Virus record (IMG/VR): IMGVR_UViG_3300044680_000064
Coordinates: 9,632-73,631 of that record
Direction: 5' to 3' (one strand)
Origin: a virus
Lineage: Duplodnaviria; Heunggongvirae; Uroviricota; Caudoviricetes
Length of the DNA stretch: 64,000 nt
In this document: piece by piece, positions 1 through 64,000 of the stretch
How the letters are laid out: every line of letters begins with the position of its first letter
Position numbering within the stretch: position 1 is the first letter of the stretch
Translations under genes and position numbers: made by a program
Notes under the pieces: model-generated
Seen by the model: the letters and a program-made list of their open reading frames with translations, nothing else
The model's database searches: none
Told to the model about the DNA's origin: nothing

Positions 1-131
1 GATCGCCGGGCCGGTGACGCCGATCCGCCGGCCGAGCTCGATGCGGGAGATGGACTTCTCGTGGCAGAGTCGTTCCAGTCGTTGCCCGAAGGACTCGCGG
101 TGCGGCGGCGCACTGATTGGCATGGTCTGTT

Positions 132-425
132 TCATGACAAAACTCCAGTCAGTTTCTTGACCGGCTTAACGCTCTTCGTCACTTCGATCGGCAGGAGTGC
201 CGGGAAGTGCCCGACCTGGAAGCGGAACCGCTGCCAGTGCTTGTGGACGAGCTTCTGGTCGTTTTCGGCGATGCGAAAGAAGTCCCAGCGCTTATCGCGG
301 CGATCTTCGAGTTCCTTGTCGCCGTATGTCAGGTGCGGCACGAACTGCTCTCGCATTGCGTAGCGACGGATCGCGGCGTCAACAGCGGACCACTTCAACC
401 GCTTCTGGCGTGACTTGATGCCCAT
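132..425 (-). CDS. hypothetical protein (97 aa)
   Basis: ATG at 423-425 overlaps the TAA of the upstream minus-strand gene (TAATG coupling). The ORF is open to TGA at 132-134. Confidence 0.4.
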   Translation of the reverse strand: MGIKSRQKRLKWSAVDAAIRRYAMREQFVPHLTYGDKELEDRRDKRWDFFRIAENDQKLVHKHWQRFRFQVGHFPALLPIEVTKSVKPVKKLTGVLS

Positions 426-649
426 TACACGATTCTCCTTGTCTTCCACGGGTCTGTCGCCTGCGCGTTCTTTACCTTCGCGGTTGGAGTCTGAACCCAT
501 ATCGCGTGCCTGCAAGTAGGGCACACCTCGGTCTTGGATTCCTCGCCGTCCATTTCGGCCGAGGTCAGCTCGATCTCGCAGCCGCAGTTCTTGCATTCGC
601 CGCGGCCGGACTCTTTGACTGGCAATCGACCTTGCTTGATGATCTTCAC
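425..649 (-). CDS. small zinc-ribbon protein (74 aa)
   Basis: CxxC...CxxC pattern (CKNCGC...CPTCRH). Part of a minus-strand operon. Confidence 0.45.
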   Translation of the reverse strand: MKIIKQGRLPVKESGRGECKNCGCEIELTSAEMDGEESKTEVCPTCRHAIWVQTPTAKVKNAQATDPWKTRRIV

Positions 650-942
650 GTCGGCACCTCACTGAATTTGAAGCGGACGGAGGTGTTCTTCCAGTTCGAC
701 TACCGTCCAGCGTGGATAGTTGTCTTACTACGCTCCGCCCGCTTCGTGGTCACTTCCATTTGTCTTCATGGTCGTTCTGGGTTTGCAGAACCGCTTGCGC
801 TATCGACGCTTCGACGCCCAGGACTTTCGGCATCTCCCAGTCGCCATCCGGGCTCCCTTCGGGAACGCCCCTGCTCCAGACTTGGACAATGATATCGGTT
901 CGAGTCCGGAAGACGCGTATCCAGTTCTGGCCACGTTTTTCA

Positions 943-1341
943 TCAATGACCGGCTTCGGCGCTTTCGCCATCGTCATTCTCCTCTGTCAGTTGTCGTTCG
1001 GCCTCACGGTACAGTTCGATCGCTACCGAGACGGCCTTTTTGACGCCGTTGAATTCATCGAATCGTTGCGAGTCCGGGTCATAGAAGCCGGACGCGATAT
1101 GCGCGATATCGCTCGGATCGACACCGTAGCATGCGTCTTCGTCGCCGGCCTCGCACGACGTAAGCGGCTCGCCGCAGTTGTCGCAGAGTTCAACGTCGTC
1201 TCGAAGCGATGCCATGTATTCGGCGACGTAGTCGTGGAGCTCAATCATGGCCGAGATCTTGTCGGACTTCTCGGACTTTGAATCGGCGTTGATATTGTCG
1301 ATTGCGGCTTTCGCTTCATCGACCCATGTAACGTCGGACAT
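943..1341 (-). CDS. acidic hypothetical protein (132 aa)
   Basis: Long ORF with a D/E-rich product. The GTCGTAGAAT motif lies 78 nt upstream on the minus strand. Confidence 0.45.
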   Translation of the reverse strand: MSDVTWVDEAKAAIDNINADSKSEKSDKISAMIELHDYVAEYMASLRDDVELCDNCGEPLTSCEAGDEDACYGVDPSDIAHIASGFYDPDSQRFDEFNGVKKAVSVAIELYREAERQLTEENDDGESAEAGH

Positions 1342-1419
1342 TCATCGCTCCGTGTTTGAAATAAGGCAGGGCGGCTCTTTTCGGTCAATTCGCCTACCGC
1401 CCCGCCTTTGCCGAATTGA

Positions 1420-1429
1420 ATTCTACGAC
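1420..1429 (-). promoter_or_regulatory. GTCGTAGAAT promoter-like motif (minus strand)
   Basis: Plus strand reads attctacgac. Lies upstream of the 943-1341 minus gene. Confidence 0.4.
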
Positions 1430-1992
1430 GGAAGCACTGGCTCGGTCGAGATTTTCTCGCAGAACCACTTGATTGCGTGCAGACACCAGAGAAATCGGTA
1501 GGCGTAATCCTCGCACGATGGCATGTCGCATCCATCCCAGATTCCGGATTCGTGCATCGCCTTGATAGTCTCATTGGCGTCGCCATCCCAAGTGTCGTGA
1601 TGCAGGCGAATCTCAAGTATCTTTTCGCGATTGTCCGGATTTTCTTCGAGCACCTCTTTCATTTCCTTATCGAAACACTCCGAGCTAAACTCGCGGATGC
1701 CGTCATCGCATGATGCGATGCACTTCTCGGCCGCGTAGTAGTAATCCCTGCAAGCTGAGCGCATAAAGGCAACCATATCGTCAGTGCGACGAAACAAGTA
1801 ATCACCCATGTCGCCGGTGTAGCAAAGGCTGCCAGGCCAAGTCACGATATGGAAGCTCATGTCCGAGCTGCTGGGCTTGCCGCATCGCCAGTGTCGATAC
1901 AAGCCGGCGCTGTGCCGTTGCTCAATGACATGCTCCGCAAGGTCTTTGTCGATCCTCTCCTTGACCATCGCTTCATTTTTCGACATTCTCAT
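1423..1992 (-). CDS. hypothetical protein (189 aa)
   Basis: 189-aa ORF. Diverges from the plus-strand gene block that starts near 2014. Confidence 0.45.
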   Translation of the reverse strand: MRMSKNEAMVKERIDKDLAEHVIEQRHSAGLYRHWRCGKPSSSDMSFHIVTWPGSLCYTGDMGDYLFRRTDDMVAFMRSACRDYYYAAEKCIASCDDGIREFSSECFDKEMKEVLEENPDNREKILEIRLHHDTWDGDANETIKAMHESGIWDGCDMPSCEDYAYRFLWCLHAIKWFCEKISTEPVLPS

Positions 1993-2294
1993 TCGATTCT
2001 CCCATAGTGCACAGTGAGCATTATATTACGGCGCTGGCTGAACTTGCACGATTTTTCGGACGACCGTAAAATTTATCAGATGTACGAACAGACACTACTC
2101 GAAGAGCGTATCCACAAACTCGAAGAGATGAATCGTTCGCTGGTCAGGATCATCGACCAAAAGAACGGAGACATCGAGAAGCGTGACGAGGCGCTCATTG
2201 CCTGGTGCCGTTTCGGCTTGGCCTACTTGGAAAACTGGCAAAAGACTATCCGAACCAAAGCACGTAAAAATGCGTGCAACAAGACATTGGACGC

Positions 2295-3074
2295 ATGGGA
2301 ACCAACAAGCGAAGCAAGGCCGCCACAAGGCTGACTCCAGAGCTCGAAGCGAAGATTCTTGAAACCCTGAACTCCGAAGAGTGGAAGAACCGCTCCACGA
2401 ACGCCATCTCCGCGCACCTCCAGTTGTCCTACAAAATAATCCGCACCGTTCGCACAAAGCACAATCTAAAGCCCAAACGCATCGAACTCGAACACGGCGG
2501 TCAGATGCGAGCCGGGCATATCGGCACGGACAAGGGCCGGCAAGAGCCGCTTACTATCCGCGAACGACAGCGCATGGAAGAGGCCGAGCCGATGGTTCAG
2601 AGACTGGCCCGCGGTGCCGCGAATGGCACCTTGAGCTATGACCAGCTGATAGACGTGGCGCATGACACAATCGAGATAGCGGCGCGCAAGTGGGATCCAA
2701 GTGAAGGCAGAGGCTGGATGACGTATGCGGGCAATGGCATCCGCATGGCGATCAAGCAGGCATTTTGGCGTCGGCGCCAGCAGCTCGAGGTCGAGCGAGT
2801 CTTTTCCGGCGACGACTGTGCCGAGAACCACATTGATGAGAAGTTCGAAGATGACAGGCGGGCGTTTTTGCGTGAACGAATTCGCGGACTGCCGCCACTT
2901 CCACGTCTGATATGCGAGAAGATCATCTTGCTGGCGAGCGAGGGGTGTCAGAGCAAGAAACCGGAGACGTTGGCGAAAGAGGTTGCCATGTTCTGGGATC
3001 GTTCGTTAGAATGGGCCAATCGACAAATCGAGATTGCACGACAACTACTTCTTCAAGGAGATTCCCGTGAGTGA
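2295..3074 (+). CDS. sigma-70 family RNA polymerase sigma factor
   Basis: Region 2-like WMTYAGNGIRMAIKQAF and a C-terminal HTH-like segment. The ORF track starts at 2274; ATG 2295 (MGTNKRS) is the chosen start. Confidence 0.65.
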   Translation: MGTNKRSKAATRLTPELEAKILETLNSEEWKNRSTNAISAHLQLSYKIIRTVRTKHNLKPKRIELEHGGQMRAGHIGTDKGRQEPLTIRERQRMEEAEPMVQRLARGAANGTLSYDQLIDVAHDTIEIAARKWDPSEGRGWMTYAGNGIRMAIKQAFWRRRQQLEVERVFSGDDCAENHIDEKFEDDRRAFLRERIRGLPPLPRLICEKIILLASEGCQSKKPETLAKEVAMFWDRSLEWANRQIEIARQLLLQGDSRE

Positions 3075-3486
3075 AACCAAGAGCAAGACTGCGGACAGCT
3101 TGGCCAAGCAAGCCGAAGCGATGGGTCTGACGGCCACGGCGACGCTCAAGGAGCCGAGCCCGGAGTCAGAGTTCGAGCGTAAACTGGCCTCTAATCCATT
3201 CGAAGGCGCACTTGTCGGTCGGCCAATCGGCAACATGCCGGCATCACCAGGCGCTGGCCTGTTGGGCGGTTGGTCGCCGGACGTTAAGCCAGGTCGCGAG
3301 GCGTTGATGTACCTTGAGGGCGGCGCGATCATGCTGCTCTACATCCCCGGCGATCTTGACGCCGACACCGTGCTGTCGTCAATTGGCAAGGATTACGCTA
3401 ATCGCTCGACTCAGCAGCGATTCAAGGGATTTCTCATTCCCGAACGATGCAGCGCCAGAATCTTCCATTCAGGCCGGCAGTCCTGA
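3067..3486 (+). CDS. hypothetical protein
   Basis: GTG start overlaps the sigma-gene stop. ORF 3034-3486. Confidence 0.3.
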   Translation: MSETKSKTADSLAKQAEAMGLTATATLKEPSPESEFERKLASNPFEGALVGRPIGNMPASPGAGLLGGWSPDVKPGREALMYLEGGAIMLLYIPGDLDADTVLSSIGKDYANRSTQQRFKGFLIPERCSARIFHSGRQS

Positions 3487-3501
3487 ACCGACAAGGAGTA
3501 A

Positions 3502-4107
3502 GTGATGCTGAACGGGCATGTCGTCTTGCACCTGTGGCGGGATGACGTCGATGACAAGTTCTTCTCGCTCCACTTCGAAACCGAGGGCGGCGAAGCGGTC
3601 GCGGTGAAGAAGCTGCGTGCCGCCGCGAACAAGCACCTGCACGAGCAGTTCGAGTTCAGGAGCTTGCGCTCATACGACATTCCGGACGGCCACGATGTCA
3701 CAAGCGATAATCCCGGCGTGCTGCGAGCAGAATATCCGCTCATGGGACCACCGGAACTTCCGCCGCCGCCGCCAACGGACGACGACGCTGACGGCGTGCT
3801 CGCTCCACCGGAGAACATGCAGGCGCCGGGTGCGGCCGGCATTCGGAAAGCCAAGGCGGAATCGCCAAAGCGGGCCGCGATCAACGGTGCTATGAAGCGG
3901 CTTGCCGACAACCCGCCAAAGGTCGAGATACAAAATATGCCCAAAACGTCTGGGCAACATATTTCCGTCGTATCATGTATACGGTGTGGCGGGGGCCACG
4001 ACGACCTTGCTTTGTACGCACTGAACAACGCGCCAGCGACCATCTCCGGCTGGGCGACCTGCCCGGAGACCGGCCAGCCCATGTTTGTTCGGACTGAAGT
4101 GATCTGA
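3502..4107 (+). CDS. hypothetical protein (201 aa), proline-rich middle
   Basis: Uninterrupted ORF. A PPPPP linker separates two halves. Confidence 0.4.
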   Translation: MMLNGHVVLHLWRDDVDDKFFSLHFETEGGEAVAVKKLRAAANKHLHEQFEFRSLRSYDIPDGHDVTSDNPGVLRAEYPLMGPPELPPPPPTDDDADGVLAPPENMQAPGAAGIRKAKAESPKRAAINGAMKRLADNPPKVEIQNMPKTSGQHISVVSCIRCGGGHDDLALYALNNAPATISGWATCPETGQPMFVRTEVI

Positions 4108-4117
4108 TTCTTCACAA

Positions 4118-4438
4118 TTGAGGTTCATCGCAATGAATGTCAAGAATGTTCGAACTATGCCTCTTCGTATCCCGAACGAGGATAGTACTGGAGTAGCGCA
4201 GGTCTCGCCACGTTGCGCAGATTTGCGGAGCTATTTGATTGCGCTCCGCGACAAATTAAAGCTAAACAACGGCGCAATTGCAGCACTTCATAGTAGCGTC
4301 GCTTCCTGCCCATGTGGCAGCGGTGAACTAACAGACAAGCCGGAAAGGGAGCCACTCATTGAGGTTGCCGCCGAGTGTCTTCGGATTGTCGAAGAATCAT
4401 TGAATCAGCTTGAATCTATCCGATCAGTAATCGGATAA
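4118..4438 (+). CDS. hypothetical protein (106 aa)
   Basis: ORF in the co-directional gene block. Confidence 0.35.
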   Translation: MRFIAMNVKNVRTMPLRIPNEDSTGVAQVSPRCADLRSYLIALRDKLKLNNGAIAALHSSVASCPCGSGELTDKPEREPLIEVAAECLRIVEESLNQLESIRSVIG

Positions 4439-4567
4439 TCATAGCAGGCATATTCCCGACTCCTTTTAGTTGGGGATCACGCCCCCGGCCGCTGACAACG
4501 GCGCGGGGGCATTAACAGACAGTGATCGCAGGCATCGCGAGCACGATGGAACCAAGGACGTAACGCC

Positions 4568-4852
4568 ATGTCGCATATCATATTGGACGAGCGCAAGGTC
4601 AAAAAAATCATCACCGACTACGCGAAGGATCGGAACTTCGCTGAAGAAGGCGAGGTGCTCGGTCCCGTGGCGATCGAGGTGCTCGACGGCAACGCGATCC
4701 AGATAGCGATCGAGATTCTGAGCCAGGAAGAGCTAAACGCCGCGGCTGGCGACGCCAGTGGGGCGCAAGACGCCTTCGATGATTCGGTGATTGAGCCGCC
4801 AGCAGTGATACCGTTTCCGCCACCATCCGGGCCAGGGCAATACAATGCGTAA
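4568..4852 (+). CDS. hypothetical protein (94 aa)
   Basis: ORF on the same strand as its neighbours. Confidence 0.35.
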   Translation: MSHIILDERKVKKIITDYAKDRNFAEEGEVLGPVAIEVLDGNAIQIAIEILSQEELNAAAGDASGAQDAFDDSVIEPPAVIPFPPPSGPGQYNA

Positions 4853-4911
4853 GCAACCACCAACGCCGACAACCAACAGCCGCCCATCATGGGCAGACAG
4901 GACGACAGGCC

Positions 4912-5481
4912 ATGATTAACTGCAAGTCTTTTACCGTCACTAACATGGGCGTTCCAGTTCAGCTCCAGGTGTATCCCAATTACACGACCAACCAAGCTGA
5001 GAGCGTCTTCGTTGATGGAAAATTCGTCAGCGTCGAGCTGGAGTCTGATCGCGAGGTAGGCATCCGTCAGTCATGGAGAAGCCGCATCAACATCAGTGTC
5101 CACGAGAAAGTGGCCGAAAAGATGCGACAAAACACAGACTGCGGCGTCGTCATTAGGCAAGGCGGTCCATTCAAAGTCCGCGGCATTGATTTCATGCACG
5201 TCGAGGTTGGCGAATCAGGCGTTGATCCGTGGCGAGAAAATGGCGAGTTCGTCGAGCGAGTCCTTATCGAACTCAGGACTGATCTCAAGCAGGGCGCACT
5301 TCTCAACAACGCCGCCGTCAGCCGCGAGTGGGCGCAATTGTTTCTGACTCCAGAAGAAGCCAAGGGATTTTATCTCGGACTCGGAATCAATTTTGAGTTG
5401 ATGGTCGGTATCAGTCTTCGCGACAGGCCGAGCCCAATCCGCCCAATTCCATACGGCTCGGCAGGAGTAGCCAGTGAGTGA
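4912..5481 (+). CDS. hypothetical protein (189 aa)
   Basis: ORF. Confidence 0.4.
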   Translation: MINCKSFTVTNMGVPVQLQVYPNYTTNQAESVFVDGKFVSVELESDREVGIRQSWRSRINISVHEKVAEKMRQNTDCGVVIRQGGPFKVRGIDFMHVEVGESGVDPWRENGEFVERVLIELRTDLKQGALLNNAAVSREWAQLFLTPEEAKGFYLGLGINFELMVGISLRDRPSPIRPIPYGSAGVASE

Positions 5482-5800
5482 CCACCAGAAATTTGTTCTA
5501 ATCCAGACATGCAGCGGCTGCCCAGAGCAGTATGACGTCTATTTGAACAAAGAATGCGTTGGTTATCTTCGTTTGCGACACGGATCATTCACCGCCAACG
5601 TTTTTGCACCCAAAACGGCTTGTACATGGGAAGAGGTCTATTCGGCGAGCCCGGCTGGCGACGGCATATTTGAACCGGATGAGCGTGAGAGATACCTGAA
5701 CGAAGCGTGCTACGCAATCCGAGCCTGTATCGAGAAAAAGCCACGCGAGCAACTGCCGGTTATCTTCGAGATCGGAACCAAAATCGACGCGTCGGAGTGA
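5474..5800 (+). CDS. hypothetical protein (108 aa)
   Basis: ORF overlapping the upstream stop by 8 nt. Confidence 0.35.
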   Translation: MSDHQKFVLIQTCSGCPEQYDVYLNKECVGYLRLRHGSFTANVFAPKTACTWEEVYSASPAGDGIFEPDERERYLNEACYAIRACIEKKPREQLPVIFEIGTKIDASE

Positions 5801-5803
5801 GCC

Positions 5804-6421
5804 ATGAGTCAATCAAGAGATTGGTTTGATACGGTGTTTGCAGGCATCATTATTTGTCTGGTCGTCAGCGGCTGCATCAACGGATCAACCGACAGAAGGA
5901 TCAACGCCACAGACGCCAAGATCGAGCAGCTCGACCGCAAAACCGACGAGATCCTCAAAATCGCCAAGAAGTTCACCGCGGCAGCGCCAGCAAGAATAAA
6001 GATCCCTCTTGAAGAACCTTTACGGTCGCAGATCAATGCCGCGTTGGCGGCAGTGCCAGAGGGAACCGTCAGACTTACGATTCGTGGAATTGTTCCTCCG
6101 CGCGACCGAGAAGTCGTATCCGGAATAAGCGTGTTTCTGAACTGCCGTGAGGCGAATTCGGAAACTTCGACTTCTTCGCCCAATTTTGTTGGCACGCGCG
6201 AATTCAATCAGTCGGAAACACAGGCATTCAACATTAATCTGACACCTGCGCTTTTGGCTTTGAGAAATGACGGCAAATTGGAATTGAAGAATCAGCTTTG
6301 GATTACGCTTGTGGCATATCCGGCGAAGGCTGAGGTGAAAATCCCGAAGGATTTTTCAATTTCCTTCGGTGAAGTGACGGTCACGGTCCCAAAAGCTAAA
6401 GGCGGCCCGTGGGACAAGTGA
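5804..6421 (+). CDS. putative lipoprotein
   Basis: N-terminal hydrophobic stretch ends in a lipobox-like LVVSGC. Confidence 0.5.
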   Translation: MSQSRDWFDTVFAGIIICLVVSGCINGSTDRRINATDAKIEQLDRKTDEILKIAKKFTAAAPARIKIPLEEPLRSQINAALAAVPEGTVRLTIRGIVPPRDREVVSGISVFLNCREANSETSTSSPNFVGTREFNQSETQAFNINLTPALLALRNDGKLELKNQLWITLVAYPAKAEVKIPKDFSISFGEVTVTVPKAKGGPWDK

Positions 6422-6735
6422 ATGATAATGAGGCATTTCTGATTCTGGCGAACGACTGTCCTGGATCGCTAAGCACGTTTGATATAGTACCACATCCGTC
6501 AGCGGTCGCGGCGTCGCCGTGTAGATCATTTGGCGGATTATGCCTTGATCTTCAGTAAGGTCAGTGCCGTCAGGGCGGAAGTGGATTGCGTCCCACACTC
6601 CCGAGCCGTTGAGTCGTGCCATGACTTGGGCTTCCCTTCTGCCGACGTTAAATTCCCGTTACCAGCGTCACGTCAGTCTTCGGAGTCGTTCCGGTCATTG
6701 CGATTCCTTCGCCTCGGAAAACAAGGAATAGGATC

Positions 6736-7161
6736 ATGTTACGACGCAAGTTCTTAAAATCAGTATTCGCTGGCATTGGCGGATTGGCTGCCGCGGCCAT
6801 CGTGCCAAAAAAGTCGTTCGCCTCCATCTACCAGAAGTGCGCCGGCAAGTACAATTTTGGCGACAGATTTGAGATGCGGTCCCTTCAGGTCGGAGCTGGC
6901 AGGCCGCCATGCGTCTTCACGATCACCGACGTGCCATTCTCGATCCTGGAGAGTATGAACGGCAGCCCCTGCGCAGCCACTGTCGGCCTGCAATCAATCC
7001 TCGGGCTGAGGCTGTTGAAGGTCAATGTATGCCGCTTTACGCCGACACTGCCCGCAGATGGGAAAACACGGTGCGACATCGAGCTTCACTTCGATAGCGA
7101 CGAAAGACTGATCGCACTGGTTCCGAAAGAGCAGAACGTTCCCGCCGAAGGAACACATTGA
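6736..7161 (+). CDS. Tat-signal secreted protein
   Basis: Twin-arginine motif RRKFLK followed by AGIGGLAAAA. Confidence 0.5.
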   Translation: MLRRKFLKSVFAGIGGLAAAAIVPKKSFASIYQKCAGKYNFGDRFEMRSLQVGAGRPPCVFTITDVPFSILESMNGSPCAATVGLQSILGLRLLKVNVCRFTPTLPADGKTRCDIELHFDSDERLIALVPKEQNVPAEGTH

Positions 7162-7377
7162 TGAAAGAAGACCAGTTCGAGTTCGACGACCGACACCAGG
7201 CCATCGCCGAAACAAATCGGCACTCCGTAAGTCCTAATTGCATCTCCGCCCGCCTGACCTTGAAAGACGGAAAGTTCATCGTTACAGTCAAGTATGTGGA
7301 AGAAGGCGAGTTTACTCCGGCCGAACTCGCCAGATATTACGCGACCGGAATACTCGAAAAACTACCAGTTCCAAGCA

Positions 7378-8070
7378 ATGGCACGGACGGCAATCAGCCA
7401 AATCCCGACTGATATCGCCAAAGAACTCACCCCAAAACAACGCGAGTTCCTACGCCTCTGCGTCGCCCGCGGTGCCAGCACTTCCGATGGCGTCATGATG
7501 CAATGTTATCTAGACGCAGGCTTCAAAGTAAATATTGATTCAGCACGCTCTTGCGGGAATAGATTGCTCCGTTCTGTGCATGCAAAAGCATATCTTGCTG
7601 AACTGCATAGACTTAAAGAAGATGCGGCCGTCGAGCGCATGAAAAGAGAGTGGCTCGAAAGCCTTGAAGAACGTCGCGTGCTGGCCCATTACGATCCCGC
7701 TGACCTGTACGACGAAGAAGGTAATCTACTGCCTCTCAAGGACATGCCGAGCACCGTGCGAAAAGCCATTACTGGCGTGCGGATGAATAAAAAGGGAACG
7801 AAGCTCATTGGCGTTCAGCTGGACAAGAAGCACCAGCACCTTGACGTGATCGAAGACAAATACAGCCTGATGCCGGATAACAAGCGGATCCCGGAGAAGC
7901 TCGAGATTTCTGGCGGGCTGACGGTCGAAGCGCTTCAACCTCGGGACCAGAGGCTAAAGATCATCGACGATGTTATCGCGCGCTGGGAAGCGGAGAAGGC
8001 CGGTGCTGAGAAAGTGACCGACACTACGCCACAAGCCTCCCTACCAGCCCATGAAAGTCCTGGAAGTTGA
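7378..8070 (+). CDS. terminase small subunit-like protein (Terminase_2 type)
   Basis: LTPKQREFLRLCVARGASTSDGVMMQCYLDAGF...SARSCGNRLLRSVHAKAYL matches the terminase small-subunit HTH motif. ATG at 7378 lies inside ORF 7294-8070. Confidence 0.55.
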   Translation: MARTAISQIPTDIAKELTPKQREFLRLCVARGASTSDGVMMQCYLDAGFKVNIDSARSCGNRLLRSVHAKAYLAELHRLKEDAAVERMKREWLESLEERRVLAHYDPADLYDEEGNLLPLKDMPSTVRKAITGVRMNKKGTKLIGVQLDKKHQHLDVIEDKYSLMPDNKRIPEKLEISGGLTVEALQPRDQRLKIIDDVIARWEAEKAGAEKVTDTTPQASLPAHESPGS

Positions 8071-8809
8071 GCTCGCGTCGATGCCGCATCATCTGGCAAT
8101 CGAGCGCGTGTATGAACGCCGGGCACTCCCGCAAGTCATTTAGAGCACGCTCTTTAATCTGACGCACCCGCTCCTTTGTAACGCCAAGCTCTTTGCCCAT
8201 CGACTCTAGCGTTCGATCTTCGAAAATGCACTCGCGGATGATTTGAATCTCGCGGCCGGTCAGGACCAATGACATGAGAGCGATAAGCTCGGCCTTGATC
8301 TTTGGCTCCTCGTCGTCGCTATACTCGTTGCCTGGCCCACGCGAGTCGAATACCTCGAGCGCTGATGCGTCGTAATGATTTCTCAAGGCTCCGTGCATCA
8401 TCTCGCTCATGTCGATGACGACACGGTACTTGAATCGTTTGTCTGTGGTCCTTGCACAGATTCGGAAGTCCGATGACTGGATCCCTTCTCGAATAGCCCC
8501 GCGGATGCACCAGGATGCGTAGGTCGAGAACTTGATCGGCTTGCCGTCTTTTGGATTTGTTCGAGTCGGATCGAATTTGCGAGCGGCCGCGCAGAGCCCG
8601 ATCCAGGCGGTATCGAGAATGTCTTCGTAGACGCAGAGCCGCTTGGCGTGGAAGTGTGTGTGCGAGTAAGAGAATGAGACGATATACGAAGCGTGTGTCA
8701 TCGCGATTTGACGCGCGAGCCCCTGATTGTCGATGACGAGCCTTTGCTGCTCGGGAGTGAGACGGTGGGTTTGCTTGACTGCGGCCTCTTCGCCACCAAT
8801 ACTGTCCAT
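8024..8809 (-). CDS. sigma-70 family RNA polymerase sigma factor
   Basis: Region 2 (FSTYASWCIRGAIREGI) and region 4 (LTGREIQIIRECIFEDRTLESMGKELGVTKERVRQIKERAL). ATG at 8807-8809 with an AAGGAG RBS. The 3' end overlaps the convergent TerS 3' end. Confidence 0.7.
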   Translation of the reverse strand: MDSIGGEEAAVKQTHRLTPEQQRLVIDNQGLARQIAMTHASYIVSFSYSHTHFHAKRLCVYEDILDTAWIGLCAAARKFDPTRTNPKDGKPIKFSTYASWCIRGAIREGIQSSDFRICARTTDKRFKYRVVIDMSEMMHGALRNHYDASALEVFDSRGPGNEYSDDEEPKIKAELIALMSLVLTGREIQIIRECIFEDRTLESMGKELGVTKERVRQIKERALNDLRECPAFIHALDCQMMRHRRELNFQDFHGLVGRLVA

Positions 8810-8858
8810 TGCTTCTCCTTCTCTTGTGCCGGTGCGATCCACGAAGTCCACCGGCACT

Positions 8859-8868
8859 ATTCTACCAC
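8859..8868 (-). promoter_or_regulatory. GTGGTAGAAT variant of the promoter motif (minus strand)
   Basis: About 50 nt upstream of the sigma ATG. Confidence 0.3.
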
Positions 8869-9065
8869 TTGACTTGACCAGCCTGCTGCTTGGCCAATAT
8901 CCTGCCAACGGTTGCTAGTATTTCTCTGCCAAGAATTTTACGGCACTGTTGGCACAAGTCTCCTCGCCATAGCGTTGTTTCGTGCTGAGTCACAGCATAC
9001 ATCGAGATTTTTACCGGCAAGCCCTTCGCCGCTTTAGTCTCGGTGCAGAAATCACAAATCGTCAT
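8862..9065 (-). CDS. small Cys-rich protein (67 aa)
   Basis: CDFC...CQQC pattern. Confidence 0.35.
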   Translation of the reverse strand: MTICDFCTETKAAKGLPVKISMYAVTQHETTLWRGDLCQQCRKILGREILATVGRILAKQQAGQVKW

Positions 9066-9072
9066 GTTATCC

Positions 9073-9321
9073 TCAAATCTGGTAGTCGATCAAAGCCAAT
9101 TCAGCGTCAGTATAGTGCCTAAATAGCGTCGTGTTTCCGCTCCCCTGCGTCGAACAGTGGCACAGGTACTTGCCGCCATGATTTATGGGCTGTTCGCACA
9201 TAAAGAGGCGACCGCCGCAATTCGGGCATTTGAGCGACTCGGGCGCATCGGCTGTCCAGTGTACTACGGTGAAGTTCGTGTGATTTGGCATCATGCTAGA
9301 ATGCTCCACAAGAACTTGCAC
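9073..9321 (-). CDS. zinc-ribbon protein (82 aa)
   Basis: CPNCGG...CHC pattern. Confidence 0.35.
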   Translation of the reverse strand: MQVLVEHSSMMPNHTNFTVVHWTADAPESLKCPNCGGRLFMCEQPINHGGKYLCHCSTQGSGNTTLFRHYTDAELALIDYQI

Positions 9322-9614
9322 GCGACATGCAAAAGCTGGTCGTCTTTGAACGACGTTACGCTCTCACATTTTACGACGTCGATGATAAAGTGGGCCACGA
9401 ATTCGGCAAGACCGAGCCAAATGTTTCCTGTCACGAGAGCCACGGCGCCTGCGTGGATGAGGCAGTGCATCGCCATCAACCACCACCAGGGCATGCCAGG
9501 AAATGCCGTGTGCTTGCTTTTCCCTTTGGCCAAGAAGTCGCCCTGCAACGGAAAGTCGCATAGCGCGTGGGCGACCATGAGGTAGAAGAGCGTGCGAATC
9601 ATGACTTGAGCCAC
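9291..9614 (-). CDS. small integral membrane protein (DUF3307-like?)
   Basis: Hydrophobic segments. The family call from the HALCDFPLQ motif is a memory-based guess. Confidence 0.4.
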   Translation of the reverse strand: MAQVMIRTLFYLMVAHALCDFPLQGDFLAKGKSKHTAFPGMPWWWLMAMHCLIHAGAVALVTGNIWLGLAEFVAHFIIDVVKCESVTSFKDDQLLHVACKFLWSILA

Positions 9615-10729
9615 TTCAAGATGTTCTGTTCAGCATCACGCCACAACCCGCGCAATTGATTCGACGTCGTGGTCAAACCGTACCTCTTTCTGGCCTCGAA
9701 CAATACGGAACTGAATGGCGTTGCGTCTTTGATGCGCAACGCGAATTCCTTCTGGCTGGTCAAGGCCGCATGGTCGATCCACAACTCAAGTAGGTGAGCG
9801 TACTCTGTCTGTATCTTGGCCTTGAGCTTGTAGAACGCCTCAGAGCATTCCGTGAAGTAAACAAGCAATTCCGATTCCTCTCCCGTTAGCACAAACGGAA
9901 GAAGGTGCTTTGGATTGAATAGGTTGTCGCCTTCGCCGCGCATGCGGTGGAGAGCCAGGTAAGTGGGCGACTTGATCTTGAATCGCCGCCCCCACTTATC
10001 GCGGATGACGACGCCCTCGAACGTTGGATCGGTCTTGCTCTCCTCGGCGAGCCACTCCTGAATCTCTTCAATGCTGTTGAACTGGAATTGCTCAACTTGG
10101 TTCAAAAGCGGGCTACCGTGGTCTGGATGAAGCTCGTGAATCGGGATCTCTTCAACACCTCGGAATGTAGATAGCAGGTAAACCTTTGGCTCATCATATT
10201 TGCGGACGATTTTGTTCCACGGCGATACAAACTCGCAAACGTAAGTGCAGGCCGGATTAAGCACATTATTGATATACGCGGCAAAATACTCGAATCCCAT
10301 CGCCTCGCGGATCGCCTCTTCCCACGTCTTGTCGCATCCATTCCCGATTACGCCGTCAGCGAATGTGCCACGGGTGTTGATCCGCCACTGCCCCTTGTAG
10401 TTGTACAGCAGGACGAGCGAGCCATCGACCTTCTCGGTGCACGTGAAATAGCTGAAGTCGAATTCGGCCATCTCGGTCTGGAACTCACCCCAGTTGAAGA
10501 ATCGCGAAAAGCCCTTGGCGACCACGTTCCAAGTATCGAGCTCGAGGACCAAGCCGCGGCACTCTCGCACGATTGGATTGGTCTTCGGGCTGTCTATTTG
10601 GTCGTAGTTCAGGATGACCAGAGGCAAATCTATATGCAACAGGTTGCTGATGCCGAGCTCAGCTTCAAGATCGCCAAGCGTCTTGCCGCTGCGCAGGTAG
10701 AGCTGAACGTTCAAGAGTCTGTCGGTCAT
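9599..10729 (-). CDS. ATP-dependent RNA ligase, T4 Rnl1-like
   Basis: Motif I TEKVDGSLV. ECRGLVLELD and SRFFNWGE resemble T4 Rnl1 ECRGIMFEMD and EKFFNLNE. Confidence 0.7.
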   Translation of the reverse strand: MTDRLLNVQLYLRSGKTLGDLEAELGISNLLHIDLPLVILNYDQIDSPKTNPIVRECRGLVLELDTWNVVAKGFSRFFNWGEFQTEMAEFDFSYFTCTEKVDGSLVLLYNYKGQWRINTRGTFADGVIGNGCDKTWEEAIREAMGFEYFAAYINNVLNPACTYVCEFVSPWNKIVRKYDEPKVYLLSTFRGVEEIPIHELHPDHGSPLLNQVEQFQFNSIEEIQEWLAEESKTDPTFEGVVIRDKWGRRFKIKSPTYLALHRMRGEGDNLFNPKHLLPFVLTGEESELLVYFTECSEAFYKLKAKIQTEYAHLLELWIDHAALTSQKEFALRIKDATPFSSVLFEARKRYGLTTTSNQLRGLWRDAEQNILKWLKS

Positions 10730-11073
10730 TTCTTAGCGTCTCCTTTTGGTCCGGCTGGCTTTGGCATCCAGTGCGTCGGCTCGGGATCGGAGCTGCAATG
10801 CGAATTATTCACGAACCAGACTTTTCGACATCCTTCCGAGATCGGCGAATATCGGCCTATGCCGACTGTTAGGCCGCCATTAAACTTGCTACGATTGATA
10901 AAAACGAGCACCTCAGTCCCATCCTTTGGCGCTTCGGAAATCGGCCTCCACTCCGTCGCGGCGCGGAGAGAGTCGAGTTCGTCTGCCATGTCGCAAAGAA
11001 TACCAGAAGCCACTTTTTCGCCATCTACAAACAATCCCTGGGCACGGCTACGTGCTTCATTCGTGTCGATCAC
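10726..11073 (-). CDS. DUF551-like phage protein
   Basis: WRPISEAPKDGTEVLV motif. Confidence 0.45.
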   Translation of the reverse strand: MIDTNEARSRAQGLFVDGEKVASGILCDMADELDSLRAATEWRPISEAPKDGTEVLVFINRSKFNGGLTVGIGRYSPISEGCRKVWFVNNSHCSSDPEPTHWMPKPAGPKGDAKK

Positions 11074-11272
11074 TTCGCACCTCCGGTGAGTTTGTCAATC
11101 TCGGCCAAAAGGAACCGCCCATCATCCGCGTCAAGGCTACCAAATCTGTGTAAGTGCGTCCCGTCGAGCATTGGGCTTTCGAGTCGTTCGGCGAGGACTT
11201 GACGTATCCGCTCCAGTCGAGATGGGTCGCTGGGCGAATGGCTACGTGAAATTTCGTTTTTTTCGCCCACGT

Positions 11273-11644
11273 TCATTTCTCCTTCAGTTGGCGGACGATA
11301 TTTACTGCTTGTCTGAACGTCAAAGCCTTATGACTCCACCACTTCGCAGCTAGTTCATTTTCGGACACTGACGATGCGTACTCAGCGGCGCGTTTTTCCA
11401 GTGCCTTCGCCGCCTCCTCCAGAACGTCGGCGCGGGCGGCAGTGATTTCCGACAAAACAAATGTGGTTAGGCCAAGCATCGCTCTTTGAATGCCAACCAC
11501 CTCAACCAACTTTCGAAAGTTCTTCCCTTCGCTATCATGCTTGGCTTCATTGACCGCTTTCATGAAGCTGGAAATGGCATCGCCAACTCGTTTTTCCGCA
11601 GTTGTTTCAGGCGTCGGCATTGTGTTGCTCCTTTGTGGCCGCAC
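11273..11644 (-). CDS. hypothetical protein (123 aa)
   Basis: ORF in the minus-strand operon. Confidence 0.4.
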   Translation of the reverse strand: MRPQRSNTMPTPETTAEKRVGDAISSFMKAVNEAKHDSEGKNFRKLVEVVGIQRAMLGLTTFVLSEITAARADVLEEAAKALEKRAAEYASSVSENELAAKWWSHKALTFRQAVNIVRQLKEK

Positions 11645-11964
11645 TCATGCGGGAGAGCAGGCAGTCGGGCGAGTGTTTTGGGGATTCGTCGCGCCACCAT
11701 CTGGACCGGCACAGACAACACTCGCTGCCGATGACTTCGTGTTGATTCGGCCTGGTTTGCATCCAAATATCCTTGATCGCAACCAAGTCGAGAGCTTCCG
11801 CAATCTCCGCATCCAAGCTGACCAGTAAATCGGCGCGGTTGTGACAACTACATTTGCAAAAGTCCGGGAGCATCGCTCCGGGCCAGTGGTTGATTCGCTC
11901 GCTGGGGCGGTGGTGGCAGGAGGGGCAGGTCACGGTGTCTCCGATGCTGGTTTGATGGTGGCGA

Positions 11965-12204
11965 CTACACGCCAGCCCCGCCATCAAGTGTCATTGTCGA
12001 TGATCGAATTATTTCGCCGATCTCTTCGAGATTCTCAAAGAACTTGAAAGAATCGCCGTCGCGAGGATCAGGCTTGTATCCTTCCGGCCACAAGCAAAAA
12101 GAGCCATCGTAAACACCGCCCTGAAGACCTACCTTTTTGCAGTTCTTCAATGCCATCTCTAAGCGGATCGCGGCGCTGCGCTGATTTTGTTTTGGAAGTG
12201 GCAC
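11965..12204 (-). CDS. hypothetical protein (79 aa)
   Basis: ORF immediately downstream of small zinc-ribbon gene A. Confidence 0.3.
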   Translation of the reverse strand: MPLPKQNQRSAAIRLEMALKNCKKVGLQGGVYDGSFCLWPEGYKPDPRDGDSFKFFENLEEIGEIIRSSTMTLDGGAGV

Positions 12205-12207
12205 ACT

Positions 12208-12372
12208 TCACCTACTTTCCGTTTCTGGCTTGTGTTTCCCGCATCCTTCTGACCGGTAAAACTCGCCGTCATCGTACCGTGTCGATCCACACTCGAATTC
12301 GTAGGTGCCAAGCTCCTCGGTCGGCAAATGCTCCTGGAAGGTGCAGGGCGAGGCACAGTGGGGGCAGGTCAT
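12208..12372 (-). CDS. small zinc-ribbon protein, paralog A (54 aa)
   Basis: MTCPHCASPC...FECGS. Lies inside repeat copy 1. Its ATG overlaps the upstream stop (ATGA). Confidence 0.4.
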   Translation of the reverse strand: MTCPHCASPCTFQEHLPTEELGTYEFECGSTRYDDGEFYRSEGCGKHKPETESR

Positions 12373-12374
12373 TT
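12232..12374. repeat. direct repeat copy 1 (~140 bp)
   Basis: About 90% identical to 12771-12912. Confidence 0.8.
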
Positions 12375-12749
12375 AATTGGCTTTCTGAGGTAGGGATACA
12401 TATCCATTGCGGCTATGAACTTTTCCGTAATAGAAGCGTCCATTTCTCTCAGCAACTCGGCCAGTCTTACATCTTGCTGGGCCGATTTGACTGCCCTCTT
12501 TTTCTTCGGATTCAAACTCAGCAATTCGTTCCTTGCCGACTGCATGACATTTAGAACATAAACAAATTTATCAACGCCTTCCTGACTCATGGCGTCTCCT
12601 TTTCTGGCCTGTGTACGCATTCGATAGCGGCGGGTTTTTCTGCCTTCATACCAGCCGCACTCCTCGCAGTTCCACGGCCCATATTGAACACCTACGCCAA
12701 TATCAACTTCATCGCGCCAGCACTGGCCGTTGCATTGCGGGCAATTCAT
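12369..12749 (-). CDS. zinc-ribbon protein (MNCPQCNGQC...)
   Basis: Internal ATG of ORF 12369-12893. The N-terminal extension shown in the ORF track falls in the repeat and is probably not coding. Confidence 0.35.
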   Translation of the reverse strand: MNCPQCNGQCWRDEVDIGVGVQYGPWNCEECGWYEGRKTRRYRMRTQARKGDAMSQEGVDKFVYVLNVMQSARNELLSLNPKKKRAVKSAQQDVRLAELLREMDASITEKFIAAMDMYPYLRKPIK

Positions 12750-12909
12750 CGTCACTTCCTCCGTCCTTTCGTTTCCCACATTCATCCGACTGGTAAAACC
12801 CGCCGTCATCGTACCGTGCCGATCCGCACTCGAATTCGTAGGTGCCCATCTCCTCGGTCGGCAAATGCTCCTGAAAGGTGCAGGGCGAGGCACAGTGGGG
12901 GCAGGTCAT
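12709..12909 (-). CDS. small zinc-ribbon protein, paralog B
   Basis: MTCPHCASPCTFQEHLPTEEMGTYEFECGS, inside repeat copy 2. Confidence 0.4.
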   Translation of the reverse strand: MTCPHCASPCTFQEHLPTEEMGTYEFECGSARYDDGGFYQSDECGKRKDGGSDDELPAMQRPVLAR

Positions 12910-12912
12910 TTC
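12771..12912. repeat. direct repeat copy 2 (~140 bp)
   Basis: Matches 12232-12374. Confidence 0.8.
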
Positions 12913-13072
12913 CACACCCTTCCGCAGAAGTATCCGAAATTAAAACTAGTCAAGTTGTAACTCCGGCTCATTCTGTCAGCTTGGACGCGAATGGTCGCGA
13001 TCTTCTCCTTGCATCGCCGGCATTTCTGCTTGTCGAAGTGCGACGGATATTCAGACTTTCGATGGTTTGTGC

Positions 13073-13465
13073 TCATCCCTTCGTCTCCGTGGATGCGAGA
13101 GCAGCGCGAGCGCTGCGACACATCGGACATGCGACAAGCTGAGGGGTTTGATGATATTCCGTTACTTTGCCAGTCCCGCCGCATTCACGGCATCCGCCGA
13201 TCATTACTGAGAGTGCCGCCCGCAGCTTCTCATTCTCGTCGGTGAGGCGCTTGTGGTTGTTGACAGAATCCCTGATGATCTTGGCATTGTCAGGCGGCAT
13301 GCTTTGCAAGCCAATCTCCCGATCTGCCATATGAGCAATCAAAACACCGTTCTTGTCGCGAACGTCTATTCCGTCCACGAAAACGTCAAGCTGCCACGGT
13401 ATCGGCGCGTGTTTCACTTCTTCCGTCATCGCTTCCTCGCTTTCAGGGGTTCGATATGCCGTCAT
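13073..13465 (-). CDS. hypothetical protein with C-terminal CxxC pairs
   Basis: Internal ATG (MTAYRT) of ORF 13073-13621. Confidence 0.4.
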   Translation of the reverse strand: MTAYRTPESEEAMTEEVKHAPIPWQLDVFVDGIDVRDKNGVLIAHMADREIGLQSMPPDNAKIIRDSVNNHKRLTDENEKLRAALSVMIGGCRECGGTGKVTEYHQTPQLVACPMCRSARAALASTETKG

Positions 13466-13511
13466 TCTACTACCGCGGCTTGACGCCGTAACAGAAATTG
13501 GGTAAAGTTTT

Positions 13512-13751
13512 GTGATGAAAGAGTGTACACTTATCGAAGTCCACACGCCTGGCGCTGAGGTCAGGATTGGCGATCTGGTCGCCGTAGTCTGCGGCATCTC
13601 GATCAAAGGGCCGGCCGACAATCCGCACGTCGCTTACGAAATCGCATGGTGGGATGGCTCGACTCGGCATTCGCAGTGGGTTCAGGAATTCGAGATCGCG
13701 GCAAGTGCAAACGGTCGTAGAATGGCGATTGGATTCATGAAACAGGAGTGA
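13512..13751 (+). CDS. hypothetical protein (79 aa)
   Basis: Sigma-70-like promoter upstream: TTGACG, 17-nt spacer, TAAAGT. Confidence 0.4.
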   Translation: MMKECTLIEVHTPGAEVRIGDLVAVVCGISIKGPADNPHVAYEIAWWDGSTRHSQWVQEFEIAASANGRRMAIGFMKQE

Positions 13752-14035
13752 TTGTGGACGCATCAGAACTGCCGACTGACACCATTACGCACATTGCCGG
13801 GCCACGCATGGACATGGCAGGCAGAATTATCCAACGATGCGTTGTGTGCGGACAAAAACTAGCGGACAGCCAAAACCGTATGGAACTGGCGAATCCTGAT
13901 GGCAACGTGTCGACGTTCCCGACATGGGAGCCTGGCGCTCTTGTTCAAATCGAGTCTGGCAATCCGACCAGATATTCGGTGATCGAGGACGACGGCGGCA
14001 AGATCGGACCTGATTACTGCATAAATTGGGAGTGA
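13748..14035 (+). CDS. hypothetical protein (95 aa)
   Basis: Start overlaps the upstream stop. Confidence 0.35.
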   Translation: MIVDASELPTDTITHIAGPRMDMAGRIIQRCVVCGQKLADSQNRMELANPDGNVSTFPTWEPGALVQIESGNPTRYSVIEDDGGKIGPDYCINWE

Positions 14036-14274
14036 CCATGACCGAGCAAGCAGCTGGGAAGAAAGTTGAAATACCGGATTACATGGTTGACGGTCAGCCA
14101 TTCCACGCATCGCACGTGATCGCATTGGCGCAGCGCCACATGCGCGAAGAGAACTGGTGGCCCGCACCAGGCGATTCGATCCCGCAGTATTTGCGGAAGC
14201 GAGGCCATGTCGTGATCCGTGGCCATGAGCATGCGGCGGCGCTTGCCGGCGAAGAGCCGCGGGAGATCATTTGA
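14026..14274 (+). CDS. hypothetical protein (82 aa)
   Basis: ORF. Confidence 0.35.
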   Translation: MGVTMTEQAAGKKVEIPDYMVDGQPFHASHVIALAQRHMREENWWPAPGDSIPQYLRKRGHVVIRGHEHAAALAGEEPREII

Positions 14275-14510
14275 TACCCGAAGTCTGCCAAAACTGTCAC
14301 TCTTCCAAGCTCTTCAGTACCGTGGACCTGGCGTTTCAGGAAGAATACGGTCTCGAGTCTGATCGTTGGCTGTGCGTCGCCTGCGGCGCCAAGGGAGAGT
14401 CGATCGCCATGAACTTCGCTGCTCGTCACAAACCGCCAGTCAATCCAGCAGCGGTTGCGCTGGCGATCATAATCGCCTTGCTGCTGGCGTGTATCTTGTC
14501 ATCGAATTGA
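14271..14510 (+). CDS. small membrane protein (79 aa)
   Basis: C-terminal hydrophobic helix. Confidence 0.35.
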   Translation: MIPEVCQNCHSSKLFSTVDLAFQEEYGLESDRWLCVACGAKGESIAMNFAARHKPPVNPAAVALAIIIALLLACILSSN

Positions 14511-14561
14511 AAGATTTCCTGTAACAAATTCCTTTCAACTTTGATATCTAGGAGTCGCCGC

Positions 14562-14885
14562 ATGTCCGGTACGTTTGGGGCTTTACGTATAGAGACGTTG
14601 GAGTGTCTGTTCGACACGCTCATCATCAAGCGCGATGCCGCGCCCGACGAGACGCCTGGCGGCGTTCTGCTTCCCGACGACGCGAAGGAAAAGCCGAAGA
14701 CCGGCACCGTCGTTCGCTGTGGGCCTGGGCTGATTCACGAGAAGACCGGGGAGCGCATTCCGATGGGCGTTTCGGTCGGTGATCGAATCTGCTTCAAGCC
14801 ATTCATTGGCCAGACGTTTCAGGACGCGGATGGCAAGTCGTTCGAGATTTCGAAGATCGAGCAGGTGTTGGCAAGAATCGAGTGA
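14562..14885 (+). CDS. groES: co-chaperonin GroES (Cpn10) homolog
   Basis: GroES pattern L..L.DTLIIKR...ETPGGVLLPD.AKEKPKTGTVV..GPG...GDRICF. AGGAG RBS 8 nt upstream of ATG 14562. Confidence 0.7.
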   Translation: MSGTFGALRIETLECLFDTLIIKRDAAPDETPGGVLLPDDAKEKPKTGTVVRCGPGLIHEKTGERIPMGVSVGDRICFKPFIGQTFQDADGKSFEISKIEQVLARIE

Positions 14886-14944
14886 CGCATGGGCTTACGC
14901 AAATCAGCAGATGGCATCCTTGACGATTTGGAAGGGAAAGAGTA

Positions 14945-15172
14945 ATGATTGTCAACGCCTATATCCAGTCCGGCCGCATGGTCGCATCGGCATACACAAA
15001 GCCAGCCATGCGCGAAAAACGCGCCGTTCTCTTATGGCATGACACACGAGATTGTGGCGGCGTCTATGATTTGCTGCAAAGCTGGATGCGTGCAGTCTGC
15101 TTGGAGCAAGGGCCGACCGCGTGCGTCTCATTTCGGATTGAACCACCTCCGCTGATATCAGACAATGGTTGA
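14945..15172 (+). CDS. hypothetical protein (75 aa)
   Basis: ORF. Confidence 0.3.
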   Translation: MIVNAYIQSGRMVASAYTKPAMREKRAVLLWHDTRDCGGVYDLLQSWMRAVCLEQGPTACVSFRIEPPPLISDNG

Positions 15173-15179
15173 GTGCGCG

Positions 15180-15189
15180 GTAGTAGAAT
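15180..15189 (+). promoter_or_regulatory. GTAGTAGAAT variant of the promoter motif
   Basis: 24 nt upstream of ATG 15213. Confidence 0.35.
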
Positions 15190-15212
15190 GACGGAAACGC
15201 AAGGAACAAGAT

Positions 15213-15638
15213 ATGCTTCTCATCAAAGATTTCCCGGTTTTTCGTGCAAACTTCGGCGTGTCGCTTGCTGGCTTTGATCTCAAGGAAATCGTTGGGCGAT
15301 TCCCAGAGCAGGCTCCGGGCTCGGTGCCGGTTGTCACAAAGTGCCATGCGACAATCGGCTTTGTGGATTCGCTGCGATACGCTGATGACGGCTCTGTGCT
15401 GGCCCATTTGCAGATTGAGAATTGCGGCGAGCTATTGGCGACAGTTTTGGCAGGTTGCGCCGATTTCAGCGGCTTTGTTCCAAATCCTGAAGTCAAGATT
15501 CTGCCGAAGGCGCACTTGAGCAAGCTGCAAATCTTGGAAGCTCCAAAACCGATTGGTGGGATGAAAAGCGGGAAGCCGCATCCTCCGAGCCCTAGCGACG
15601 ATTTTACCATGCCAGCGAGAAGTTCTGCAAGCAGTTAA
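15213..15638 (+). CDS. hypothetical protein (141 aa)
   Basis: ORF. Confidence 0.4.
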   Translation: MLLIKDFPVFRANFGVSLAGFDLKEIVGRFPEQAPGSVPVVTKCHATIGFVDSLRYADDGSVLAHLQIENCGELLATVLAGCADFSGFVPNPEVKILPKAHLSKLQILEAPKPIGGMKSGKPHPPSPSDDFTMPARSSASS

Positions 15639-15668
15639 GAGCCGCTATCTGCAAACGGAGATTGCGTA

Positions 15669-15968
15669 ATGCTGAAGGACCGAGGCGACAAAGAAGACCA
15701 CGACAAGGGCGGTCCATACTCCGCCGCTCACGAACTCATTGAGGTCGAGTCGCGGACGGCCGAGACTCGCGACCTCAAGCCAAACGATACCATCCTGCGC
15801 AAGTACGGCTTCGCCATTTACAGCAGGCCCAAGGGCAAGGAACCGACGTGGATCAAGAATGGCAAGCTGTACGATGAGGGCTGCGCTCTTGAAATCTGCG
15901 AACAAATCATGGCCAAGAACCCGGTGAACAAGAGCGACGTCCAGAAGAAAGCCAAAGACGAAGGCTGA
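15669..15968 (+). CDS. hypothetical protein (99 aa)
   Basis: ORF. Confidence 0.4.
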   Translation: MLKDRGDKEDHDKGGPYSAAHELIEVESRTAETRDLKPNDTILRKYGFAIYSRPKGKEPTWIKNGKLYDEGCALEICEQIMAKNPVNKSDVQKKAKDEG

Positions 15969-15991
15969 ATCTCACCTCTTTACAACTCCCC

Positions 15992-16001
15992 GTCGTAGAA
16001 T
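15992..16001 (+). promoter_or_regulatory. GTCGTAGAAT promoter-like motif
   Basis: About 30 nt upstream of ATG 16030, which has a GAGGGGG RBS. Confidence 0.45.
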
Positions 16002-16029
16002 ATTCGCATCACCACCATGAGGGGGTTTC

Positions 16030-16269
16030 ATGGCCAAGTGCGACGGTAAATGCCGATACTCCAAGAGACTGGCCAAGATGATGGCCAGTCGGCAGTCCAA
16101 GATCGCTGGTTGGCGCATCGACTGGTATCGGTGCCCGAATCGCGATCCGGACGGGAGCATTCATTATCACATTGGTTCGCACGATGTCAAACACCCAGTG
16201 TGGGTCGCGTTTGTGATTGCGTTTCGTGAGATTTTATCCGAACCAGAAGAATTGGGGGCCGCGGCATGA
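16030..16269 (+). CDS. hypothetical protein (79 aa)
   Basis: ORF with RBS. Confidence 0.4.
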   Translation: MAKCDGKCRYSKRLAKMMASRQSKIAGWRIDWYRCPNRDPDGSIHYHIGSHDVKHPVWVAFVIAFREILSEPEELGAAA

Positions 16270-16457
16270 TCGGTTGCATGAAGAAACTGAAGATAGTCAT
16301 GGAGCCTGAAAAAGGCAGTTCGATCGTTGATTGTGCGAAAGAGGCCCTTCGTCCGTGCATCGAGCACGACTCGCCGATTGAATTCATGTTTAACGGCACA
16401 CCGTATCGAGTCGATCCGAAGGATTTTCGTGCCTGCATAAAGGAGATTGGCAAGTGA
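16266..16457 (+). CDS. hypothetical protein (63 aa)
   Basis: ORF. Confidence 0.3.
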   Translation: MIGCMKKLKIVMEPEKGSSIVDCAKEALRPCIEHDSPIEFMFNGTPYRVDPKDFRACIKEIGK

Positions 16458-17017
16458 ACATCATTCGCTCGGCTCGCAAGAACCCGCTTCGCAATTACAT
16501 CGTCCCAGGGCTGACGAGCTGGCTTGTCAAGGATCGCGAGAACGACAACGACGTCTGCATTCGCATGTTCGAGATGGAGCGTGAGTTTGTGTGGCAAGTA
16601 ACGCCGCACTCCCATCGGTTCGACTTCGAATGCGTGGTGCTGGAAGGGCAGGTTCTAAACACGATCTACGTCGATCCGGAAGTAGAGATGGCCAAGCATA
16701 GGTTTTACGGAACCGAGCCAGATTTATATCGGCAGACCGACCTCGTTTACCTTGGCAAGCCAGGCCAGTATCGCCTTGGCGCGCAAATCCAAGTGTCGAT
16801 GTGCATCCGCACGTCTCTCTACGAACAGGGACAGACGTATCGTATGGATGCTGACCAGATTCACTCGATTCGCTTTTCCAAGGGGACGCAGGTCTTGTTC
16901 TTCGAAGGACCGATCAAGACGAACAAGAGCGTGTACTTGGAACCGATCGTGAACGGCCAGACCATCGAAACGATGAAGGTCGAGCCGTGGATGTTCCTGA
17001 AGGAAGGTGAGCGATGA
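16454..17017 (+). CDS. cupin-like protein
   Basis: HSHRFDFECVVLEG fits cupin motif 1 (HxH...E...G). Confidence 0.4.
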   Translation: MNIIRSARKNPLRNYIVPGLTSWLVKDRENDNDVCIRMFEMEREFVWQVTPHSHRFDFECVVLEGQVLNTIYVDPEVEMAKHRFYGTEPDLYRQTDLVYLGKPGQYRLGAQIQVSMCIRTSLYEQGQTYRMDADQIHSIRFSKGTQVLFFEGPIKTNKSVYLEPIVNGQTIETMKVEPWMFLKEGER

Positions 17018-17388
17018 GCGACGAAGCAGCCAAAGAAATCGTTGAAATTCCGCTCGATAAGGGGCTCGGTCTTCTGGCGCCAGGAGTCAAGCAGCTGTTC
17101 GGCATTGACCCGAGCAGTTTTGTTGCGCGGTACGAGCGCCAAGCCGATGGCGAGTTGGAGTATCTCGGCATCTTCCAGAATCCGGGCGGCAGCCAGCGTT
17201 GCGACGCGATGACGCCGGAGCAGTTCGAGGCCGCGATGCGGCAGCTTTGCTTTGGAGCAACATCAAGTAAAGCAATAGACAGACCAGCGGCCGACGCCTT
17301 AATGTGCCAGTGCTTAAGAGAGATTGGTTATGGTGCTGGCGTGGAGATATTCGAGAAAGCTCATAAATCTCACCGTGTTGGAGAATGA
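17014..17388 (+). CDS. hypothetical protein (124 aa)
   Basis: ORF. Confidence 0.4.
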   Translation: MSDEAAKEIVEIPLDKGLGLLAPGVKQLFGIDPSSFVARYERQADGELEYLGIFQNPGGSQRCDAMTPEQFEAAMRQLCFGATSSKAIDRPAADALMCQCLREIGYGAGVEIFEKAHKSHRVGE

Positions 17389-17390
17389 CA

Positions 17391-17558
17391 ATGGCTGTCG
17401 AACTGAAATCGCTGAAAGAAGTGGAAGCCGAATTGGCCGCTGATGGCAAGCCGTGGGCGGCGATGCAGGTAAGCATGGCCCGGCAGGAACTGGAATCGCT
17501 TCGTGTCAAGGTTGAAGACCTGGGCAGAAAGCTCGGCATTCGAAGGGGTGACGCATGA
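17391..17558 (+). CDS. small coiled-coil protein (55 aa)
   Basis: ATG to TGA. Below the ORF-track length cutoff. Confidence 0.25.
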   Translation: MAVELKSLKEVEAELAADGKPWAAMQVSMARQELESLRVKVEDLGRKLGIRRGDA

Positions 17559-17627
17559 GCAGGCGAGCTAAACTGTGGATGTATCTGATCTAATTCTGAA
17601 GCGGCCATATCACTACGATCCAGACTG

Positions 17628-18425
17628 ATGATTACACACGAATCATTTCTGCGCACGATCATCGACGAGCCTGATAACGACGGCCCGCGCATGGTCTACT
17701 CCGACTGGCTCGAAGAACAGGGCGATCCGCGTGGCGAGTTCATTCGCATCCAGTGCGAGATCGCACGCACGTTCCCCGGCGTCGCCGCAAATCCGGACTT
17801 TGACGAAAAACAGCTTGTTCAATTCGAGCGTGATGCGCCAGCCGCCGTCAAGCCAATTCCGGGGTGGCAGCGAACGATCGAGATGCGTAAGCGCGAGCAC
17901 GAATTGCTGGCGCTGGTTCCAGAAGAGATTGGCGGCAAGCCAAACAAGAGACAGCTATCCGATCTATGGATTCCACCTTCAATCAAAGACTGCATGACTT
18001 CGCCGGCCGTGACAATGGACGGCATCGAAGTGAATCCAAGTGAAGTCAAGTTCCACCGCGGCTTCATTCGTGACATCGCCTGCTCGTGGGAGTCGTGGCT
18101 GTCACGATACAAGGACATCCTCGCGAGCACGCCGCTGAGGCGGGTGAAGTTCACGACCGAATTGCCGAACCCTTCTTTGTGGACCGACGATAGGTTTGAG
18201 ACTTTCATTGGTTTCCGTGACAGCAACAACAATGGGATTTTTTGTGTCAACGCCAAGGATATGACAGCAGACGCGATGAAAATTCTGCGAGCGCGTCTTG
18301 CGCCGGAGTGGCACTCATTCTGCACGCGACAGATACTCAAGAAGAATTGGCCTGGAATCAAGTTCGAGCTTTATGAGCCACGGCTCCTGCCATTAATATG
18401 CAGATTCAGGATGGCGAGTATCTGA
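17628..18425 (+). CDS. protein with N-terminal TIGR02996-like repeat-companion domain
   Basis: ESFLRTIIDEPDNDGPRMVYSDWLEEQGDPRGEFIRIQ resembles a Gemmata-type domain. The call is from memory. Confidence 0.45.
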   Translation: MITHESFLRTIIDEPDNDGPRMVYSDWLEEQGDPRGEFIRIQCEIARTFPGVAANPDFDEKQLVQFERDAPAAVKPIPGWQRTIEMRKREHELLALVPEEIGGKPNKRQLSDLWIPPSIKDCMTSPAVTMDGIEVNPSEVKFHRGFIRDIACSWESWLSRYKDILASTPLRRVKFTTELPNPSLWTDDRFETFIGFRDSNNNGIFCVNAKDMTADAMKILRARLAPEWHSFCTRQILKKNWPGIKFELYEPRLLPLICRFRMASI

Positions 18426-19006
18426 TCGAATCTGGCGAGTCGTTGCTGGCTGGAGACTATATCACCGGAGATTCGGAACGACGAGTCGTTCGAGCGGAAT
18501 CACGCGGACGCGACGCGGCGATTGGCGTTTGCCTGCAAAACGTCGCAATCAGAGGTATTGCTCGCGTTCGACTGTGGGGCGGCGCTTGGTCGCCAACTAG
18601 TGGGCTTGAGTTTGGTCCGATATTAATTGTGTTTCGCGGCGAAAACTATTCAGAACTTAATCACAACTGGCTGGAAGTACTGATTACGCCGTCCATGCTC
18701 GCCCTCAACGGCCGGAAGTGGAAAGACGCTTCGGTCTCGGCTCAGATATGGCCCGTGGCAGTAGGCCAGCAAGGCGAAATCATTAACGTTGATGCGTCCA
18801 TTCGGCGAAATGGCCGTCGCCAACCGCCCACTGTGCGGATTCAGATTCCGTACACGATCACGTCGTCGTTGCGAGAGAACGAGTATCGGGTGCGCATCGC
18901 CATTCGCTTCACGGATGGGACTGGCGAACAGCTTCCTGACGTGCCGCTACGCGTGTACGATAGACAAAGCGTATACGATGTTCCCGATCCGGAGGCGGAA
19001 GCGTGA
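18398..19006 (+). CDS. hypothetical protein (202 aa)
   Basis: ORF. Confidence 0.4.
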   Translation: MQIQDGEYLIESGESLLAGDYITGDSERRVVRAESRGRDAAIGVCLQNVAIRGIARVRLWGGAWSPTSGLEFGPILIVFRGENYSELNHNWLEVLITPSMLALNGRKWKDASVSAQIWPVAVGQQGEIINVDASIRRNGRRQPPTVRIQIPYTITSSLRENEYRVRIAIRFTDGTGEQLPDVPLRVYDRQSVYDVPDPEAEA

Positions 19007-19032
19007 AGAATACGGGCGTGAATAAGTTCGCG

Positions 19033-19042
19033 GTCGTATAAT
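19033..19042 (+). promoter_or_regulatory. GTCGTATAAT promoter-like motif
   Basis: Upstream of two leader hairpins and the 19153 gene. Confidence 0.45.
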
Positions 19043-19049
19043 GCCGGTG

Positions 19050-19124
19050 TCAGGCGTTTTCAATCCCCTGAGACGCCTGATACATTCTGTCCGGGGTCGG
19101 CTCGAGAGGCAGGCGAGCCGACCC
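19050..19124 (+). promoter_or_regulatory. two tandem leader hairpins (8-bp stem and 11-bp stem)
   Basis: tcaggcgt...acgcctga and gggtcggctcg...cgagccgaccc, followed by a T-rich run. Confidence 0.45.
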
Positions 19125-19152
19125 TACTATGTTTGTCTCCATAGCGAGGACC

Positions 19153-19662
19153 ATGTCGATGAACCCGGAAAAGCGCAAAGAGATCGCGGCACGAGCCGCG
19201 GCAAGTCGCCAACAACCGAAAACACAGGCATCGGGCTGCAAAATCAACGGCCCGGCGTGCGAGGCTGTGGCCAAAATCGTGAAACAGAAGACGCTCGTCA
19301 AGCTGCCGTGCGGGCACGAATTCCCGCCGCAGAACCTGCCCAAGTGCGGTGCCTGCCGGGACAAGGATCGCAAGGCCAAGAACGAGAAGAACAGGGCCAA
19401 GATGGCTGCTAAGCTCGCCGCAGGCCAAGGAAATCCCGAGAAGGACGGCCAGCACAAGCTCAAGGGCCGTCTTCCCGACAAGGCGAAGTATATTTGCGAC
19501 TATGATTCCGAGGCCCAGGAATGGTCTGGGACGCTTTATGTGTCCGGTCAGACGTTCATGGCCAAAGCGAGCGGGTTGTTTCGGCTGGAGAAGCAACTGG
19601 ACGAGCAATACCGTGCTTGGCTTGCCTCCACGAGAGCGGAAATGGCAGAATTGGCGTCATGA
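19153..19662 (+). CDS. basic Cys-containing protein (~170 aa)
   Basis: ATG with a GAGGA RBS. ORF 19129-19662. Confidence 0.4.
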   Translation: MSMNPEKRKEIAARAAASRQQPKTQASGCKINGPACEAVAKIVKQKTLVKLPCGHEFPPQNLPKCGACRDKDRKAKNEKNRAKMAAKLAAGQGNPEKDGQHKLKGRLPDKAKYICDYDSEAQEWSGTLYVSGQTFMAKASGLFRLEKQLDEQYRAWLASTRAEMAELAS

Positions 19663-19702
19663 GAGACCATGCGCAGCTCGGTTGGTACGGAAAGGACCAA
19701 TT

Positions 19703-20035
19703 ATGAAGATCAGCAAGCGATCTTGGCATATTCGCTACTTGCGTTTCTGGGGCGTTGAATTCGAGAAGCTCCCTAAGAGCCTTTGCGGCTACTTCTGGAC
19801 CCTGTGTCTTCATTTGACGATTGTTCCGGCGTTCATGGTGATGACGTCGCCAATTTGGATTCCTATTGTTGCTTTAGGGGCAATGCTTGCTTGGCTCGAA
19901 GAAAAAGAGGCTGCGCGAAAAGCCAAACAAGAACTGATCCCGAAATCGCCGAGAGGGCCAAGGACGCTACTGGGCGCATGGCTGAAGGCCAAGAAAGAAA
20001 AGGTCTGTCCAATTATCGAATGGAGCGATGAGTGA
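19703..20035 (+). CDS. small membrane protein (~110 aa)
   Basis: Internal ATG of ORF 19349-20035 with an AGGA RBS. Two hydrophobic helices. Confidence 0.4.
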   Translation: MKISKRSWHIRYLRFWGVEFEKLPKSLCGYFWTLCLHLTIVPAFMVMTSPIWIPIVALGAMLAWLEEKEAARKAKQELIPKSPRGPRTLLGAWLKAKKEKVCPIIEWSDE

Positions 20036-20370
20036 TGGCCAGTCAGCGTTTGACCGATATGCCAGCCGAGGAGCAGCGAGAGCTAAAAAAGGCTCTCAAA
20101 GAGGCGATCGAAGCGCTGCTTCCGCCAGGCCGAGCGGGCGGCAAGTGCCCATATCTCATGGTCCTCTGCGATTACCCAGCGCCCGATGCCGATCCTTTCA
20201 CGCCGTATACGTGGACGCTGATTGGCAATGTCGTTGACGAGACCGGGCTGGCGATACTTGAAGAAGCGCACGCTCGCTTGAAGCAGCTGCTCAGCATGCA
20301 GGCCATGCAAGCGGCAGACAAAAACGAACCGGAGACGCCGCCATCAGAGCCATCGACGACGAGTTCCTGA
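20032..20370 (+). CDS. hypothetical protein (112 aa)
   Basis: ORF. Confidence 0.4.
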   Translation: MMASQRLTDMPAEEQRELKKALKEAIEALLPPGRAGGKCPYLMVLCDYPAPDADPFTPYTWTLIGNVVDETGLAILEEAHARLKQLLSMQAMQAADKNEPETPPSEPSTTSS

Positions 20371-20408
20371 AGGCATGCCGAACGCCAGGTCCATGCCAAT
20401 ACTGCGGT

Positions 20409-20774
20409 GTGCAGTGTTCAAAGCGCGAGCCGCACCATCTTCGAACTCGCGGGTTCAGGGCTGGAACACGCGTTGATGTATATTGGTGCGTGATGGCGCT
20501 TGGCTGCCACAAGGGCTGGGAATGCAAGTGCCATCGTGGGCGCCATGCCATAAAGCCAAACCCGACGAACCAGCAGATGCTCAAGAAGCAAGCCGAGATT
20601 CTTGGCTGTGTTCCTGACGACATCGAGGTTGCGTTCAACTGTTTTCGTGAGCTCGACAAGCGAGCCGAGCCGGCCGACGTTGAGACGTTCATGTTCGAGT
20701 GGGGCGATACGCTTAGCGACAAGGCGAAGCAGTTTGTGCGCGAGGCGTATGCGGTGGCGAGGAAAGAAAAATGA
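20409..20774 (+). CDS. HNH nuclease (small, terminase-associated type?)
   Basis: HH...GG...C.CH motif (EPHHLRTRG...ECKCHRGRHA). The N-terminal CQYC pair lies upstream of the first canonical start codon. Confidence 0.5.
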   Translation: MQCSKREPHHLRTRGFRAGTRVDVYWCVMALGCHKGWECKCHRGRHAIKPNPTNQQMLKKQAEILGCVPDDIEVAFNCFRELDKRAEPADVETFMFEWGDTLSDKAKQFVREAYAVARKEK

Positions 20775-21076
20775 GCGAGTGGGCACCCAAAACGCCGCCA
20801 GTCGAAGAATGTGGGCTCATTCTTTGCATCGGCGGGCCTCGTGACGGCTTGAGAATCGTATTGAACGATTATTGTGTTTTTCGAGGATACGTTCAGCTTC
20901 TGCCGAGGCCAAGATTCGCATTCGACGATTCCGATCTTACCTACACAACAGCATGGTATCGTCTGGAAAAAATTACCTGCACTGATCGAGTGTTCAATAT
21001 TTTGGTTCATGATGGCATGACGTGCGAGGAAGCATTCATGAGGCTTTTCGACAGATATCCTACCGAGCCACAGTGA
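20771..21076 (+). CDS. hypothetical protein (101 aa)
   Basis: ORF. Confidence 0.35.
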   Translation: MSEWAPKTPPVEECGLILCIGGPRDGLRIVLNDYCVFRGYVQLLPRPRFAFDDSDLTYTTAWYRLEKITCTDRVFNILVHDGMTCEEAFMRLFDRYPTEPQ

Positions 21077-21161
21077 GAGCCCGCGTGCGTAACGCGAGCG
21101 TCGGTCGCGGGCGACGTTCTGGAGAGAATCCGTCGCCCGCCACATTTTTAGGAGAGTATTC

Positions 21162-21959
21162 GTGAGCGACTTCGATATCCGCAAAATCGACTTGGCCAAA
21201 CTCAATAGCCTGACCAAGTACCCGTCGATTCCGACGTACCACGAACTTGGCGACCGCGGCACGCTGAAGGATGTCGTCGGCGTTCAGTTCGACGGCGCGG
21301 CGATCGTAACTGAGAAGGTTGACGGCACCAGCGGCAGAGTCATCTGCTGCCCGGATGGAACAATGATCGTCGGCAGCCGCGAGGAACTTTTGTGGGCTCG
21401 CGGCGATTTGATTGAGAACACGACGCTGCGGATCGTTGAGTCTGTCAAGCCGTACATGGAAAACATCAGGGCGCAGTCGTATCCGAACATCAATAAAATC
21501 GTCGTCCACTTCTTCGAAGTCTATGGAGCCAAGGTGTCGCCTGGGAAAGCGTCGAAGAATTACACGGCGGGCGACGCGACCGGCTGCCGCTTGTTCGACG
21601 TGGCCGTGCTCGTGGATAGTACATGGCAAAAGGTTATGGCGATGGACCGTTCGGAAATATCGCACTGGCGAGAGGGCGGCGGTCAGCATTTCGTGTCGAT
21701 GGAAGTTTTACGCGAGGCCAGCTTCCTGACTTCAATGCCATGCGTCCCAAACCGTGGCTTCTGCACGCCACCAGCAACGATTGACGAAGCCGTCCAGTTG
21801 ATGCGAGAATACTGGGAAAGCAAGTGTCCTCTCGACACGGGCTTATCTGGCCACTGCGAAGGCATCGTCATCCGTTCATCGGATCGCAAGAAGATCGCCA
21901 AGCTCCGTTTCGAGGACTATGAAAAGACTATCAAAGCACGAGAAAGGGTCTCGAAGTGA
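21162..21959 (+). CDS. ATP-dependent RNA ligase, T4 Rnl2-like
   Basis: KYPSIPTYHEL resembles Rnl2 KYSSLENHY. Motif I is EKVDGTS (Rnl2 has EKIHGTN). Motif EGIVIRS. Confidence 0.65.
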   Translation: MSDFDIRKIDLAKLNSLTKYPSIPTYHELGDRGTLKDVVGVQFDGAAIVTEKVDGTSGRVICCPDGTMIVGSREELLWARGDLIENTTLRIVESVKPYMENIRAQSYPNINKIVVHFFEVYGAKVSPGKASKNYTAGDATGCRLFDVAVLVDSTWQKVMAMDRSEISHWREGGGQHFVSMEVLREASFLTSMPCVPNRGFCTPPATIDEAVQLMREYWESKCPLDTGLSGHCEGIVIRSSDRKKIAKLRFEDYEKTIKARERVSK

Positions 21960-22156
21960 GCCTGGTCGATACCAACGCAAGGTGCCACTGCGGCGCCAAA
22001 GCAACGACAATCGTGATCGAAACCGATGCTCGGAGCGAGCGAGTTCATACTTCGCATTACTGTTGGCGGCATGATCCGAGCGGCGAGTATCAGCTGCGAC
22101 AACGGATAGCCAACGAAATTAAACTGAAACAAGAACAACACGACCCAAGGTGGTGA
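21956..22156 (+). CDS. small Cys/His protein (66 aa)
   Basis: CHCG...HYCWRH pattern. Confidence 0.3.
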   Translation: MSLVDTNARCHCGAKATTIVIETDARSERVHTSHYCWRHDPSGEYQLRQRIANEIKLKQEQHDPRW

Positions 22157-22216
22157 TTAGTGGCTACGGAAAGAATGGCGATAGCCAAGGAGCGTCGCCG
22201 GTAAACTCGCAAGTTC

Positions 22217-22486
22217 GTGAGCAAGAACATCGGCGCGATGATGTCGGCTCCGCGTGCGAATCGTCCGTCGAACAACAGGATCCGCGAGCAGCTGTTGATG
22301 ATGGTCAAGATGAACTTCGAAAACAAAGGCGAAGTTCCGTACATGAGCATCGACATTGACTGGGACGTTGTTCGCGATCTGCTTCACCCGAGCGTGGCGT
22401 CGCCCAGGCGTCCGATCAAGCGTAAGGCGAAGCGTCTCTCTGCGGGATGGGGGAATTTACTCACACCAAACGGATTCCGAAAGTAG
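22217..22486 (+). CDS. hypothetical basic protein (89 aa)
   Basis: ORF. Confidence 0.3.
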   Translation: MSKNIGAMMSAPRANRPSNNRIREQLLMMVKMNFENKGEVPYMSIDIDWDVVRDLLHPSVASPRRPIKRKAKRLSAGWGNLLTPNGFRK

Positions 22487-22693
22487 GCCAGGCATGGGCA
22501 TTATTCGATCAGCCAAGCGGGAAATGAAGAAGCGCCAAAAGGCATCATTTCTATTCCGCGGCACAGCCGAGTTCCGGGCCAAGGTACGCCGAGCGCGGAC
22601 ATCGAAGCAGAGCCGAAACGACATGACGATTGTGGTTGGTGGACAAAAGCCCACCGCCTGATGCTACAATGCGGGGAGAAAGGAATTTCCCCT

Positions 22694-23077
22694 ATGACAG
22701 CACTTCTCAAGCTCATTTTCTTGACACTTTGTCTGCCCATTCTCGACCAGGGTCCGACGCCAGCGGTTCAATCCGACTCTGACCGATTCAGGATCACCGC
22801 AGTCGAAGCCAAGCGCAATTACGAATTCGCTCTGGAGCACTATAATTGGTGCCAACAAAACGTGCCGAATACGTTATGGGAGCGGCAAGCGCAGTATTGC
22901 TATCAAGCGTGGGATGCGTTGGACAATGTCAAGAGATTCTGTTTTGAAGTGCACGAAGAGCGTATGATTCCAGTAAACTTGGAGAGGCTGCGAGACTTGC
23001 TCGGTCAGGACGCATGGGCTATCGGTCGCATGCCGCCGCCTGCTCCCTATTGGTACTTCCAAGAGAAATCTCGCTGA
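22694..23077 (+). CDS. secreted protein (signal peptide)
   Basis: MTALLKLIFLTLCLPILDQG signal-like N-terminus. ORF 22661-23077. Confidence 0.4.
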   Translation: MTALLKLIFLTLCLPILDQGPTPAVQSDSDRFRITAVEAKRNYEFALEHYNWCQQNVPNTLWERQAQYCYQAWDALDNVKRFCFEVHEERMIPVNLERLRDLLGQDAWAIGRMPPPAPYWYFQEKSR

Positions 23078-24422
23078 CCAGTTTCGATATGCCGTTGTGA
23101 ATCCCATTCATGGCCGCGCGGATCGAACTTTCAGTCTCTTTGTTCAAATCCTTCCATGTATCCAGCGCCGTCTGCCAATCCTTTTTGTGCTTGAGAAGGT
23201 GGCCTTGGATGTCGGCCATTGAAGTCTGCTCTCGCATGCACTCAGCGAACTCTTTTGACCAGTGATGGTCGATGCTCGGGTAGAATCGCTGGAAGATTCT
23301 GGCCGCTTGGATCTTGTCTGCGTAACCGAACTCCAAATCAACATCGGCACGACCAGGTCGGATCAATGCTGGATCTAGTTTGGCTTTGTGGTTCGTCGTC
23401 ATGAAGAGTAGCCGGCCTTCGGTTGCGGCCACGCCGTCGATCGCGTTCAGAATGCCGCTGAATGTGATACTCGTTTTGTCCTTCGTCTCGCCTTCATGAT
23501 TGATGTCGCGAGAAGTGAATATGGCGTCGATGTCTTCAAGCAGAACGACCGCCCCAGTTGGAACCTGACCCATGAGCGAACTCAAGTCGCTATCGCCAAT
23601 CATACGATCGCCTAGATTTAGCATGTAAACGTCGAGCCCGAGCGTGCCGGCAATAGCAACGACAGTCGATGTCTTGCCTGAACCCGGAACGCCGTGGAAA
23701 AGATAGCCGCGGCGGTACGGGATGCCAAGATTGTGATACCACCTCTTGCTCTCGATAAACTCTTTCGCGTCAGCCACGAGACTGTCGAGCATTCCATCGG
23801 GCAGAATCACAGACTCCTGTGGCCGAATCCGTCGTTGCGTCGGTCGCTGCCAATAACTGCCGGTTGACGATATGACCAGCGTCTCTTCGCCATCGCTTGG
23901 AAGTGCCATCTCCATTGCGTCTTGGATGATTTGGCGAATGACCTTTTGGCTGCGCCCGAAGGCCCAGATGCTGAACGTTTCTCGTTGAAAACGACCATCT
24001 CCGCCAGTTCCTTTGCCCGGCGTATCGCCAGACATGCGGCTAAGCCAAATCAGACGTTTTTTGTAGAAGAATACATGCTGGCCAATCGACGGCGTGAAAA
24101 TCAAACGCGGCCGTCGCTTCTTGGCGGCACCAACCGCCGCTCCTATTTCGCATGGTCCATCGTCGGCATCGTCACGGTTGTAAGTCGAGATCGTGATATG
24201 TCGTGATCGCTTGCTGTATGGCTGAAGATCAAGCCACAGTGAAATCCAGTTGAACGCTTGGTCCGTATTCTTGACGTCTCCAGTAACGCCGGAGTGGCGC
24301 CAAAACCAATCCTTCACCTTTCCAGGAATGTTTCGGCAGTAAGCCAATATTCCAGCGATAATCGTCGTGGCCACAAGGCTGACGGTCAACTGGTTTCCGA
24401 TCATAGAAGGATCAAATGGCAT
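23019..24422 (-). CDS. BCS1-like AAA+ ATPase (membrane-anchored)
   Basis: GYLFHGVPGSGKTS Walker A. LLEDIDAIF, SITFSGILNAIDGV and FMTTNHKAKLDPALIRPGRAD closely match the yeast Bcs1 AAA core. N-terminal TM helix. TAG stop. Confidence 0.8.
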   Translation of the reverse strand: MPFDPSMIGNQLTVSLVATTIIAGILAYCRNIPGKVKDWFWRHSGVTGDVKNTDQAFNWISLWLDLQPYSKRSRHITISTYNRDDADDGPCEIGAAVGAAKKRRPRLIFTPSIGQHVFFYKKRLIWLSRMSGDTPGKGTGGDGRFQRETFSIWAFGRSQKVIRQIIQDAMEMALPSDGEETLVISSTGSYWQRPTQRRIRPQESVILPDGMLDSLVADAKEFIESKRWYHNLGIPYRRGYLFHGVPGSGKTSTVVAIAGTLGLDVYMLNLGDRMIGDSDLSSLMGQVPTGAVVLLEDIDAIFTSRDINHEGETKDKTSITFSGILNAIDGVAATEGRLLFMTTNHKAKLDPALIRPGRADVDLEFGYADKIQAARIFQRFYPSIDHHWSKEFAECMREQTSMADIQGHLLKHKKDWQTALDTWKDLNKETESSIRAAMNGIHNGISKLVSEISLGSTNREQAAACDR

Positions 24423-25559
24423 TCAGTCTCCAATTTCGACTTCACCATACATCAAATCCACGGAGTCTTCTTTGCGACTCGAAAAATACTTCTCCAGCTC
24501 GTCGCGCAGCCCGATGCGATCCGGATTGAGTTGGTACACGCCAAACGAGTCGCGGTAAATATCCGTCATCGGATCGTATTGCTGCCGAGCGATGATATGC
24601 TGGCGCTCCCCGTAAAATCGGCGACGCTTGGATCCATGCCAGTGGTGAATGGCGTAGCAATCGACATAGCCAATGTTCTGCTTGCACGCGCGGAGCGCGC
24701 GATCTTGCCAGGCCGCGATCATTTCTCGGTAATGCGGATGACCACCAATCAACTCCGGGCGGTCCTTGCACAATTCCGAATGACCAACTAGGCCAAGAGT
24801 CATATAGTAGTCGGCGGACCCAAGCAAGCAAATGTCGATCATCCCGCCGACAGCATTGAAGGCGTCACGCCGGAATGCCCAGGCGAGGCCGACGGCACCT
24901 ATGCCGCCACTCTGGCGACGGCCTTTCGAGCCCATCTTTAGCTCACAACCGCTGTCGCCACTATCGCCGCCGGCCGCTCCCATCTTCAATGCTGCCTCCA
25001 GCGAGCCTCCAGGCAGGCGATTGGTGCAGTATTTGTACGCGAAGCCGAACTCATGCGACAACGGCCGGTGGGAAGGCGAGACATTGGTGTACGAGCTGAA
25101 AGGCTGGACAAAGGCGTGGTGCTGAAGCGCGTGAATGACTTCAATGCCAAAGTCGCTTCTCGTGAATAGGACGTCGGCGTCGATCCATGCGCCGTATTTC
25201 CACGTCGGATCGAATTTCGACACGCACAAATTAATCTGATTTTCTTTGTGCCACAGCACGTGCCCAGTGCGCAGTTGGAGATGATTCGGATTCTGCGAGT
25301 TCGTGACTTCGAACGGTCGATCGCCGTAGGCCAGCTCGCAGACGTAGACTTCAAGATTCTGAAGTTTCGTCAGGTGCTGATAGCAGTCATTGAAAAGCGA
25401 GATGCGCGACCTGAAGCGATAGGGGTTGGAATACACCATCGCAACGTGAAGAGTCTGGTCCGGCGCCCAGCGGCGATGCGCGGCGGTGCCGTTCTGGTGA
25501 TCGACGACGACCGAGGCTTGATGCGCAGCGTGATGGTGATCGTAATTAGCAGCTTCCAT
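24423..25559 (-). CDS. hypothetical protein, possibly GT-A-like glycosyltransferase (DXD)
   Basis: 378 aa, translationally coupled to the BCS1-like gene. WIDADVLF DXD-like motif. The family call is weak. Confidence 0.35.
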   Translation of the reverse strand: MEAANYDHHHAAHQASVVVDHQNGTAAHRRWAPDQTLHVAMVYSNPYRFRSRISLFNDCYQHLTKLQNLEVYVCELAYGDRPFEVTNSQNPNHLQLRTGHVLWHKENQINLCVSKFDPTWKYGAWIDADVLFTRSDFGIEVIHALQHHAFVQPFSSYTNVSPSHRPLSHEFGFAYKYCTNRLPGGSLEAALKMGAAGGDSGDSGCELKMGSKGRRQSGGIGAVGLAWAFRRDAFNAVGGMIDICLLGSADYYMTLGLVGHSELCKDRPELIGGHPHYREMIAAWQDRALRACKQNIGYVDCYAIHHWHGSKRRRFYGERQHIIARQQYDPMTDIYRDSFGVYQLNPDRIGLRDELEKYFSSRKEDSVDLMYGEVEIGD

Positions 25560-25803
25560 TCACGGCACTCTCTTGTATTGTGGATGCTTGTTGTTTTGGT
25601 AGCCTTACGCCGCATCGGCCGCAAAAATCCGCTACTTGCTTGTGGCCTTCTCGCTTGCATACGCATTCCGGGCAGGTGAAAACAATGCAATCGCCGACCG
25701 TGAATCGGTTCCAGCACTCAACGCATCGGACTGTGTATTCGCCAATGGGCATGTCAAGTTCCGCAACACAAAAACTTTTGACTACTGCTCGCACGAATCG
25801 CAC
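25546..25803 (-). CDS. zinc-finger protein (85 aa)
   Basis: CVEC...CPEC...CGRC pattern. Confidence 0.3.
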   Translation of the reverse strand: MRFVRAVVKSFCVAELDMPIGEYTVRCVECWNRFTVGDCIVFTCPECVCKREGHKQVADFCGRCGVRLPKQQASTIQESAVNGSC

Positions 25804-26112
25804 TCGTCATCGTCCCACGACGAATCGTCGCCGTCATCCTCGTCGTCTGGCACCGGGCGAGCGTGTATCGAGACCATTTCAAACGCTCCGAAAAACGGCG
25901 GCGGTTCGACGCTATCGTACATTCGCTCTCGGACAACGGCACGGAGATCGACGCTCATGCCATATTCTCGATTGTCTTAGGCCGGCCGCGACCGAGTCAA
26001 GCCGGGGAGTCAAAGAGGTGTGGTCGCGGCCGGCATTCGCATGTAATTTTGTTCACTCCCCGGTTCAGAAATAGTAATCTCGCGCGGCTGAAGTGTCAAG
26101 CCCGCTTGCGCG

Positions 26113-26122
26113 GTCGTAGAAT
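26113..26122 (+). promoter_or_regulatory. GTCGTAGAAT promoter-like motif
   Basis: 20 nt upstream of the AAGGAG RBS and ATG 26142. Confidence 0.45.
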
Positions 26123-26141
26123 AGAAAGGAAAGGAGCGATT

Positions 26142-26702
26142 ATGGACAAGTGCATGTGCCCTCATTGCGGCGAAGTCTTCGGTCGCCTTCTCGATAGCTT
26201 GATTCCGACGCACTCTTTCCCGAAACCGACACGAGCTGTCTGCCCAGGGTCAGGACAGGCACCGCGCAATCCAGACACTGATCGAAGGCCGCTATGGAAG
26301 GACGAGAATGCGCACGCGCTCGCGAACGTGCAAAAAGCCAAGCGTGACAACTTGGCTTTCACTTTTAACTCAGTCAAGAAGCCGATACCGCCGCAATGCT
26401 CTGCGATATTTCCCGCGGAGCGGCGCCGTACCGATCGACGTCGCCGAGTTATCGAGATCTTCTTCCCGCCAGAGGCAACACGGTACGACCGCCGCTTTCA
26501 GTTGCTCAAACGACTCGATAAGAGATCGTTCGTCTGGCACTGTGCAGATGACGAGATTCGGATGCGGTTGTGTTGGTTCGCCGAAGGCGTGAGTGGCAGC
26601 GATTGCGCCGTGGACTGCTTGAACTGTTCGAATTGGCTCGGGAAGGTCCGCCCTTACGAGCACGTAGACGTGTGCCAGTTTAACCTGCTCATCCATCTAT
26701 AG
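26142..26702 (+). CDS. Cys-rich hypothetical protein (186 aa)
   Basis: Strong RBS plus the promoter motif. It overlaps the antisense PTH2-like ORF, so one of the two may be spurious. Confidence 0.35.
   Translation: MDKCMCPHCGEVFGRLLDSLIPTHSFPKPTRAVCPGSGQAPRNPDTDRRPLWKDENAHALANVQKAKRDNLAFTFNSVKKPIPPQCSAIFPAERRRTDRRRRVIEIFFPPEATRYDRRFQLLKRLDKRSFVWHCADDEIRMRLCWFAEGVSGSDCAVDCLNCSNWLGKVRPYEHVDVCQFNLLIHL
26370..26696 (-). CDS. peptidyl-tRNA hydrolase PTH2-like ORF (108 aa)
   Basis: VYVLVRADL....VQAVHGA and SIGTAPL resemble PTH2 VVRxDL..GK.AAQ..HA and AIGP. Size fits PTH2. Immediately downstream of the tRNA pair on the same strand. Confidence 0.3.
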   Translation of the reverse strand: MDEQVKLAHVYVLVRADLPEPIRTVQAVHGAIAATHAFGEPTQPHPNLVICTVPDERSLIESFEQLKAAVVPCCLWREEDLDNSATSIGTAPLRGKYRRALRRYRLLD

Positions 26703-26745
26703 CATGACACGATCCTCAAAGTGGATACTGATCGTAAAACACAAG

Positions 26746-26815
26746 AGCCCGGTGCATGAGTTGAACATGCGACCTACGGATTAAAATCCGCCGCTCTACA
26801 CTGAGCTAACCGGGC
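26746..26815 (-). tRNA. degenerate tRNA-Lys(UUU)-like gene with a 6-nt anticodon loop (possible pseudo-tRNA or variant tRNA)
   Basis: Clover-leaf GCCCGGT/ACCGGGC acceptor, GCTC/GAGC D-stem, GCATG-TTCAACT-CATGC T-arm. Anticodon arm GCGGA-UUUUAA-UCCGU, with the loop one nt short of E. coli tRNA-Lys CUUUUAA. D-loop lacks GG. Confidence 0.5.
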
Positions 26816-26820
26816 TTAAG

Positions 26821-26844
26821 GGTCTGGGTTTGCAGCCCAGACCC
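26821..26844. other. perfect 8-bp hairpin between the two tRNAs (processing or structural element)
   Basis: ggtctggg-tttgcagc-ccagaccc. Confidence 0.4.
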
Positions 26845-26930
26845 GAAGAACCCTACTGTCAGGTCTTGCCTGATGCCAGGTTCTCGACCATTCGGGCACC
26901 GCACTGAAGGTCAAGTCATGCGAGGCCCAG

Positions 26931-27004
26931 AACCGGCAGCGGGATTTGAACCCGCGACAAGAACGTTTAGAGCGTTCCACTCTGGCCAGCTGAGTTATGC
27001 CGGT
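26931..27004 (-). tRNA. amber suppressor tRNA (anticodon CUA)
   Basis: Canonical 74-nt clover-leaf: acceptor ACCGGCA/UGCCGGU, U8, D-arm ACUC-AGCUGGCCA-GAGU, anticodon arm GAACG-CUCUAAA-CGUUC (U33, CUA, A37), variable loop UUGUC, T-arm GCGGG-UUCAAAU-CCCGC. Confidence 0.85.
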
Positions 27005-27018
27005 ATCAGTCTTTCGCC

Positions 27019-27028
27019 ATTCTACGAC
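27019..27028 (-). promoter_or_regulatory. GTCGTAGAAT promoter-like motif driving the tRNA cluster
   Basis: Ends 15 nt upstream of the suppressor tRNA 5' end. Confidence 0.45.
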
Positions 27029-27083
27029 CGTTCCCAAAAATCGGCAAGTTCTTTCCGCTTTTCCTGACAGCGGGCCGTCATCC

Positions 27084-27093
27084 GTCGTAAGAT
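27084..27093 (+). promoter_or_regulatory. GTCGTAAGAT variant motif, divergent from the tRNA promoter
   Basis: In the intergenic region upstream of the replication gene. Confidence 0.25.
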
Positions 27094-27366
27094 GTTTGAA
27101 CTGACCATCGTACAGCCATCGTAAACGCGCAAGCCTGAGCCCGCGCTCGGGATTGACGCCGCGCAGGTGTACAAGATATCATTTGTTGATTCGTCCGACA
27201 CCGCCTCTCGAACCGGCGCTCGGATACGTCACGGGATAAGGATCAGAAACACATGACCAGCGACTGAATCCTTCCCAACTGCCGTCCTTGAGATCACCTT
27301 ATCGTCTCCTGGAACGGGTTCGACAGTTGGGCGGGATTCTCTCGCTGGTCAAGAAGGCACACCCCA

Positions 27367-28479
27367 ATGCCAAGGCCGACACTTTTTGAGCATCCCAAGT
27401 TTCACAGGCTCGTCCATGAGCTAAAACTTCCCAGGCCATACGTCCTTGGTCTTCTGGAGTTCCTTTGGCGTCCTGGATACGCATCTGGGAACCCGATTAT
27501 TGGTGACGCAATCGACGTTGAACTGGTCGCCGAATGGCCGGGAACGCCGAACGCACTTGTAACGGAACTCGAAAAACTCCGTTTCATCGACCGTTTGGAA
27601 GATGGTCGTTATCAGATTCATGACCTCTTCGACCACGCTCCGGAGTATGTTTCGGAGCGAAGAAAGCGCGAAAACGAACGCAAAGTGGATAAGACTTGCG
27701 CTTTCTGTTCCGAAATATACCGAAACTCAGACCCAAGATCGACTTACTGTTCATCAAAGTGCAGGTCTGCGGCATGGAGAAAGTCGAATTGTGACGGAAA
27801 TGACACGGAAAATCACGGAAAGAACGAACCGAGCGCAGGTGACGGAACGCAAACGGAAAATCACGGCGCTCTTACTCCCGCGCGCGCTCGCGCTCTTAAA
27901 GAAGAAGAAATACATCTTGCTGCGCAAGATGTCTGCTCGGAGCCGATCAAAGCATCGGCTGCCGAGCCGATGGCTGCCGGCGAGTCCCAAGAGTCGTCCA
28001 AGGTGGTGATGTCTTTCCCGGTGGTTGGCAAGAAGCCAAATAGCGGTTTGACGGAATGGCCTCTCACCGAGGCCAAGGTGGCGGAGTATCAAGAATCTTT
28101 TCCTGGAGTTGACGTGATGGTAGAATGCCGAAAGGCTCGCCAGTGGTGCATTGACAACCCAACGAAACGAAAGACTGTCCGTGGAATGCCAAAGTTTCTC
28201 AGCGGCTGGCTCGCGCGGCAACAAGACCGCGGATCGACTCCAGCGCTTCAAGTCCAAGCGACACCGAAACCGCAAGGCCCGAATGGTCCAGCGCCGGCAG
28301 GCAGATTTCTGACTCCAGATGAGGAAAAACACTATTCGGGAAAATTGGACGAAAATACGCAGCTCCCCTACTGGAAAATCTGCACATGGCCTGGGTATAA
28401 AGAAAAATGCACTTGGCCCTGGTGCGTCGAGCAGCGCCGAAAACTTGCCGAAGAAAATCAAAAAAGAGACGTAGCATGA
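27367..28479 (+). CDS. putative replication initiation or replisome-organizer protein
   Basis: C-terminal TEWPLTEAKVAEYQESFPGVDVMVE...NPTKRKTVRGMPKFLSGWLARQQDR motif, typical of phage replication proteins. CxxC finger in the middle. Confidence 0.45.
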   Translation: MPRPTLFEHPKFHRLVHELKLPRPYVLGLLEFLWRPGYASGNPIIGDAIDVELVAEWPGTPNALVTELEKLRFIDRLEDGRYQIHDLFDHAPEYVSERRKRENERKVDKTCAFCSEIYRNSDPRSTYCSSKCRSAAWRKSNCDGNDTENHGKNEPSAGDGTQTENHGALTPARARALKEEEIHLAAQDVCSEPIKASAAEPMAAGESQESSKVVMSFPVVGKKPNSGLTEWPLTEAKVAEYQESFPGVDVMVECRKARQWCIDNPTKRKTVRGMPKFLSGWLARQQDRGSTPALQVQATPKPQGPNGPAPAGRFLTPDEEKHYSGKLDENTQLPYWKICTWPGYKEKCTWPWCVEQRRKLAEENQKRDVA

Positions 28480-28952
28480 ATCCATTCGCTGACAAGTTGA
28501 CACTAAAATTCGACGGCTCTTGCGAACCGCGCAATCCGGGCGGCGTGGCGACGTATGGATACGTCATCACGGCACCGGATGGCTCAATCGTCAAAGAGAC
28601 CGGAGGACTCGTCTGCAAGGGCGCCGGCGCGACGAACAACGTGGCTGAATATTCAGCTCTCGGCTTCGCGTTGCGATTCCTTGGCGACGAGCAGTGGCTC
28701 GGCAGTCTCGATATTTTTGGCGACTCTCAACTGGTCATCAAACAACTCACCGGAGAATGGGCGTGCAACAAAGAACATCTGCAACGACTGCGCGCCAGAT
28801 GTTTGGAGTTGCTCGATGTCGTCGCCAAGGGAAAATGGACGGCAACGTGGATACCGAGAGAGCAAAACAAACGGGCCGACAAGCATAGCCAAGAGGCTTA
28901 TGAACGCGAGACGGGATTGACATATCCCGAGAGAAGGAAAAAAACAAAATGA
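28476..28952 (+). CDS. ribonuclease H (RNase HI-like)
   Basis: FDGSCEPRNPGG...AEYSALGFALRFL...GDSQLVIKQLTGEW...REQNKRADKHSQ. ATGA overlap with the upstream gene. Confidence 0.75.
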   Translation: MNPFADKLTLKFDGSCEPRNPGGVATYGYVITAPDGSIVKETGGLVCKGAGATNNVAEYSALGFALRFLGDEQWLGSLDIFGDSQLVIKQLTGEWACNKEHLQRLRARCLELLDVVAKGKWTATWIPREQNKRADKHSQEAYERETGLTYPERRKKTK

Positions 28953-30784
28953 CGGATCAGGTGGGTTCAGCTATGCAAAGAGTGAATCTCGACAACATTC
29001 CAAAGTCACTGACAGAGCTACGTCAGTGGGTCGTCTGGAAAATGGCCAGGCGCTCTCCAGACGACAAAGAAGAAACAAAACTGCCGTTCCAAATTAATGG
29101 CGATTTTGCGGAAGCGGACAATCCCGAAACATGGTGTAGTTGGGGCTCGGCAAGATCGGCATATCAGTACGGCGATTACCGCGGCGTCGGATTCGAGTTC
29201 AGTGTCGATGATCCGTTTTGCGGTGTTGATTTGGACAAGTGCAGAAATCCAAAGACGGGCAAGGTCTCCGAATGGGCGAGAGAAATAATTCTGAAATTTG
29301 CGAGCTATGCCGAAGTCTCTCCGTCCGAAACTGGTGTCAAGATTTTCTGTCGTGGCAAATCGCCATTCGACCGCGGGCGAAAAAAGAAATTCCCGGAACT
29401 CGAAAAAGTCTGCGATGATCCGAAGGACGTTGCGATCGAAATCTACGATCAGCGGCGCTACTTCGCAGTCACCGGCTGGCGTTTGGGCGGCGTTCCGCAC
29501 GAACCGACCGAGTGCCAGGAACATCTCGAATGGCTGAAGTCGAAATATTTCAATGACGATCCGAAACCAGTTCAAGACTTCCGGAGCGGCGATGCAGTCT
29601 TCGAACGCGCTCGCAAGTATCTCGAAAAACTGCCGGCCGCTGTAAGCGGCTCCAACGGCCACGGCGCCACATTCCACGCTGCCTGCGTTCTCGTTCTCGG
29701 CTTTGAATTATCCGAGAGCGAAGCGATGTCACTCATGCGAGAATACAATGCACGCTGCCAACCATCGTGGTCTGAACGTGAATTGGAACACAAAGTAAAA
29801 TCGGCGTTTAAGCAACCAGGCCAGAGAGGGTTTCTTCGTAATTCGGCACCGGACAAATGGCAGGGTATTTCGGTGCCGGATTATGCTGCATCTCTGCCGC
29901 CCGAGCCGAAGACGACGACGTTGGTTGAAGCGACCAAGGGATACATCGAGTCGATTCGAAATGGGCAAGTTCCTCTCATCAGCACGAGCATTCCGGATTT
30001 GGATTTTGCGTTGAGTGGTGGACTTGAAAGAAGCGAAATGGTGATCTTCGCAGCCCGCCCTTCACATGGAAAATCACTTGCCGCATTGCAACTCGTCCAC
30101 CATTGGACCGCAACGGGAATTCCATGTGCCATTGTGAGCGAAGAAATGTCGCCGATGATGCTCGGCAAGCGCACTTTGCACTTTGTCAGCGCTCTGCATC
30201 AAGAGCACTGGCATCACGAAATTTGCCAACTCGAACACGAGATCGCCCAGTACGAAACAACGCATGCGCCGTGTCCAATTTTCGAGTCATGCGGCACGGC
30301 ACAAAAGGCAGTTGAATGTATCGAGCGATCGGTCGAAGAACATGGTGTTCGTTGCGCAGTGGTTGACTACGCGCAGCTTTTGCGATCGCCAGGTAAAACA
30401 CGATACGAGCAGGTTACAAACACGAGTATCGCCCTTCGTCAGTTAGCCAATCGCTGCAAAATAACGCTGTTGGTTTTGTGCCAACTCAATCGCGAGATCG
30501 AGCACCGGCCTACATTCACGCCGACATTGGCTGACATTAAAGAAACCGGCCAGCTCGAGCAGGACGCTGACGTTGTCGTTGGATTGTCATGGCCGTACAA
30601 GATGAACACGGAGGAGCCGCCAGATAAATACCAATTCCACATTCTGAAAAATCGCAACCGAGGAATCCGAGAAGCGTGTGTCAATTGCCGACTGGTTGCT
30701 GACCGCCAGATGATCCTCGATCCGCATCCAGGCCAATTCGGAATCGAGGCCGCTCATCCGCACCAACAAGGCATTCAGTTCTAA
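28949..30784 (+). CDS. bifunctional primase-polymerase (PrimPol) fused to DnaB-like replicative helicase
   Basis: N-terminal PrimPol-like LRQWVVWK...LPFQINGDFAEADNPETW. C-terminal RecA-like core with FAARPSHGKSLAALQL and VVDYAQLL. Confidence 0.8.
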   Translation: MTDQVGSAMQRVNLDNIPKSLTELRQWVVWKMARRSPDDKEETKLPFQINGDFAEADNPETWCSWGSARSAYQYGDYRGVGFEFSVDDPFCGVDLDKCRNPKTGKVSEWAREIILKFASYAEVSPSETGVKIFCRGKSPFDRGRKKKFPELEKVCDDPKDVAIEIYDQRRYFAVTGWRLGGVPHEPTECQEHLEWLKSKYFNDDPKPVQDFRSGDAVFERARKYLEKLPAAVSGSNGHGATFHAACVLVLGFELSESEAMSLMREYNARCQPSWSERELEHKVKSAFKQPGQRGFLRNSAPDKWQGISVPDYAASLPPEPKTTTLVEATKGYIESIRNGQVPLISTSIPDLDFALSGGLERSEMVIFAARPSHGKSLAALQLVHHWTATGIPCAIVSEEMSPMMLGKRTLHFVSALHQEHWHHEICQLEHEIAQYETTHAPCPIFESCGTAQKAVECIERSVEEHGVRCAVVDYAQLLRSPGKTRYEQVTNTSIALRQLANRCKITLLVLCQLNREIEHRPTFTPTLADIKETGQLEQDADVVVGLSWPYKMNTEEPPDKYQFHILKNRNRGIREACVNCRLVADRQMILDPHPGQFGIEAAHPHQQGIQF

Positions 30785-30808
30785 AATTCCGTCTGCTTTC
30801 TCGCGTTC

Positions 30809-30818
30809 GTCGTAGAAT
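30809..30818 (+). promoter_or_regulatory. GTCGTAGAAT promoter-like motif
   Basis: 23 nt upstream of ATG 30841. Confidence 0.45.
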
Positions 30819-30840
30819 GTTGGAAACGAAAGGAACTCGC

Positions 30841-31044
30841 ATGCACACGCCTCTACCCGAGCTTGTCGAACAAAACCCGGTCTTGAACGGCGCACCGTTC
30901 CGAATTCGTGGGTGCGACGTGATCTCTCGCGACAAGGGCTGGCGGGTGAAAATCGACGGCCATTGGTTCGGGCCTTTTCAGAATTTCAACGCGGTCGATG
31001 ACTATCTCGACGCGATCGAGAAAACTCAACGACAAGCGGCGTAA
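30841..31044 (+). CDS. hypothetical protein (67 aa)
   Basis: Internal ATG of ORF 30817-31044 with an AAAGGAA RBS. Confidence 0.35.
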   Translation: MHTPLPELVEQNPVLNGAPFRIRGCDVISRDKGWRVKIDGHWFGPFQNFNAVDDYLDAIEKTQRQAA

Positions 31045-31058
31045 ACCGGAGGACAACC

Positions 31059-31367
31059 GTGTTGGCTTTCATCGAAATATTCGAAATCGTTCTCGTCTTC
31101 ATTCTTGGCTTGTTCTTTTTGACGCAGATCATCGTGCCGACGTGGAAGGGAAGCATGTGGTTCCCAAGTTTCCGCTCAGAGGTTCGATGGCTTGAAAAGA
31201 GATTGCGTCACGCGCGACTTCACAACGAAATCGCCGAAGAAAAGAAACGTCTAGCGCGATTAGAATTTCATAGCGAGACGCCAGAAGAAAGCGATTCCGA
31301 TAGCGATATCGCGCCAACGATCCTGCCGACAAAACCAAAGAAACGTTCAACCAAAACCAAGGAGTGA
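31059..31367 (+). CDS. small membrane protein
   Basis: N-terminal TM helix followed by an acidic, Ser-rich tail. Confidence 0.35.
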   Translation: MLAFIEIFEIVLVFILGLFFLTQIIVPTWKGSMWFPSFRSEVRWLEKRLRHARLHNEIAEEKKRLARLEFHSETPEESDSDSDIAPTILPTKPKKRSTKTKE

Positions 31368-31370
31368 TTT

Positions 31371-32636
31371 GTGGAAGACCTGAATTTTCGTCGTATCGCT
31401 GCGATTATCGCGGCCGTGGTGATTGGAATTATTATCGTCGTCGCGGCGTTCTCAGTTGCGACCCACGTTGACGCGAGCGAGCTCGTCGTAAAGCAAAGTC
31501 CAGTGGCCGGCGACCTGACGTGGTACACCAGTCCTGGGATGAAGTACCAAGGATTCGGGAAGATCACGAAGTACAAGCGGCGATCGCAATTCTGGTTTTC
31601 GAGCAAGAATGACCAAGGCAAGCCGGAAGACGAGTCGATCGAGATTCGATTCAACGATGGCGGGCACGCGAACATTTCTGGCGGTATCTCGTGGGAGATG
31701 CCACTCGACGATGAGCATTTGACCGCGTGCCACCAAAAGTTCGGGTCGCAGGAGGCAATCGAGAAACAGCTCATCAAGACGGTTATTCAAAAATCCGTCT
31801 ATATGACCGGGCCGCTCATGTCTTCGACAGAGAGTTACGCCGGCCGTCGCAATGAGCTGTTGCAAATTATCGAAGACCAGATTCAGAACGGCGTATATCT
31901 GACCAAGACCGTCGTGGAGGCGCAGAAAGACCCGATCACTGGAGTCGAGCGAAAGATCAGCGTCGTTCAGCTTGTCACAGGCCAAGATGGCAAGCCTCTT
32001 CGCGCTGAGGATTCGGCCCTCAAAGAATTTGGTATTCACGTTTTCAACCTCGCGATCAACGACATCAAGTACGAAGATCGAGTTGAAGAGCAAATCAAGC
32101 AGCAGCAGCAAGCGACGATGCAAGTTCAGCTTGCCATCGCCGAAGCGAAGCGCGCCGAGCAGCAGGTCATGACGACTCAGAAGGAAGGCGAATCTTCCGC
32201 AGCCAAAGCCGAGTGGGAGCAAAAGACGATCGCCGCCAAACTGGTTCAAGAAGCCAAAATGAAAAAGGAAGTTGCCGAGACCGAGGCGAACCAGAAGCTG
32301 CAAGTCGCTCAATTGGATGCCAAGGCAGCTGAAGAGTTTAAGAAAGCTGAAACTTCCCGCGGCGAAGGCGAAGCGAACCGTCGAAAAGCCGTGATGGCAG
32401 CTGACGGCGCACTAGAGAAAAAACTGGCCGCATGGGTCGAAGCACAGAAGGCGTATGCCGAGGCGATCGGCAAGGCAGGTGTTCCTCACATTGTCTTCGG
32501 AGCGGACGGGAAGGGCGGAGGCGCTTCGTCAGGAGTCCAACAGCTCATCGACATTTTGTCGGCCAAGACGGCGATGGACTTGGACCTGAACATGAAGGTC
32601 AAGAAGCCAGAACCGAAAAACGACCAGCAGCCTTGA
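31371..32636 (+). CDS. SPFH/Band-7 (stomatin/prohibitin/HflC-like) membrane protein
   Basis: N-terminal TM helix, then an SPFH-like core and a long coiled-coil, Lys/Ala/Glu-rich C-terminus. Confidence 0.6.
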   Translation: MEDLNFRRIAAIIAAVVIGIIIVVAAFSVATHVDASELVVKQSPVAGDLTWYTSPGMKYQGFGKITKYKRRSQFWFSSKNDQGKPEDESIEIRFNDGGHANISGGISWEMPLDDEHLTACHQKFGSQEAIEKQLIKTVIQKSVYMTGPLMSSTESYAGRRNELLQIIEDQIQNGVYLTKTVVEAQKDPITGVERKISVVQLVTGQDGKPLRAEDSALKEFGIHVFNLAINDIKYEDRVEEQIKQQQQATMQVQLAIAEAKRAEQQVMTTQKEGESSAAKAEWEQKTIAAKLVQEAKMKKEVAETEANQKLQVAQLDAKAAEEFKKAETSRGEGEANRRKAVMAADGALEKKLAAWVEAQKAYAEAIGKAGVPHIVFGADGKGGGASSGVQQLIDILSAKTAMDLDLNMKVKKPEPKNDQQP

Positions 32637-32684
32637 CGCCTCGTCGGGCTAGCGGAAAGCCATGACGCCTGCCAAAATGGCGTC

Positions 32685-35492
32685 ATGGCGATCCCGCAGA
32701 AAAAACTCGATACACTTCGTCTCATCATCGCGGATCCAAAAACGGACCCGAAACTTCGCGCCGATGCTGAAGCATGTCTCGTCCGTGAGGCCACATTCGA
32801 AGAACGCTGTCCGTGGGCTTGCTACGAAGGCAGGCCGATCGAGTACGCGGAGCGCTTTCACGGCTTCCGCCTCACGCAAGATCAGAAGAAGATGTGCACG
32901 TATCTTCTTCAGCCGCCATATCGACTGCACGTTGACTCGGCCCACGGAGTTGGCAAATCGTGGCTGATGGCACTTCTGACAAACTGGTTTTTTGATACCT
33001 ACGATCCAGGCGTCGCGATCACCACCGGCCCGAGCGACAAATCGGTTCGCCAAAACATCTGGGGTCGCGTTCGTGAGATGCGTCAGGACATCAAGAAGAA
33101 GATCGCCAACTATCCATTCGCGATGATGCCGAGCAGCCCCGAGATGAAGACTGGAGAGTCGCATTGGGCCGTTGGCCAGGTCGCAGCGAAAGCCGAAGCA
33201 TTCCAGGGGAAACACTGGGAATATATGTTCTTCGGATTCGACGAGTCCGAGGGCTTGCCGGAGATTTATTTTGAGACCACCACGTCGATGTTCAAGTCGA
33301 ATGGGAAGCATTTCTGGTTCTCGATTTGCAATCCGCTATCGACCAGCTCTCCGGTGTATCTGAACACGCAAAAGATCGACTACGTCGGCCAAATGCTTTG
33401 GCGGCTCATGTCCGTGTCGGCGTTGAATCACGACAACATCAAAATCCAGATGAACGATGAAGGCAACGACACCGGCGTTGACCCGCCGATACCAGGCGCT
33501 GTGACGCTCGACCAGATTGACGACTGGATCACGGAGTACGGCTGCGACAAACTTGGACAAGGCGAGAAGCCTCAGCCGGGCGACTTCCAGTGGCGACCCA
33601 AGAAAACTAACGCGTGCCCGGAATGCGGATTGATATTTCAAAATCCAGTGGGCGGAGTTTTCCCGAAGCACGGGCAATCGCCGACCAAGCCTGATGGCTG
33701 CGAAGGAACTGGGCTGATAGCCGGTAATTGGTGGCGCCCGTCAGGGCTTGCCGAATCACGCATTCTTGGACGGCGCCCGAGCCACGGCGTCGAGGGTATT
33801 TGGAGCTCTGCGCTCTGGGAGTATTGCGAGAATCGGACAGAAGAGACTGCGATCCCATTTCCGCTTGACGAATTCCCGGAGTTCGGCTGCTTTGTCGCAG
33901 GAACTCTTGTGGAAACAAAATCTGGTCCTGTGCCGATAGAACAACTGAATGCTGGCGACATGGTTCTGACGCGGCAGGGATACAAGCGAGTGAAGGCGGC
34001 TTTTTGCACCGGGATACAACAAACACACACCCTGGTCTGCGAAAACGGACAAACTCTGACTGGGACAGGTAATCATCCAATTTGGGACGGCCACGGGTGG
34101 AAATCTCTTGGTTCGTTGACGAATCATGATATAATTTACACATGGAAACCAGCGAATACGAATACATTGAATATGACGGAATTGTTTGGCATAGAAAACC
34201 GCAAGCGAAACGGATATGGGAGCGAAACTATTTCCGCGGATACATTCCAAGACGCGGCGATATTCCCAGACGAAAACACTATCCGCTCCATCGGTATGTT
34301 TGGGAAAAATTCAACGGGCCGATTCCGAAAAGCCTCTGCATCCACCATAAGGACGAAGACACGTCCAATAACGACATCACTAATCTCGAACTACTCACGC
34401 GATCAGAGCACAGTAAGATTCATTCGGACAACTGGCGAGTCGTCCGAACAAGTGAATGTGAATTTTGCGGAAAAGAGTATCAGCACATTAGTGTGCCGTC
34501 TCGATTCTGTTCCAACAAATGCAAATGCGCATGGCGAAGAAAAAACAAAGTTGACAATGAGACCAGAACATGCAGCGAATGCTCAGTTTCATTCTCGTGT
34601 TGCAAATACGAACCAGCCACAACTTGTTCCCGTTTCTGTACGAACAAGAAATCTTGGAAAACTCGAAGAGGTCTACAACATAACAGTTGAGGATTGTCAC
34701 GAGTATTTCGCCAATGGTGTCCTCGTTCATAATTGTGACGTAGCTCGCTTTGGAGATGATGCAACTGGCTTCCACGGGCGCTGGGGCGGCGTCTCGCTGG
34801 TTCACGATCAGAAGTACGGATGGGACACAAACCAGATCGCCGGCCGACTCAAGGAAATGTGCGACGAGATGGCGCAGTTTGCAAACGCGGTGCGATTAGC
34901 AGCAGCGGTCAAGGCCGGCACGGAAAAGAACTTCAAGCCGTTCTATCCGCATCAATTTCCAGTCAAGATCGACTGCACTGGCGGCTGGGGCGGCGGCGTG
35001 CGCGACAAACGAGACAATTACAACTTCATCGAGATCAACTCATCCAGCACGGCCTATGCGGACTTGAAATATCCGAACATCCGTAGCGAGCTTTGGTTCC
35101 AAGTTGCCGAGAGGGCGCGGATGGGTCTTCTTGATTTGTCGCGGCTTGATGAGGCCGATCGGCAGGCGCTGAAGATCGAAGCGCTAGCGGTCAAATATTC
35201 GTTTGATTCGGCTGGAAGAAAGGTCGTCGAAAAGAAAGATGAGACGAAGAAAAGACTCAAACGATCTCCGGACAATGCCGACAGTTTTTGCCTAGCATTT
35301 TTGCATCACGGCCAAGCAGTTCCGCACATGGTCGGTCAAGAAATGACATCATCGCGCGGCGGACATGAAACTCTGGCGGCGAAGTTCGGAACGCTAGGGC
35401 GAGGCCCAAACTCAACTCGTGATCGCCACACGTTCGACTATGGCGCACAGCCGAAACCGGAACGCCGGTTCAAGACACTTGGAAGGCGTTAG
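32685..35492 (+). CDS. terminase large subunit containing an intein
   Basis: ATPase Walker A SAHGVGKS and Walker B FFGFDESEG. C-terminal nuclease motifs DVARFGDDATG, IDCTGGWGGG, SPDNADSF. Interrupted by Hint blocks. TAG stop. Confidence 0.8.
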   Translation: MAIPQKKLDTLRLIIADPKTDPKLRADAEACLVREATFEERCPWACYEGRPIEYAERFHGFRLTQDQKKMCTYLLQPPYRLHVDSAHGVGKSWLMALLTNWFFDTYDPGVAITTGPSDKSVRQNIWGRVREMRQDIKKKIANYPFAMMPSSPEMKTGESHWAVGQVAAKAEAFQGKHWEYMFFGFDESEGLPEIYFETTTSMFKSNGKHFWFSICNPLSTSSPVYLNTQKIDYVGQMLWRLMSVSALNHDNIKIQMNDEGNDTGVDPPIPGAVTLDQIDDWITEYGCDKLGQGEKPQPGDFQWRPKKTNACPECGLIFQNPVGGVFPKHGQSPTKPDGCEGTGLIAGNWWRPSGLAESRILGRRPSHGVEGIWSSALWEYCENRTEETAIPFPLDEFPEFGCFVAGTLVETKSGPVPIEQLNAGDMVLTRQGYKRVKAAFCTGIQQTHTLVCENGQTLTGTGNHPIWDGHGWKSLGSLTNHDIIYTWKPANTNTLNMTELFGIENRKRNGYGSETISADTFQDAAIFPDENTIRSIGMFGKNSTGRFRKASASTIRTKTRPITTSLISNYSRDQSTVRFIRTTGESSEQVNVNFAEKSISTLVCRLDSVPTNANAHGEEKTKLTMRPEHAANAQFHSRVANTNQPQLVPVSVRTRNLGKLEEVYNITVEDCHEYFANGVLVHNCDVARFGDDATGFHGRWGGVSLVHDQKYGWDTNQIAGRLKEMCDEMAQFANAVRLAAAVKAGTEKNFKPFYPHQFPVKIDCTGGWGGGVRDKRDNYNFIEINSSSTAYADLKYPNIRSELWFQVAERARMGLLDLSRLDEADRQALKIEALAVKYSFDSAGRKVVEKKDETKKRLKRSPDNADSFCLAFLHHGQAVPHMVGQEMTSSRGGHETLAAKFGTLGRGPNSTRDRHTFDYGAQPKPERRFKTLGRR
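33888..34733 (+). mobile_element. intein (282 aa) inserted at the start of the TerL nuclease domain
   Basis: Block A CFVAGTLVET, block B TGTGNHPIW, blocks F/G VYNITVEDCHEYFANGVLVHN followed by the C-extein Cys (CDVARFGDD). Confidence 0.75.
34142..34690 (+). CDS. HNH homing endonuclease encoded inside the intein in an alternate frame
   Basis: HHKDEDTSNNDITNLELLTRSEH HNH motif plus Cys-rich C-terminal zinc-ribbon repeats. Frame differs from the TerL/intein frame. TGA stop 3 codons upstream and TATAAT at 34130-34135. Confidence 0.6.
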   Translation: METSEYEYIEYDGIVWHRKPQAKRIWERNYFRGYIPRRGDIPRRKHYPLHRYVWEKFNGPIPKSLCIHHKDEDTSNNDITNLELLTRSEHSKIHSDNWRVVRTSECEFCGKEYQHISVPSRFCSNKCKCAWRRKNKVDNETRTCSECSVSFSCCKYEPATTCSRFCTNKKSWKTRRGLQHNS

Positions 35493-35691
35493 ATTTTACA
35501 CTCGACACCAGAGTCAATTCCTCAACCTTGTAGTGCGTGCCGCTGCCAGAGTCGCCTTGGCAACCTTCGCTCCAGCACTCGCCCTTGACGCAATAAATAC
35601 CACCGCCGAGATGGTCGGACGGCCGATAGGTATGCTCGTGCCCTTTCGGGCACCGAACGGTAACACCGATGGCGACTTGTTCGATCTTCAT
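35470..35691 (-). CDS. Cys/His-rich small protein (73 aa)
   Basis: ORF convergent with TerL. Confidence 0.35.
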   Translation of the reverse strand: MKIEQVAIGVTVRCPKGHEHTYRPSDHLGGGIYCVKGECWSEGCQGDSGSGTHYKVEELTLVSSVKSNAFQVS

Positions 35692-35698
35692 TTTTGGT

Positions 35699-35941
35699 TC
35701 ACGCCTTCCCCGCTAAGAACAGCACCGTGCACGGATCGCAAAGGTAGCACCGATCGCCAGGCTCCAGCACCTTCCCATAAATCGCGATCATCTGCGCGTC
35801 GAGTTCGGTCTGATTCGTATCGCACGGGATCAACTGGTTGCACCGCGCGCACTTGAAGCCGACGATGCGTTGGCCAGTCCAGTTCTTGAACCGAAATAGC
35901 CGTCGCACATGCTCTTTCAGCTTGGCGAGTTCGTTTGACAC
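35699..35941 (-). CDS. zinc-ribbon protein (80 aa)
   Basis: CARC...CDPC pattern. Confidence 0.35.
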   Translation of the reverse strand: MSNELAKLKEHVRRLFRFKNWTGQRIVGFKCARCNQLIPCDTNQTELDAQMIAIYGKVLEPGDRCYLCDPCTVLFLAGKA

Positions 35942-36019
35942 TGCTTTGCCCCTCTACGCGTCATTTCCAGACCTAAAGACATAGTACCAAACCGGAAGGT
36001 TTTCGGACACCGAGACGCT

Positions 36020-36463
36020 ATGTTTTGGCGAATAGCGACAACCTGCGTAATCCTTGGCGACGTAGCTCTCATCGGTTTTTATGACGTGCTCGCGAACAAG
36101 TACGGCGGCAATTCCGCCACGATCAGCCGTCAGTGCCTGAATACGTCTCTTGAAATTCCCGGATTCCGCTTCCTGATGTGTGCGCTATTTGGCGTGCTGA
36201 TGGGCCATTTGTTCGTGTGGCGGCGGCCGGGATCAGAAACTCAGGATCAGGAATTGTTCGCGCTGGCGTTTTTCGTTGGCTTGCCGCTGCTCGTGATCTC
36301 GTTCGACTTGATTGCGATGTTGCTCGGAATGAATCCGCGGCCGATGCACGCGACGCGCTGCGTTAATGAGTGGCTGAGCCAGCGGCCATACATCGAAGTG
36401 TTTCTCGGCTACGTTTTCGGCGTGATGGTCGGGAACCGATTTTTAGCGCAGCACGTGTTTTGA
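36020..36463 (+). CDS. integral membrane protein (147 aa)
   Basis: Four predicted hydrophobic helices. Confidence 0.4.
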   Translation: MFWRIATTCVILGDVALIGFYDVLANKYGGNSATISRQCLNTSLEIPGFRFLMCALFGVLMGHLFVWRRPGSETQDQELFALAFFVGLPLLVISFDLIAMLLGMNPRPMHATRCVNEWLSQRPYIEVFLGYVFGVMVGNRFLAQHVF

Positions 36464-36469
36464 ATAGGA

Positions 36470-36745
36470 GTGTGGACTTTGTGTGTGGTCAGTATGGTCA
36501 TGGACCATAAATGGGACGATTGGACCAGGAAATATGTCCAGCCGGTTACGCCGCCATCGCCGTATCAACCGTTCGTGACGCCGCCATTGCCAACGCCAGC
36601 GGAAATCGACGAATTTCGGCGGCTTCTTGAAAGAGCTCGTGAGTATGACAAACGAAATAACGAGCCAGATTGCGAACTTGAAAGCAAGCGACAAAAGTTG
36701 CGAGACCTAGCTGACATGCTCGGCGTGAAGATTGATTTTGTCTGA
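36470..36745 (+). CDS. hypothetical protein (91 aa)
   Basis: ORF. Confidence 0.3.
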   Translation: MWTLCVVSMVMDHKWDDWTRKYVQPVTPPSPYQPFVTPPLPTPAEIDEFRRLLERAREYDKRNNEPDCELESKRQKLRDLADMLGVKIDFV

Positions 36746-36976
36746 GTCCTGAGAGGGCTCGACGATGTCCGTCATGAACGAATATCGAGATGACAAAGAT
36801 CAGATTTCGTTGTTCTGGGATGCGATGACGATCAGCACTGACGAGTTAATGAAGATGCTAAAGATCGGACATCGGGAACCACACAGACATCCGGTCTACA
36901 GGAATTACATCGCAGTCGGAACGCCGGTATTGCGATCGGGCTGGCTGCAACAGTGCTATCAAGAGGACGTCGGCCA

Positions 36977-37219
36977 ATGCCAGAAGTTTCCCCCGTGAAT
37001 CCCGCACCGACTCCAAGCCCGGTGCCATCCGCGACCGCCACGTTGCTGGACAAGGTCGTGCATGGCCTGGGCGTGTTCGCGCTCGTGACGCTGGTGACAA
37101 TCGGCAACGAAGGCGTCAAGCATGCGACCGGAGCGGATTGGGAAAGCGCGGCCATCCAAGGCGCGATCGCCGCGCTCGTGACCTCTGGCGTGTCGTATGT
37201 TGGACTCCGAAACCGTTGA
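36977..37219 (+). CDS. small membrane protein (holin candidate)
   Basis: Pro-rich N-terminus and two TM helices. Internal ATG of ORF 36953-37219. Confidence 0.4.
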   Translation: MPEVSPVNPAPTPSPVPSATATLLDKVVHGLGVFALVTLVTIGNEGVKHATGADWESAAIQGAIAALVTSGVSYVGLRNR

Positions 37220-37236
37220 CCAGCGGAGGCGATTCG

Positions 37237-37629
37237 ATGGACCCGGAAGTCCTGAAGTTTGTCTGGCACATGCTGGTCGGTGTAGCGGGCGGCGGCGGTC
37301 TGGTTGCGGTTGGCGCTCGGTTTGTTCTCAAATATCGCCAGCAAACCAAGGACGAGCTCTCCAAGGTCTTGGCCGAACAGGCGCGCCAGATTCAGTCGTT
37401 ATCGAAAGAGGCTGGCGAAGACCGGGTGGAGATGAGAGCCCGCATCACGCAGTTGGAAACGCAGATTGAACGATCGCGCCTTGAGCACAACGACTGTTTG
37501 CAGAAGCAGGCCGAGCTTCGCGCCGAATTGGTCGTCCAGAAGGACACCGTAGCGAAGATGCACGCCGAGAATCGTGAATTGATGCAGAAGATTTACACCG
37601 CAGTCACGCAACCGACAACCACCAAGTAA
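37237..37629 (+). CDS. membrane-anchored coiled-coil protein (spanin or holin-like candidate)
   Basis: One TM helix (VGVAGGGGLVAVGARFVL) followed by a long coiled coil. Confidence 0.4.
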   Translation: MDPEVLKFVWHMLVGVAGGGGLVAVGARFVLKYRQQTKDELSKVLAEQARQIQSLSKEAGEDRVEMRARITQLETQIERSRLEHNDCLQKQAELRAELVVQKDTVAKMHAENRELMQKIYTAVTQPTTTK

Positions 37630-37637
37630 CTGGAGTT

Positions 37638-38195
37638 TTGACAATGGCACCTCCCGCTAAGAAAAACAAAGACGCTGCGACGCCGAACAAACCGAGCGCT
37701 CCGTTCAAGCCGACATCGTTGACGGATAATACAGGCGGCACCGTCAGCAGCACGCTCGCTGCCACAGCTGTTGAAATGACGCAGTTGATGGCACCTCTTC
37801 AGTTGGCCGACATCGCTAACTCGGCGGCGTATGCGATCACGATCCCATTCAACTTCACGCTCGTATCAGCGTTGTGGCGAACTGGCAAGCCGGCGACGAC
37901 CGGCTCCAAACTCGCCACGCTGACGTTATCGACGACGGGCGGCTCCTTGACGGGCGGCGTCATGGCGCTGACATCTGCCAATCAGACACCAGCTGGAGCC
38001 ACCGTTGCCGCAACGGCTATTTCCGGAGCGAACGCGACGCAGGCGGCCGGCAGCTCGATCATCTTGACTGGAAGCAGCGTTACAAGTTTTGTTGAAGGCG
38101 ATGGCGTCTGCGAACTTACGCTTATTAACAATGACCTCGCCAACACGCTCAGCTCTCTGGCTTCGAAAATCAATAAGATCGTTGACCAGCTGTGA
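37638..38195 (+). CDS. Thr/Ser/Ala-rich protein followed by a strong terminator (abundant structural protein?)
   Basis: Low-complexity T/S/A-rich sequence. An intrinsic terminator follows immediately. Confidence 0.45.
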   Translation: MTMAPPAKKNKDAATPNKPSAPFKPTSLTDNTGGTVSSTLAATAVEMTQLMAPLQLADIANSAAYAITIPFNFTLVSALWRTGKPATTGSKLATLTLSTTGGSLTGGVMALTSANQTPAGATVAATAISGANATQAAGSSIILTGSSVTSFVEGDGVCELTLINNDLANTLSSLASKINKIVDQL

Positions 38196-38213
38196 GCGAT
38201 TTATGAAACCAGC

Positions 38214-38247
38214 AGACCGGCGCAATCACGCGCCGGTCTTTTTTTTG
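38214..38247 (+). terminator. rho-independent terminator
   Basis: Perfect 10-bp stem agaccggcgc/gcgccggtct, 6-nt loop, T8 run. Confidence 0.75.
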
Positions 38248-38273
38248 AATTCCTATACCAGCCAATTCGTCTC

Positions 38274-38283
38274 GTCGTATAAT
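38274..38283 (+). promoter_or_regulatory. GTCGTATAAT promoter-like motif
   Basis: 40 nt upstream of ATG 38324. Confidence 0.45.
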
Positions 38284-38323
38284 GCCGGTTGTCCACCAAC
38301 TTCGTGACACGGAGTAACTGACA

Positions 38324-39106
38324 ATGAAGTTCCGTTTGAGCCTTCTCGCGCTATTCGTCGCCATCGCACCGATTTTCGCGGCCGATCCGCCAGCCCCAAC
38401 TCCTGAACCGCCGGTATCTCCCGGAGTCACGGTCCCGCTCAATGCCACGGGCGTCCCAGGAGAGTGGATTCTCGTGCCGTTCACGATTCGCTCGGGTGGA
38501 ACACCAGAGTTTCGCATTCTCGAGAGCGGACTTGCCGAGATCGACCTATCCAAGCTATTCCCAGACGATGTGGCCAAGAAGGCGACAGCCCATTTATTCA
38601 AGGCATCGCAGCCCGGCACGTACCACGTCGAAGTGCGGAACGCAAACGCCAGTGTTTTGAGCCCTATTGCGACAGTGACGATCAATGTCGTGCCGGTGAA
38701 CGTCAATCCGAATCCGATTCCCGGTCCAATCAACCCGAATCCGACTCCGGTAAATCCGAATCCAGGCCCGTCGCCGCCTGTGGCCGACAAAACGGCCCAG
38801 CACCTGTTCGTGATTATCATCGAAGACATGGTCAAGCGCACTCCGCAGCAGGGCGCTGTCATGTATGACAAGGATTTCCGTCAGTGGATGCTCACGAGCG
38901 GCCACAAGATCGAGATTTACTCGAAAGGCGACAAGGATTTAAGCCCGACGCTCGCACAGTTCGCCGCGCAGATGCAAAGTCTGCTTCCGATCGTGATTGT
39001 GCTTGACGCGGACGCCTCTGGAACTCAAAAACCGCTCAAGTCATTCACGCTTCCGGCCACTGGAGCCGATTTGGAAGCGATGCTCAAGAATCTCGTGTCG
39101 AAATAA
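38324..39106 (+). CDS. secreted protein with NPNP proline-rich linker
   Basis: Signal peptide MKFRLSLLALFVAIAPIFAA. Central NPNPIPGPINPNPTPVNPNPGP linker. Confidence 0.5.
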   Translation: MKFRLSLLALFVAIAPIFAADPPAPTPEPPVSPGVTVPLNATGVPGEWILVPFTIRSGGTPEFRILESGLAEIDLSKLFPDDVAKKATAHLFKASQPGTYHVEVRNANASVLSPIATVTINVVPVNVNPNPIPGPINPNPTPVNPNPGPSPPVADKTAQHLFVIIIEDMVKRTPQQGAVMYDKDFRQWMLTSGHKIEIYSKGDKDLSPTLAQFAAQMQSLLPIVIVLDADASGTQKPLKSFTLPATGADLEAMLKNLVSK

Positions 39107-39143
39107 CGCAAATCATCAAATGACCGTCAAATAAGAGGCTCAA

Positions 39144-39950
39144 ATGGATAACGCTGTTCAACTTCCCGATGGTTCGCACGCCAAAATGGGCTGTGTCCGA
39201 CCAGTTCACATTCGCTTCGGTGCCGTACCGATGTGGGCCGACAAGAATCCGGTCCTTGCCGAGAACGACTGCCCGGATCACGACGATTTAGCGCAGTTCT
39301 GCGAGCCGCCGAAGACCCAACACTATTCGAATTGCACAAACGCATCGCTGGCCTGGGGCGCGCAGGCGATTTTCAAGGCCAATGGCGTCGATTGCCCAGA
39401 CCTGTCGATGTCGTTCCTCTACGCGCTCAACAACGGCGGGCGCGATCAAGGGGCAATGTGCCGTGACGTGATCGCGAGCTGGATGGCGAAGGGCTTGCCG
39501 CCAGCCAGCGTCGTTCCCGAGTCGCAGATTTTCACGCCACGCGGCGGCTTCTCACGAGCGGTCCTCGCCGCGGCTTTGCAATGGCAAGGATTTGAAGTGT
39601 ACCAGTGCATGAACTGGGATGACGTGCGATCAGCTCTGGCCCGTCGTTTTATCGTGTATCACGGCTTCTCGCTCGGTCAGGCTTTCTTCCAGGCTCCGGA
39701 AGGCAAGGTTCCCGAGTTCGATGGCCAAGAGGTCAACGGCCATGCGCAGTGCTCTCGCGGTCTGACTCGTCGGTTCGGAGACTTGCGGACGATAACTCCG
39801 AACACCTGGGGATCGCAAGGATTCGGCGACAATGGCATCGGCTACATCCCCGAGAGCTATTTCGCTCCGACTCTTGGCGGTGATCCGAATCTGGATGCTT
39901 ACGCGATTCGTTCGGCGGAAATGCCGAAAGCGCCAGACATTCAAGCGTGA
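39144..39950 (+). CDS. papain-like (C1-type) cysteine peptidase
   Basis: CTNASLAWG resembles the catalytic Cys region. NGHA (His) and NTWGSQGFGDNGIGYIPESYF resemble the N.WG..WG..GY region. Confidence 0.45.
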   Translation: MDNAVQLPDGSHAKMGCVRPVHIRFGAVPMWADKNPVLAENDCPDHDDLAQFCEPPKTQHYSNCTNASLAWGAQAIFKANGVDCPDLSMSFLYALNNGGRDQGAMCRDVIASWMAKGLPPASVVPESQIFTPRGGFSRAVLAAALQWQGFEVYQCMNWDDVRSALARRFIVYHGFSLGQAFFQAPEGKVPEFDGQEVNGHAQCSRGLTRRFGDLRTITPNTWGSQGFGDNGIGYIPESYFAPTLGGDPNLDAYAIRSAEMPKAPDIQA

Positions 39951-40063
39951 CAACAACCGTCGCGATGGGATGAGCATCGCGGCGATAAACATCCCGGCTT
40001 CGTTCTAGTCAATCGAACCGGGATTTTCTTTTTCTACCGTTCCTATCACTGGAGACCTTTTCA

Positions 40064-40405
40064 ATGTCGAGTTCAGTTCCTCTTCTCGGTCAGCGTTGCG
40101 TGTTCATTGCGAACGCCAGCGACGTCGGCCGCGCACAGCACGGACACGTCTGCTATGTCAACGACGATAACACCGTCAACATCGCGTGCTTGACGTCTCG
40201 CGGAGCCGTCCAGGCGTTCGTGAACGTGAATTGCCACAAGGACGGCGACAAGCTGCCCGAGGATGCGTCGTTCTGCATCCTGCTTCCAGATCCGGCCGCT
40301 GAAGACGCGCACGACGCGATTGATTGCGTTCGGAAAATGCACCTTGAGGCCGTCAAAGCGGCCGAGGAAGCGAAGAAGAAACCGGCCGAGCCGGAGACCA
40401 AGTGA
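40064..40405 (+). CDS. hypothetical protein (113 aa)
   Basis: ORF. Confidence 0.35.
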   Translation: MSSSVPLLGQRCVFIANASDVGRAQHGHVCYVNDDNTVNIACLTSRGAVQAFVNVNCHKDGDKLPEDASFCILLPDPAAEDAHDAIDCVRKMHLEAVKAAEEAKKKPAEPETK

Positions 40406-40586
40406 TTTCAGGAAAAGCGTAATTCCCTGCTTGCAACCACGGGTCACGCTTCCCGAGTGTATCGGGATCAGCCGCATGGAGAATTCCCTCCAAGCGGCTT
40501 TTTCATGCGCTGAGTGGTCTTGCATACACCCATCACACTTCGTTATTCTTACCTGAAGTGAACACACGAACACTTCGGGGAAAGTC

Positions 40587-41798
40587 ATGTCAGCACGTGG
40601 ACTTGATCCAGAAAAGATAAAACAGATCGAAGAAATGCACCGGGCCGGCAAGACAAATCAAGAAATAAGGATCAAACTAAAGCTCTGCGAGAACACGGTC
40701 CTCAAGTACGTCCACGCCTTCGACGCGGGCGACGATCCTATCGCTCAGCACGACCGTAGAATCCAACAGCAGCGCGCAATTGAAGATCGTGTGAAGTCGA
40801 TCAAGGAAATACACTTCCGCCAGTTCCTCGAAAAGTGCATCGCCGAACAAGTCCAGCCACTCGAAATACCTAAGAAGCCGAAAGAGCGACCATCGCGGCG
40901 CCGATCCTGCCGCGCGCACGAGCGATATCCGCTCTTGACGCTAACCGATTGGCACTATGAAGAGACCGTCAATCCGGAAGGCGTACTCGAGCTGAACCAG
41001 TATTCAATCTCGATCGCTTGCAAGCGAATCTGGCGAGTTGTCCACTCATGCCTTGATTGGAAACGCGACATGGAGGCGAGCGGCCGGTACGTGATGCCGG
41101 AGTTAGTCGTCGCGCTCATGGGCGACATGATGACCGGCACGCTGCACGGCCTGGAACGCCATTCCGGCGCGCAGAATATCGTGCGGGCAGCGCTGGGATG
41201 CGGCGACTTGATCTCGCTCGTGCTCGCTGATCTGGCCGCGGCATTCCCGCGGATCAAGGTTGTCGGCGTCGTCGGCAATCACGGGCGGTTGCCGGACGAC
41301 AAGAAAGTGCCGACGAAAGACCCGACGCGCAGTTGGGATTTCCTCGCGTATCAGGTCGCGAAGAGGCGGCTTACCAACGTCAGTACCATTTCGTGGGATT
41401 TGCCGAACGCTTATGGCCGACTGTTTGATGTCGGCACGCATCCCTGTTATTTGGCTCACGGAAATTTCATTCAAAACAATCTCGGCATCGTAGGATATGG
41501 TGTACGCAGATTTTCTTCGGCATTGGCGAGCAATCTGAACGCGGCCGGCAAGTCGCTTCGGTACTGCTTCTTCGGTCACTGGCACCAGCAGAGCGCGGCG
41601 GAGTTCGCCGGCATGAGCACGTTCATCTGTCCGTCGCTCATCGGCACACAGGAGTATTCGTTCCTGTCGGGTGGGGCGGTTAATCGACCTGCTCAGCAGA
41701 TGTATATCATGGATAGAGAACTCGGCCTTGTGTCCCAAGAGACTTTCTACGGAGATGGTCCAGAAACAAATCCTGGCTCATACCAACTGGAGCTTTGA
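40587..41798 (+). CDS. calcineurin-like metallophosphoesterase with N-terminal HTH
   Basis: LMGDMMTG, VVGNHG, GHWH motifs. N-terminal KTNQEIRIKLKLCENTVLKYV HTH. Confidence 0.6.
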   Translation: MSARGLDPEKIKQIEEMHRAGKTNQEIRIKLKLCENTVLKYVHAFDAGDDPIAQHDRRIQQQRAIEDRVKSIKEIHFRQFLEKCIAEQVQPLEIPKKPKERPSRRRSCRAHERYPLLTLTDWHYEETVNPEGVLELNQYSISIACKRIWRVVHSCLDWKRDMEASGRYVMPELVVALMGDMMTGTLHGLERHSGAQNIVRAALGCGDLISLVLADLAAAFPRIKVVGVVGNHGRLPDDKKVPTKDPTRSWDFLAYQVAKRRLTNVSTISWDLPNAYGRLFDVGTHPCYLAHGNFIQNNLGIVGYGVRRFSSALASNLNAAGKSLRYCFFGHWHQQSAAEFAGMSTFICPSLIGTQEYSFLSGGAVNRPAQQMYIMDRELGLVSQETFYGDGPETNPGSYQLEL

Positions 41799-41801
41799 TC
41801 C

Positions 41802-42383
41802 ATGCGAGCCGATTGGCTTCACGACGGACCAATTCTCGGCAAGAGCCGCATGTACTCCATGCTCGCGGCCGGCGCGTTCGGCAACACAATTCCGCAATGG
41901 TTTAATCTTGACGAGTGGGAGCAATCCGCAGACGCCGCGCGCTATGCGACATGGGGCGTGCGCACGCTCGTTGCTGGCGGTCCATGCCGACTGTATTGCC
42001 CGCGTGAGGAAGTCCGCTCAACGGCGGAGCGCCCAGAGTATCGCGCGGCGGGCGTGAACATTTCGATGATGATCGACGCCATCGTCAATGCCACTCTCTG
42101 GGCTGATGTATATGATTCGGAAGACGGCTTAATTGTGTACGGCGTTCTTAATCCGCCGCGCGGAGCTTCGTGGCGAAAGCTGATGCCGAGCGAGGGCCGT
42201 GAGTACCGCGGAATCGCGGCGCAGATGCTACTCAAGCAAAAGTTGAATCCGAACAGTCTTGCCGATCTTGAGGCGCTGCGGGATCGCTGGCCTGGCCACG
42301 TTTACGAATTGTCCGCGTGCGAAAAGTGCATCGGAGTTATACCGCATCGAAACGGTGTGGTGTGGGAAGTCAGAAACTATTAG
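41802..42383 (+). CDS. hypothetical protein (193 aa)
   Basis: ORF. Confidence 0.35.
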   Translation: MRADWLHDGPILGKSRMYSMLAAGAFGNTIPQWFNLDEWEQSADAARYATWGVRTLVAGGPCRLYCPREEVRSTAERPEYRAAGVNISMMIDAIVNATLWADVYDSEDGLIVYGVLNPPRGASWRKLMPSEGREYRGIAAQMLLKQKLNPNSLADLEALRDRWPGHVYELSACEKCIGVIPHRNGVVWEVRNY

Positions 42384-42390
42384 GAAAACC

Positions 42391-42954
42391 ATGAAAACAA
42401 AGGTATTTCTGGACATGGATGGTGTGCTTGTTGATTTCGTGTCTGGCGCGTGCGCGGCGCATGGGATGCCAAACCCATACAAAGTCGATCCGATCAAGAG
42501 TCGCGGCGAATGGGGAATCGAAGCTCTTCTCGGTGTCTCGCCAGCGATGTTCTGGAAACCTCTTGGATTCGAGTTCTGGGCGAATCTCGATTGGATGCCA
42601 GACGGCCGCGAGATTCTAAAGCAAGTCGAGTTCTTTGTTGACATTGAAAACATCTGCATCCTGACCTCTCCATGCGACACGCCGGGTTGTATCGACGGCA
42701 AACGCGAATGGATAAAAAACAACATACCAGAATACAGGAAACAGATTCTTGTCGGGGCCGCGAAGCAATTTGTCGCCGGTCCAGGGAAAGTGTTGATCGA
42801 CGATTATCAGAACAACACAGACAAGTTCATCGACCACGGCGGCGAAGCGGTACTGATTCCGAGAATTTGGAACTCGTCATGGATGTTTGAAAAGGAACGG
42901 TCATCATCATTGGCTATCGGTGGCTACTTTGGCAAGCCAACCATTCGTGGATGA
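42391..42954 (+). CDS. HAD-family 5'(3')-deoxyribonucleotidase-like hydrolase
   Basis: VFLDMDGVLVDF (HAD motif I, NT5C-like). Internal ATG of ORF 42259-42954. Confidence 0.55.
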   Translation: MKTKVFLDMDGVLVDFVSGACAAHGMPNPYKVDPIKSRGEWGIEALLGVSPAMFWKPLGFEFWANLDWMPDGREILKQVEFFVDIENICILTSPCDTPGCIDGKREWIKNNIPEYRKQILVGAAKQFVAGPGKVLIDDYQNNTDKFIDHGGEAVLIPRIWNSSWMFEKERSSSLAIGGYFGKPTIRG

Positions 42955-43097
42955 CGACGGCCTTGAGCCCTGGGAGCGTCGGCCGTTCCGGTACGCCTTC
43001 GACACAGTCCTGGGAATTTGGCTCGGTACGATTATGGTGCTGTCGATCGTCGTTCTCGTGTTGTCCGCGCTCGTAAAAATCCGCTGGGAGTGAAGAC

Positions 43098-43598
43098 ATG
43101 GAAGCCGAGCAAGCAGTTGCAAACGTCAAGGCTATCTACATTCGTTGGATGATCCGCCGCGATATGACCGACGTCGTGCGCATCGAACGCGAGAGCTTTG
43201 ATTGCAGTTGGACGGAAGACGACTTCCTACGCTGCTTACGCCAACGCAACACCATCGGCATGGTCTGCGAGTTGATGGGCAATGTCGAAGGCTACATGAT
43301 CTACGAACTTCACGAGTCTCGGTTGCACATTCTGAACTTTGCGGTATCGCCGCTCGCTCGTCGCATCGGGCTTGGCCGGTCGATGGTTGAGAAGTTGATC
43401 GGCAAACTGTCTTCCCACAGACGAAAGCGTATTACTCTGGCCGTTCGCGAGACGAATCTCGGCGCGCAGTTGTTTTTCAAGGCGACGGGGTTCCGGGCGA
43501 CGAAGGTACTGCGCGGCTATTACGAGATGACCGGCGAAGATGGGTACGCGATGAAGTACGAGATTTGCGAGCCAGTTAAGCATCCCGTGCCGTGGTGA
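43098..43598 (+). CDS. GNAT N-acetyltransferase (RimI-like)
   Basis: LNFAVSPLARRIGLGRSMVEKL acetyl-CoA-binding motif. Confidence 0.6.
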   Translation: MEAEQAVANVKAIYIRWMIRRDMTDVVRIERESFDCSWTEDDFLRCLRQRNTIGMVCELMGNVEGYMIYELHESRLHILNFAVSPLARRIGLGRSMVEKLIGKLSSHRRKRITLAVRETNLGAQLFFKATGFRATKVLRGYYEMTGEDGYAMKYEICEPVKHPVPW

Positions 43599-43661
43599 CG
43601 ATCATGTTCTGTTTTGATTTCCTGCTTGGCGTGATCGTTTTCGGCGTCTGTCTATGGGCCT

Positions 43662-44063
43662 TTGCGAAACGAACCGATAGCCCGTGGTGGTGACATGGAC
43701 CAGATAGAACCGAAGGTCTTGCTTGGGATGGACGCTGAGGCGCAAGGCGCGTATCTCAGGCAGGCGTTTTACGAATGCACGGAACAGTGGTTCAATGTCT
43801 TCCGTGGCCGCGAAGGCGTGCTGTCAGCTGGCTGGAAGCCCATGAGCTTCAAGGAAGAATCAGCGATCATGGACGCATGGAGCTTCCTTTACAAAGCCTG
43901 CCGCGACACGGAGATTGGCCTGGCGATGCTGAAGGAACTTGGCGACCGGCAGAATCGCATCGACGCCCTAGAGAGGGAAGTCGCGAGGCTGAACGGCAAA
44001 ATCATCGCCGATCCCGATTATCGACTCAGCAGGCCGGAAGTTGTCAATCAACTCGGCAAATAA
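43662..44063 (+). CDS. hypothetical coiled-coil protein (133 aa)
   Basis: ORF. Confidence 0.35.
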   Translation: MRNEPIARGGDMDQIEPKVLLGMDAEAQGAYLRQAFYECTEQWFNVFRGREGVLSAGWKPMSFKEESAIMDAWSFLYKACRDTEIGLAMLKELGDRQNRIDALEREVARLNGKIIADPDYRLSRPEVVNQLGK

Positions 44064-44501
44064 ACACTCAATCGCTTCGAAGCACCTTTTGATTCTGCCC
44101 GTATCCCAAATATCATTTCCGGTGACGATCCACGGCTTTCGGTTCTTGTCGAGCAAGTCTTTGGCGTGCGACATGCACTCACCGAGCATGCTGTGAGTGA
44201 AAATCGGGATATCGAACGCTGTCGTCGGAAATCCGAACGGAGCGGGCGGGTCAAAACGTTTTTTCATCTCGGTCGCATCGACGATCCGCTTCTCGCCTTC
44301 AGGCGTCGCGAGGATGTCCGTCAACTCAGGCTCGCAGACTTTGATTTTCTTGTACGTCTCAAGAATGGATTCAAGCGTGACGCTGACCGATGCAGTCGAG
44401 CAGTTCAACCATGCGTTCGTGTAGGTATTCATATTGCCATTGTATCAAAATCTCCAGTGGGCTTGACGCGCGACATACCATTTCTGTAGTCTAGTGAAGA
44501 G

Positions 44502-45299
44502 TTGTCCATCAAGTGGGAAACTGACCAGTCAACAAAGAGGAACGAGACCGTGAAACTCCTTCGAACACTTTTCGCTTGCGCGCTAATCGCGACGTTCACA
44601 TTGCTGTATTCGAGTCCGCTTCTCGCCGCCGGCCATTGGGAACGACACTGCAACAACGGCTTCTGCACGTGGAGTTACGTGGAAGACGTTCCTGTTCAGG
44701 CCGTCGTTTCTCCGGTCGCCGTCGCGCCGGCCGCGAATGTCCAATACGGCTATGTGATCCCGGCCTCGCAACTGCCAACGTTCGAGATCAAGACCCCGAC
44801 CGCCCATGTCGCCCAAGAATTTCATGTCGGTGATCGTGTCCATCACGACGCCAACACGGACGGCGCGTTCCCGACCGGAACAGGTACAGTCGTCGCGGTA
44901 ATCCCCTGGAATACTGGCGACGGTTTTTCCTATCAGGTCCGTTGCGACGTGACTGGCCGAGTTCTTGGCGTGAACTTCAAGGCGTCCGAGCTCGTGGCAT
45001 TGAAGCCGGTCGCCGCGGCCGCGCCGGCCGTTGGCGCTGCCTTGTACGAATCCGCTCCAGTCGTTACGGTCGGTTGCCAAGCGTGTCAGGCTTGCGGCAA
45101 TGTCGGGCTCGGCACGCAGGTCGCGCAGAATCATCCCGCGCTGGCGAATTTCAAGCCGGTTCGCAACGTGATTGGCGGAGTCCTGAATTTCTTCCGCGGC
45201 GGGCGTCGCAATAAGGCGTCTGTCAGTGTTGGCTACGGCGGTTCGAATTGCGGCTGCAATGGTGCGTGCGGCGTAGCCGGTTGCACCTGCGGCCAGTGA
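44502..45299 (+). CDS. secreted protein with Cys/Gly-rich C-terminus
   Basis: Signal peptide LLRTLFACALIATFTLLYSSPLLAAG. C-terminal GCQACQACGN...GSNCGCNGACGVAGCTCGQ. Confidence 0.45.
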   Translation: MSIKWETDQSTKRNETVKLLRTLFACALIATFTLLYSSPLLAAGHWERHCNNGFCTWSYVEDVPVQAVVSPVAVAPAANVQYGYVIPASQLPTFEIKTPTAHVAQEFHVGDRVHHDANTDGAFPTGTGTVVAVIPWNTGDGFSYQVRCDVTGRVLGVNFKASELVALKPVAAAAPAVGAALYESAPVVTVGCQACQACGNVGLGTQVAQNHPALANFKPVRNVIGGVLNFFRGGRRNKASVSVGYGGSNCGCNGACGVAGCTCGQ

Positions 45300-45551
45300 G
45301 GCATCGGTCGCCGTCGTGCTTTCTAATCCCGATGCACCGTTCCGAAGCAGCACACGACGGCGACTGATTTTTGAACTGAAATACACCCCCTGAAGAGAGC
45401 CGGCTGGAGCGCAGGTGACGAAACTGTGATTGCTGGACAGAAGTCGTCGAGCCTGAACTAGCCAAAAAGTCCATGTTCGAACGAGCGCGGCGGACCAGCA
45501 ACCGCCGCCACTTTTTCTTTCAAGACAAAATCCTTTCTAGGAGTTTCAGCT

Positions 45552-45917
45552 ATGGGGCCGTTGGACCTTATTCGCCTTCAGCGCATCAAGCGCGAAGGCG
45601 TCCCTCAGATCCTGACCAATATCGCCAGCAACCCGACAACACCAGCCACGGCGCAGCCGTCGATCGCGTTCGTCAAGACGAACGACAGCGCTCAAGAGCT
45701 TTTGGCTCACGCCAGTTTGTTTGCCTTAAAACAGAAGGCCGCTTCCGGCTGTCCATTGTCGGCATCAACAATCGCGGCTCTGGGCGTCGATGATGGCTCG
45801 ATTCTCGGCAATCTCCCCTCTGGATGGTTCCAGAGTCTTCTGAGCACGGTCGTCGCCGACCTTCCGCAAATCCTGTCGTTCATCCAAGCCCTGAGCAAGA
45901 TGTTCGGTGGTGCATGA
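45552..45917 (+). CDS. hypothetical protein (121 aa)
   Basis: ORF. Confidence 0.3.
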   Translation: MGPLDLIRLQRIKREGVPQILTNIASNPTTPATAQPSIAFVKTNDSAQELLAHASLFALKQKAASGCPLSASTIAALGVDDGSILGNLPSGWFQSLLSTVVADLPQILSFIQALSKMFGGA

Positions 45918-46138
45918 GAACTTGGGGCGGCAGAAAACTCTGCCGCCTGTTCGTTTTCAATTGGTCAAGACGGTACTGTCCTAGCGTTGCGTTGCAGAGG
46001 TTGCAATGATTTCGTGTTCGGATAATATGAATGGACCGGCAGTGTTGTTGCACCGCCGGTCCCACGACAAGGCTTTGAAGGAGCCGAGCGTGTCCATTCA
46101 GAGTATCATCCGCACCGTCGAATTCAAACTCTATCTCA

Positions 46139-46834
46139 ATGCCGAACAAGAGCGCCCTACCAGAGGCCACTATGCGCCAATGCCGAAAGTGTTTTACTGA
46201 GAAACCAATTGATCGTTTTGCGAAGGCCAGAGGTCGGGATGGTTCGCCATGCCGTCGTCATACTTGCATGGACTGCGACAATGCTAGAAAGCGAGACATT
46301 CGTTGCGATCCGATCAAAGGAGAACGCAAGAGACTTCTTGGTCGCTTGAACGAAAAGAGGCTTCGAAGAACTCCGATTGGATGGTGCAAAAGAGGCGTAT
46401 TAAGCGCTCGCTGGAGAGCTTTGCAGGCCGGGATCGCTTTTACGATAACGTGGGAGGATGTCTTCGCGGTCTACCCTGCTGATGGAATTTGCCCAGCGCT
46501 CGGGATCGCGTTCCAACTCGGAGATCGCAGCCCATATAATCCGTCAATTGACCGTATAAATCCGAAGTTTGGCTACATTTCTGGAAACATTGCCGTTATC
46601 AGTAGACGGGCCAACGCGATCAAGCAGGATGCGACCTTTGAAGAATTAGAGAGAATCGCTCTTTGGCTGAAAGGCAAAATCGATCGGGACGTGGCCAGTG
46701 GCAAGGTGATCTTAGCTCGCGGCCTTGCAGTGGCAGGGCTGAAGCCTGTGGAGGGATCGACCACTATCGGCGAGCATCGTGCAAGCCGACAAGCCGGCCC
46801 GTTGAAGCAGGAAGTCCATGCAACGCATTGCTAG
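46139..46834 (+). CDS. HNH homing endonuclease
   Basis: CRRHTCMDCDN zinc finger and SIDRINPKFGYISGNIAVISRRANAIK HNH core. TAG stop. Confidence 0.6.
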   Translation: MPNKSALPEATMRQCRKCFTEKPIDRFAKARGRDGSPCRRHTCMDCDNARKRDIRCDPIKGERKRLLGRLNEKRLRRTPIGWCKRGVLSARWRALQAGIAFTITWEDVFAVYPADGICPALGIAFQLGDRSPYNPSIDRINPKFGYISGNIAVISRRANAIKQDATFEELERIALWLKGKIDRDVASGKVILARGLAVAGLKPVEGSTTIGEHRASRQAGPLKQEVHATHC

Positions 46835-46869
46835 GACACTACCGACACTACCGTCAAGACGGAGCGGCG

Positions 46870-47388
46870 ATGCCATTTCGACCACTCAGACGCTTGGAAG
46901 CACGGCTGGCGGCTGGCGTGTTCCTGAATCACGTCCAGAGCCGCACCGACCTCTCCGATGAGCAGCGAGCGGCCCTGGAGCGAGTTCGCGATGACAGCGT
47001 GGCGTTTCATCACGTCGTCAACGCCATCATGGATCAGCACTATCGTCCGAAGCTCCAAGAGCTGAGTGCTATCTTCGCAGAGAACGCGGTGGCGGCTCCT
47101 GAATTTGTTGGGAAGCAATATGGCTGGGACGTGATCGCTGAACATGCTGCGATTATCAACAGAAATCAAAATGCCCCAGCACCAGCGCCCGCCCCTCCGG
47201 CTCCGCCAGTGCCGCCTCCGATACCCATACCGACGAATCCGCAACATCCGCTGATTGCAAAAATCGTGGCGTGGTTAAACTCGTCTGGATTCGTCGCCAT
47301 CTACGACATTGTCGCTGTTCTGGTCACGCTTTTTTACCACATACCGATGCCGATTATTCCGGTGCCGAAGCCAACACCGGCCACTTGA
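46870..47388 (+). CDS. hypothetical protein with Pro/Ala-rich and hydrophobic C-terminus
   Basis: Internal ATG of ORF 46663-47388. Confidence 0.35.
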   Translation: MPFRPLRRLEARLAAGVFLNHVQSRTDLSDEQRAALERVRDDSVAFHHVVNAIMDQHYRPKLQELSAIFAENAVAAPEFVGKQYGWDVIAEHAAIINRNQNAPAPAPAPPAPPVPPPIPIPTNPQHPLIAKIVAWLNSSGFVAIYDIVAVLVTLFYHIPMPIIPVPKPTPAT

Positions 47389-47505
47389 AAAACCTTTCTG
47401 AGCGCGCTAGGTGCTGACGGCCTAGCCATAGCAGCCTCGGGATCGCAAGATTCCGGGGCTGTTGTGTTTTGCCATGTCTATTCGAGTCGCTGTGCCTATT
47501 AAGAC

Positions 47506-50500
47506 ATGGGAATACTACCGGCACCAAACGTCAACGCGCTGATGCGGCGCGACGACTACCCGATCGAAATTCTCGATTCCTACGGCAAGAAGCGTACTGA
47601 AGACGCCAACTTCCTGCTCGGGCACCAGCGCACGTTTGCAGCCGTCTATCAGACGTTCTCGAAGCAATACTTCTATCGCTTTGATGAAGCACGCATCCAC
47701 TCCGAAGAGAACTCGAAGGCGATGCGCAACGACGCCTTCATTTGCGCGCTGTTGCAAGAGCGGTACGTGCAGCTTACGTCATTAAACTGGCATCTTGAGG
47801 CAGAAGACGCTCGCAGCAACATTCAAGCCGAAGTCACCGGAAAACTCACGAACATCATTCGTGCAACAGACAGATGGGTCAATCTAGTTTGGACGCTTGC
47901 AGATGCCATTTGGTACGGGCGCATGGCCAGTGAATTGCGATGGGAAGCGCAGCCAGTCAACGGCGAGAACAGACTGTGTATTGTTGACCATCGACCGATT
48001 CTTGGCGACAAGATCCAATTCCAATATGACGGCCGGCCAGCGATCCAGGTCCACTCCAGCGCATTTGCCGAGTTGGAAAAAAAGGGAATCGTCAAGAAAG
48101 AAGACGAGCTCTACGGAAATCTGGCACCGACGTTGGTGCTGACCGATCCGCGCTGGCGAGACCGTTTCATATTCCATCGGCATCTCTCTGAGGATAACGA
48201 TTACTTTGAAGGCATGAAGGCTGGTGCCGTTCAGGGTATCGGATTGCGAAGTAAACTTTATTGGGCGTGGTGGCTTCGGGATGAGATCCTTGGGATGGCC
48301 TTGAACCATCTCCAGAAAATTTCGATGGGCGGAATTCTCGTCGTGTACTACGACGATGGCGACGCAGCTAGCCAGCTCGCTGCCGAGCAAGCTGCCATGA
48401 ATGCCGGCGAGCGATATGCGATCGCGATGCCGCGCACGAAAGGCAGTTCGAAGGACTCGAATGGCATGGAGTTCTTGGCGTTCAACGAAGCCGGCGTGAA
48501 GAGCATGACGGAAGTCATCTCAAGCTACTTCGAATCGCACATTGAAAGATTAGTCATCGGCCAAACTCTCTCCGCCAACACCGAAGGCTCTGGCCTGGGC
48601 GGCTCGGGCGTTGCCAGGCTGCACGAAGCGACGAAGTTGAAGCTGTTGCGATTCGACGCGCAGAACATGGCGGACACGCTGAGCAATGACTTGGTGATGG
48701 TCGCGCAGAAGTGGAACTTCCCGAACGCCAATTTCCGCACGCGATTCGTTTTTGACATACCGGACCCGGACGCCGCGGCGAAGTTGGAAGCGGCGATGAA
48801 GTTCATCCAGATCGGCGGCGTCGCGAAGGCGGAAGACGTGCGTCGATTTGCGGAGTTGGCGAAGCCGGAGAAAGACGATGAGGTGCTCTCGCAAGAACTC
48901 GTGCAGCGTAAGCAGATGGGCATCCAGATCGAAGGTCAGTTGCTTCTTGCCAAAGGGACGATGGCCTTGCAGCAGCAGGCAGTCCTCGAACAGCAGGCCC
49001 AGCAAGCTCAGCAGATGCAGGCGCTCGGCGCGAGCCCGCAAGCAGCCGCTCCGGGGCAGTCGGCCGCACCAGCCGCTGCTCAGCAATCAGCTCCAGCAGA
49101 AGCTCCAGCGGAACAAGAGCAAGCTGCTGCGCCAGCCGAACAGTCCGCGACACCCGAGCAAGGCGGCGGAGAAGCAACTGCCGCCGAAGTCGAGAACAAG
49201 CTGCTCGATATAGTTGCTGGCGATACCGATCCTGAATTGCCGAACATCGACCTTGGCGAAGAGCCGGTGATGGCGATGGAGGATGGAAAACTTGTACGCT
49301 ATGAATCAACCCATGCACCAAAAGGTGGCGTACAAATTCGCGGAGAATTTTATCCGGGCGGGCGCTTCATCCCTGGGGCTGTATTGGCTGCTGCCTCTCC
49401 GGAAGAAAAAGCCGAATTGGCCGCGAAGAAAGCCGAATCCGGTGAAGAAGTTCCTCAGATGCCGGCAGCGGGGCAGGATCAGCAACAAGTAGCCGCTAGC
49501 GACGAAGAACAGCCACAACCTCAGCCGCAAGAACAGCAGGTCGCGCAGGTTGTCCAGAAGATTCAAGCTCTCCCGGCGGTTCCGGAAGACGAATATCCGG
49601 CACTGCAAGAGACTCTATGGAAAGGCACAAAGAATCAGCGCGGCGTCGATCCGGAACAGCAGGAGGTTGTCTGGGCCAAGATGCTCGAGCTGTCACAGAT
49701 TCCTCGTGAGCAGTTTGCGAAAGTCGCCGGCCAGTTGTATTACAAAGCGACGCGGGCCGATCGAACGGAAGATGACAAGATCAATGCTAAAGCAGCTGGC
49801 TTGGTTCAGGGCTATATGCACCAGCGCGGCAAGATGGTCCGCGAGCAGGCGAGTACCCACGGCTTGCCGGCAGTGATCGACCGCGAAGTCCAGTCGGCGC
49901 AGAAATACATCAAGGGTCGCGGGCTGAAGATCGCGACGCAGCCGAAGTTCGTGAAGCGCCAATTCAATGACGATCTCATCAACCGCGGGATCGCCAGTGT
50001 CAGCGCTCCGTGGGTTGGTCTTGATCCGGACACGCTCAAGCAGAGGGCACGCGATGCCGACCAAGCTAGTCGTGTCGCCGGCCGGCGCGATCGCGATCAG
50101 TTCTTGGCAAATCCAAATGTGCAATCAGCGCTCATGGCAGCCAAAGGACCGAATGCGACTCCACAAGACAAGTACCGCGCCGAAGACGTACTGCGCGAAG
50201 CCGACAATGTGTACGATGATACGCGCGAATTCGAGAAGCGGGAGCGGCTTGGCTCTCTTGAGCACAAACAGAAAGTGCACCTTGCGAGCTCACTCGCGAC
50301 GGCGGACCTGATTAAGCACATTCTCAAGTGGGGCATCGACATCGCCGGGCCGATCGTCGGCGATTATGTGAAACGCAAGGTCAGCGGACGGCACGCGCAC
50401 ACCTACGCGGCCGATGATGGCGTCGTGGAGTATTCGGCCGCGGACGTGAGCGATGAGATCATTCTTGAGCTGACATTCTTGCTTCGCGACCGGATCAAGA

Positions 50501-51282
50501 ATCGCGTTCGGCGCCAGCAAATCGGGATTTCGGAAATTGAGCTTGAGCAAATGGCTACCGAGCAGGCGAAGATCTTCGCTCCGATGCTCGCGACTGTTAT
50601 CTTGCAAGTCGCAGCCGGTCAGGCGCCGACAGCGGCGCTAGAAGCAGGAATCTCCGAAGGCCAACAGGCAGCCGACTCGCAGAATCAACCGCAAGGCCCG
50701 CCGACTGGCGAACAGATGCAGGAAGCAGAGCAACAGCAACTGGAACAAACGCGAGTCTACTTCGACGACAACGGAGCGATGGTTGTCGAGTACGCTTCGC
50801 AAGCGTCTCCAAACACACATATCGACTGGACGCCAGACGGCGGCAATCGAGTGTTGGACATCGGCCGACTCTTGGAGATGGTTAAGTCTCGTCAGCCGTA
50901 CACGATTTCATTGGAGTCTGTGCGCCCGGACCTAATCAACCGTTCGCCTGACGCCGGCTTTAGCCAAGGGAAATACAAGAACTGCAACGTTGAAGTTCCG
51001 GCGCTCATTGATTCGCATGGCCGGTTGATCGACGGCCGACATCGCGCCGCGAAACTGTTCGACATGGGAGCTGACTCAATGCCGGCTCATGTCATCAACG
51101 AAGCCGAATTAAAAAAGGCGACGGTGCGAGCGAATCCGCCGATGGAAGGTCTCCACAAAAAGTTTGCCGGCTACGAAGGCACGCCGATGAGCGGGTATGG
51201 CGGCGAAGACGACGGCGACTCGCAGCCAAAACTCCCCGAAGGCCACGTCATCTCTCCAGAAGGCGAAACGGCCGCGAATTGA
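47506..51282 (+). CDS. portal-like protein fused to head-morphogenesis and ParB-like nuclease domains (1258 aa)
   Basis: N-terminal ~500 aa resemble a Mu gp29/DUF935-type portal. A Q/A-rich low-complexity linker follows. C-terminal LIDGRHRAAKL matches the ParB/Srx DGxHR motif. Confidence 0.5.
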   Translation: MGILPAPNVNALMRRDDYPIEILDSYGKKRTEDANFLLGHQRTFAAVYQTFSKQYFYRFDEARIHSEENSKAMRNDAFICALLQERYVQLTSLNWHLEAEDARSNIQAEVTGKLTNIIRATDRWVNLVWTLADAIWYGRMASELRWEAQPVNGENRLCIVDHRPILGDKIQFQYDGRPAIQVHSSAFAELEKKGIVKKEDELYGNLAPTLVLTDPRWRDRFIFHRHLSEDNDYFEGMKAGAVQGIGLRSKLYWAWWLRDEILGMALNHLQKISMGGILVVYYDDGDAASQLAAEQAAMNAGERYAIAMPRTKGSSKDSNGMEFLAFNEAGVKSMTEVISSYFESHIERLVIGQTLSANTEGSGLGGSGVARLHEATKLKLLRFDAQNMADTLSNDLVMVAQKWNFPNANFRTRFVFDIPDPDAAAKLEAAMKFIQIGGVAKAEDVRRFAELAKPEKDDEVLSQELVQRKQMGIQIEGQLLLAKGTMALQQQAVLEQQAQQAQQMQALGASPQAAAPGQSAAPAAAQQSAPAEAPAEQEQAAAPAEQSATPEQGGGEATAAEVENKLLDIVAGDTDPELPNIDLGEEPVMAMEDGKLVRYESTHAPKGGVQIRGEFYPGGRFIPGAVLAAASPEEKAELAAKKAESGEEVPQMPAAGQDQQQVAASDEEQPQPQPQEQQVAQVVQKIQALPAVPEDEYPALQETLWKGTKNQRGVDPEQQEVVWAKMLELSQIPREQFAKVAGQLYYKATRADRTEDDKINAKAAGLVQGYMHQRGKMVREQASTHGLPAVIDREVQSAQKYIKGRGLKIATQPKFVKRQFNDDLINRGIASVSAPWVGLDPDTLKQRARDADQASRVAGRRDRDQFLANPNVQSALMAAKGPNATPQDKYRAEDVLREADNVYDDTREFEKRERLGSLEHKQKVHLASSLATADLIKHILKWGIDIAGPIVGDYVKRKVSGRHAHTYAADDGVVEYSAADVSDEIILELTFLLRDRIKNRVRRQQIGISEIELEQMATEQAKIFAPMLATVILQVAAGQAPTAALEAGISEGQQAADSQNQPQGPPTGEQMQEAEQQQLEQTRVYFDDNGAMVVEYASQASPNTHIDWTPDGGNRVLDIGRLLEMVKSRQPYTISLESVRPDLINRSPDAGFSQGKYKNCNVEVPALIDSHGRLIDGRHRAAKLFDMGADSMPAHVINEAELKKATVRANPPMEGLHKKFAGYEGTPMSGYGGEDDGDSQPKLPEGHVISPEGETAAN

Positions 51283-51354
51283 CCGAGCCTCTTTGCCCGA
51301 CGATCGTGTGCTGCGTTTGCCTACGTCTCTTGAAACCAGACGAGGAAATGCGGC

Positions 51355-54300
51355 ATGGCAATCGTCACATATTCGGATCCAACCGTAGACTTCTTGAAAA
51401 CGCTCGACGACCCACGCCTCTGGGTCAAAGTGGAAAATGCACCTATCTTCAAGCCGCACGAGCGCACAATCAAGGGACCGGACGGCGCCGAGAAGAAAAT
51501 CGTCATCACCGAAGACGATTTGGAGCCGATTGCCCAGCAAATCAACCAATTGGCGGCTGACGATGGCTCCCTGCCGATCATGACCATCGGGCACCGCGTC
51601 CAAAACGATCCCAATTTCAAGGAAACCAATCAGCCGCCGTGGGTCGGTGTCGTCTGCAACGCCAAAAAGGGAACTTTCGGCCCGAAGAACAAGCCGGCTA
51701 TCACCGCGACCCTGTATTACAAGCGAAAGCACTGGGAAGAGGCCAAGGAATACCCGTTTCGCAGCATTGATTTCTACCCTGGATCGAACAAGGTATCCGG
51801 CGTCGCCCTGCTCACTCGCGATCCATACCTGTCGATGGGAATCATTTCCTACCAATCAGAAGACGCCTTGACGACGCCGTGGACCTATCACGCGCCGGCT
51901 AATGATGTTCCCGAGAGCCACACGTCCGTGCGAGCGCCAAAGGAAGGTATTGAGCTCGGTGGCCATAAGTTCGGACCAGGCCACTACATACCGCCTCACT
52001 ACATAGCGCACGCCACGCCTGAACAGTATTCGATGCTGACCGCTCGTCCGGCAGTTCCGGCGATCAAGCAGACCGGCTCGGTTCAGTCGCATGGTCTGTC
52101 CACACCAAAGGTTTCGACTCAGCGAGCCGCGAAGGAAATCGCCGCGGCCGGAAAGGCGCACATGGCTACGCACGGTGCCAACGGACCAATTCATAACGAC
52201 GGCGGCGAAGAAGCAGAAGAATACGCGCTGACGCAGCGTTTGAAGTCTGGGGCTGCGAAGTTTGGCAAGCGAACCGCGGCGAAAGCGATTCACAGCACTG
52301 CCGGCCATGCGGCGATCGGCGCTGGCGTCGGTGCCCTGGTTGGTGGAGCGCACAGCGCAATCAAGGGCGACAGCGTCGGCGAAGGTGCCGCGAAGGGCGC
52401 GATCGCTGGCGGTGCAGCCGGTGCTGCGTCGAAACAAATCTCGAAAAAGTTCCAGAAAAAGCGAATCAGCATCCCGGCTGTAATGACCTCGGCAGCTGGC
52501 AAGAAGCCAGTGAAGTATGGTCAGGGCGAGAAAATCGGCCGCACCATCGGCGAAATCGGCGGCGGGATCGCTGGCGGAGTCGGCGGCTCATTGGTGACTC
52601 CGGTTGTGGGCACGGCGATCGGCGGCGCGGGCGGGGCGCTGGCTGGCGGCGAGCTTGGAGCCGAACTTGGGAAGCACTTCGACAAGCCGGTGAAGATGGA
52701 GTCTGGTGGTGAGTCTCCGGTGCGAGCACCAGCTGGCGGGCTGGACATTGACGGCTGTCACTTCGCCGCAAATCATTACATCCCACCGAAGTACGTGGCG
52801 ATGATGACGCCCGAGCAGCACAAACTCTGCGGTAGCGATGGCGAGGCGGCGGAGTATAGCCTCGGTTCGAAAATGAAGAATGCCGCCGGCGCGGCGGCAT
52901 TGCTTGCCGGAACGATGGGCGGGATTCATTCGGTCCAAAAAGCCACGAATCCAGTTCGTGTCGGCATTCAGCAGGCCAATCAGCATGCCACGCAGAAGCG
53001 AGCGAATTCGGTGCAAATCGCGCCGCCAATACCAACCCGCCATGAGGCCGGAAAGAAGCCAGCGCAATACGGCGCGGCGAGTTCGCTAATCAAAGGCGCG
53101 GTCAATCTCGGCAAGGGCGCTCTCAAGAGCCAGACTCTACGGCGAGCGGCCACGGATGCAGCTGTTCAGGGGGGGCTCGATGTAGGCGTGAAGGCGCTTG
53201 GCGATCAGCTTTCAGGCCAAGGAATCAAGCACACGCTCACCGATCCGGCGACGCTTCACACCGGCTTGCTTGGAGCAGCCGCTGGCGGCGCAGCGGGGGC
53301 GATCGACCACAAACTGAACGGCGGCAAAACGGCTGTGCCAGCGGCATCGAACGACTCGCTTGGCAGTGCTCAATTGCAAGGGAAACGCAAGCCGGTCGCA
53401 TACGTCCTGAAGCCGCACGTCATGGTCGATCCGGGCAGCGGACAGCTCAAGATGGGCTACCAAAACATCTACGACGGGACAATCTGCTACGACGTTCAGC
53501 ACGCGCCGGCTGGCGCTCCGACGTCGCTGGCAGGAAAGACGTTCAAGCCAGGCGAATTCATCCCGGCCGCTGACATGGCGAAGGCGACGCCACAAGAAAA
53601 GGCCGCACTGTCGCAGCCGAAACCGGCAGCGGGCGCGATGCCTCAACTCGGCGGCGGCCTGCCTCAATTGCCGAAAATTCCCGGTGCCGCTCCTGCGCCA
53701 GCGGGCATGCCAACGATGGCCGCGCCGGGCGGAGAAGCAGGCAAGATGCCGGCCATGCCAACCGCAAAACCGCAAGCCGAATCTCCAGCGCCTGCCGCGA
53801 AGCCAGCAGCCGAAGCGCCGAAGGGTGCCGCACCGGCGAAAGTTGAAGCGCCAGAAGCGGACTTGTCCAAGACTGTGACGGACTTTGCGTCAACAGCTCC
53901 GCCTGAATTGCGCAAGGCGCTGACGAATCATCTCAATCAAACGATGGCCGGAAAACTCGGCAAGTTCATCAGCGGGGCGTCGCCCGAGCAACTCGAGAAA
54001 ATTGCCGCTGATTTGGCCAAGAAGCCGGTTTCTGACAATGGGCCGTCATGGGGAAAACTCATCACTGGTTCCGTTGAAGACGCCGGCCACGTCATTGGCA
54101 TCGGCAAAGGCGCGGACAAGCGTAGCTGGTGGGAGAAGAACGCTCCGAAGTGGCTTGGCGGAGCGGTCGATAAAAGCTATCGCGCCAACTTGGAAAAGTA
54201 TCCGGCGAAGAAGGCCGCGTCGATTGCGGTAATCGTTGGAGTGCTTGCAGGCGGATTCGCGGCCAAGCATTACATCAAGAAAAAAATCGGTGTCTCGATT

Positions 54301-55605
54301 CCGACCAAAGGCGGAACGGTCGGCGGCGTTGTCGGTAAAGGCATTGATTCGGTGATGCCGCTCATCGCGCACCAGTCTCCCGAAAACCCGCTGACTTTGC
54401 CTGCGTCAAATCGGCTGCGTTCCCCTACGTCTGTTGTAGCTTACGCGATGAGTATGCCAGGCTCGACAGACGCCAGCGTGCCACATTCAGCAGAGGGCCA
54501 CATGGCTGACGACAGCGAAGACGAAAACGAGCGTAACGAGAAACCGGGCGATCAGTCCGGCGAGACGGCAGGCGAAGAGCGTCAGGTCGCCGAAGAAGAC
54601 AAAGAGCCGGAAGGCTACGCTCAGCATTGCAAGTGCATGGAATACGCGATGCAGCATCACCCGAGGCTGTATGGCGTCGTTCAGCACTACGAAAACGCGA
54701 TGGCAGCCGAAGGCGCGAATCAAGAAGGCGACGCGGATCAGGAAGCGGCTCAAGACGACGAAGCCGCGGCCAGTGATTGCGAAGCCGCGGCCGACGAAGA
54801 GCATCAAGGCGAAGACGACGCCGAACTTCAGCGAATTCTCGGCGGCGGCGCCAAGGAAATGCCGGAACCTGAAGGCGACAAGCCGCAAGGATACGGCGTT
54901 GAAAAACTTCTGCCCGGCGGCGAGCAAGCGGACACGCTCGGGAAAAGCGCTCTCGGTGCCGGCCTTGGCGGACTAGCCGGTCTCGGTGTCGGTTCTGTTT
55001 TGGGTCATCCAGGAGCCGGAGCCGCAGTTGGCGCTGGCTTGGGCGGTTTAGCGGGGAAAAAAGTCATGTCTCAAGGCGATCAAGTTCCGGCCACGTATGC
55101 CGCGGCCGTCAACAATGCGTTTGAACAGGTCATCACCGAGCTCCGCTCTGTCAAGGGCGAGGTCGGGCAGCTCAAGCAGCGAGACGCCGCGAAGAGCAAG
55201 ACGATCGAAACGCTCTCCCGCGAGCGTGACGAAGCCAAGACGGTCGCCCTCATGTACCAGCTCCGGAATACCGGCGTGAAAGCCATTGGTCAGCCGGGCT
55301 CCAAGGAAGAGAAGGCCGTTTACGATCTTCTCCTCGCGATGGACGAGCCGAGCCGCACGGCCGAAGTCACCCGCATGCTGGCGTACTACGAAAAAGACGC
55401 CTCGACTCCGTACACGAATGCTGGCGCTCCGACCGGCCCGATGCTCGGCTCTGGTTTCGTGAGTCAAGCCGCTGTCACCGCGAACTCGAAACCGAAGACT
55501 CTGCCTCCGCACAAACTCGACGAAGCCTTGAAGTATATGCGGAAGACTGGCAAGGAGTTCGACGAGTGCGCCCAGTACGTGATGGACGGCGGCTCGGTCA
55601 ACTGA
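51355..55605 (+). CDS. giant head protein: Mu gpI-like protease/scaffold candidate with Gly-zipper repeats (1416 aa)
   Basis: Sits between the portal and the capsid gene. Tripled GxHYIPPxYxAxxTPEQ motif, GxxxG-rich tracts, acidic segment and terminal coiled coil. Confidence 0.5.
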   Translation: MAIVTYSDPTVDFLKTLDDPRLWVKVENAPIFKPHERTIKGPDGAEKKIVITEDDLEPIAQQINQLAADDGSLPIMTIGHRVQNDPNFKETNQPPWVGVVCNAKKGTFGPKNKPAITATLYYKRKHWEEAKEYPFRSIDFYPGSNKVSGVALLTRDPYLSMGIISYQSEDALTTPWTYHAPANDVPESHTSVRAPKEGIELGGHKFGPGHYIPPHYIAHATPEQYSMLTARPAVPAIKQTGSVQSHGLSTPKVSTQRAAKEIAAAGKAHMATHGANGPIHNDGGEEAEEYALTQRLKSGAAKFGKRTAAKAIHSTAGHAAIGAGVGALVGGAHSAIKGDSVGEGAAKGAIAGGAAGAASKQISKKFQKKRISIPAVMTSAAGKKPVKYGQGEKIGRTIGEIGGGIAGGVGGSLVTPVVGTAIGGAGGALAGGELGAELGKHFDKPVKMESGGESPVRAPAGGLDIDGCHFAANHYIPPKYVAMMTPEQHKLCGSDGEAAEYSLGSKMKNAAGAAALLAGTMGGIHSVQKATNPVRVGIQQANQHATQKRANSVQIAPPIPTRHEAGKKPAQYGAASSLIKGAVNLGKGALKSQTLRRAATDAAVQGGLDVGVKALGDQLSGQGIKHTLTDPATLHTGLLGAAAGGAAGAIDHKLNGGKTAVPAASNDSLGSAQLQGKRKPVAYVLKPHVMVDPGSGQLKMGYQNIYDGTICYDVQHAPAGAPTSLAGKTFKPGEFIPAADMAKATPQEKAALSQPKPAAGAMPQLGGGLPQLPKIPGAAPAPAGMPTMAAPGGEAGKMPAMPTAKPQAESPAPAAKPAAEAPKGAAPAKVEAPEADLSKTVTDFASTAPPELRKALTNHLNQTMAGKLGKFISGASPEQLEKIAADLAKKPVSDNGPSWGKLITGSVEDAGHVIGIGKGADKRSWWEKNAPKWLGGAVDKSYRANLEKYPAKKAASIAVIVGVLAGGFAAKHYIKKKIGVSIPTKGGTVGGVVGKGIDSVMPLIAHQSPENPLTLPASNRLRSPTSVVAYAMSMPGSTDASVPHSAEGHMADDSEDENERNEKPGDQSGETAGEERQVAEEDKEPEGYAQHCKCMEYAMQHHPRLYGVVQHYENAMAAEGANQEGDADQEAAQDDEAAASDCEAAADEEHQGEDDAELQRILGGGAKEMPEPEGDKPQGYGVEKLLPGGEQADTLGKSALGAGLGGLAGLGVGSVLGHPGAGAAVGAGLGGLAGKKVMSQGDQVPATYAAAVNNAFEQVITELRSVKGEVGQLKQRDAAKSKTIETLSRERDEAKTVALMYQLRNTGVKAIGQPGSKEEKAVYDLLLAMDEPSRTAEVTRMLAYYEKDASTPYTNAGAPTGPMLGSGFVSQAAVTANSKPKTLPPHKLDEALKYMRKTGKEFDECAQYVMDGGSVN

Positions 55606-55660
55606 GAACTTTTTCTTCGCTCCGCGATCAGGATTCAACCGGCTGACGAGGTAAGGCAAA

Positions 55661-56350
55661 ATGTTTCCAGTCCCTATCGCTTACATGCGTGGTTACGGCA
55701 AGCTGACGCAGACCGCCGGCACCGTCATTAGCCGGTTGGTCGAGCCGTGGAAGAAAGCCTACACGCGCATCTCGGACCTCTGGTACAACGCCGGCGCGAC
55801 CGCCCACGTCATCACCGCGATGCGACCGCTTTACAAGGTGACAACTTCCGCCGCGGCAGCCGCAGGCCAAGCAGTCATCAACATCAGCGCCGATCCCGGT
55901 AACTACTCGGCAATCTTCACGATCAATACCGCCAACAACCTCATCGCCGCCAACGACTACGTCGTCTATCAGACCGCCGATGGCAACTACACGCTCGACA
56001 CGGTCAGCTCCGTCTCGACGCTCGCGATCACGATGACGAACAACGTTCCGACCGCTGGCGTTTTGAATGGCGCGGATTTCTGGTGGTTCGGCATCACGAC
56101 CGACACCAACCCCGGCGACAATCAGGCTCATCCGCAGTTCGATTGCCCGGCGAGCGGCGTGACCAAGTTCGGTTCCGATCCTGGTGAAGCCGTCATGGGC
56201 TTCATCGGCACCATCCAAGGTCTGTCTCCAGTCGTCCCGAACTGGAAGATCAACGGCCAGAACGAGCCGATGATCCTGCAATCGAACAACGCGACCAACG
56301 CCGGAACGATGGAAAAGGTGGCCGCGGTATACACGATGGATTACAAGTGA
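55661..56350 (+). CDS. head-associated structural protein (229 aa)
   Basis: Located in the head module. Thr/Ala/Asn-rich. Confidence 0.45.
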   Translation: MFPVPIAYMRGYGKLTQTAGTVISRLVEPWKKAYTRISDLWYNAGATAHVITAMRPLYKVTTSAAAAAGQAVINISADPGNYSAIFTINTANNLIAANDYVVYQTADGNYTLDTVSSVSTLAITMTNNVPTAGVLNGADFWWFGITTDTNPGDNQAHPQFDCPASGVTKFGSDPGEAVMGFIGTIQGLSPVVPNWKINGQNEPMILQSNNATNAGTMEKVAAVYTMDYK

Positions 56351-56367
56351 GATAACGACATAAGTCG

Positions 56368-56790
56368 TTGTCATGTAAGGAGTTAGGTATGGGCCTCCAG
56401 CAAGGCTTTATCGCGAATGGTAACATTTACCCTTGCCGTTTCGTCATCATCGACACGAGCGTCGGTCAGGGCGGACGAGTGGACCAGTCCGGTGCCGGCG
56501 GCGTCATCTTCGGCGTGAGCCAGAAGGATTGCCGCATCGCTCCGATTCTGGACTCGAACGGCTACGCGGCCTCGGCTGGCGAACCGATCGCGGTCTACGA
56601 CCTGAACAGCGAGTGCGCCCTCGAAATCTCCGCGACCGTGACTCAGGGTCAGCTCTTGAAGAGCGACTCGAACGGCGAAGGCACGCCGGTCACGACCGAC
56701 AAGGACATCTACGGTGCCGTGGCGCTTCAGAACGGCGTCGCTGGCGACCAGATCAAGGTTAAGGTCTTGTTCGGCTATTACGAGGGTTGA
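56368..56790 (+). CDS. head decoration-like protein (DUF2190-like, 140 aa)
   Basis: GNIYPCRFVIIDTSVGQ...GDQIKVKVLFGYYEG. Sits immediately before the capsid gene. Confidence 0.45.
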   Translation: MSCKELGMGLQQGFIANGNIYPCRFVIIDTSVGQGGRVDQSGAGGVIFGVSQKDCRIAPILDSNGYAASAGEPIAVYDLNSECALEISATVTQGQLLKSDSNGEGTPVTTDKDIYGAVALQNGVAGDQIKVKVLFGYYEG

Positions 56791-57398
56791 TCGGATTCGT
56801 CTGCGTATACGCGAGATTTGCCGCGACCGTATCCGAGCTTGAGAGGAAGACCGAGTGCTTGGCGTTTGGACTTTATTTGCGAAACAACAGGACCAAGCAA
56901 TAGCATTTCTTCCTCAGTGAATTGGTTGCCTTTGATAACGTTGCAAAGGCCACAACATGGAACGACATTGTCGAGCGTGTAATGTCCGGCACTGTCAACG
57001 CGATCGAGCCAGGTGCCATTTTCGTGCGGCGTGAATTTGCAGTAGTGGCACGGCTGAAGTATTAAGTCTCCGTACTGCTCGATCGTTAAATGGAATTCGT
57101 GTTTTGCGCGACGAGCTGTGATCTTGGCAAATGTGAATCGGCCCTTAATCGTGCGACGATAAGCACGTGCCCTTAGAGCTTCGCAATGCAGGCAACGATA
57201 GGAGAATCGACGTTTTTGGATGCCGCTTGCGGTCGTGAGATTTTTAGCCACGAACTTGTCATAAGGCTTCCATTGTTTGCAGGTGCTACAGCGAAGTAAT
57301 TCTGGCGGTTGCGTTCTTTCCATGCAGCGCTTGCAGAGACCATCAATGACGGCTTTTGAAAGTTTGCAGTAGAGACAAAGGTCCATGAGGTTCTCCAA
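56778..57398 (-). CDS. HNH homing endonuclease (free-standing, inserted in the head module)
   Basis: GHYTLDNVVPCCGLCNVIKG HNH motif with N-terminal CxxC zinc fingers. Convergent overlap with the decoration gene. Confidence 0.65.
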   Translation of the reverse strand: MENLMDLCLYCKLSKAVIDGLCKRCMERTQPPELLRCSTCKQWKPYDKFVAKNLTTASGIQKRRFSYRCLHCEALRARAYRRTIKGRFTFAKITARRAKHEFHLTIEQYGDLILQPCHYCKFTPHENGTWLDRVDSAGHYTLDNVVPCCGLCNVIKGNQFTEEEMLLLGPVVSQIKSKRQALGLPLKLGYGRGKSRVYADESDQPS

Positions 57399-57482
57399 AC
57401 AAATACTGGTATTAGAGCATTATACCAGAATATGTTTTGAGAAACACGCCAGTCACAACAGCGTTTGGAGAAAAGGTTTAAC

Positions 57483-58625
57483 ATGACTCTTAACTTCCTG
57501 GGCGCGTTCGACAGCTATATTCCCGCCTTCAACGGTCAGGTGATTCAGTTCTCTAGGAACGACAAAGCCTGGAAGCTCAACAAATACTCCCAGCTCTTCC
57601 CATCGAAGACCGAACTCGGTCTTTACTACCGCATCGGAGTGGACTTCGATGTTCGGGTCGAGAACGACGAGCAATGGGTGTGGAAGAGCGGCGGCAAGCG
57701 TCCGGACTGGTCGAGCAGCGCTCCGAAGTTCGATCAAGTCGGCTATCGTTGCATCCGTCGAAGCAAGGGCGCGGGTTTGGATTGGCGGCAGATCGAAACG
57801 GCCGACGTCAAGACGATGGTCATCAACACCCGCGGCATCCGCAATCAGATGATGACCGCCCGCACGAATCGTTTGTGGAACGGGTATCTCGGCGGCACCG
57901 TGTCGAACTCGTTCGGCGTGGCGTCTGGCGGACTGGAGAACCCGGCGAACTGGGGCTCGAACACGGCGACGGCCCAGAGCTTGAATAACAATGCCGGCTT
58001 CTGGGATCAGGGCTCGAGCGAGCCGATGAGCCCGAACTTCTGCGCGATCAAGAAATCGCTGGACTCGGTGAAGAGCACGATCAATCTGCTCACCAACGGC
58101 GCGGTGAACGAGAACGATGACAGCAAGCTGATGCTGGTCTTGAATCCGGACGCGGCGTTGCGAATCAGCCAGAGCCCGGAAATTCACGCGTACATCAAAG
58201 AATCGCCTTACGCGATGGCCCAGATCACCGGCGACAAACCGGGCCAGAACTCGCAATGGGGTCTGCCCGACAAGTTGTACGGTTGGGATTTGGTTGTGGA
58301 AGACGCGGCGATCGTCACGCAGAATCAGAACGCGGCCGACGCGATCGGCAGCGAAGCATCGACGGTTGGCGGCTCGACCGCTCCTCGACGCTACATCAAG
58401 CAGTTCAACACGGCCTGCGTCTTGTCGCGAGTCGGCGGTCTGGACGGCGAAAACGGAGCGCCGAGCTTCTCGACCGTTCAAACGTACTACGTCGGCAAGG
58501 AACTGGAAACCAAGACCTTCGACGAGCCGAAGCATGAGCTGACCGAAGTCTATGTCGAAGAGAACCTCGTGCACGTCCTCGCGGCTCCGGCGAGTGGCTG
58601 GCTTATCACGAACCTGTTTGCGTAA
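57483..58625 (+). CDS. major capsid protein
   Basis: GGAGAAAAGG RBS and ATG 57483 (MTLNFLGAFDSY...). About 380 aa. Position and a strong terminator fit an abundant head protein. Confidence 0.6.
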   Translation: MTLNFLGAFDSYIPAFNGQVIQFSRNDKAWKLNKYSQLFPSKTELGLYYRIGVDFDVRVENDEQWVWKSGGKRPDWSSSAPKFDQVGYRCIRRSKGAGLDWRQIETADVKTMVINTRGIRNQMMTARTNRLWNGYLGGTVSNSFGVASGGLENPANWGSNTATAQSLNNNAGFWDQGSSEPMSPNFCAIKKSLDSVKSTINLLTNGAVNENDDSKLMLVLNPDAALRISQSPEIHAYIKESPYAMAQITGDKPGQNSQWGLPDKLYGWDLVVEDAAIVTQNQNAADAIGSEASTVGGSTAPRRYIKQFNTACVLSRVGGLDGENGAPSFSTVQTYYVGKELETKTFDEPKHELTEVYVEENLVHVLAAPASGWLITNLFA

Positions 58626-58658
58626 GTAACGACTTGTTACGGTCATAGTTACGGGAAA

Positions 58659-58687
58659 GAGGCGGGGCCGCAAGCCTCGCCTCTTTT
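58659..58687 (+). terminator. rho-independent terminator after the capsid gene
   Basis: 10-bp stem (one G-U) gaggcggggc/gcctcgcctc, CGCAA loop, TTTT. Confidence 0.55.
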
Positions 58688-59258
58688 GCTTTCAGGACAC
58701 ATCGTGCCGCAAACATCAATCTCCAGTCTGACGTCATACTGCACTCCAACGCAGTTGTTGATGTATCACGACCAGGTCATGGTCGGGACGCTGGCCGTTG
58801 ATGAGGGCATGACACCGCTTACTGTCGATCAGATCACGGACGAAGTGAATCCCAATCCGACGATTGCGCAGGCGTTGCTGACGGCGAGTGGTCAGGTCGA
58901 GTCGTGGTGTCTCCGCGGCGAGCGGTATGCGCCAACGGATTTGGCTGCGCTGACCGGCGCTAGCCAGGCGATGCTGATTGAACTGGTGGCGGACCTCGCG
59001 TTTTACCGTCTCGGGAAGAGGCGGTGGAAGGATCCGGTTAAAGAGTGTCCGGGCTACAAGGAAGCGATGGAGACGCTGAAGGCACTCGGCGAGGGCACGG
59101 CGATATTCAGTTTTCAGGAAAGCGCGGAAGCCGGGAATATGCAGTCCTTCGATTTGAAGTACAACTCGCAGGGCCAGCGGCAGCGGATCACGGACAAGGC
59201 TCGCCCATTCTTTGGCCGGCGCATGAACAATGGTCCCACATTCATTGATCTTGACTGA
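58686..59258 (+). CDS. head-tail connector or completion protein (Mu gp36/DUF1320-like?)
   Basis: ORF after the capsid gene. Start uncertain (TTG 58686, GTG 58704 or ATG 58761). Confidence 0.4.
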   Translation: MLSGHIVPQTSISSLTSYCTPTQLLMYHDQVMVGTLAVDEGMTPLTVDQITDEVNPNPTIAQALLTASGQVESWCLRGERYAPTDLAALTGASQAMLIELVADLAFYRLGKRRWKDPVKECPGYKEAMETLKALGEGTAIFSFQESAEAGNMQSFDLKYNSQGQRQRITDKARPFFGRRMNNGPTFIDLD

Positions 59259-59266
59259 GGGACAAA

Positions 59267-59839
59267 ATGGGCTTTGACCCAACGATTCAGCGTTCCGAGT
59301 TTGTGTCGATCGACCGCATCCATTTTCTGTTGGCGAAGAAGGCAGCGGACGCCGGCATTGTTACTGGCCCACAAAACGTCTGGCTTGTGATCGACGACGA
59401 GACAGCACCCCAAGAAGTTCCCTCACAAACCACATTTATTACGGTGCGACTGCCGGCGCTTATCCAAGAAGCTGGCGACGTCTTCGCTGGCGGCGGGATC
59501 CTCGATCGGCTGATGGTTCAGGGACAAACAAGGATCACGATTTGGACGTGGAGTGCGCTTGACACCTATGGCCGAATCACCGTTGCGGCGAGCCAGGTCA
59601 CAGGCAAGCCGCCACGCGGCGCCGCGTTAGTTGACAAGCTGATGGACGCGTTCTGGAATCAGGATTTGGTCGATCAAAACGAAGCAGGCGGCACGGCGTT
59701 GACCAACCGACCGATGAGCTTTGTTAGCTATGATCCGCCGCCAAGCGGCGACGCTGGCGCTAACGTGTGGCGTCCGTGGCGAGTGGTGTTTGGGGTCAAT
59801 TTTACGTGGGGTCGTAAGGCTTCTGAGACAGGCCAATAA
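59267..59839 (+). CDS. virion morphogenesis protein (190 aa)
   Basis: ORF in the structural block. Confidence 0.4.
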   Translation: MGFDPTIQRSEFVSIDRIHFLLAKKAADAGIVTGPQNVWLVIDDETAPQEVPSQTTFITVRLPALIQEAGDVFAGGGILDRLMVQGQTRITIWTWSALDTYGRITVAASQVTGKPPRGAALVDKLMDAFWNQDLVDQNEAGGTALTNRPMSFVSYDPPPSGDAGANVWRPWRVVFGVNFTWGRKASETGQ

Positions 59840-59866
59840 TTCACGAATCTATTCAGGAATCTATTC

Positions 59867-60313
59867 ATGCCGCAAGTGAGCATCGTTTACAGCGAAGACG
59901 AACAGAAAGAGGGCGACGCCATCGGTCGCGCTCGCGGCTTCCGCGACTGCCCGAAGTGCAGCCATTCTCTGCACTGGAAGGGAGTCCACGAGGTTGTTTA
60001 CTCAACCGGCGAGTTCGAGCTCAAGCAAGTTGTGCGCAACGTCGCACGCAGCTCACGCAAGATCGTGGCCGCTCGTGGAATCAATCTAACATGCGCGGAC
60101 TGTTGGGCTGGCATGTCGATCGACGAACGCGTCGCGGTGGTGCAAAAGCACTTCGGACTCCGCCAAGAAGCAATCCGGTTGCCAGTCACTACTCGATCAG
60201 CAGATGGCGTCGAGAAGGTCGATGAGAAGGACGCGCAACGCTATCGCACGCAGACCGCGGCCTTGACCGAAGAACAAACGCTGATTCTCGCGGCCGTCCG
60301 GGAGGGCAAATAA
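59867..60313 (+). CDS. zinc-ribbon-containing structural-module protein (148 aa)
   Basis: CPKCSH...CADC. Confidence 0.4.
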   Translation: MPQVSIVYSEDEQKEGDAIGRARGFRDCPKCSHSLHWKGVHEVVYSTGEFELKQVVRNVARSSRKIVAARGINLTCADCWAGMSIDERVAVVQKHFGLRQEAIRLPVTTRSADGVEKVDEKDAQRYRTQTAALTEEQTLILAAVREGK

Positions 60314-60801
60314 TGAATCTCTTGGGTGCAACCCTGAGCATCGGTCTCGCGTGGAACTCGCAAAAGGTTCTCACGAACTTCAATCCCGATACGCAGAACG
60401 GACAGTGCGCGGCCACTCTCGGCCCGACCGTATCGAGCGCGGCGTGCTCCGATGTCTGGTTCATCGGCGGCACGCTTGCGGCCTCGGGCTCGATCACTTT
60501 CGACCTTACCGCTCTCACCGACCATTTCGGCTCGTCGCTGACCGCGACCGGCGCGTACTGCATCGTCGTGACGGCAAGCGGAGCGTCATGGACGTACAGC
60601 CCCGGCGCGTCGAATGGTTTTGCATGGTTTTTGGGCGGAACTTCACCGACGATCACCGGGAATAGCGGCGATTGCTTTGGATACGGTTCGGCCACAACCG
60701 CTGGCGTCGTAAACAGTACGAACAAGACAATCAAGATTCTCAACAACAGCGGATCGGCGTCTCTCAACTATTCGATCGCCGTGCTGCTGAAGACGTCGTG
60801 A
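60313..60801 (+). CDS. Ser/Thr/Gly-rich structural protein (tail tube candidate, 162 aa)
   Basis: ATGA overlap with the upstream gene. Confidence 0.4.
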   Translation: MNLLGATLSIGLAWNSQKVLTNFNPDTQNGQCAATLGPTVSSAACSDVWFIGGTLAASGSITFDLTALTDHFGSSLTATGAYCIVVTASGASWTYSPGASNGFAWFLGGTSPTITGNSGDCFGYGSATTAGVVNSTNKTIKILNNSGSASLNYSIAVLLKTS

Positions 60802-60833
60802 CCGCTTTGACCGTCCTGAACGTGCGGTCAGAC

Positions 60834-62072
60834 CTATGGATTTAGAGCGGAAATTGCATCGTTATTGGCAGCTCTGTACGGTTCAAAAAGCCTGCTGCTG
60901 ATAACACGATCGAGACCGTCTTCGATTATTCTTCTCGCAATTAAGAATTTGCGAGGAAGCGATATTGTGGCGCGACAATAAAAATGCTTGCAAAGTTCGT
61001 AAATTTGACGTTTGCCGCCCAGCTCAATCAGCCATCCCTTGCCATGATCGCTTTGGCGTGGCTTGCATTGTGTTCCTGTGATCGTGGCGCAATAATCGGC
61101 AAATCCTTTGGTCATGAATTCGTTTCCAGTAATTGTTACGCGACCACAAATGGAACCGTCGCCGTCAATGACGCCGCGCCAGTAGTGTCGCATAAGTTCT
61201 CGCGGACCATTCCAGGGTCTTATAACCAAGGACTTTCTTGGACCTATTCGAATACCGGCGAGGTCACTGACCATCTTGGCGGAAATCCAGTTGAGACGAA
61301 CGACCTTGTACGGATTTCCGAGATAATTCATCTGTCTTCTCATGACCGGGCATGTGGATTTAATTTCTCGTCTGATTCGGTCCAAGATAAACCAATCATC
61401 ACCTTTGAGCATGATCGACAAAACATCATTGTCACCAATCCCGCCGTCAGCAGAGAAAAATCCGAGTATCCACGCCTTGGCCTCAGTGTCTATCCGCGAA
61501 AAATAGGAATCGTCAACGGATTCCTTAACGTCATTATGGCGACGCCGAAATTGACTTCTCTTAACGGTATCGGTGCAACCAGCGAATATGGCTCGTTGAA
61601 TGAAGCGCACCGATCTTCCGGTTCGTGCTTGTATAGAACCGATGCTTTCGCCATTCTCGAAAGCATCGGAAATAGCAATCATTTCTTGATACGGAGCCCA
61701 GATTTCCTCATCGGTCAACGGTTTGTAGAACGGCTGAATTTTTCTGTAAACGTGTGGAGCGCACACGTTGTATTTGACGGCTATGGTCTTTGGTGCAACG
61801 CCAGAGAGAAAATCAGCGACAATTTGTTCGTCTCGACGTTTAACGAATTCCATCGTCTCTTTAAGAGGAATTCCGACATAATACTTCCCGCGACCACACG
61901 AGGAATAATCTCGACGTTTGACGCCAGCTTTGGTCAAGGCTTCCGAGACAGTTCGGTGCTTGACGCCAATAGCGTTCGCAATATCAATCGTTTCCTGCCC
62001 GGACAAATAGCGATCGACGATGTTTTTGTTTCGCGTTCTAGCGGCATCTATGACGTGATATGGCAGGCTCAT
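60834..62072 (-). CDS. LAGLIDADG homing endonuclease (double-motif, free-standing)
   Basis: WILGFFSADGGI and WRGVIDGDGSI motifs with N-terminal HTH modules. Start reassigned to ATG 62070-62072, 26 nt downstream of a minus-strand GTCGTATAAT motif. TAG stop. Confidence 0.75.
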   Translation of the reverse strand: MSLPYHVIDAARTRNKNIVDRYLSGQETIDIANAIGVKHRTVSEALTKAGVKRRDYSSCGRGKYYVGIPLKETMEFVKRRDEQIVADFLSGVAPKTIAVKYNVCAPHVYRKIQPFYKPLTDEEIWAPYQEMIAISDAFENGESIGSIQARTGRSVRFIQRAIFAGCTDTVKRSQFRRRHNDVKESVDDSYFSRIDTEAKAWILGFFSADGGIGDNDVLSIMLKGDDWFILDRIRREIKSTCPVMRRQMNYLGNPYKVVRLNWISAKMVSDLAGIRIGPRKSLVIRPWNGPRELMRHYWRGVIDGDGSICGRVTITGNEFMTKGFADYCATITGTQCKPRQSDHGKGWLIELGGKRQIYELCKHFYCRATISLPRKFLIARRIIEDGLDRVISSRLFEPYRAANNDAISALNP

Positions 62073-62097
62073 GCGTTTGCCCTGTGACAGAGTTTCT

Positions 62098-62107
62098 ATT
62101 ATACGAC
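62098..62107 (-). promoter_or_regulatory. GTCGTATAAT promoter-like motif upstream of the LAGLIDADG gene
   Basis: Plus strand reads attatacgac. Confidence 0.4.
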
Positions 62108-62281
62108 TCGGCACGCCGATCGTATGCAAAAGAAAGGAGTGAGATGTGACCTTTTATCAGGCTAAAGCGGCTTCGCTAACCTGGAGCTCCACGTCTCAGC
62201 CGTTTCGAAAAGTGCCGACTGTCTTTTAAGTCGGAAGTCGCTGACACTTCTAACTTTACGTCAGAAGGGTATCTTTCGAAT

Positions 62282-62512
62282 TTGGACGGCATGTTCAGTT
62301 CGGAATTGAGCGCGGAAGGTCCATACAACGGCTCTCTCTCGATTTCGCAAGGCAGCACGACGGCTGTTACGTTTGCCACTGGCAACAGCGGCCCGAGCTT
62401 CACCGTTACCTATCGCTGGTCTGACATTTCTTTGGACGCTGCGGTCCACAATCAGGTGGTTCGCTGCTCGATTCAGGGCATATCGACCGGCACGTTTTCG
62501 ATCACACTTTGA
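62282..62512 (+). CDS. small structural-module protein (76 aa or longer)
   Basis: The frame is open from about 62180. Could be a gene remnant or short tail protein next to the endonuclease insertion. Confidence 0.3.
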   Translation: MDGMFSSELSAEGPYNGSLSISQGSTTAVTFATGNSGPSFTVTYRWSDISLDAAVHNQVVRCSIQGISTGTFSITL

Positions 62513-62525
62513 TTGAAGGATTTTC

Positions 62526-63032
62526 ATGTCAACAGTAGGAGCCGCGTTGAGCGACGTAGCGAAGCCACTGACCATCGAATGGCGTGGCAAGAAGGCTGAG
62601 ATCGGATACCTGAAGTGGAAAACGATCATCGTGCCGATGGAGGACTGGCTTACCGAGCAGGCGTGCAAGAAAAACTTGGCATACTTGATGAGTCTGTTCA
62701 ATGTTGGCTTGCTCACCAAGGAAGAGGTGATGGCCAAGCAGGAGGACTTCTCGAAGCAGCTGCTGTTGAACAATGCCTGCGGCTTTGGCTCGGAAGCGAT
62801 GATGTCGCTTTTGAAGATTGCTGACGCTGGGAAGCCGGAAGACTTGGCGAAGCCGTCGAATCCGAACGTGACGGGCATCCTGAAGCTGTTCACGCTGATT
62901 ACTGGGCGTTGCGAAGAAGACGTCATGGAGATGTACAGCGACGTGCCGGACGAGTTGTTTGAGAAGATCGGACTGGCGTTGAAGCGTAGTTTCCCGGATG
63001 CACCAGGCGAGGCCGCGCCGGGGGCGAAATGA
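62526..63032 (+). CDS. tail assembly chaperone-like protein (168 aa)
   Basis: Position and size in the structural block, with an ATGA overlap with the next gene. Confidence 0.35.
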   Translation: MSTVGAALSDVAKPLTIEWRGKKAEIGYLKWKTIIVPMEDWLTEQACKKNLAYLMSLFNVGLLTKEEVMAKQEDFSKQLLLNNACGFGSEAMMSLLKIADAGKPEDLAKPSNPNVTGILKLFTLITGRCEEDVMEMYSDVPDELFEKIGLALKRSFPDAPGEAAPGAK

Positions 63033-63868
63033 CCGCCCAACTTGACTTCGCGGCCGGCATTGATTGGGACAAGGCATTCGCTCAGCTGAAGCTGTGGCCA
63101 GCGAACCGGAGCGCGGAAGAGATTGGCAACCAGACGCCTCGGCAGACGTTTCAACTCTGGCGTGAGTTGAATGACCTGCGAAAGCTGTTCTTGGACGCGA
63201 CCGGGAACAAGACTGAATCCAAGGACGAGATTGGCAACGAACCGGAAGCCTTATTGCCAGCGTTGATTGACGCGGCATTGAATCAACCACGCGAATTGGA
63301 GCCATACGAGATGTTGGAAGAGAAAGCCAGCCCTGAGAACAAGCAGGTGATGAGCGGCGTCAAGAAGCCGATGGGCGTGCAGACGATCGCCGGCCTCGGC
63401 ATGGACAAATGGCCGTGCTGGCGCGCGACTCCGGACGAGTTGGCGGAGCGCGAAGCCGGTCGCAATCCTGACATCGACCCATTCGTGACCGATCGCTCGG
63501 TGATCTACCAGCGGTTTGCGGCAATGATATTCGAACATGGGCGCGAAGGTCGTCTGAAGCAATACGGCATCCCCAAGAAGCAGGACGAAGCTGACGAAGC
63601 CAGTGACGCGGCGTGCCAGAGCTACATCGAGCAGGCTTGGCGCATCAACTCCGCGAACTTCGCAGGCGTCGAAAAGGCGGCATCCGCTCCCCTGTTGGAA
63701 GGGATGAAGATCATCACCGAGCTGGCCGATGCCGGCAGGCTACAGGTTTACAACGTGCATGGCCACGACGAGGAAGTCGCGCTGGCTTTCTTGCAGCACA
63801 TTCGCAGCTGCTGGGCGCGTAAACTCAGTCGTGACCAGGCGAAGAAAATGGGCGAGTGCCGCGGCTAA
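63029..63868 (+). CDS. hypothetical structural-module protein (279 aa)
   Basis: ORF. Confidence 0.4.
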   Translation: MTAQLDFAAGIDWDKAFAQLKLWPANRSAEEIGNQTPRQTFQLWRELNDLRKLFLDATGNKTESKDEIGNEPEALLPALIDAALNQPRELEPYEMLEEKASPENKQVMSGVKKPMGVQTIAGLGMDKWPCWRATPDELAEREAGRNPDIDPFVTDRSVIYQRFAAMIFEHGREGRLKQYGIPKKQDEADEASDAACQSYIEQAWRINSANFAGVEKAASAPLLEGMKIITELADAGRLQVYNVHGHDEEVALAFLQHIRSCWARKLSRDQAKKMGECRG

Positions 63869-63883
63869 TTGAGGGACAGAATA

Positions 63884-64000
63884 ATGGCTTTCACCGATGA
63901 CATCCCCGGCGACGAACCGACTCTTGTGAATATCGACGACAAGACGCTGCCCGGTCGCGCCGTATTCACGGACAGTTCGACATTGGTTTTCCCTGACGGC
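63884..64000 (+). CDS. 5' end of next gene (truncated by window edge)
   Basis: ATG 63884 MAFTDDIPGDEP. Open to the end of the window. Confidence 0.25.
   Translation, partial: MAFTDDIPGDEPTLVNIDDKTLPGRAVFTDSSTLVFPDG

Follow-up and report, generated by a model that had tools for sequence, protein, structure and literature searches.

A recurrent GTCG-TA(G/T)AAT element as a probable -35-independent promoter class in an uncultured phage, probably of Planctomycetota

Results

Genes and features of the window

The DNA analysed here is a 64-kb stretch (the window) of an uncultured ~104-kb phage, which is probably a phage of Planctomycetota. Near-identical copies of a ten-base element in this DNA head units that comprise non-structural genes, a phage sigma gene, a tRNA pair and an endonuclease gene (Table 1). 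Two phage sigma factors had been proposed, of which the product of 8024-8809 is a firm assignment, with matches to both conserved regions, whereas that of 2274-3074 resembles a sigma factor weakly. The 8024-8809 protein is an orphan for which no close homologue was found; it is group-3-like by NCBIfam and scores best against RpoH, RpoS and FliA-type models. Its region 4.2 (VTKERVRQIKERAL) is nearly an RpoS/RpoD recognition helix, which predicts a TTGACA-like -35 that the motif sites do not have. Its region 2.4 reads WCIRGAIRE, compared with WWIRQAITR in primary sigmas, and is followed by a basic helix (RICARTTDKR); the departures from primary sigmas appear to fall exactly at the positions that contact -12/-13. 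The endonuclease gene (60834-62072) had been described as a LAGLIDADG gene; its product matches a PHROG endonuclease family and two LAGLIDADG-like motifs (ILGFFSADGG and WRGVIDGDGS) are visible by eye, but no Pfam LAGLIDADG model matched the protein. The start codon proposed for it from the position of the motif, 62072 rather than 62129, was likewise selected in an independent gene prediction (412 aa).

Table 1. Copies of the element and associated genes, with positions in the window
Feature	Position	Strand	Context
Putative promoter element GTCGTAGAAT	1420..1429	-	Heads gene 943-1341; ATG 78 nt downstream; AAAATC 20 bp upstream
Variant GTAATATAAT	2020..2029	-	Heads gene 1423-1992; ATG 27 nt downstream; AAAATC 20 bp upstream
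Second sigma gene (tentative)	2274..3074	+	Weakly sigma-region-2-like
Sigma-70-family gene	8024..8809	-	Sigma70_r2, Sigma70_r4 and PHROG sigma-factor matches
Variant GTGGTAGAAT (GTGG)	8859..8868	-	49 nt 5' of ATG of phage sigma gene 8024-8809
Candidate internal promoter GTCGTAAAAT	9368..9377	-	Within ORF 9291-9602
Variant GTAGTAGAAT	13464..13473	-	Heads leftward unit; ATG 34 nt downstream
GTCGTAGAAT	13714..13723	+	GTG start 30 nt downstream; Shine-Dalgarno aggag between
Variant GTAGTAGAAT (GTAG)	15180..15189	+	ATG 15213, 23 nt downstream
GTCGTAGAAT	15992..16001	+	ATG 16030, 28 nt downstream
GTCGTATAAT	19033..19042	+	Leader of 86-110 nt, folded into two hairpins
GTCGTAGAAT	26113..26122	+	ATG 26142, 19 nt downstream; Shine-Dalgarno aaggag
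tRNA gene	26746-26815	-	Downstream of site 27019
tRNA gene	26931-27004	-	Downstream of site 27019
GTCGTAGAAT	27019..27028	-	Ends 14 nt 5' of first tRNA
Weak candidate GTCGTAAGAT, two mismatches	27084..27093	+	Divergent from site 27019
GTCGTAGAAT	30809..30818	+	25 bp past helicase stop codon; ATG 30841
GTCGTATAAT	38274..38283	+	ATG 38324; 35 bp past strongest terminator-like hairpin
GTCGTATAAT	62098..62107	-	25 nt 5' of ATG 62072 of the endonuclease gene

The element recurs far above chance and outside coding sequence

The original prediction listed eleven copies of GTCGTA(G/T)AAT with at most one mismatch, and the recurrence that it described is clearly better than chance. Nine exact GTCGTAKAAT copies are present in the window, compared with 0.07 expected from dinucleotide shuffles, and the pattern GTVGTANAAT has 13 matches where shuffles give 0.37; at up to one mismatch, 18 copies of GTCGTAKAAT were found and 3.9 expected. 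Ten of the eleven sites stand with their coordinates and strands, but 27084(+) has two mismatches and is a weak candidate only. The candidate TTGACG-18-TATCAT is found 60 bp 3' of that position. Four copies had been missed, namely 13714(+), which is exact, 13464(-), 2020(-) and 9368(-), the last being the weakest of the 13 GTVGTANAAT matches. An additional exact copy lies outside the window, 5 kb to the left on the same contig (L006 16270).

GTNN stands directly 5' of 13 of the 24 TA[GT]AAT hexamers in the window, as GTCG (nine), GTAG (two), GTGG (one) or GTAA (one), and all 13 of these sites are non-coding and on the same strand as the next gene. About 85% of the window is coding, and 9368 is the only motif site there. 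GTCGTA itself occurs 30 times, and its continuation as [GTA]AAT or AGAT is confined to non-coding copies and to the copy at 9368 inside an ORF. Non-coding copies of GT.GTA...T all end in TAGAAT, TATAAT or TAAGAT, with two exceptions that are intergenic by rough gene calls: 9258(-), ending in TACACT, and 6484(-), ending in TACTAT, the latter within a called ORF.

Aligned, 13 of 13 sites have TA(G/T)AAT, the pattern on which they had been chosen. A-11 and T-7 are invariant, which gives the TAnnnT form of a -10 hexamer (A at position 2, T at position 6), and five or six of the six positions match TATAAT. The variation lies at position 3, which is likewise variable in sigma-70 promoters. Further 5', G-16 is invariant, -15 is T in 13/13, -14 holds C at nine sites, A at three and G at one, and -13 is G in 12/13. 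The element holds ~19 bits over -16..-6 and ~13 bits are needed to specify 13 sites in 128 kb, so that a single element is sufficient without a -35. Beyond -18..-2 the sites have nothing in common, save for three pairs that share 16-19 identical bases; 19 nt are common to sites 13464 and 15180, and 19 nt to site 13714 and the tRNA promoter at 27019. Dyad symmetry is absent from the element.

The upstream region has no -35 hexamer and a short A/T-rich patch

No conserved -35 had been seen, and our alignment confirms this: every position from -36 to -29 carries at most 0.7 bit, no TTGACA is found 16-18 bp 5' of the -10, and the TTGAC box is missing from all 13-15 sites, with partial matches of 3-5 out of six at only 3-4 of them. 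What had been overlooked is an A/T-rich patch (~rAAWTC) at about -42..-38, in which 54 of 70 bases are A or T against a background of 48%, a value equalled in none of 5000 circular-shift trials. It lies ~20 bp 5' of GTCG and comes within one mismatch of rAAWTC at 7 of 15 sites. The UP element, the binding site of the alpha-CTD, is an A/T-rich tract in the range -38 to -59; the patch described here is 5-6 bp long.

Three known promoter architectures did not fit these sites. The canonical TGn extended -10 is ruled out by the composition at -14, with the G at -13 instead, and its sole example is 57419(-) (CTGGTATAAT). An ECF promoter combines an AAC -35 with a CGT/GTC -10; GTC and CGTA do occur within the motif, but there is no AAC at -34..-31, and the A-rich element is 20 bp from GTCG where 16-17 bp is required. 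As for a T4-type middle promoter, nothing is conserved at -30 and the upstream element is found at -42..-37 only. Canonical -35/-10 candidates are not above chance (8 vs 4.0, 19 vs 11.1±3.7 and 14 vs 10.0±3.1). A few of them adjoin the motif in three divergent control regions.

Sites head non-structural units and avoid the structural genes

In line with the original prediction, every strong site points in the direction of the gene that follows it. The stated distance of 20-50 nt to the start codon holds for ten sites (19-49 nt from the end of the hexamer) but not for 1420 (78 nt) or 19033, and the start codons, ATG or GTG, are preceded by a Shine-Dalgarno sequence. The hairpin that precedes site 38274 spans 38214-38239 and is followed by T8. 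At least 13 transcription units in the window would start from one near-invariant 10-base signal. The structural genes (~35 kb, 38.4-74 kb including the extension L005) have no site on the + strand, and the sole site in this region is that of the opposite-strand endonuclease gene. This is the usual arrangement where early promoters depend on host sigma and a phage sigma serves the late genes.

The GTCG extension is missing from ~1.1 Mb of Planctomycetota chromosomal DNA and from Planctomycetota host tRNA promoters, which read TTGACG-N17-TAnnnT. Moreover, the early regions (~106 kb) of six related phages and prophages, among them a prophage in Frigoriglobus tundricola, lack GT.GTA.AAT; these carry TTGAC-N16-18-TAnnnT or TGn-TATAAT instead. 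A motif found in this phage alone co-occurs with a sigma factor found in this phage alone.

Discussion

The enrichment of the sites, their strand, their distance from start codons or tRNA and their non-coding location bear out the proposal that TAGAAT/TATAAT with GTCG immediately 5' is a -10 element, and we consider it very probable that the sites are transcription promoters. They are probably read by the primary sigma of the host, and we would give a probability of about 0.5 to the full statement that these are single-element, -35-independent promoters read by that factor. We propose that a holoenzyme of the sigma-70 family, assembled with the core RNA polymerase of the host, takes TA(G/T)AAT as its -10 hexamer, that G-16, T-15, C-14 and G-13 are read as duplex in the manner of a non-canonical extended -10, and that a -35 contact would not be needed. 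The A/T patch at -42..-38 could act as a proximal UP element or may just be bendable DNA. Transcription would start ~7 nt past the hexamer, leaving short Shine-Dalgarno leaders and a leader of ~7 nt at the tRNA. The class would form the early/non-structural promoter set of the phage and would also turn on the phage sigma gene, after which the two phage sigma-like proteins might serve other, possibly late, promoters. The near-consensus -10 hexamer counts in favour of the host primary sigma, as does the restriction of the sites to non-structural units. Against it count the absence of GTCG from the host and relative sets, the lack of an evident reason for all sites to drop TTGAC if host sigma acts unaided, the failure to find, in the ~79 kb examined, a second recurrent motif for the phage sigmas to read, and the G/C-rich block beside an A/T core in a phage that encodes a group-3-like sigma.

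As a tentative alternative, the phage sigma 8024-8809 may recognise the motif when bound to the host core polymerase, with GTCG read as duplex by its regions 2.4/3.0 and TAKAAT melted, which would make the sites a middle class specific to this phage. Expression of the sigma gene would then begin by read-through of transcripts from a promoter of host type, such as TTGACG-17-TATCGT at 11295-11323(-), and the gene would afterwards boost itself from GTGGTAGAAT. In this case GTCG-TA(G/T)AAT would be the cognate promoter of an orphan sigma and the two a new phage sigma/promoter pair, in which the group-3-like sigma would use the duplex contact at G-13/G-16 to read a 10-bp single element and would ignore its own -35-reading domain. 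Neither the motif nor the sigma was found outside this phage, while relatives and host have canonical TTGAC/TAnnnT, no other motif recurs strongly in the ~79 kb, region 2.4 seems to differ at the -12/-13 contacts next to a basic helix, and the canonical candidates of the three divergent control regions may be where early transcription really starts. There is also a precedent in phiEco32 gp36 and its single-element promoters (PMC8948821; PMC12276001). However, the hexamer is in essence that of primary sigmas, while the known promoters of phage sigmas do not resemble the host consensus (PMC8948821), region 4.2 is RpoS/RpoD-like yet the sites lack a -35, the structural genes, the usual target of phage sigmas, are without the motif, and the canonical promoter candidates are not enriched.

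We think it improbable that the host primary sigma reads TAKAAT with the help of a phage accessory protein, either an anti-sigma-region-4 factor or an appropriator, which would shut off -35-dependent host promoters, favour -35-less ones and perhaps touch GTCG or the -40 patch. Factors of this sort are exemplified by T4 AsiA/MotA and by gp39 of the Thermus phage P23-45. Such help would suit the loss of TTGAC from all sites in a phage whose host and relatives depend on it, the positioned rAAWTC element, and the many small early ORFs of no assigned function that adjoin the sites, but no AsiA, MotA or gp39 homologue was found among the proteins scanned (a minority of the ORFs), and the upstream element is weak and centred at -40 where a MotA box sits at -30. 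That the motif is no promoter at all, and instead a repressor/operator site, a signal for recombination or packaging, or a sequence cassette copied recently, is very unlikely, since copying could explain the three pairs with long identities but the remaining sites share nothing outside -18..-2, dyad symmetry is absent, and each site has a -10 hexamer core, is on the strand of the gene that follows, stands at a distance from a start codon or tRNA that suits a promoter and, save for 9368, lies outside the coding majority of the window.

Taken as promoters, the sites provide a ready transcription-unit map of a ~104-kb phage and a corrected start codon for at least one gene (62072); beyond this they are what one would expect in a large phage. 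To our knowledge, information on Planctomycetota promoters is scant and almost none have been characterised, so that a short strong promoter, possibly with an orthogonal sigma, would be a useful genetic part; if the pairing with the phage sigma were true, it would be a compact orthogonal transcription switch for these bacteria. The contrast with the TTGAC-using relatives and host DNA suggests that this phage has deliberately abandoned recognition of a -35, for which the phage's own sigma, an anti-region-4 factor or a different host are the possible routes.

Several known systems share parts of this architecture. The -10 regions of group-3 sigmas, such as CCCCATnT for sigma-32 and GCCGATAA for sigma-28, come with a matching -35 at 13-15 bp; they likewise set a 4-bp G/C-rich block against an A/T melting core, but the only upstream element here is 20 bp from GTCG. 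The strong early promoters of the large lytic phages T4 and T5 have a good -35 hexamer, a canonical TGn and an A/T-rich region near -42. Our sites likewise head early/non-structural and tRNA units in many copies, with a near-perfect -10 and an A/T patch at about -40, but do so without the -35 hexamer and without TGn. In phiEco32, gp36 reads tAATGTAtA and transcription starts 6-8 bp downstream (PMC8948821; PMC12276001); this element does not resemble the host -10, its targets are middle and late (structural) genes, and gp36 is without a normal region 4 (PMC8948821). Both phages encode a sigma-70-family protein and have one element of ~9-10 bp near the expected start with no -35 consensus, but here the core is a host-type hexamer, the structural genes are avoided and an RpoS/RpoD-like region 4.2 is kept. 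In the genes that follow them and in the likeness of their core to the TATAAT type, the sites depart from the phiEco32 pattern. Compared with the extended -10 of primary sigmas (TGnTATAAT) and the Gram-positive '-16 region' TRTG, the element has the same near-consensus hexamer and a short duplex extension, keeps T-15 and a purine at -16, and defines the sites alone with the -35 absent. TGn places its G at -14 and leaves -13 free, whereas here G-13 abuts the hexamer behind C-14 and G-16 is invariant; the closest relative, L089, has a canonical TTGCTATAAT at the position equivalent to 30809. The element is set apart by this G at -13 in place of the textbook TGn and by the concentration of all specificity in 10 bp. 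In its general type, the class is probably a variant extended -10 and a fairly ordinary class of promoter.

Recurrence and placement of the motif

Taking counts, anatomy and placement together, we put the probability that the GTCGTA(G/T)AAT sites are promoters at about 0.9. The window holds 9 exact copies of GTCGTAKAAT where dinucleotide-preserving shuffles predict 0.07, together with 18 matches at up to one mismatch (3.9 expected) and 13 matches to the slightly looser GTVGTANAAT (0.37 expected), which upholds the original prediction of a motif that recurs more often than chance allows. A further exact copy lies on the same contig, 5 kb past the window's left edge (position 16270 of the left extension, L006). 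The GTCG half and the TA(G/T)AAT half are linked: 13 of the 24 TA(G/T)AAT hexamers in the window are preceded by GTNN (9 GTCG, 2 GTAG, 1 GTGG and 1 GTAA), and among the 30 copies of GTCGTA a continuation into [G/T/A]AAT or AGAT occurs only in non-coding copies and at 9368. Ten of the eleven sites originally listed were correct as stated; the other, 27084, reads GTCGTAAGAT and carries two mismatches. Four sites were absent from that list (see table).

Every strong site is non-coding and oriented toward the next gene, as had been proposed. The predicted spacing of 20-50 nt before start codons fits ten sites, where 19-49 nt separate the end of the hexamer from an ATG or GTG with a Shine-Dalgarno sequence ahead, but not 1420 (78 nt) or 19033 (86-110 nt). 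The endonuclease start that the motif had placed at 62072 was chosen by an independent gene call as well (412 aa), and the product matches a PHROG endonuclease family; two LAGLIDADG-like motifs in it were recognized by eye. The leader of site 19033 matches no Rfam family and may have a regulatory or processing role upstream of gene 19129/19153-19662.

The two tRNA genes (26746-27004, minus strand) score 63 and 59 bits against the Rfam tRNA model, and both look like suppressors from their anticodon loops. Stop codons in 86 rough gene calls are TGA 62, TAA 13 and TAG 11, and the standard code leaves the long ORFs intact, so nothing points to wholesale recoding.

Coordinates of motif sites, host-type promoter candidates and other features in the window
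Feature	Position	Strand	Observation
Motif site	2020	-	Absent from original list
Motif site	9368	-	Absent from original list; inside ORF
Motif site	13464	-	Absent from original list
Motif site	13714	+	Absent from original list
Motif site	27019	-	Ends 14 nt upstream of mature 5' end of first of two tRNA genes
Motif site	38274		35 bp after region's best terminator-like hairpin
Motif site	62098	-	25 nt upstream of ATG 62072, endonuclease gene
tRNA	26931-27004	-	Anticodon CUA (amber); ARAGORN label 'Pyl'
tRNA	26746-26815	-	Abnormal anticodon loop TTTTAA, 6 nt, or 8 nt with closing A-T pair open; centre UUA-like (ochre)
Leader of 19033	19043-19155	+	Two long, stable hairpins, -48.4 kcal/mol, z = -4.3 against shuffles
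Host-type candidate	2044-2083	+	TTGCAC-17-TAAAAT before ATG 2081
Host-type candidate	13480-13517	+	TTGACG-17-TAAAGT before ATG 13515
Host-type candidate	11295-11323	-	TTGAC-N17-18-TAnnnT
Host-type candidate	26071-26099	-	TTGAC-N17-18-TAnnnT
Host-type candidate	27153-27182	+	TTGAC-N17-18-TAnnnT
Host-type candidate	44463	+	TTGAC-N17-18-TAnnnT
Extended -10 (TGn)	57419-57428	-	CTGGTATAAT; canonical; 20 nt upstream of gene 56778-57398 (-)
Small terminase subunit	7378-8070	+	Terminase_2; ~40 kb away from portal and capsid genes
935-aa ORF	32685-35492	+	Intein at residues ~400-680 (Hint_2, Intein_splicing and Vint domains)
Portal and following gene	47506-55605	+	Mu-type portal domain only in residues 71-446 of 1258-aa protein; then 1416-aa protein with no family match but glycine-zipper

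Anatomy of the element

We aligned 13 sites, numbering positions from the inferred transcription start. All have G-16 and T-15, most have C-14 (9/13) and all but one have G-13 (12/13); TA(G/T)AAT occupies -12 to -7 and is followed by G or A at -6. The alignment shows no conservation at the position of a -35 hexamer, in agreement with the original observation. The block from -16 to -6 carries ~19 bits, and a single element would be enough because this exceeds the ~13 bits required to locate 13 sites among the 128 kb of both strands. Farther upstream, an A/T-rich patch at -42 to -38 has A or T in 54 of 70 bases against an upstream background of 48%, a value reached in 0 of 5000 circular-shift trials. 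It often takes the form AAAATC or GAATTC, ~20 bp 5' of GTCG, and AAATTC within one mismatch occurs at this offset in 7 of 15 sites, compared with 3-5 at other offsets.

Three pairs of promoters share longer identity, of 19 bases in 13464/15180 (CGCGGTAGTAGAATGACGG) and in 13714/27019 (AACGGTCGTAGAATGGCGA) and of 16 bases in 19033/38274 (GTCGTATAATGCCGGT), with the identity reaching into a G/C-rich discriminator (GnCGR). Such pairs point either to sub-classes or to promoter cassettes that were copied recently; sites outside the three pairs have the core alone in common.

Distribution across the genome

Units led by the motif run in both directions over ~45 kb of non-structural genes; copies also stand before the sigma gene of the phage (8859, in the GTGG form), before the tRNAs and before the endonuclease gene on the opposite strand. 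The plus strand is free of them from 38.4 kb to the window end and through 9.9 kb of rightward extension (L005). Upstream of structural genes we found no second recurrent motif, and k-mer searches for a late motif read by the phage sigmas, run on 17-25 upstream regions with and without mismatches, returned nothing above shuffles.

Scans for canonical -35/-10 pairs did not rise significantly above chance, and the six host-type candidates in the table are not enriched as a set, with individual candidates present in divergent control regions. The two before ATG 13515 and ATG 2081 stand at the heads of divergent units, and the 6-7 nt from the end of the -10 to the ATG suggests leaderless mRNAs. 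The TGn element at 57419 is the sole TAKAAT hexamer outside coding sequence without GT at -16/-15; the gene behind it is a second opposite-strand gene within the structural module, and its product appears HNH-like by eye.

The phage, its relatives and its probable host

The metagenomic contig to which the window belongs is 103,868 bp long, and the phage encodes a Mu-like portal, a DnaB-type helicase, an intein-bearing 935-aa protein and a BCS1-like ATPase. Megablast matched no isolate phage, tblastn gave distant matches alone, a first genome-contig search with a capsid alignment returned nothing, and IMG/VR yielded one locus (helicase identity 52%). The best relatives are 52% identical in capsid and 66% in helicase, and homologues of both at ~50-66% identity are numerous in metagenomes, prophages in Planctomycetota included. 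Logan contigs were identical to the window and therefore carry no microdiversity signal. Portals of two relatives (L003, L004) measure 913-1390 aa.

A Planctomycetota host is likely, because prophage relatives occur in Planctomycetota and the tetranucleotide usage of the phage agrees with that placement. One prophage's scaffold carries a purQ 70% identical to those of Planctomycetota and Gemmataceae MAGs. Another prophage, with a helicase 53% identical, lies directly downstream of tRNA-Val and beside an integrase in Frigoriglobus tundricola (CP053452, 9,714,439-9,736,235), which gives the wider phage family a cultured Gemmataceae host. A further relative (L090) combines an integrase with a back-to-back TTGACA-16-TACAAT promoter pair that resembles a lysogeny switch.

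GT.GTA.AAT is absent from the early regions of six relatives (L001, L087-L092; ~106 kb), whose intergenic and divergent regions instead have canonical TTGAC-N16-18-TAnnnT promoters. In L089, the closest relative by helicase, the position directly behind the helicase gene that reads GTCGTAGAAT in the window is occupied by TTGCTATAAT, an extended -10 of the standard TGn type. Across 80 Planctomycetota and neighbouring loci (1.1 Mb of chromosomal DNA) GTNG is not in excess before TAKAAT, and the few recognizable host tRNA promoters read TTGACG-N17-TAnnnT. Two matches in one locus (L082) are accounted for by a palindrome and by the 40% GC content of that locus. Relatives and host DNA use TTGAC promoters without the motif, so within the DNA sampled the GTCG extension and the missing -35 are specific to this phage. 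Full-text literature searches returned the motif strings in primers and in one coincidental predicted promoter of Propionibacterium phages, and no paper on a promoter consensus in Planctomycetota was found.

Which sigma factor reads the motif

Of the two phage-encoded sigma factors originally proposed, that at 8024-8809 stands as a sigma-70-family protein with regions 2 and 4, whereas that at 2274-3074 is weakly region-2-like (E ~0.1 to RpoS chains, 5e-4 to the firm phage sigma at 8024-8809) and matches nothing in Pfam, NCBIfam or PHROG. The firm sigma scores best against RpoH, RpoS and FliA-type models; its region 2.3-2.4 is FSTYASWCIRGAIRE where RpoS and RpoD have FSTYATWWIRQ, and its region 4.2, VTKERVRQIKERAL, is nearly identical to their -35 recognition helix. 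The gene for the small terminase subunit ends a rightward block (2014-8070), which includes the tentative second sigma gene and is convergent with that of the firm sigma.

On these sequence features we give even odds to the host primary sigma as the reader: the motif hexamer is the primary-sigma consensus, and the sites stand before non-structural genes and the sigma gene but avoid structural ones, which is the usual cascade layout. Recognition by the phage sigma at 8024-8809 is possible and the less probable of the two. It would fit a motif and a sigma that are both unique to this phage among relatives and hosts using TTGAC promoters, the motif's standing as the sole strongly recurrent one found, and the G/C block next to an A/T core, which recalls group-3 composite -10 regions; there is also precedent in phiEco32 gp36, a phage sigma reading the single element tAATGTAtA (PMC8948821; structure in PMC12276001). 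However, region 4.2 of the phage sigma predicts a -35, and its lack at the sites favors the host primary sigma. No close homologue of the phage sigma emerged: two IMG/VR scans for relatives, meant to show whether it co-occurs with the motif, gave nothing, and a large protein search at a maximum E of 1e-10, too strict a cut-off, returned the query alone. A host sigma acting with a phage factor that disables -35 recognition seems improbable to us.

Comparison with known promoter classes

The motif would work much like an extended -10 promoter, keeping T-15 and a purine at -16, but it carries its G at -13 rather than -14 and so lacks TGn, the defining feature of that class. It differs from standard sigma-70 promoters in having no -35 and from T4 middle promoters in having no -30 box. 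An ECF-type reading of GTC/CGTA was rejected because AAC is absent at the correct spacing. The phiEco32-type class is matched in part only. We file the motif as a single-element promoter that lacks a -35 and carries a non-canonical extension, and not as a new kind of system: a solid, useful annotation with one mechanistic question.

Follow-up and report, generated by a model that had tools for sequence, protein, structure and literature searches.

Two ATP-dependent RNA ligases of different architecture are encoded in the DNA of an uncultured phage, and we consider it fairly probable (roughly 60%) that they reseal tRNA or other RNA after its cleavage by ribonucleases of the host during infection, with a 376-aa Rnl1-type enzyme acting on loop breaks and a compact 265-aa enzyme acting on duplex nicks. 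The phage has a genome of about 104 kb. The stretch analysed as a whole, hereafter the window, measures 64 kb, and together with two flanks the sequence covered amounts to 79.4 kb of the genome. Two Logan contigs that belong to this phage supply the flanks and add about 15 kb (10 kb on the right, 5.4 kb on the left). Scanning metagenome and viral contigs for exact patterns yielded no further sequence of this genome, and a homolog search started from the truncated 962-aa gene did not return its own protein among the matches. The genome is of a lytic type and also carries tRNA genes. A search for a cultured relative via the portal protein gave a single weak match. The phage has no known cultured relative, and there are hints that it infects a planctomycete host.

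Both ligase ORFs were recovered at the positions and with the lengths already given in a preliminary description of this DNA, which had seen in them an RNA repair arsenal. The two RNA ligases that this term implies are present, but no healing step was found, and the genes lie in divergent blocks on opposite strands, 10.4 kb apart and with no module in common.

Features of the window discussed in the text (positions are those of the window)
Feature	Position	Strand	Basis and remarks
DUF3307 membrane protein	9291..9614	-	DUF3307 in Pfam sweep; PHROG 2470 'membrane protein', 1.2e-27
Rnl1-family ATP-dependent RNA ligase	9599..10729	-	376 aa; Pfam, PHROG, PDB, alignment, AF2/Foldseek
Compact single-domain RNA ligase	21162..21959	+	265 aa, GTG start; Rnl2/Rnl5/REL1-like NTase core, no flanking domain
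Weak PTH2-like (peptidyl-tRNA hydrolase 2) ORF	26370..26696	-	108 aa; same strand as the tRNA pair, from which it lies 49 nt downstream
tRNA-like gene, 6-nt anticodon loop UUUUAA	26745..26815	-	Rfam tRNA 58.8 bits; no anticodon assigned by ARAGORN
tRNA, anticodon CUA (amber suppressor)	26930..27004	-	ARAGORN; Rfam tRNA 63.1 bits

Two RNA ligases of different architecture

The family assignments, catalytic motifs and domain architecture of both ligases could be established. For the 376-aa protein, the proposed match to T4 Rnl1 extends over the full length in sequence and fold, with the catalytic residues kept. It scored 71.2 bits against Pfam PF09511 (cutoff 28.3) and reached 1.4e-47 against PHROG 562. 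T4 Rnl1 was its top PDB match both by sequence (2c5u, E 1.6e-13) and by fold, as the Foldseek search with the AF2 model (pLDDT 89.4) aligned 380 columns to the 375-residue T4 Rnl1 at E 8.9e-18. With a global TM-score of only 0.48-0.50, this match is one of architecture and not of rigid superposition. The model consists of an NTase domain (residues ~1-254), in which K100 is the lysine of motif I, and a C-terminal domain (~255-375) that is helical throughout. In the alignment with T4 Rnl1, E56, R58, F77, N79, K100, D102, G103, E166, E238, G239, K251 and K253 are invariant; R58/K100/E166/E238/G239/K251/K253 are presumably the counterparts of R54/K99/E159/E227/G228/K240/K242 in the T4 enzyme. Against NCBIfam TIGR02308, the T4 RnlA equivalog, the protein scored 69.5 bits and thus stayed below the cutoff of 242.25; by the NCBI criterion it is a member of the Rnl1 family but no functional equivalog of T4 RnlA. 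At its 3' end, the Rnl1 gene overlaps with the DUF3307 ORF (in the gene calls of an identical public contig, 4 nt into the ligase stop), and the two genes are therefore probably co-transcribed; a functional link between the DUF3307 protein and the ligase would be speculative.

The 265-aa protein had been described as an Rnl2. Its Rnl2/Rnl5-like NTase core agrees with this, but the domain that defines Rnl2 is missing, and the protein belongs to a separate, compact bacterial family. It falls into the Pfam RNA ligase family PF09414 and carries motifs I (EK52VDG), III (E119), IIIa (F145-D146), IV (E233-G-I-V-I-R238) and V (K247-L-R249). Since the protein ends 16 residues past motif V, with one helix in place of the signature C-terminal domain, it is an RNA ligase but not a canonical Rnl2. 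Correspondingly, only positions 4-219 of the 341 in the PHROG 548 profile are covered. The AF2 model is confident, and its fold is closest to NgrRnl (Rnl5), T4 Rnl2 and TbREL1. The defining feature of Rnl5, known from Naegleria gruberi and Deinococcus radiodurans, is an OB-fold domain at the N-terminus (PMC7261155), which is absent here as well, with only about 45 residues ahead of motif I. Neither a C-terminal OB-fold nor a top similarity to structures of DNA ligases or capping enzymes was found, and both proteins fall into RNA ligase families. The motifs quoted earlier for the two proteins could be located (ECRG, FFNWGE and TEKVDGSL in the 376-aa, KYPSIPTYHEL, EKVDGTS and EGIVIR in the 265-aa protein), apart from one spacing: the segment ECRGLVLELD reads ECRG...E.D and not ECRG..E.D.

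The compact ligase is part of a widespread family of single-domain bacterial proteins of about 257 aa, with more than 1,200 homologs and 324 loci in GTDB. The family is overwhelmingly bacterial and chromosomal and was found in 6 of 50,697 GenBank phage records; proteins from Gemmataceae and Pirellulales are among the best relatives of the phage enzyme. The six NTase motifs are invariant in 35 homologs, all of which end at an equal position. There is no solved structure for the family, and a profile search of PDB sequences with it returned nothing significant. At the genome loci the genes are mostly solo and without a conserved partner, with Ro60 adjoining in 6 of 80 cases and RlaP in 1 of 80. 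Several lineages nevertheless have, independently of one another, a relative that adjoins RNA-repair genes. The neighbour is Ro60 in two IMG/VR viral contigs, one metagenome-assembled genome and six genomes of Dactylosporangium, and in Anatilimnocola there are two RlaP genes. In Streptomyces phage JustBecause, a Ro-like RNA-binding protein directly follows the compact ligase, which is flanked by tRNA genes. In the phage studied here, no Ro60 (TROVE) or RlaP (PF10127) gene adjoins the ligase, as judged by tblastn in window and flanks and by Pfam in the window. An RlaP-sized protein formed by amber read-through (22217..22486 plus 22661..23077) was discarded, since the linker is not coding-like and a separate lipoprotein-like signal is present in the second ORF. 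A C-domain acting in trans, or another conserved partner, was likewise not found, with no neighbour homolog beside any of 112 related loci. Clustering of the neighbours gave only lineage-specific Micromonosporaceae synteny and spurious high-GC ORFs.

Sealing, healing and the tRNA genes

Both ligases are expected to follow the standard pathway in three steps: ATP would adenylylate the lysine of motif I, which is K100 of the Rnl1-type and K52 of the compact enzyme, the AMP would then move to the RNA 5'-phosphate, and attack by the 3'-OH would seal the break. The Rnl1-type enzyme would act on breaks in loops and the compact enzyme on duplex nicks, as a member of the Rnl2/Rnl5/REL1 structural clade, in which the characterised enzymes seal nicked duplex RNA. 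It is the helical C-domain that targets T4 Rnl1 to broken anticodon loops of tRNA. In general, Rnl1 and Rnl4 seal breaks in stem-loops, and Rnl2 and Rnl5 seal duplex nicks (PMC4408790). Phages with combinations of Rnl1, Rnl2 and RtcB have been described as using RNA repair as a counter-defence (PMC7824862). We infer the activity, the substrates and an anti-defence role of both enzymes, and by analogy with T4 a role in tRNA repair would be reasonable.

Searches of the window by Pfam, PHROG, tblastn, regular expressions and Walker A motifs yielded no Pnk, 2H phosphoesterase (sought as HxT/S pairs), RtcB, Hen1, Tpt1, RlaP or Ro60, and a complete T4-style pathway is therefore hypothetical. Local tblastn searches in window and flanks also gave no match to T4 Pnk at E<=1 and none to Ro60 or RlaP better than E 0.1. 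The earlier remark that no P-loop kinase is visible agrees with the predicted genes, of which only DnaB and a BCS1-like AAA ATPase have a Walker A motif. The two end-healing candidates put forward instead did not hold up. The calcineurin-like phosphoesterase (40587..41798) matched the exonuclease PHROG 284 at 5.4e-28 and stayed below the Metallophos_2 cutoff (20.5 bits versus 27); it is better explained as an SbcD/Mre11-like DNA exonuclease. The HAD phosphatase noted at 42391 (ORF 42259..42954) is better explained as an NT5C-type 5'(3')-deoxyribonucleotidase (Pfam NT5C 29.2 bits, PHROG 2643 1.7e-18, PDB 2jao 6e-7). For the healing of RNA ends neither protein is credible, be it as a 3'-phosphatase or as a cyclic phosphodiesterase. 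A Pfam search with the small ORFs concatenated by GS linkers returned artefactual Serglycin matches only. In the proposed mechanism, the ends at the breaks would be 5'-P and 3'-OH from the start, the kind left by metal-dependent nucleases, or else the host or a gene within the remaining ~20-25 kb would provide the healing.

The preliminary description had further regarded the phage as heavily invested in tRNA integrity. Its CUA suppressor tRNA and its Lys-like tRNA are present, the latter with an abnormal loop that resembles the loop of tRNA-Lys(UUU) minus one base. The PTH2-like ORF named alongside them is a weak candidate, as it scored 16.6 bits against Pfam PTH2 (E 0.0093, cutoff 23; profile positions 3-100 of 115) and had no match among PDB sequences or in NCBIfam.

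Other readings and comparison with known systems

The compact ligase allows for several other readings. Its mostly chromosomal, bacterial family, the planctomycete proteins among its closest relatives and the fact that Ro60 and RlaP are the sole recurrent neighbours would fit an accessory gene from a planctomycete-like host that serves general RNA quality control or processing, such as Ro/Y-RNA-like sealing or circularising of structured RNAs or the modification of transcripts of the host or the phage, and not tRNA repair. However, the window holds no Ro60, RlaP or Y-RNA-like partner, and the Ro60 link concerns a minority of loci only, so that we regard this as unlikely. Still less probable appears a function as a nick sealer in replication or repair, working on RNA-3'-OH/DNA-5'-P junctions or substituting for a DNA ligase. 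It would agree with the position of the gene in an early-type block upstream of the DnaB and replication initiator genes, with the lack of any DNA ligase family match in the Pfam and PHROG scans of the window, and with the fact that nick sealing by Rnl2 and Rnl5 requires RNA only in the strand with the 3'-OH (PMC4408790).

For the Rnl1-type protein, a structural or assembly role instead of RNA repair has to be considered. Tail-fibre attachment is the second activity of T4 gp63, PHROG 562 is annotated as 'RNA ligase and tail fiber protein attachment catalyst', and no Pnk partner came up in the Walker A scan of the window or by tblastn in window and flanks. Yet the ligase catalytic residues are invariant in 30 homologs and T4 Rnl1, a pattern that speaks for catalysis being under selection; the gene lies among small early-type genes adjoining a sigma factor and outside the tail module; and its score far below the T4 RnlA equivalog cutoff makes a transfer of the second gp63 function unsafe. 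We therefore see little chance that the protein is kept mainly for such a role, and prefer the resealing of cut RNA by both ligases.

A bolder version of the resealing model is tentative and, in our view, rather doubtful. In it, a seventh class of ATP-dependent RNA ligase architecture would be seen in the 265-aa protein, a naturally free-standing NTase without a flanking specificity module, which would complete the three steps of ligation by itself or with help in trans and would join an Rnl1 in a Pnk-independent resealing of the 5'-P/3'-OH breaks made by metal-dependent anticodon nucleases. Such an enzyme would match the 'ancestral stand-alone NTase' that Shuman and colleagues have reportedly postulated. 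Engineered deletion of the C-domain from T4 Rnl2, or of the N-domain from NgrRnl, cripples full nick sealing (PMC4408790), and the one-domain enzyme may hence need a partner or act on another substrate. The compact ligase is the one moderately novel element of our finding. As it lacks every flanking domain that defines the six characterised RNA ligase families, a natural single-domain enzyme of this kind would show how the NTase core alone recognises and adenylylates RNA ends, and it could serve as a small practical ligase in molecular biology.

In the classic defence against host anticodon nucleases, RNA ligases of phages supply the sealing half. Phages with several types of ligase have already been catalogued, and the phage described here adds one more example. 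As in the T4 Pnkp-Rnl1 pathway directed against the anticodon nuclease PrrC, an Rnl1-type sealing enzyme occurs in a phage with tRNA genes. In T4, pseT lies ~1.4 kb from rnlA, whereas here no adjacent or otherwise detectable Pnk, nor any other healing enzyme, was found in the sequence covered. The Rnl1-type ligase itself resembles T4 Rnl1 (RnlA, gp63; 374 aa) in size and in the combination of an NTase core with an all-helical C-terminal domain, but the identity is only ~22-27%, and the low TM-score points to differences in the domain orientation or in details of the C-domain. In comparison with T4 Rnl2 and trypanosome REL1, the compact ligase lacks the C-terminal domain (~250-334 in T4 Rnl2), has a motif V of the form K-x-R instead of K-x-K and contains a helical insert at ~152-190. 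NgrRnl and DraRnl (Rnl5) possess an OB domain that the compact ligase does not, and 188 of the 340 NgrRnl residues align to it. Its phage-borne relatives in Streptomyces phages JustBecause and Kela and in Nodularia phages vB_NspS-kac65 belong to the same family and share 36-38.5% identity over 93-94% of the protein. In JustBecause the partner is Ro-like, whereas here, with no Ro homolog in the window, the compact ligase is paired with an Rnl1, and a pairing of Rnl1 with an Rnl2-type ligase has been described before in T4-like and jumbo phages.

Two RNA ligases in a tailed-phage genome

The window comes from the genome of a tailed phage (source record size 103,868 bp). Its gene products include a portal of the Mu type, a small terminase and a terminase-like protein with an intein, along with a DnaB helicase, GroES and a sigma-70 factor of the phage's own. 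A portal search returned no cultured relative of the phage. Both ligase ORFs agreed exactly in coordinates and length with the preliminary description, and all ligase motifs listed there were found, one of its patterns being wrong by a single spacing residue. ORF A and ORF B are located 10.4 kb apart in divergent blocks (minus strand, 8024 to 13621; plus strand, 13748 to about 23077) and therefore do not belong to one operon or module. The BCS1-type AAA ATPase and the SPFH/Band-7 protein are odd cargo for a phage, and two very large proteins are encoded in the structural region. The 141-bp direct repeat (92% identity) covers the 5' end of each of two ORFs on the minus strand, which have the N-terminus MPRPAP.RSICRPR in common. 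In the public Logan assembly, this phage is split into two contigs near the repeat.

Features of the window, by position
Feature	Position	Strand	Remarks
Phage sigma-70 factor	8024..8908
ORF A	9599..10729	-	376 aa
141-bp direct repeat, one copy	12234..12374
141-bp direct repeat, other copy	12771..12911
GroES homolog	14541..14885
TIGR02996 protein	17628..18425	+	265 aa; domain at N-terminus (68 bits)
ORF B	21162..21959	+	265 aa
Cys- and His-rich ORF	21956..22156	+	66 aa; possibly a zinc ribbon
BCS1-type AAA ATPase	23019..24422	-	full-length (BCS1_N, AAA and lid domains)
tRNA-like gene	26745..26815	-	Rfam 58.8 bits; abnormal 6-nt loop UUUUAA
Amber-suppressor tRNA	26930..27004	-	anticodon CUA
SPFH/Band-7 protein	31371..32636	+
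Terminase-large-subunit-like protein	32685..35492	+	935 aa; split by Hint/intein domain at about residues 400-690
Exonuclease (PHROG 284)	40587..41798
NT5C 5'(3')-deoxyribonucleotidase	42259..42954
Very large protein	47506..51282	+	1258 aa; Mu-type portal is the first 450 residues
Very large protein	51355..55605	+	1416 aa; glycine-zipper matches only

ORF A genuinely belongs to the Rnl1 family of ligases; its proposed match to T4 Rnl1 was supported by Pfam, PHROG, PDB, alignment and fold. The protein scored 71.2 bits on Pfam PF09511 (cutoff 28.3), covered nearly the entire profile of PHROG 562 (1.4e-47) and, with residues 52-314, matched T4 Rnl1 in the PDB (E 1.6e-13). In an alignment of 29 homologs together with T4 Rnl1, the invariant positions were E56 and R58, F77 and N79, K100, D102 and G103 (motif I), E166 (motif III), E238 and G239 (motif IV) and K251 and K253 (motif V), which we take to be the positions essential in T4 Rnl1. 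In the AlphaFold2 model (pLDDT 89.4), a nucleotidyltransferase (NTase) core precedes a domain made up entirely of helices (residues 255-375). The top PDB match in Foldseek was T4 Rnl1 (380 columns, E 8.9e-18), followed by fungal Trl1 and Rnl3 ligases, with DNA ligases ranking far lower. ORF A is, however, no equivalog of T4 RnlA, as it reached 69.5 bits on TIGR02308, under the cutoff of 242. The Rnl1-type family of ORF A occurs in 1,419 GenBank phage records. The nearest relatives share 50-58% identity, and the two of their contexts inspected, with ArdC, CsrA and sigma-factor genes close by, look like metagenomic phage or mobile-element DNA.

A compact ligase family without an accessory domain

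ORF B is an RNA ligase as well, though no canonical Rnl2. It passed Pfam PF09414 with 36.1 bits (cutoff 27) and covered just the N-terminal two-thirds of the Rnl2-type PHROG 548. The database holds 1,217 homologs, typically of about 257 aa and 42-49% identical to ORF B, which reside mainly in bacterial chromosomes (Actinomycetes, Cyanobacteria, Planctomycetes, Myxococcota and others). A 35-sequence alignment displayed the invariant ligase motifs EK52xDG, S72-R73, E119, F145-D146, E233-G-x-V-x-R238 and K247-x-R249, a conserved family-specific N-terminal element, LNSxTKYPSIxTYH, and a C-terminus about 16 residues past motif V in every member.

The comparison values for ORF B were highest with NgrRnl (Rnl5; 16.7) and the N-domain of T4 Rnl2 (16.4), followed by TbREL1 (14.9), Rnl3 (13.3), Trl1 (11.5), T4 Rnl1 (10.7), DNA ligases (about 10-11) and capping enzymes (7-9), and hhalign connected the family to residues 28-224 of T4 Rnl2 (E 3.2e-5). 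The refuting alternative of the preliminary description therefore does not hold for either protein: neither ORF A nor ORF B is placed with DNA ligases or with capping enzymes. The RNA ligase assignment stands, but the label "Rnl2" is wrong on one defining point. Families of RNA ligases are defined by the domain joined to the NTase core (PMC7261155; PMC4408790), and the C-domain of Rnl2 is absent from ORF B, which also lacks the N-terminal OB domain of Rnl5. Neither a solved structure within the family (profile search) nor an NCBIfam model for it was detected, and the family appears to be uncharacterised structurally and biochemically. The GTG start of the 66-aa ORF overlaps the stop of the compact ligase (GTGA), and the two may be translationally coupled; this ORF has no homolog at any related ligase locus.

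In some genomes the compact ligase is found next to genes of RNA metabolism. Downstream of the homolog in Anatilimnocola lie two genes for RlaP, an enzyme adding nucleotides to the RNA 3' end and proposed to act upstream of 5'-P ligases (PMC12776372). In one metagenome-assembled genome (L005, 8246..11539), a Ro60 gene precedes the ligase, and a conserved 246-aa protein without Pfam family comes after it. In Streptomyces phage JustBecause (L014, 5977..8413), a Ro-like protein, homologous to Ro60, comes after the ligase and tRNA genes flank the locus. Ro60 also adjoins the ligase in six Dactylosporangium genomes and two IMG/VR contigs. These neighbours support a role of the family in RNA metabolism. 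They are exceptional: among the best 80 GTDB loci, Ro60 occurred within 6 kb in six and RlaP in one, and no neighbour is conserved between phyla. In cultured phages the family is rare (6 of 50,697 records). Neither Ro60 nor RlaP was found in the present phage within the 79 kb read, none of ORF B's neighbours recurs beside any of its relatives, and a Ro-type RNA quality-control role is the less likely explanation. The best relatives of the compact ligase include proteins of Gemmataceae and Pirellulales; along with the TIGR02996 protein, whose model name (rpt_mate_G_obs, NCBIfam) suggests a definition in Gemmata obscuriglobus, they hint at a planctomycete host.

End healing, tRNA genes and possible substrates

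Two enzymes had been put forward as end-healers, and both proposals proved wrong. The presumed calcineurin-like phosphoesterase (40587) scored under the Pfam threshold for Metallophos_2 and matched the exonuclease PHROG 284 (5.4e-28); we read it as an SbcD/Mre11-type DNA enzyme. The presumed HAD phosphatase (42391) is the NT5C deoxyribonucleotidase. Another 57 ORFs scanned with Pfam contained no Pnk, RtcB, Hen1, Tpt1, 2H or RlaP, Walker A motifs occurred solely in the BCS1-like AAA ATPase and DnaB, and tblastn with T4 Pnk gave no match at E<=1 in the window and 15.4 kb of flanking sequence, taken from identical public contigs. Absence of a healing enzyme from the genome is likely rather than proven: the sequence searched was 79 kb of about 104 kb, all but some 20-25 kb downstream of the tail genes.

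The suggested investment in tRNA integrity is backed by links that are weak or circumstantial. Both tRNA genes are real; the PTH2-like ORF adjoining them remained sub-threshold (16.6 bits vs 23). ARAGORN assigned no anticodon to the tRNA-like gene, whose loop is of the tRNA-Lys(UUU) type minus one nucleotide; it could be a decoy, a nuclease-resistant variant or non-functional. TAG is the stop of 11 of the 86 predicted genes, including those of the BCS1-like ATPase and the terminase-like protein, so there is no sign of TAG recoding across the genome.

Both ligases would follow the classic pathway from lysyl-AMP through AppRNA to the phosphodiester bond. In the simplest model without a healing enzyme, the breaks that they reseal would carry 5'-P and 3'-OH ends from the outset. 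Such ends would be left by metal-dependent PIN- or Toprim-type nucleases. Alternatively, the host might supply healing. Judged by architecture and the published division of labour, ORF A would seal breaks in stem-loops, e.g. in tRNA anticodon loops, and ORF B nicks in duplexes with RNA as the 3'-OH strand (PMC4408790). For a one-domain enzyme the relevant comparison is with shortened forms of known ligases: truncated T4 Rnl2 does not perform RNA adenylylation (step 2), and neither T4 Rnl2 nor NgrRnl, when truncated by engineering, achieves full nick sealing efficiently (PMC4408790). Compared with this resealing of RNA breaks, sealing of replication nicks or, for ORF A, a gp63-like role in assembly is less likely.

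The core of the preliminary description, that both enzymes are RNA ligases, was correct, and the combination of an Rnl1 and an Rnl2-like ligase in one phage is an already established pattern (PMC7824862). The sole element of real, moderate novelty is the compact ligase family with its lack of accessory domains.

Follow-up and report, generated by a model that had tools for sequence, protein, structure and literature searches.

A phage tRNA gene derived from tRNA-Lys(UUU), with contracted anticodon and D loops, lies beside an intact CUA tRNA and may be a disabled copy

The RNA ligases of phage T4 (Rnl1, which acts with Pnkp, and Rnl2) mend the tRNA-Lys that has been cut by PrrC, and coliphages which encode a tRNA-Lys(UUU) also carry rnl1 and rnl2 (PMC10264068). 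The AriB protein of PARIS cleaves tRNA-Lys in the sequence U36AAUC/A41, where the stroke marks the cut between positions 40 and 41; AriB also contacts the D loop, the change A41C lowers cleavage, and the authors of that study raised the idea that viral tRNAs might act as AriB inhibitors (PMC12409363). Substitutions distinguish the nuclease-insensitive phage tRNAs, among them the tRNA-Lys(UUU) of T5 (against AriB) and the variants of van den Berg et al.; these tRNAs have retained a 7-nt anticodon loop and rescue translation (PMC10264068, PMC12409363). Anticodon loops of a non-standard size are seldom met with, and no function is known for those reported from phages (PMC5009743). Transfer RNAs with an 8-nt loop can decode and cause +1 shifts (PMC4238358, PMC9094753); in the SufJ and sufA6 type of frameshift suppressor the larger loop comes from a base inserted on a 5-bp stem (PMC4238358). 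Our literature searches found neither a natural tRNA with a 6-nt anticodon loop and a demonstrated function, nor a tRNA decoy of the kind considered below.

The gene described here, tRNA-X, lies in a 64-kb window (the whole stretch of 64,000 nucleotides that was analysed) of phage DNA, whose genes include those for a primase-helicase (28949-30784), for RNase H (28476-28952) and for a large terminase interrupted by an intein (32685-35492, plus strand), besides a Mu-type portal protein (47506-51282), a sigma factor, a GroES-like protein and a Mu gp36-like protein. The Hint/Intein_splicing domains of the terminase intein occupy residues ~400-690. No DNA match to the window was found in deposited phage genomes, and the closest public proteins were 66% identical for the primase and 43% identical for a 370-aa protein encoded beside the tRNAs. 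The planctomycete Frigoriglobus tundricola (CP053452.2) harbours a prophage that is distantly related, with a primase 53% identical, which hints at planctomycete hosts for this phage group. That prophage (locus L150, 3928-5321) sits beside a tRNA-Val(CAC) gene, with a tyrosine integrase. Over 21.8 kb that include both of its tRNA genes, the window agrees at every position with a separate Logan assembly of run SRR35360315 (100% identity), and no further tRNA was found in the 10 kb to the right of the window.

tRNA-X is a 70-nt gene on the minus strand (26815 to 26746), delimited by Rfam, ARAGORN, folding and alignment. An earlier note on this DNA had described it as a second cloverleaf, about 115 nt downstream of a suppressor-type tRNA on the same strand, and had named a covariance model as the means of checking it; against Rfam RF00005 (Infernal) it scores 58.8 bits (E 3.7e-10; gathering score 29) over the full model, positions 1-71, with one gap in the D loop, one in the anticodon loop and none elsewhere. 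The RNA reads GCCCGGU-UA-GCUC-AGUGUA-GAGC-G-GCGGA-UUUUAA-UCCGU-AGGUC-GCAUG-UUCAACU-CAUGC-ACCGGGC-U. All 21 of its 21 stem pairs form (stems of 7, 4, 5 and 5 bp), with G27-U43 as the sole wobble; U8, A14 and A21 are in place and the T loop, UUCAACU, fits UUCRANY, as expected of a cloverleaf. This cloverleaf is also the minimum-energy fold (-31.6 kcal/mol, z = -4.8), and none of 200 shuffled sequences was as stable. A permissive Rfam scan of 25500-27600 found no structured RNA besides the two tRNAs.

It is in the loops and at the 3′ end that tRNA-X departs from a normal tRNA-Lys. The D loop (AGUGUA, 26797-26802, minus strand, placed by the covariance model and by alignment to tRNA-Lys) is 6 nt long, 2 nt shorter than the AGUCGGUA of annotated tRNA-Lys genes, and has a single G where G18G19 is normal, so that the G18-G19 elbow pair is absent; the earlier note had likewise read a short D loop lacking GG. 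The anticodon arm, GCGGA-UUUUAA-UCCGU (26776-26791, with the loop at 26781-26786, minus strand, placed by alignment to tRNA-Lys), has a loop of 6 nt in place of the usual seven with U33 and a purine at 37, and here too the reading of the earlier note stands, being borne out by the sequence, by the covariance model and by ARAGORN. The last of these reports 'tRNA-???' at 26745-26815 on the minus strand with the two-base anticodon 'tt', its way of marking a loop of 6 nt. The acceptor stem is followed by U73, where tRNA-Lys has A73, and CCA is not encoded. The A73 discriminator is a minor identity element for LysRS.

The tRNA-Lys type that had been assigned to this gene at first reading is upheld by blastn and alignment. 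Searched against deposited phages, tRNA-X found as its nearest annotated phage tRNAs mostly tRNA-Lys, and we aligned it with four tRNA-Lys sequences, from Streptomyces phage Shady, Erwinia phage pEp_SNUABM_01, mycobacteriophage Adzzy and the attP of Haemophilus phage S2. Three of the four share the anticodon stem GCGGA/UCCGU with tRNA-X, and their loop is CUUUUAA or CUCUUAA where tRNA-X has UUUUAA. Because the stem is identical and the loop lacks only C32 relative to these annotated genes, tRNA-X, judged by this alignment, is a tRNA-Lys(UUU) minus C32: the canonical arm GCGGA-CUUUUAA-UCCGU has 17 nt and that of tRNA-X has 16. Besides the stem and the 3′ side of the loop (shared with the S2/HP1 attP and pEp_SNUABM_01 genes), it resembles bacterial and phage tRNA-Lys(UUU) in the D stem, in the variable loop AGGUC and in a T arm of the GGUCGCA..GUUC..UC..UGCAC type. 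It differs in lacking C32, in its D loop and in U73; the acceptor stem has a sequence other than that of tRNA-Lys, yet is fully paired. UUUU is present, but not UUU at 34-36 of a 7-nt loop, and with C32 missing the decoding register is therefore undefined.

The loss of this base is predicted to change the shape of the anticodon arm. With 6 bp closed by a UUUA tetraloop the whole molecule has -31.6 kcal/mol, with 5 bp and a 6-nt loop -30.6 kcal/mol, and with 4 bp and an 8-nt loop -29.5 kcal/mol; this last form, which the earlier note had offered as an alternative, lies 2.1 kcal/mol above the minimum. The form with 6 bp and 4 nt is both the minimum-energy and the centroid fold, its extra U-A pair having a probability of 0.81 in the whole tRNA; folded in isolation, the arm has -5.8 kcal/mol against -4.2 kcal/mol for the canonical one. 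When C32 was restored in silico, the usual 5-bp stem and 7-nt loop returned. Modelling therefore favours the closed 6-bp arm as preferred, although, because the energy differences are small, not as locked: opening to 6 or 8 nt would cost 1-2 kcal/mol, and thermodynamics alone therefore leaves decoding possible. A closed tetraloop arm would leave no 7-membered loop for the U33 turn that presents U34-U35-U36, and a single D-loop G would weaken the elbow contact with the T loop. With the arm closed, the U33 turn lost and the elbow weaker, tRNA-X probably no longer reads AAA/AAG normally.

The neighbour of tRNA-X is an intact tRNA of amber-suppressor type (27004 to 26931, minus strand; Rfam 63.1 bits, ARAGORN anticodon cta), with the loop CUCUAAA, A1-U72 and U73. 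It lies upstream of tRNA-X with a measured spacer of 115 nt, which agrees with the distance in the earlier note; 'downstream on the same strand' holds in the RNA sense, with the correction that, in window coordinates, the two genes lie on the minus strand. No close homologue of this CUA tRNA was found among deposited phages or among the loci that we fetched. A leftward sigma-70-like promoter, TTGCCG-17-TAGAAT (27047 to 27019, minus strand), ends 15 nt before it, and rightward promoter-like sites at 27064-27093 and 27153-27182 point towards the replication genes. The tRNA pair thus lies at a divergent promoter region, with six promoter-like sites in 1.8 kb against 0.7 expected. Folding of a 361-nt region gave a G+C-rich hairpin of 9 bp in the spacer, GGGUCUGGG-CUGCAAA-CCCAGACCC (26820-26844, minus strand), which ends 4 nt before tRNA-X; as no U tract follows, it is not an intrinsic terminator. 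None was found after tRNA-X either, nor any terminator-like site in the region scanned. We infer that tRNA-X and the CUA tRNA are probably co-transcribed from the leftward promoter, and that tRNA-X is probably trimmed as any tRNA would be, since its acceptor and T arms, by which RNase P and the 3′ enzymes recognise a tRNA, are canonical. Some 1.2 kb beyond tRNA-X, on the tRNA strand, there is a leftward gene pair (23019-25559, minus strand) that encodes a BCS1-like AAA ATPase and a 378-aa protein that matched no family. We considered and rejected a role in defence or anti-defence for this downstream operon, the only signal being a weak IetA-like (PADLOC)/AAA one.

Our preferred reading, to which we give a probability of about one half, is that tRNA-X is a disabled tRNA-Lys copy, a pseudo-tRNA without a function of its own. 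According to this reading a phage copy of tRNA-Lys(UUU) would have lost nucleotide 32 and two bases of the D loop while its stems and T loop stayed intact, and the phage's working counter-measure to tRNA damage would be RNA ligation, not tRNA-X. The lysine ancestry with its exact lesion at C32, and the closed geometry of the arm, argue for such a copy; so do the phage's lack of need for tRNA-X in recoding (below) and the rarity of odd loop sizes, which in the reported phage cases have no known function (PMC5009743). Against it stand the 21 intact pairs, the intact T loop and the high Rfam score, which are unlike long neutral decay, and the two separate loop contractions that came with no stem damage at all. 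A promoter ahead, an intact tRNA beside it, the ligases of the same genome and the cost of only 1-2 kcal/mol for opening the loop also count against a dead gene. tRNA-X shares its ARAGORN label with the phage pseudo-tRNAs, or 'tRNA-???' calls, that have 6- or 8-nt loops, but unlike those odd calls it combines a high score and perfect stems with a nameable ancestry and lesion. If it is only a crippled tRNA-Lys, then tRNA-X is an ordinary by-product of phage tRNA gene turnover, and a caution that a gene may score high against a covariance model and yet have an anticodon loop that does not work.

The disabled-copy reading is further favoured by how seldom such a gene recurs, with no sign of selection in the viral or genome collections. 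The exact arm with its flanks had no match in 2.9 million viral contigs, and the pattern GTAGAGC-N6-TTTTAA-N6-GGTC had three matches there, none of them a tRNA with a 6-nt loop. A similar pattern gave 17 matches in 185,579 species genomes, of which only two were tRNA-like, one in a Patescibacteria MAG (between the 23S and 5S rRNA genes) and the other in a Microcoleus assembly. No tRNA was found near the primase gene in relatives at 50-66% primase identity; a synteny search through relatives of the primase-helicase (from viral and metagenome collections), the AAA ATPase and the 370-aa protein, and through contigs with close proteins, found no tRNAs in the corresponding position and no relative closer than 66%. 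Nor was there a tRNA-X-like neighbour at 20 viral loci whose CUA tRNAs share the T arm. Blastn of both tRNAs against all fetched loci found no homologue, and blastn of tRNA-X against E. coli genomes gave no match. With only two sporadic look-alikes and no viral homologue, no selection is seen for genes of this type, and because neither homologue nor recurrence was found, an argument for function from conservation is not available. We saw no evidence that such a variant is under selection or has a function, having found no homologue, no second phage example and no close relative of the phage; among the variant, decoy and pseudo-tRNA that the earlier note had offered, we lean towards the last.

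The Patescibacteria gene (locus L113, 5335-5407, minus strand; UBA2100, DCYW01000034.1) is tRNA-Lys-like, with the loop UUUUAA and an Rfam score of 60.8 bits, and the 23S gene beside it contains a group I intron. Either the assembly is wrong here or a chromosomal tRNA is able to work with a loop of 6 nt.

The phage encodes two RNA ligases, 5 and 16 kb away from tRNA-X. One is a 376-aa protein of the T4 RNA ligase 1 (RnlA) family (9599-10729, minus strand; Pfam PF09511, E 3.9e-19), which matches the T4 Rnl1 chains 2c5u and 5tt6 of the PDB with E about 1e-13, and NCBIfam TIGR02308 with E 2.8e-19, below the equivalog cut-off. The other, of 265 aa (21162-21959, plus strand), belongs to the PF09414 nucleotidyltransferase family (Pfam E 9e-9) and matches phrog_548, 'RNA ligase', with E 6e-9. 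No polynucleotide kinase-phosphatase (Pnkp) was detected among the phage genes scanned. The phage also encodes a metallophosphoesterase-like protein (40587-41798) and an NT5C/HAD-like one (42259-42954). The presence of an Rnl1-family ligase together with a second RNA ligase suggests, by analogy, tRNA-damage warfare around this phage, and since their T4 counterparts repair PrrC-cut tRNA-Lys, tRNA-Lys is plausibly a battleground. As in T4, an Rnl1-family ligase and a second RNA ligase accompany a tRNA-Lys-type gene; the arrangement differs from that of T4 in lacking a detected Pnkp and in the distance of the ligases from tRNA-X.

This context lends some weight to a second reading, which we regard as possible but on balance unlikely, that tRNA-X is a decoy, inhibitor or sponge: a non-decoding mimic offered to a nuclease or toxin directed at tRNA-Lys (PrrC/RloC, AriB or acceptor-end toxins), which would spare the host tRNA-Lys while the phage ligases repair what has been cut. 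The intact stems, the high score, the promoter and the ligases in the same genome are consistent with this, as is the confinement of the lesions to the loops used for decoding and for nuclease contacts. At the position of the AriB site tRNA-X reads U36AAUC/C41, with an altered D loop, and A41C is the change that reduces AriB cleavage, while the D loop is touched by AriB (PMC12409363). A mimic is also favoured by other viral contigs whose tRNA-like genes combine this short D arm with an abnormal anticodon arm, for example that of locus L102 (described below). Against it, the arm has no homologue or recurrence in viral or genome collections, no such decoy was found in the literature, no Pnkp partner was found, and the known resistant phage tRNAs keep a 7-nt loop and decode. 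tRNA-X is like those insensitive tRNAs (that of T5 against AriB and the van den Berg et al. variants) in being altered in the anticodon stem-loop, with C41, but unlike them it has lost a base, which should harm its decoding, and conservation is lacking; C41 alone is not enough to place it in their class, whose members have a substitution, a 7-nt loop and retained decoding. Of the nuclease theme in the earlier note, then, the part that gains is the setting, through the two ligases, and the part that suffers is the likeness to known insensitive tRNAs, none of which shows a contracted loop.

A stronger form of the mimic proposal, in which tRNA-X is kept deliberately as an RNA decoy beside the repair ligases and the elements at loci L098, L086, L087 and L102 (the last with a GNRA tetraloop and CCA) belong to the same class of non-decoding tRNA mimics, seems to us unlikely. 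In that case the closed anticodon loop and trimmed D loop would bar tRNA-X from translation, while defence nucleases or toxins aimed at tRNA-Lys would go on binding it. Should tRNA-X be expressed and bind nucleases that target tRNA-Lys, it would become the first tRNA decoy in nature to be defined by loop contraction, and if this were true a single genome would link a stop-codon tRNA, a non-decoding mimic of tRNA-Lys and two RNA ligases.

A third reading, which we consider distinctly doubtful, is that tRNA-X is a working decoder through the form with a 4-bp stem and the 8-nt loop AUUUUAAU. When the weak A31-U39 pair is opened, this loop equals the normal Lys loop with one extra 3′ base. In the register A32 U33 UUU A37 A38 plus the extra base it would read AAA/AAG, as an insensitive tRNA-Lys or a +1 shifter, and in the register UUA it would act on UAA. 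Its distance of only 2.1 kcal/mol from the minimum, the ability of 8-nt-loop tRNAs to decode and to cause +1 shifts (PMC4238358, PMC9094753), the stop-codon tRNA next to it and the 74% share of TGA among the stops can be cited in its favour. tRNA-X is like the SufJ and sufA6 suppressors in having a non-standard loop from which 8 nt can be reached; it differs from them in that its arm is one base short and not long (16 nt against 17), the 8-nt form requiring a 4-bp stem where theirs arises from an inserted base on 5 bp (PMC4238358). Conserved examples are also lacking. Under the identity rules of LysRS, U73 in place of A73 together with an altered anticodon loop is expected to weaken recognition. 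This predicted loss, along with that of the G18/G19 contact, counts against efficient decoding by tRNA-X.

The stop codons of the phage also speak against a decoder and for a copy that is not needed. In 93 genes, called with a codon-usage score whose training set was the genes predicted on the Logan contig, the stops were TGA 69 times (74%), TAG 12 times and TAA 12 times, and TAG ends genes with complete Pfam domains, namely the AAA ATPase and the terminase (TerL). Long in-frame extensions followed TAA or TAG in 6 of 24 cases and TGA in 10 of 69, which is no enrichment (Fisher p = 0.35). Stop-codon recoding was therefore rejected, there being no depletion of TAG or TAA beyond the preference for TGA and no excess of read-through. 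TAG and TAA are ordinary stops in this phage, without a sign of recoding, and neither the CUA tRNA nor a hypothetical reader of UAA or quadruplets is needed for decoding the 64-kb window. An ochre suppressor would have UUA in a 7-nt loop and in-frame TAA codons; tRNA-X has a 6-nt loop, and extensions past TAA/TAG are not enriched.

For the CUA tRNA itself, the phage shows no in-frame TAG, and 12 of its 93 genes end with TAG as an ordinary stop. Two open reading frames on the plus strand, 59267-59839 and 59867-60313, are in the same frame with TAA and nine sense codons between them, and the second has no obvious Shine-Dalgarno sequence before its ATG; the pair may be due to chance or give a TAA read-through product. 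In-frame neighbours of this kind also follow 57483-58625 and 15213-15638.

It is improbable, in our view, that tRNA-X is an artefact or a minority variant of a gene that is truly a normal tRNA-Lys(UUU) with a 7-nt loop. In favour of such an error, the lesion is a single base beside a T run, both genome look-alikes are sporadic, and one of them lies in a Patescibacteria rRNA operon, where a working tRNA is expected. On the other side, the separate Logan assembly shows no difference over 21.8 kb, what is lacking is C32 and not a T of the run, and the D loop is independently 2 nt shorter. If GGATTTTAATCC (in the RNA sense) is uniform in the SRR35360315 reads this would speak against an artefact, and a mixture with GGACTTTTAATCC would speak for one.

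Hardly to be entertained is an attP remnant, that is, a tRNA-Lys copy carried as in Haemophilus phages HP1/S2: the full tRNA-Lys in the HP1/S2 attP is 82% identical to tRNA-X, and the Frigoriglobus prophage relative lies beside a tRNA gene with an integrase, but no integrase adjoins tRNA-X, none was found in the genes scanned across the 64-kb window (group 20, 62282-63868, left out) or in precomputed Pfam matches for genes in the 10 kb beyond it, tRNA-X is full length with its own promoter context and is paired with the CUA tRNA, and such a copy would be expected to match an intact host tRNA.

Odd calls similar to tRNA-X occur in other viral contigs, with a 6-nt loop at locus L098 and an 8-nt loop at locus L088. 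The elements at L098 (390-459, plus strand), L086 (4497-4566, minus strand) and L087 (192-265, minus strand) are tRNA-like and have a short D arm of 17 nt, TTAGCTCAGTGTAGAGC. Their anticodon loops read CGUAAG (6 nt) at L098, GAUAA or CGAUAAG without U33 at L086, and CGUUAGG with G33 and 'UUA' at L087; all of the recognisable tRNAs that were found with the D arm TTAGCTCAGTGTAGAGC had a non-standard anticodon loop. At L102 (IMGVR_UViG_3300010233_000087, 6166-6233, minus strand) there is a tRNA-like element of 39.7 bits (Rfam) that has the short D arm AGUGUA, a perfect acceptor stem, an encoded CCA and an anticodon arm made of a 4-bp stem and a GCAA tetraloop, and it adjoins a tRNA with the anticodon UCA.

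L088 (IMGVR_UViG_3300010356_003188) holds a GOLLD RNA (5230-5709, plus strand; Rfam 181.5 bits) beside a cluster of eight ordinary tRNAs, and inside this RNA is a tRNA-like element whose D arm is the same short one and whose anticodon loop has 8 nt (ARAGORN 'tttg'). A further tRNA-like family, AAUUAGCUCAGUGUAGAGCGUCCG...GGUCGGGGUGUCGAAACCCCAUCAUUGU, is conserved in viral contigs (L085, L089, L091-L097, L099, L101 and L103). Its members have varied 7-nt 'anticodon' loops (UCA, UUA, CAU and others), a non-canonical T loop and a weak acceptor stem; AAUUAGCUCAGUGUAGAGCGUCCG...GGUCGGGGUGUCGAAACCCCAUCAUUGU elements are not called by ARAGORN, and most of their loci hold an ordinary tRNA-Met within about 1 kb.

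Follow-up and report, generated by a model that had tools for sequence, protein, structure and literature searches.

A phage tRNA gene with a CUA anticodon, paired with a Lys-like tRNA of shortened anticodon loop, in a phage that uses the standard code

The locus described here raises the question of what a phage might do with a tRNA gene whose anticodon, CUA, pairs with the stop codon UAG, if the phage itself ends some of its genes with that codon. The gene lies in the window, i.e. the whole stretch of 64,000 nucleotides that was analysed. The reading we prefer, and to which we give about an even chance, is that of an expressed, UAG-pairing phage tRNA which, if active, would be a low-level general amber suppressor in a standard-code phage and would have no dedicated targets. 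The coordinates of the features are collected in Table 1.

The window is phage DNA with a GC content of 55%. It encodes an intein-bearing large terminase subunit (TerL), a small terminase (TerS), a primase/DnaB-like helicase, an RNase H-like gene, a sigma factor, a BCS1-like AAA ATPase and large structural ORFs. Since the same proteins were found on a 103,868-bp JGI contig and on Logan contigs of 81,310 and 17,757 bp, the genome size is about 100-104 kb. The sequence analysed comprises 79,258 assembled bp (window position -5390 to 73868), and about 20-25 kb of the genome lies outside it. The window covers two Logan contigs, with the break at about 11992-12882. No nucleotide match to the window was found among 50,697 cultured-phage records, a megablast search with the 14 kb around the tRNA found no match in cultured phages, and the putative capsid-region protein had no protein match in cultured phages either. 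The likely host phylum is Planctomycetota, to which almost all of the best genomic primase relatives and of the named BCS1-like ATPase relatives belong. The planctomycete taxa among the homologues are Thermoguttaceae, Pirellulales, Schlesneria and Frigoriglobus. The TerL gene (32685-35492, plus strand) encodes 935 amino acids, with Hint and intein-splicing domains at approximately residues 401-687, and it has a TAG stop.

Table 1. Features of the tRNA locus and other genes discussed in the text (window coordinates)
Feature	Position	Strand	Method or remark
tRNA, anticodon 5'-CUA-3'	26931..27004	-	ARAGORN; Rfam RF00005; cloverleaf fold
Inter-tRNA spacer, 115 nt, structured	26816..26930	-	fold
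Second tRNA-like gene, Lys(UUU)-like body	26746..26815	-	ARAGORN '???' with 2-nt anticodon; Rfam 58.8 bits
Promoter-like site TTGCCG-17-TAGAAT	27019..27047	-	sigma-70-like consensus scan
GTCGTAGAAT box sites, examples	13464-13473 (-); 15180-15189; 15992-16001; 19033-19042; 26113-26122; 27019-27028 (-); 30809-30818; 38274-38283
Primase/DnaB-like helicase	28949-30784
T4 Rnl1-family RNA ligase	9599..10729	-	Pfam PF09511, E 1.5e-19; adjoins DUF3307 ORF
Second RNA ligase, PF09414	21162..21959	+	Pfam E 9.3e-9; PHROG 548 'RNA ligase'

The tRNA gene is real, far beyond chance. A preliminary description, made from the sequence alone, had placed a tRNA on the minus strand and had proposed an ARAGORN run on the window as a check. 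Both ARAGORN and Rfam detect the gene, and ARAGORN recovers the CUA anticodon in a call at 26930-27004 on the minus strand (printed as cta, at position 35). The Rfam family RF00005 matches 26931-27004 on the minus strand with 63.1 bits as compared to a gathering score of 29 (E 2.4e-11, calculated for 64 kb, both strands and 4227 families), and the 74 nucleotides span model positions 1-71 of 71. An independent Logan assembly, from sample SRR35360315, contains the identical tRNA sequence.

The anatomy of the molecule is that of an ordinary elongator tRNA, and the structural details listed in the preliminary description (the stems, U8, GG, U33, A37 and the loops) are all correct. Read from the 5' end, the acceptor strand ACCGGCA is followed by UA (U8 A9), which lies between the acceptor and D stems, by the D arm consisting of ACUC, the 9-nt loop AGCUGGCCA with G18 G19, and GAGU, by a single G (G26), and by the anticodon arm consisting of GAACG, the loop CUCUAAA, and CGUUC. 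The 5-bp anticodon stem thus carries a 7-nt loop (C32 U33 C34 U35 A36 A37 A38), and the anticodon is CUA as claimed earlier. The 3' part consists of the 5-nt variable loop UUGUC, which permits a G15-C48 pairing, the T arm (GCGGG, the loop UUCAAAU with U54-U55-C56, and CCCGC), the second acceptor strand UGCCGGU, which forms 7 Watson-Crick pairs with the first, and the discriminator U73; CCA is absent from the gene. In other words, the stems are 7, 4, 5 and 5 bp long and the conserved positions U8, A14, G18G19, U33, purine 37 and U54-U55-C56 are all present. Minimisation of the free energy gives the cloverleaf (-27.8 kcal/mol, z -3.05).

ARAGORN labels the gene 'tRNA-Pyl', which is its naming convention for a CUA anticodon. 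The hallmarks of tRNA-Pyl are a 6-bp anticodon stem, a 3-nt variable loop, a small D loop without G18G19, a single nucleotide between the acceptor and D stems, and the lack of a T-psi-C consensus. A tRNA-Pyl identity was rejected on the 5-bp anticodon stem, the 5-nt variable loop, the 9-nt D loop with GG, U8 A9 and the T loop UUCAAAU. No family of Pyl synthesis or PylS was seen among the Pfam matches of the scanned genes.

It is less straightforward to say which amino acid the tRNA would carry. In a nearest-neighbour comparison its identity ties between Thr, Gly, Arg and Asn at 0.68-0.69, and a similarity comparison with about 300 tRNAs gives ties among Thr, Gly, Arg, Asn, Val and Trp, i.e. 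no clear isotype. The best cultured-phage matches are a tRNA-Gly(UCC) and a tRNA-Ile. The CUCUAAA loop is one substitution away from the Trp (CUCCAAA) or Lys-CUU (CUCUUAA) loops, and the 5-nt variable loop rules out the bacterial Tyr, Ser and Leu types. The 19-nt D arm with its A10-U25 stem is identical in ten IMG/VR sequences, 7 of which ARAGORN calls tRNA-Thr(UGU), some of them with U73, and the acceptor xCCGGCx together with U73 resembles one tRNA-Thr(CGU). Taken together, U73, A1-U72 and the A10-U25 D stem match no E. coli identity set. When E. coli tRNAs receive a CUA anticodon, it is mostly LysRS or GlnRS that captures them, via U35. According to the T5 GenBank record, amber-anticodon forms of the Lys, Gly, Gln, His, Ser, Ala and Tyr bodies do suppress in E. 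coli, whereas the T5 tRNA-Thr with an amber anticodon is not a suppressor there; charging of the window tRNA is therefore not to be assumed. The same D arm was also seen in a viral stretch (L250, 8100-8185) that has an insertion of about 19 nt in place of the anticodon arm and gets no ARAGORN call; it may represent either another disabled tRNA or a tRNA interrupted by an insertion or intron.

The gene is probably transcribed from what appears to be a standard phage promoter. The preliminary description had noted a promoter motif 15 nt upstream; the motif held up and turned out to be a recurrent box, and the distance is in fact 14 nt. The box GTCGTAGAAT, at 27028-27019 on the minus strand, forms the -10 region of the promoter-like site. 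It has 16 copies with at most 1 mismatch in the window as compared to 3.1 expected, a number that none of 100 shuffled sequences reached. Most copies are intergenic, 8-100 nt upstream of start codons, and they often stand in the context GCG-GT(C/A)GTAGAAT-G; a -35 element is not conserved among them. This distribution suggests that GTCGTAGAAT is probably a promoter -10 element of the phage.

The CUA tRNA is one of two tRNA genes in all in the 79 kb. The other, with a Lys-like body, lies on the same strand, 115 nt downstream. The spacer between them folds into three hairpins (-52.4 kcal/mol, z -3.87) and includes a perfect 9-bp stem, GGGUCUGGG/CCCAGACCC, 4 nt before the second tRNA. The spacer has no match to an Rfam family, a permissive Rfam scan of 25500-27500 gave nothing besides the two tRNAs, and no terminator was found between the two genes. 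We infer that both tRNAs and the spacer form one dicistronic precursor. An HNH-like ORF (27367-28479) adjoins the operon; HNH-type neighbours are common at mobile tRNA islands.

The Lys-like gene and the two RNA ligases of Table 1 had been passed over in the preliminary description; both open a non-decoding reading of the locus. The body of the gene gives blastn matches to annotated phage tRNA-Lys genes. Its anticodon loop, UUUUAA, is only 6 nt long because nucleotide 32 is missing, which Rfam shows as an anticodon-loop deletion, and in the fold the arm can close into a 6-bp stem with a UUUA tetraloop. It also has a 6-nt D loop, U73 and no encoded CCA. Judged by this loop, it is not a tRNA that could act as an ordinary decoder. 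A literature search on 6-nt anticodon loops in phage tRNAs found no report. As for the ligases, T4 uses the Rnl1 family to repair tRNA-Lys cut by PrrC. A polynucleotide kinase/phosphatase was not recognised among the Pfam matches.

If the phage depended on UAG decoding, its genes should be the place to see it. The stop codons of the 112 genes in the 79 kb (the calls of the Logan assembly plus calls added for uncovered stretches) are TGA in 80, TAA in 21 and TAG in 11 cases, and TAG is thus the rarest stop. The 91 genes called in the Logan assembly give the same picture (TGA 62, TAA 19, TAG 10). The earlier statement that TGA dominates is borne out (66 of 89 window genes), and the statement that TAG ends only four genes is too low, since TAG is the stop of 9 of the 89 window genes and of 11 of the 112. 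Among the genes closed by TAG are those for TerL, the BCS1-like ATPase and the sigma factor, the HNH-like ORF at 46139, whose stop was checked, and several small early ORFs, including a pair that flanks the tRNA operon.

The preliminary description had also argued that there is no genome-wide recoding of TAG, and in the 79 kb we reach the same conclusion. When TAG was read as sense (code 15), the summed coding score fell from 2605 to 2443 and the coverage from 0.783 to 0.758. Every TAG in the 79 kb was scanned for a same-frame coding signal on both flanks, and none was convincing. One candidate, the TAG at 22484 (ORF 22217-22486, with a 196-codon continuation), was rejected: the continuation is a separate gene, which has its own RBS and begins with an ATG at 22694, its first residues resemble a signal peptide, and the DNA between the ORFs is not coding-like. 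The large intact ORFs, i.e. the packaging and most structural genes, end in TGA or TAA. Read-through of the TAG stops would add tails of 1-180 codons (median 29), e.g. 31 aa to TerL, 29 aa to the BCS1-like ATPase and 16 aa to the sigma factor. The coding scores of the tails are negative, and the length of the extension after TAG does not differ from that after TGA or TAA (Mann-Whitney p 0.87). Nor are TAG stops unevenly distributed between early (8 of 69) and late (3 of 43) genes (p 0.53). From the negative in-frame-TAG, coding-score, tail and timing tests we conclude that, within the 79 kb, the phage keeps to the standard code, and that neither adaptation to amber suppression nor dependence on it is detectable there.

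The conservation of the operon was examined at related loci. A primase/helicase search gave 80 metagenome, 80 viral and 80 genome loci, 30 of which were scanned for tRNA; no related tRNA was present at these 30 primase-linked loci, nor in the contigs of the closest primase homologues or of the P0119 relatives. The tRNA is likewise absent from L258, which carries a BCS1 ATPase relative of 76% identity, and from L254-L257, L259-L261 and L262. Two planctomycete genomes have tRNA-Arg(CCU) genes near the primase, which are unrelated to the CUA tRNA. We note that the primase is a mobile module whose neighbours differ in each phage, i.e. a poor synteny anchor. Neither a 27-nt pattern of the T arm and acceptor nor a pattern of the anticodon arm had a match in IMG/VR. 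Among the relatives sampled, the tRNA operon thus looks specific to the lineage. The composition profile gives no sign of horizontal acquisition, as the tRNA region is the same as its flanks.

The kind of tRNA, as opposed to this particular gene, is common. A single scan of IMG/VR with the pattern AGAG-N7-CUCUAAA-N5-UNGUC-N4-GUUC returned 42 stretches, all 42 with an ARAGORN-confirmed CUA tRNA (48 genes in total), many of them on contigs of 150-480 kb and often solitary or duplicated. In most of these stretches the ORF coverage under the standard code is 75-94%, a crude measure, and TAG is a rare stop; the gain from reading TAG as sense is no greater than that of a TGA control. The closest relatives of the window gene are found in L272 (75% identity; U73) and in L297 and L309 (A1-U72); the A10-U25 D arm is shared, and they are not orthologues. 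In other words, CUA tRNAs in phages are known and common, and the window gene adds one more example.

The Lys-like neighbour led to a smaller set of loci. A pattern for Lys-like tRNAs without nucleotide 32 had five matches in IMG/VR, one of which is a true case. It lies on a 434,688-bp contig (L270, IMGVR_UViG_3300038463_000730), has the GCCCGG acceptor and U73 as in the window, and is located 1 kb from a CUA tRNA with an identical CUCUAAA loop and U73. The cluster (9604-10808) consists of four Rfam-positive tRNAs and two tRNA-like sequences (~9923-9999 and 10463-10540), and in all members except the CUA tRNA the anticodon arm is closed or has a 6-nt loop. Normal tRNAs are absent from the 10 kb on each side, and the local code is the standard one. 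Duplicated CUA tRNAs beside tRNA-like sequences also occur in L278 (7700-8020), where two arms are capped by UUCG, and in L290 (1673-3600), where the loops have 3 and 6 nt and the acceptor ACCCGGU is similar to the GCCCGGU of the window Lys-like gene. In total, a CUA tRNA is associated with a disabled-arm tRNA-like sequence at 4 of 43 CUA loci. By a rough count, tRNAs labelled '???' by ARAGORN make up 5 of ~125 near CUA tRNAs and ~2 of 152 elsewhere, which is not a significant difference. We consider the association a lead that was noticed after the fact.

Some further observations were made at these and other loci. The genes adjoining the L270 cluster encode an Rv2179c-like 3'-5' exoribonuclease, a DUF7873 protein, a NUDIX/cytidylyltransferase fusion and a radical SAM protein, and an ORF with a RyR domain lies inside the cluster. 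In the Tunturiibacter phage Tunturi_5 (PP885688.1, ~239.5-256 kb; L263 and L271) ARAGORN finds 31 tRNAs and GenBank annotates none there. One of them (L271, 5427-5503) has a 6-nt anticodon loop, and the group adjoins annotated genes for a tRNA nucleotidyltransferase and a tRNA-splicing ligase.

According to the suppressor reading stated at the outset, the GTCGTAGAAT-class promoter would give a dicistronic precursor comprising the CUA tRNA, the structured spacer and the Lys-like tRNA, which would be trimmed by host RNase P and 3' processing enzymes. The CCA, which the gene does not encode, would be added by the host CCA-adding enzyme, and the tRNA would be charged by some host aminoacyl-tRNA synthetase that tolerates a CUA anticodon; no synthetase, release factor or CCA-adding enzyme was seen among the Pfam matches of the scanned phage genes. 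The charged tRNA would then compete with RF1 at UAG codons, and the consequence would be tails of 1-180 residues on about 10% of the phage proteins as well as on host proteins ending in UAG. Since no phage gene in the 79 kb needs UAG as a sense codon, the effect would be limited to such C-terminal tails. The 7-nt loop with U33, A37 and the A36-A37-A38 context, the promoter box, the recovery in two assemblies, the rarity of TAG as a stop and the commonness of this kind of tRNA argue for the suppressor reading; the missing footprint, the absence from the sampled related loci, a body without a clear isotype and a non-decoding operon partner argue against it. The value of the tRNA to the phage would likely lie in the buffering of amber mutations, in a pre-recoding state such as has been suggested for standard-code relatives of recoded phages, or in a perturbation of the host, and a programmed read-through product is unlikely.

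Other readings of the same facts have to be weighed against this one. It is conspicuous that the operon partner is a Lys(UUU)-like molecule whose 6-nt loop can close to a tetraloop, and that it retains the UAAUC element beside the cleavage site of AriB (PMC12409363). A possible reading is that the two tRNAs do not decode at all and that they act, alongside the two RNA ligases, one of them of the T4 Rnl1 family, against host immunity that targets tRNAs, either as decoys or sponges or as nuclease-resistant ligands of PrrC, PARIS-AriB or retron-type anticodon nucleases. Non-productive binding by viral tRNAs was raised as a possibility by the authors of the PARIS study (PMC12409363). This reading agrees with the fact that the sole true Lys-like match without nucleotide 32 in IMG/VR lies 1 kb from a CUA tRNA in L270, and with the arms closed by 3-6-nt loops, including UUCG, at the CUA loci of L278 and L290. 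However, the ordinary 7-nt anticodon loop of the CUA tRNA is unnecessary for a decoy, the association is restricted to a few CUA loci with no significant enrichment of '???' tRNAs, the link to the jumbo-phage cluster is post hoc and a single case, and the presumed host has no known defence nuclease. We therefore regard a non-decoding role of the pair as rather unlikely. Quite improbable, in our estimate, is its generalisation, namely that the nonsense-anticodon tRNAs of standard-code phages are a recurrent and so far undescribed class of phage 'off-code' tRNA modules, which would be decoys or inhibitors of tRNA-cleaving immune nucleases and not decoders. As part of that proposal, the anticodon arms would have been inactivated deliberately, whether through a stop anticodon, through a 6-nt loop or through closure into a tetraloop, the modules would be transcribed from phage promoters, and the RNA ligases would be the repair arm.

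It may also be that the gene has no role, i.e. that it is a neutral passenger or relic, recently acquired from another phage or derived by mutation from a sense tRNA. The absence from all sampled relatives and of a close homologue in IMG/VR, a genome without a suppression footprint, a damaged tRNA as neighbour and the adjoining HNH-like ORF, typical of mobile tRNA islands, are what such a passenger would lead one to expect. We nevertheless hold it to be improbable, as the four stems are intact without a mismatch, the nucleotides of the tertiary interactions are complete, the operon has its own copy of the phage promoter box, the base composition equals that of the flanks, and the abnormality in both tRNAs is limited to the anticodon region, unlike random decay. 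A dedicated decoder, finally, would serve the in-frame TAGs of a recoded block, made up for example of tail-fibre or lysis genes and located in the 20-25 kb by which the genome (100-104 kb) extends beyond the sequence analysed, and there is a precedent in recoded phages whose in-frame stops are restricted to late or lysis genes (bioRxiv 10.1101/2021.08.26.457843). But the 79 kb already contain the packaging and most structural genes as large intact ORFs ending in TGA or TAA, and TAG is a real stop in 11 genes including TerL, so this is highly improbable. The low-level, general amber suppressor stays our preferred reading.

As a suppressor, the CUA tRNA is one more example from a GC-rich, uncultured lineage that probably infects Planctomycetota. 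It is a data point for the idea that a suppressor is acquired before recoding, given that TAG is the rarest stop here and is still a stop. If CUA tRNAs and anticodon-defective tRNA-like sequences were linked across phages, this would indicate that tRNA-shaped RNAs serve phages outside translation, against host defences, and such a link might explain the 'useless' suppressor tRNAs of many standard-code phages.

Finally, the locus can be compared with known systems. With tRNA-Pyl the window tRNA shares the CUA anticodon only; it has none of the structural hallmarks of that molecule. The PARIS (AriB)-evading tRNAs of T5, and its 'tRNA-like stable RNAs of unknown function', are similar in that the sequence of the anticodon arm departs from the host type, in a phage exposed to pressure from tRNA nucleases, and in that the tRNAs concerned are of the Lys and Thr types. 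In T5, however, the variants have kept their sense anticodons and stand in for the host tRNAs that are cleaved, whereas in the window pair one tRNA reads a stop codon and its partner with a 6-nt loop cannot replace tRNA-Lys. A nuclease-evading replacement tRNA of the T5 type (PMC12409363) was therefore rejected as an explanation: CUA reads no sense codon, and the loop of the partner has 6 nt.

The recoded phages (crAss-like, Lak, Agate and Jade; code 15 or 4) are similar in having a class I tRNA with a nonsense anticodon that is encoded in a standard-code part of the genome and is presumably charged by a host synthetase. Their GC content is low, TAG has almost disappeared as a stop, and their late or lysis genes contain numerous in-frame TAGs, whereas the phage described here has 55% GC, ends about 10% of its genes with TAG and has no in-frame TAG in 79 kb. 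Suppressor tRNAs have been described both in recoded phages and in a standard-code relative, there as 'potentially preceding code change' (bioRxiv 10.1101/2021.08.26.457843), and the Klebsiella phage phiKp24 has a tRNA-Sup gene (tRNA-Sup-TTA) in a report that does not mention an alternative genetic code (PMC8386662). The closest parallel is with such standard-code carriers, i.e. the Agate-clade relative with a TGA suppressor in Borges et al., phiKp24 and the 42 IMG/VR contigs, which are likewise without evident recoding and for whose suppressor tRNAs a pre-recoding state, the buffering of nonsense mutations and host takeover have been proposed. The window tRNA differs from theirs in its sequence (at most 75% identity), in belonging to a lineage without a cultured relative and in having an anticodon-defective, Lys-like partner.
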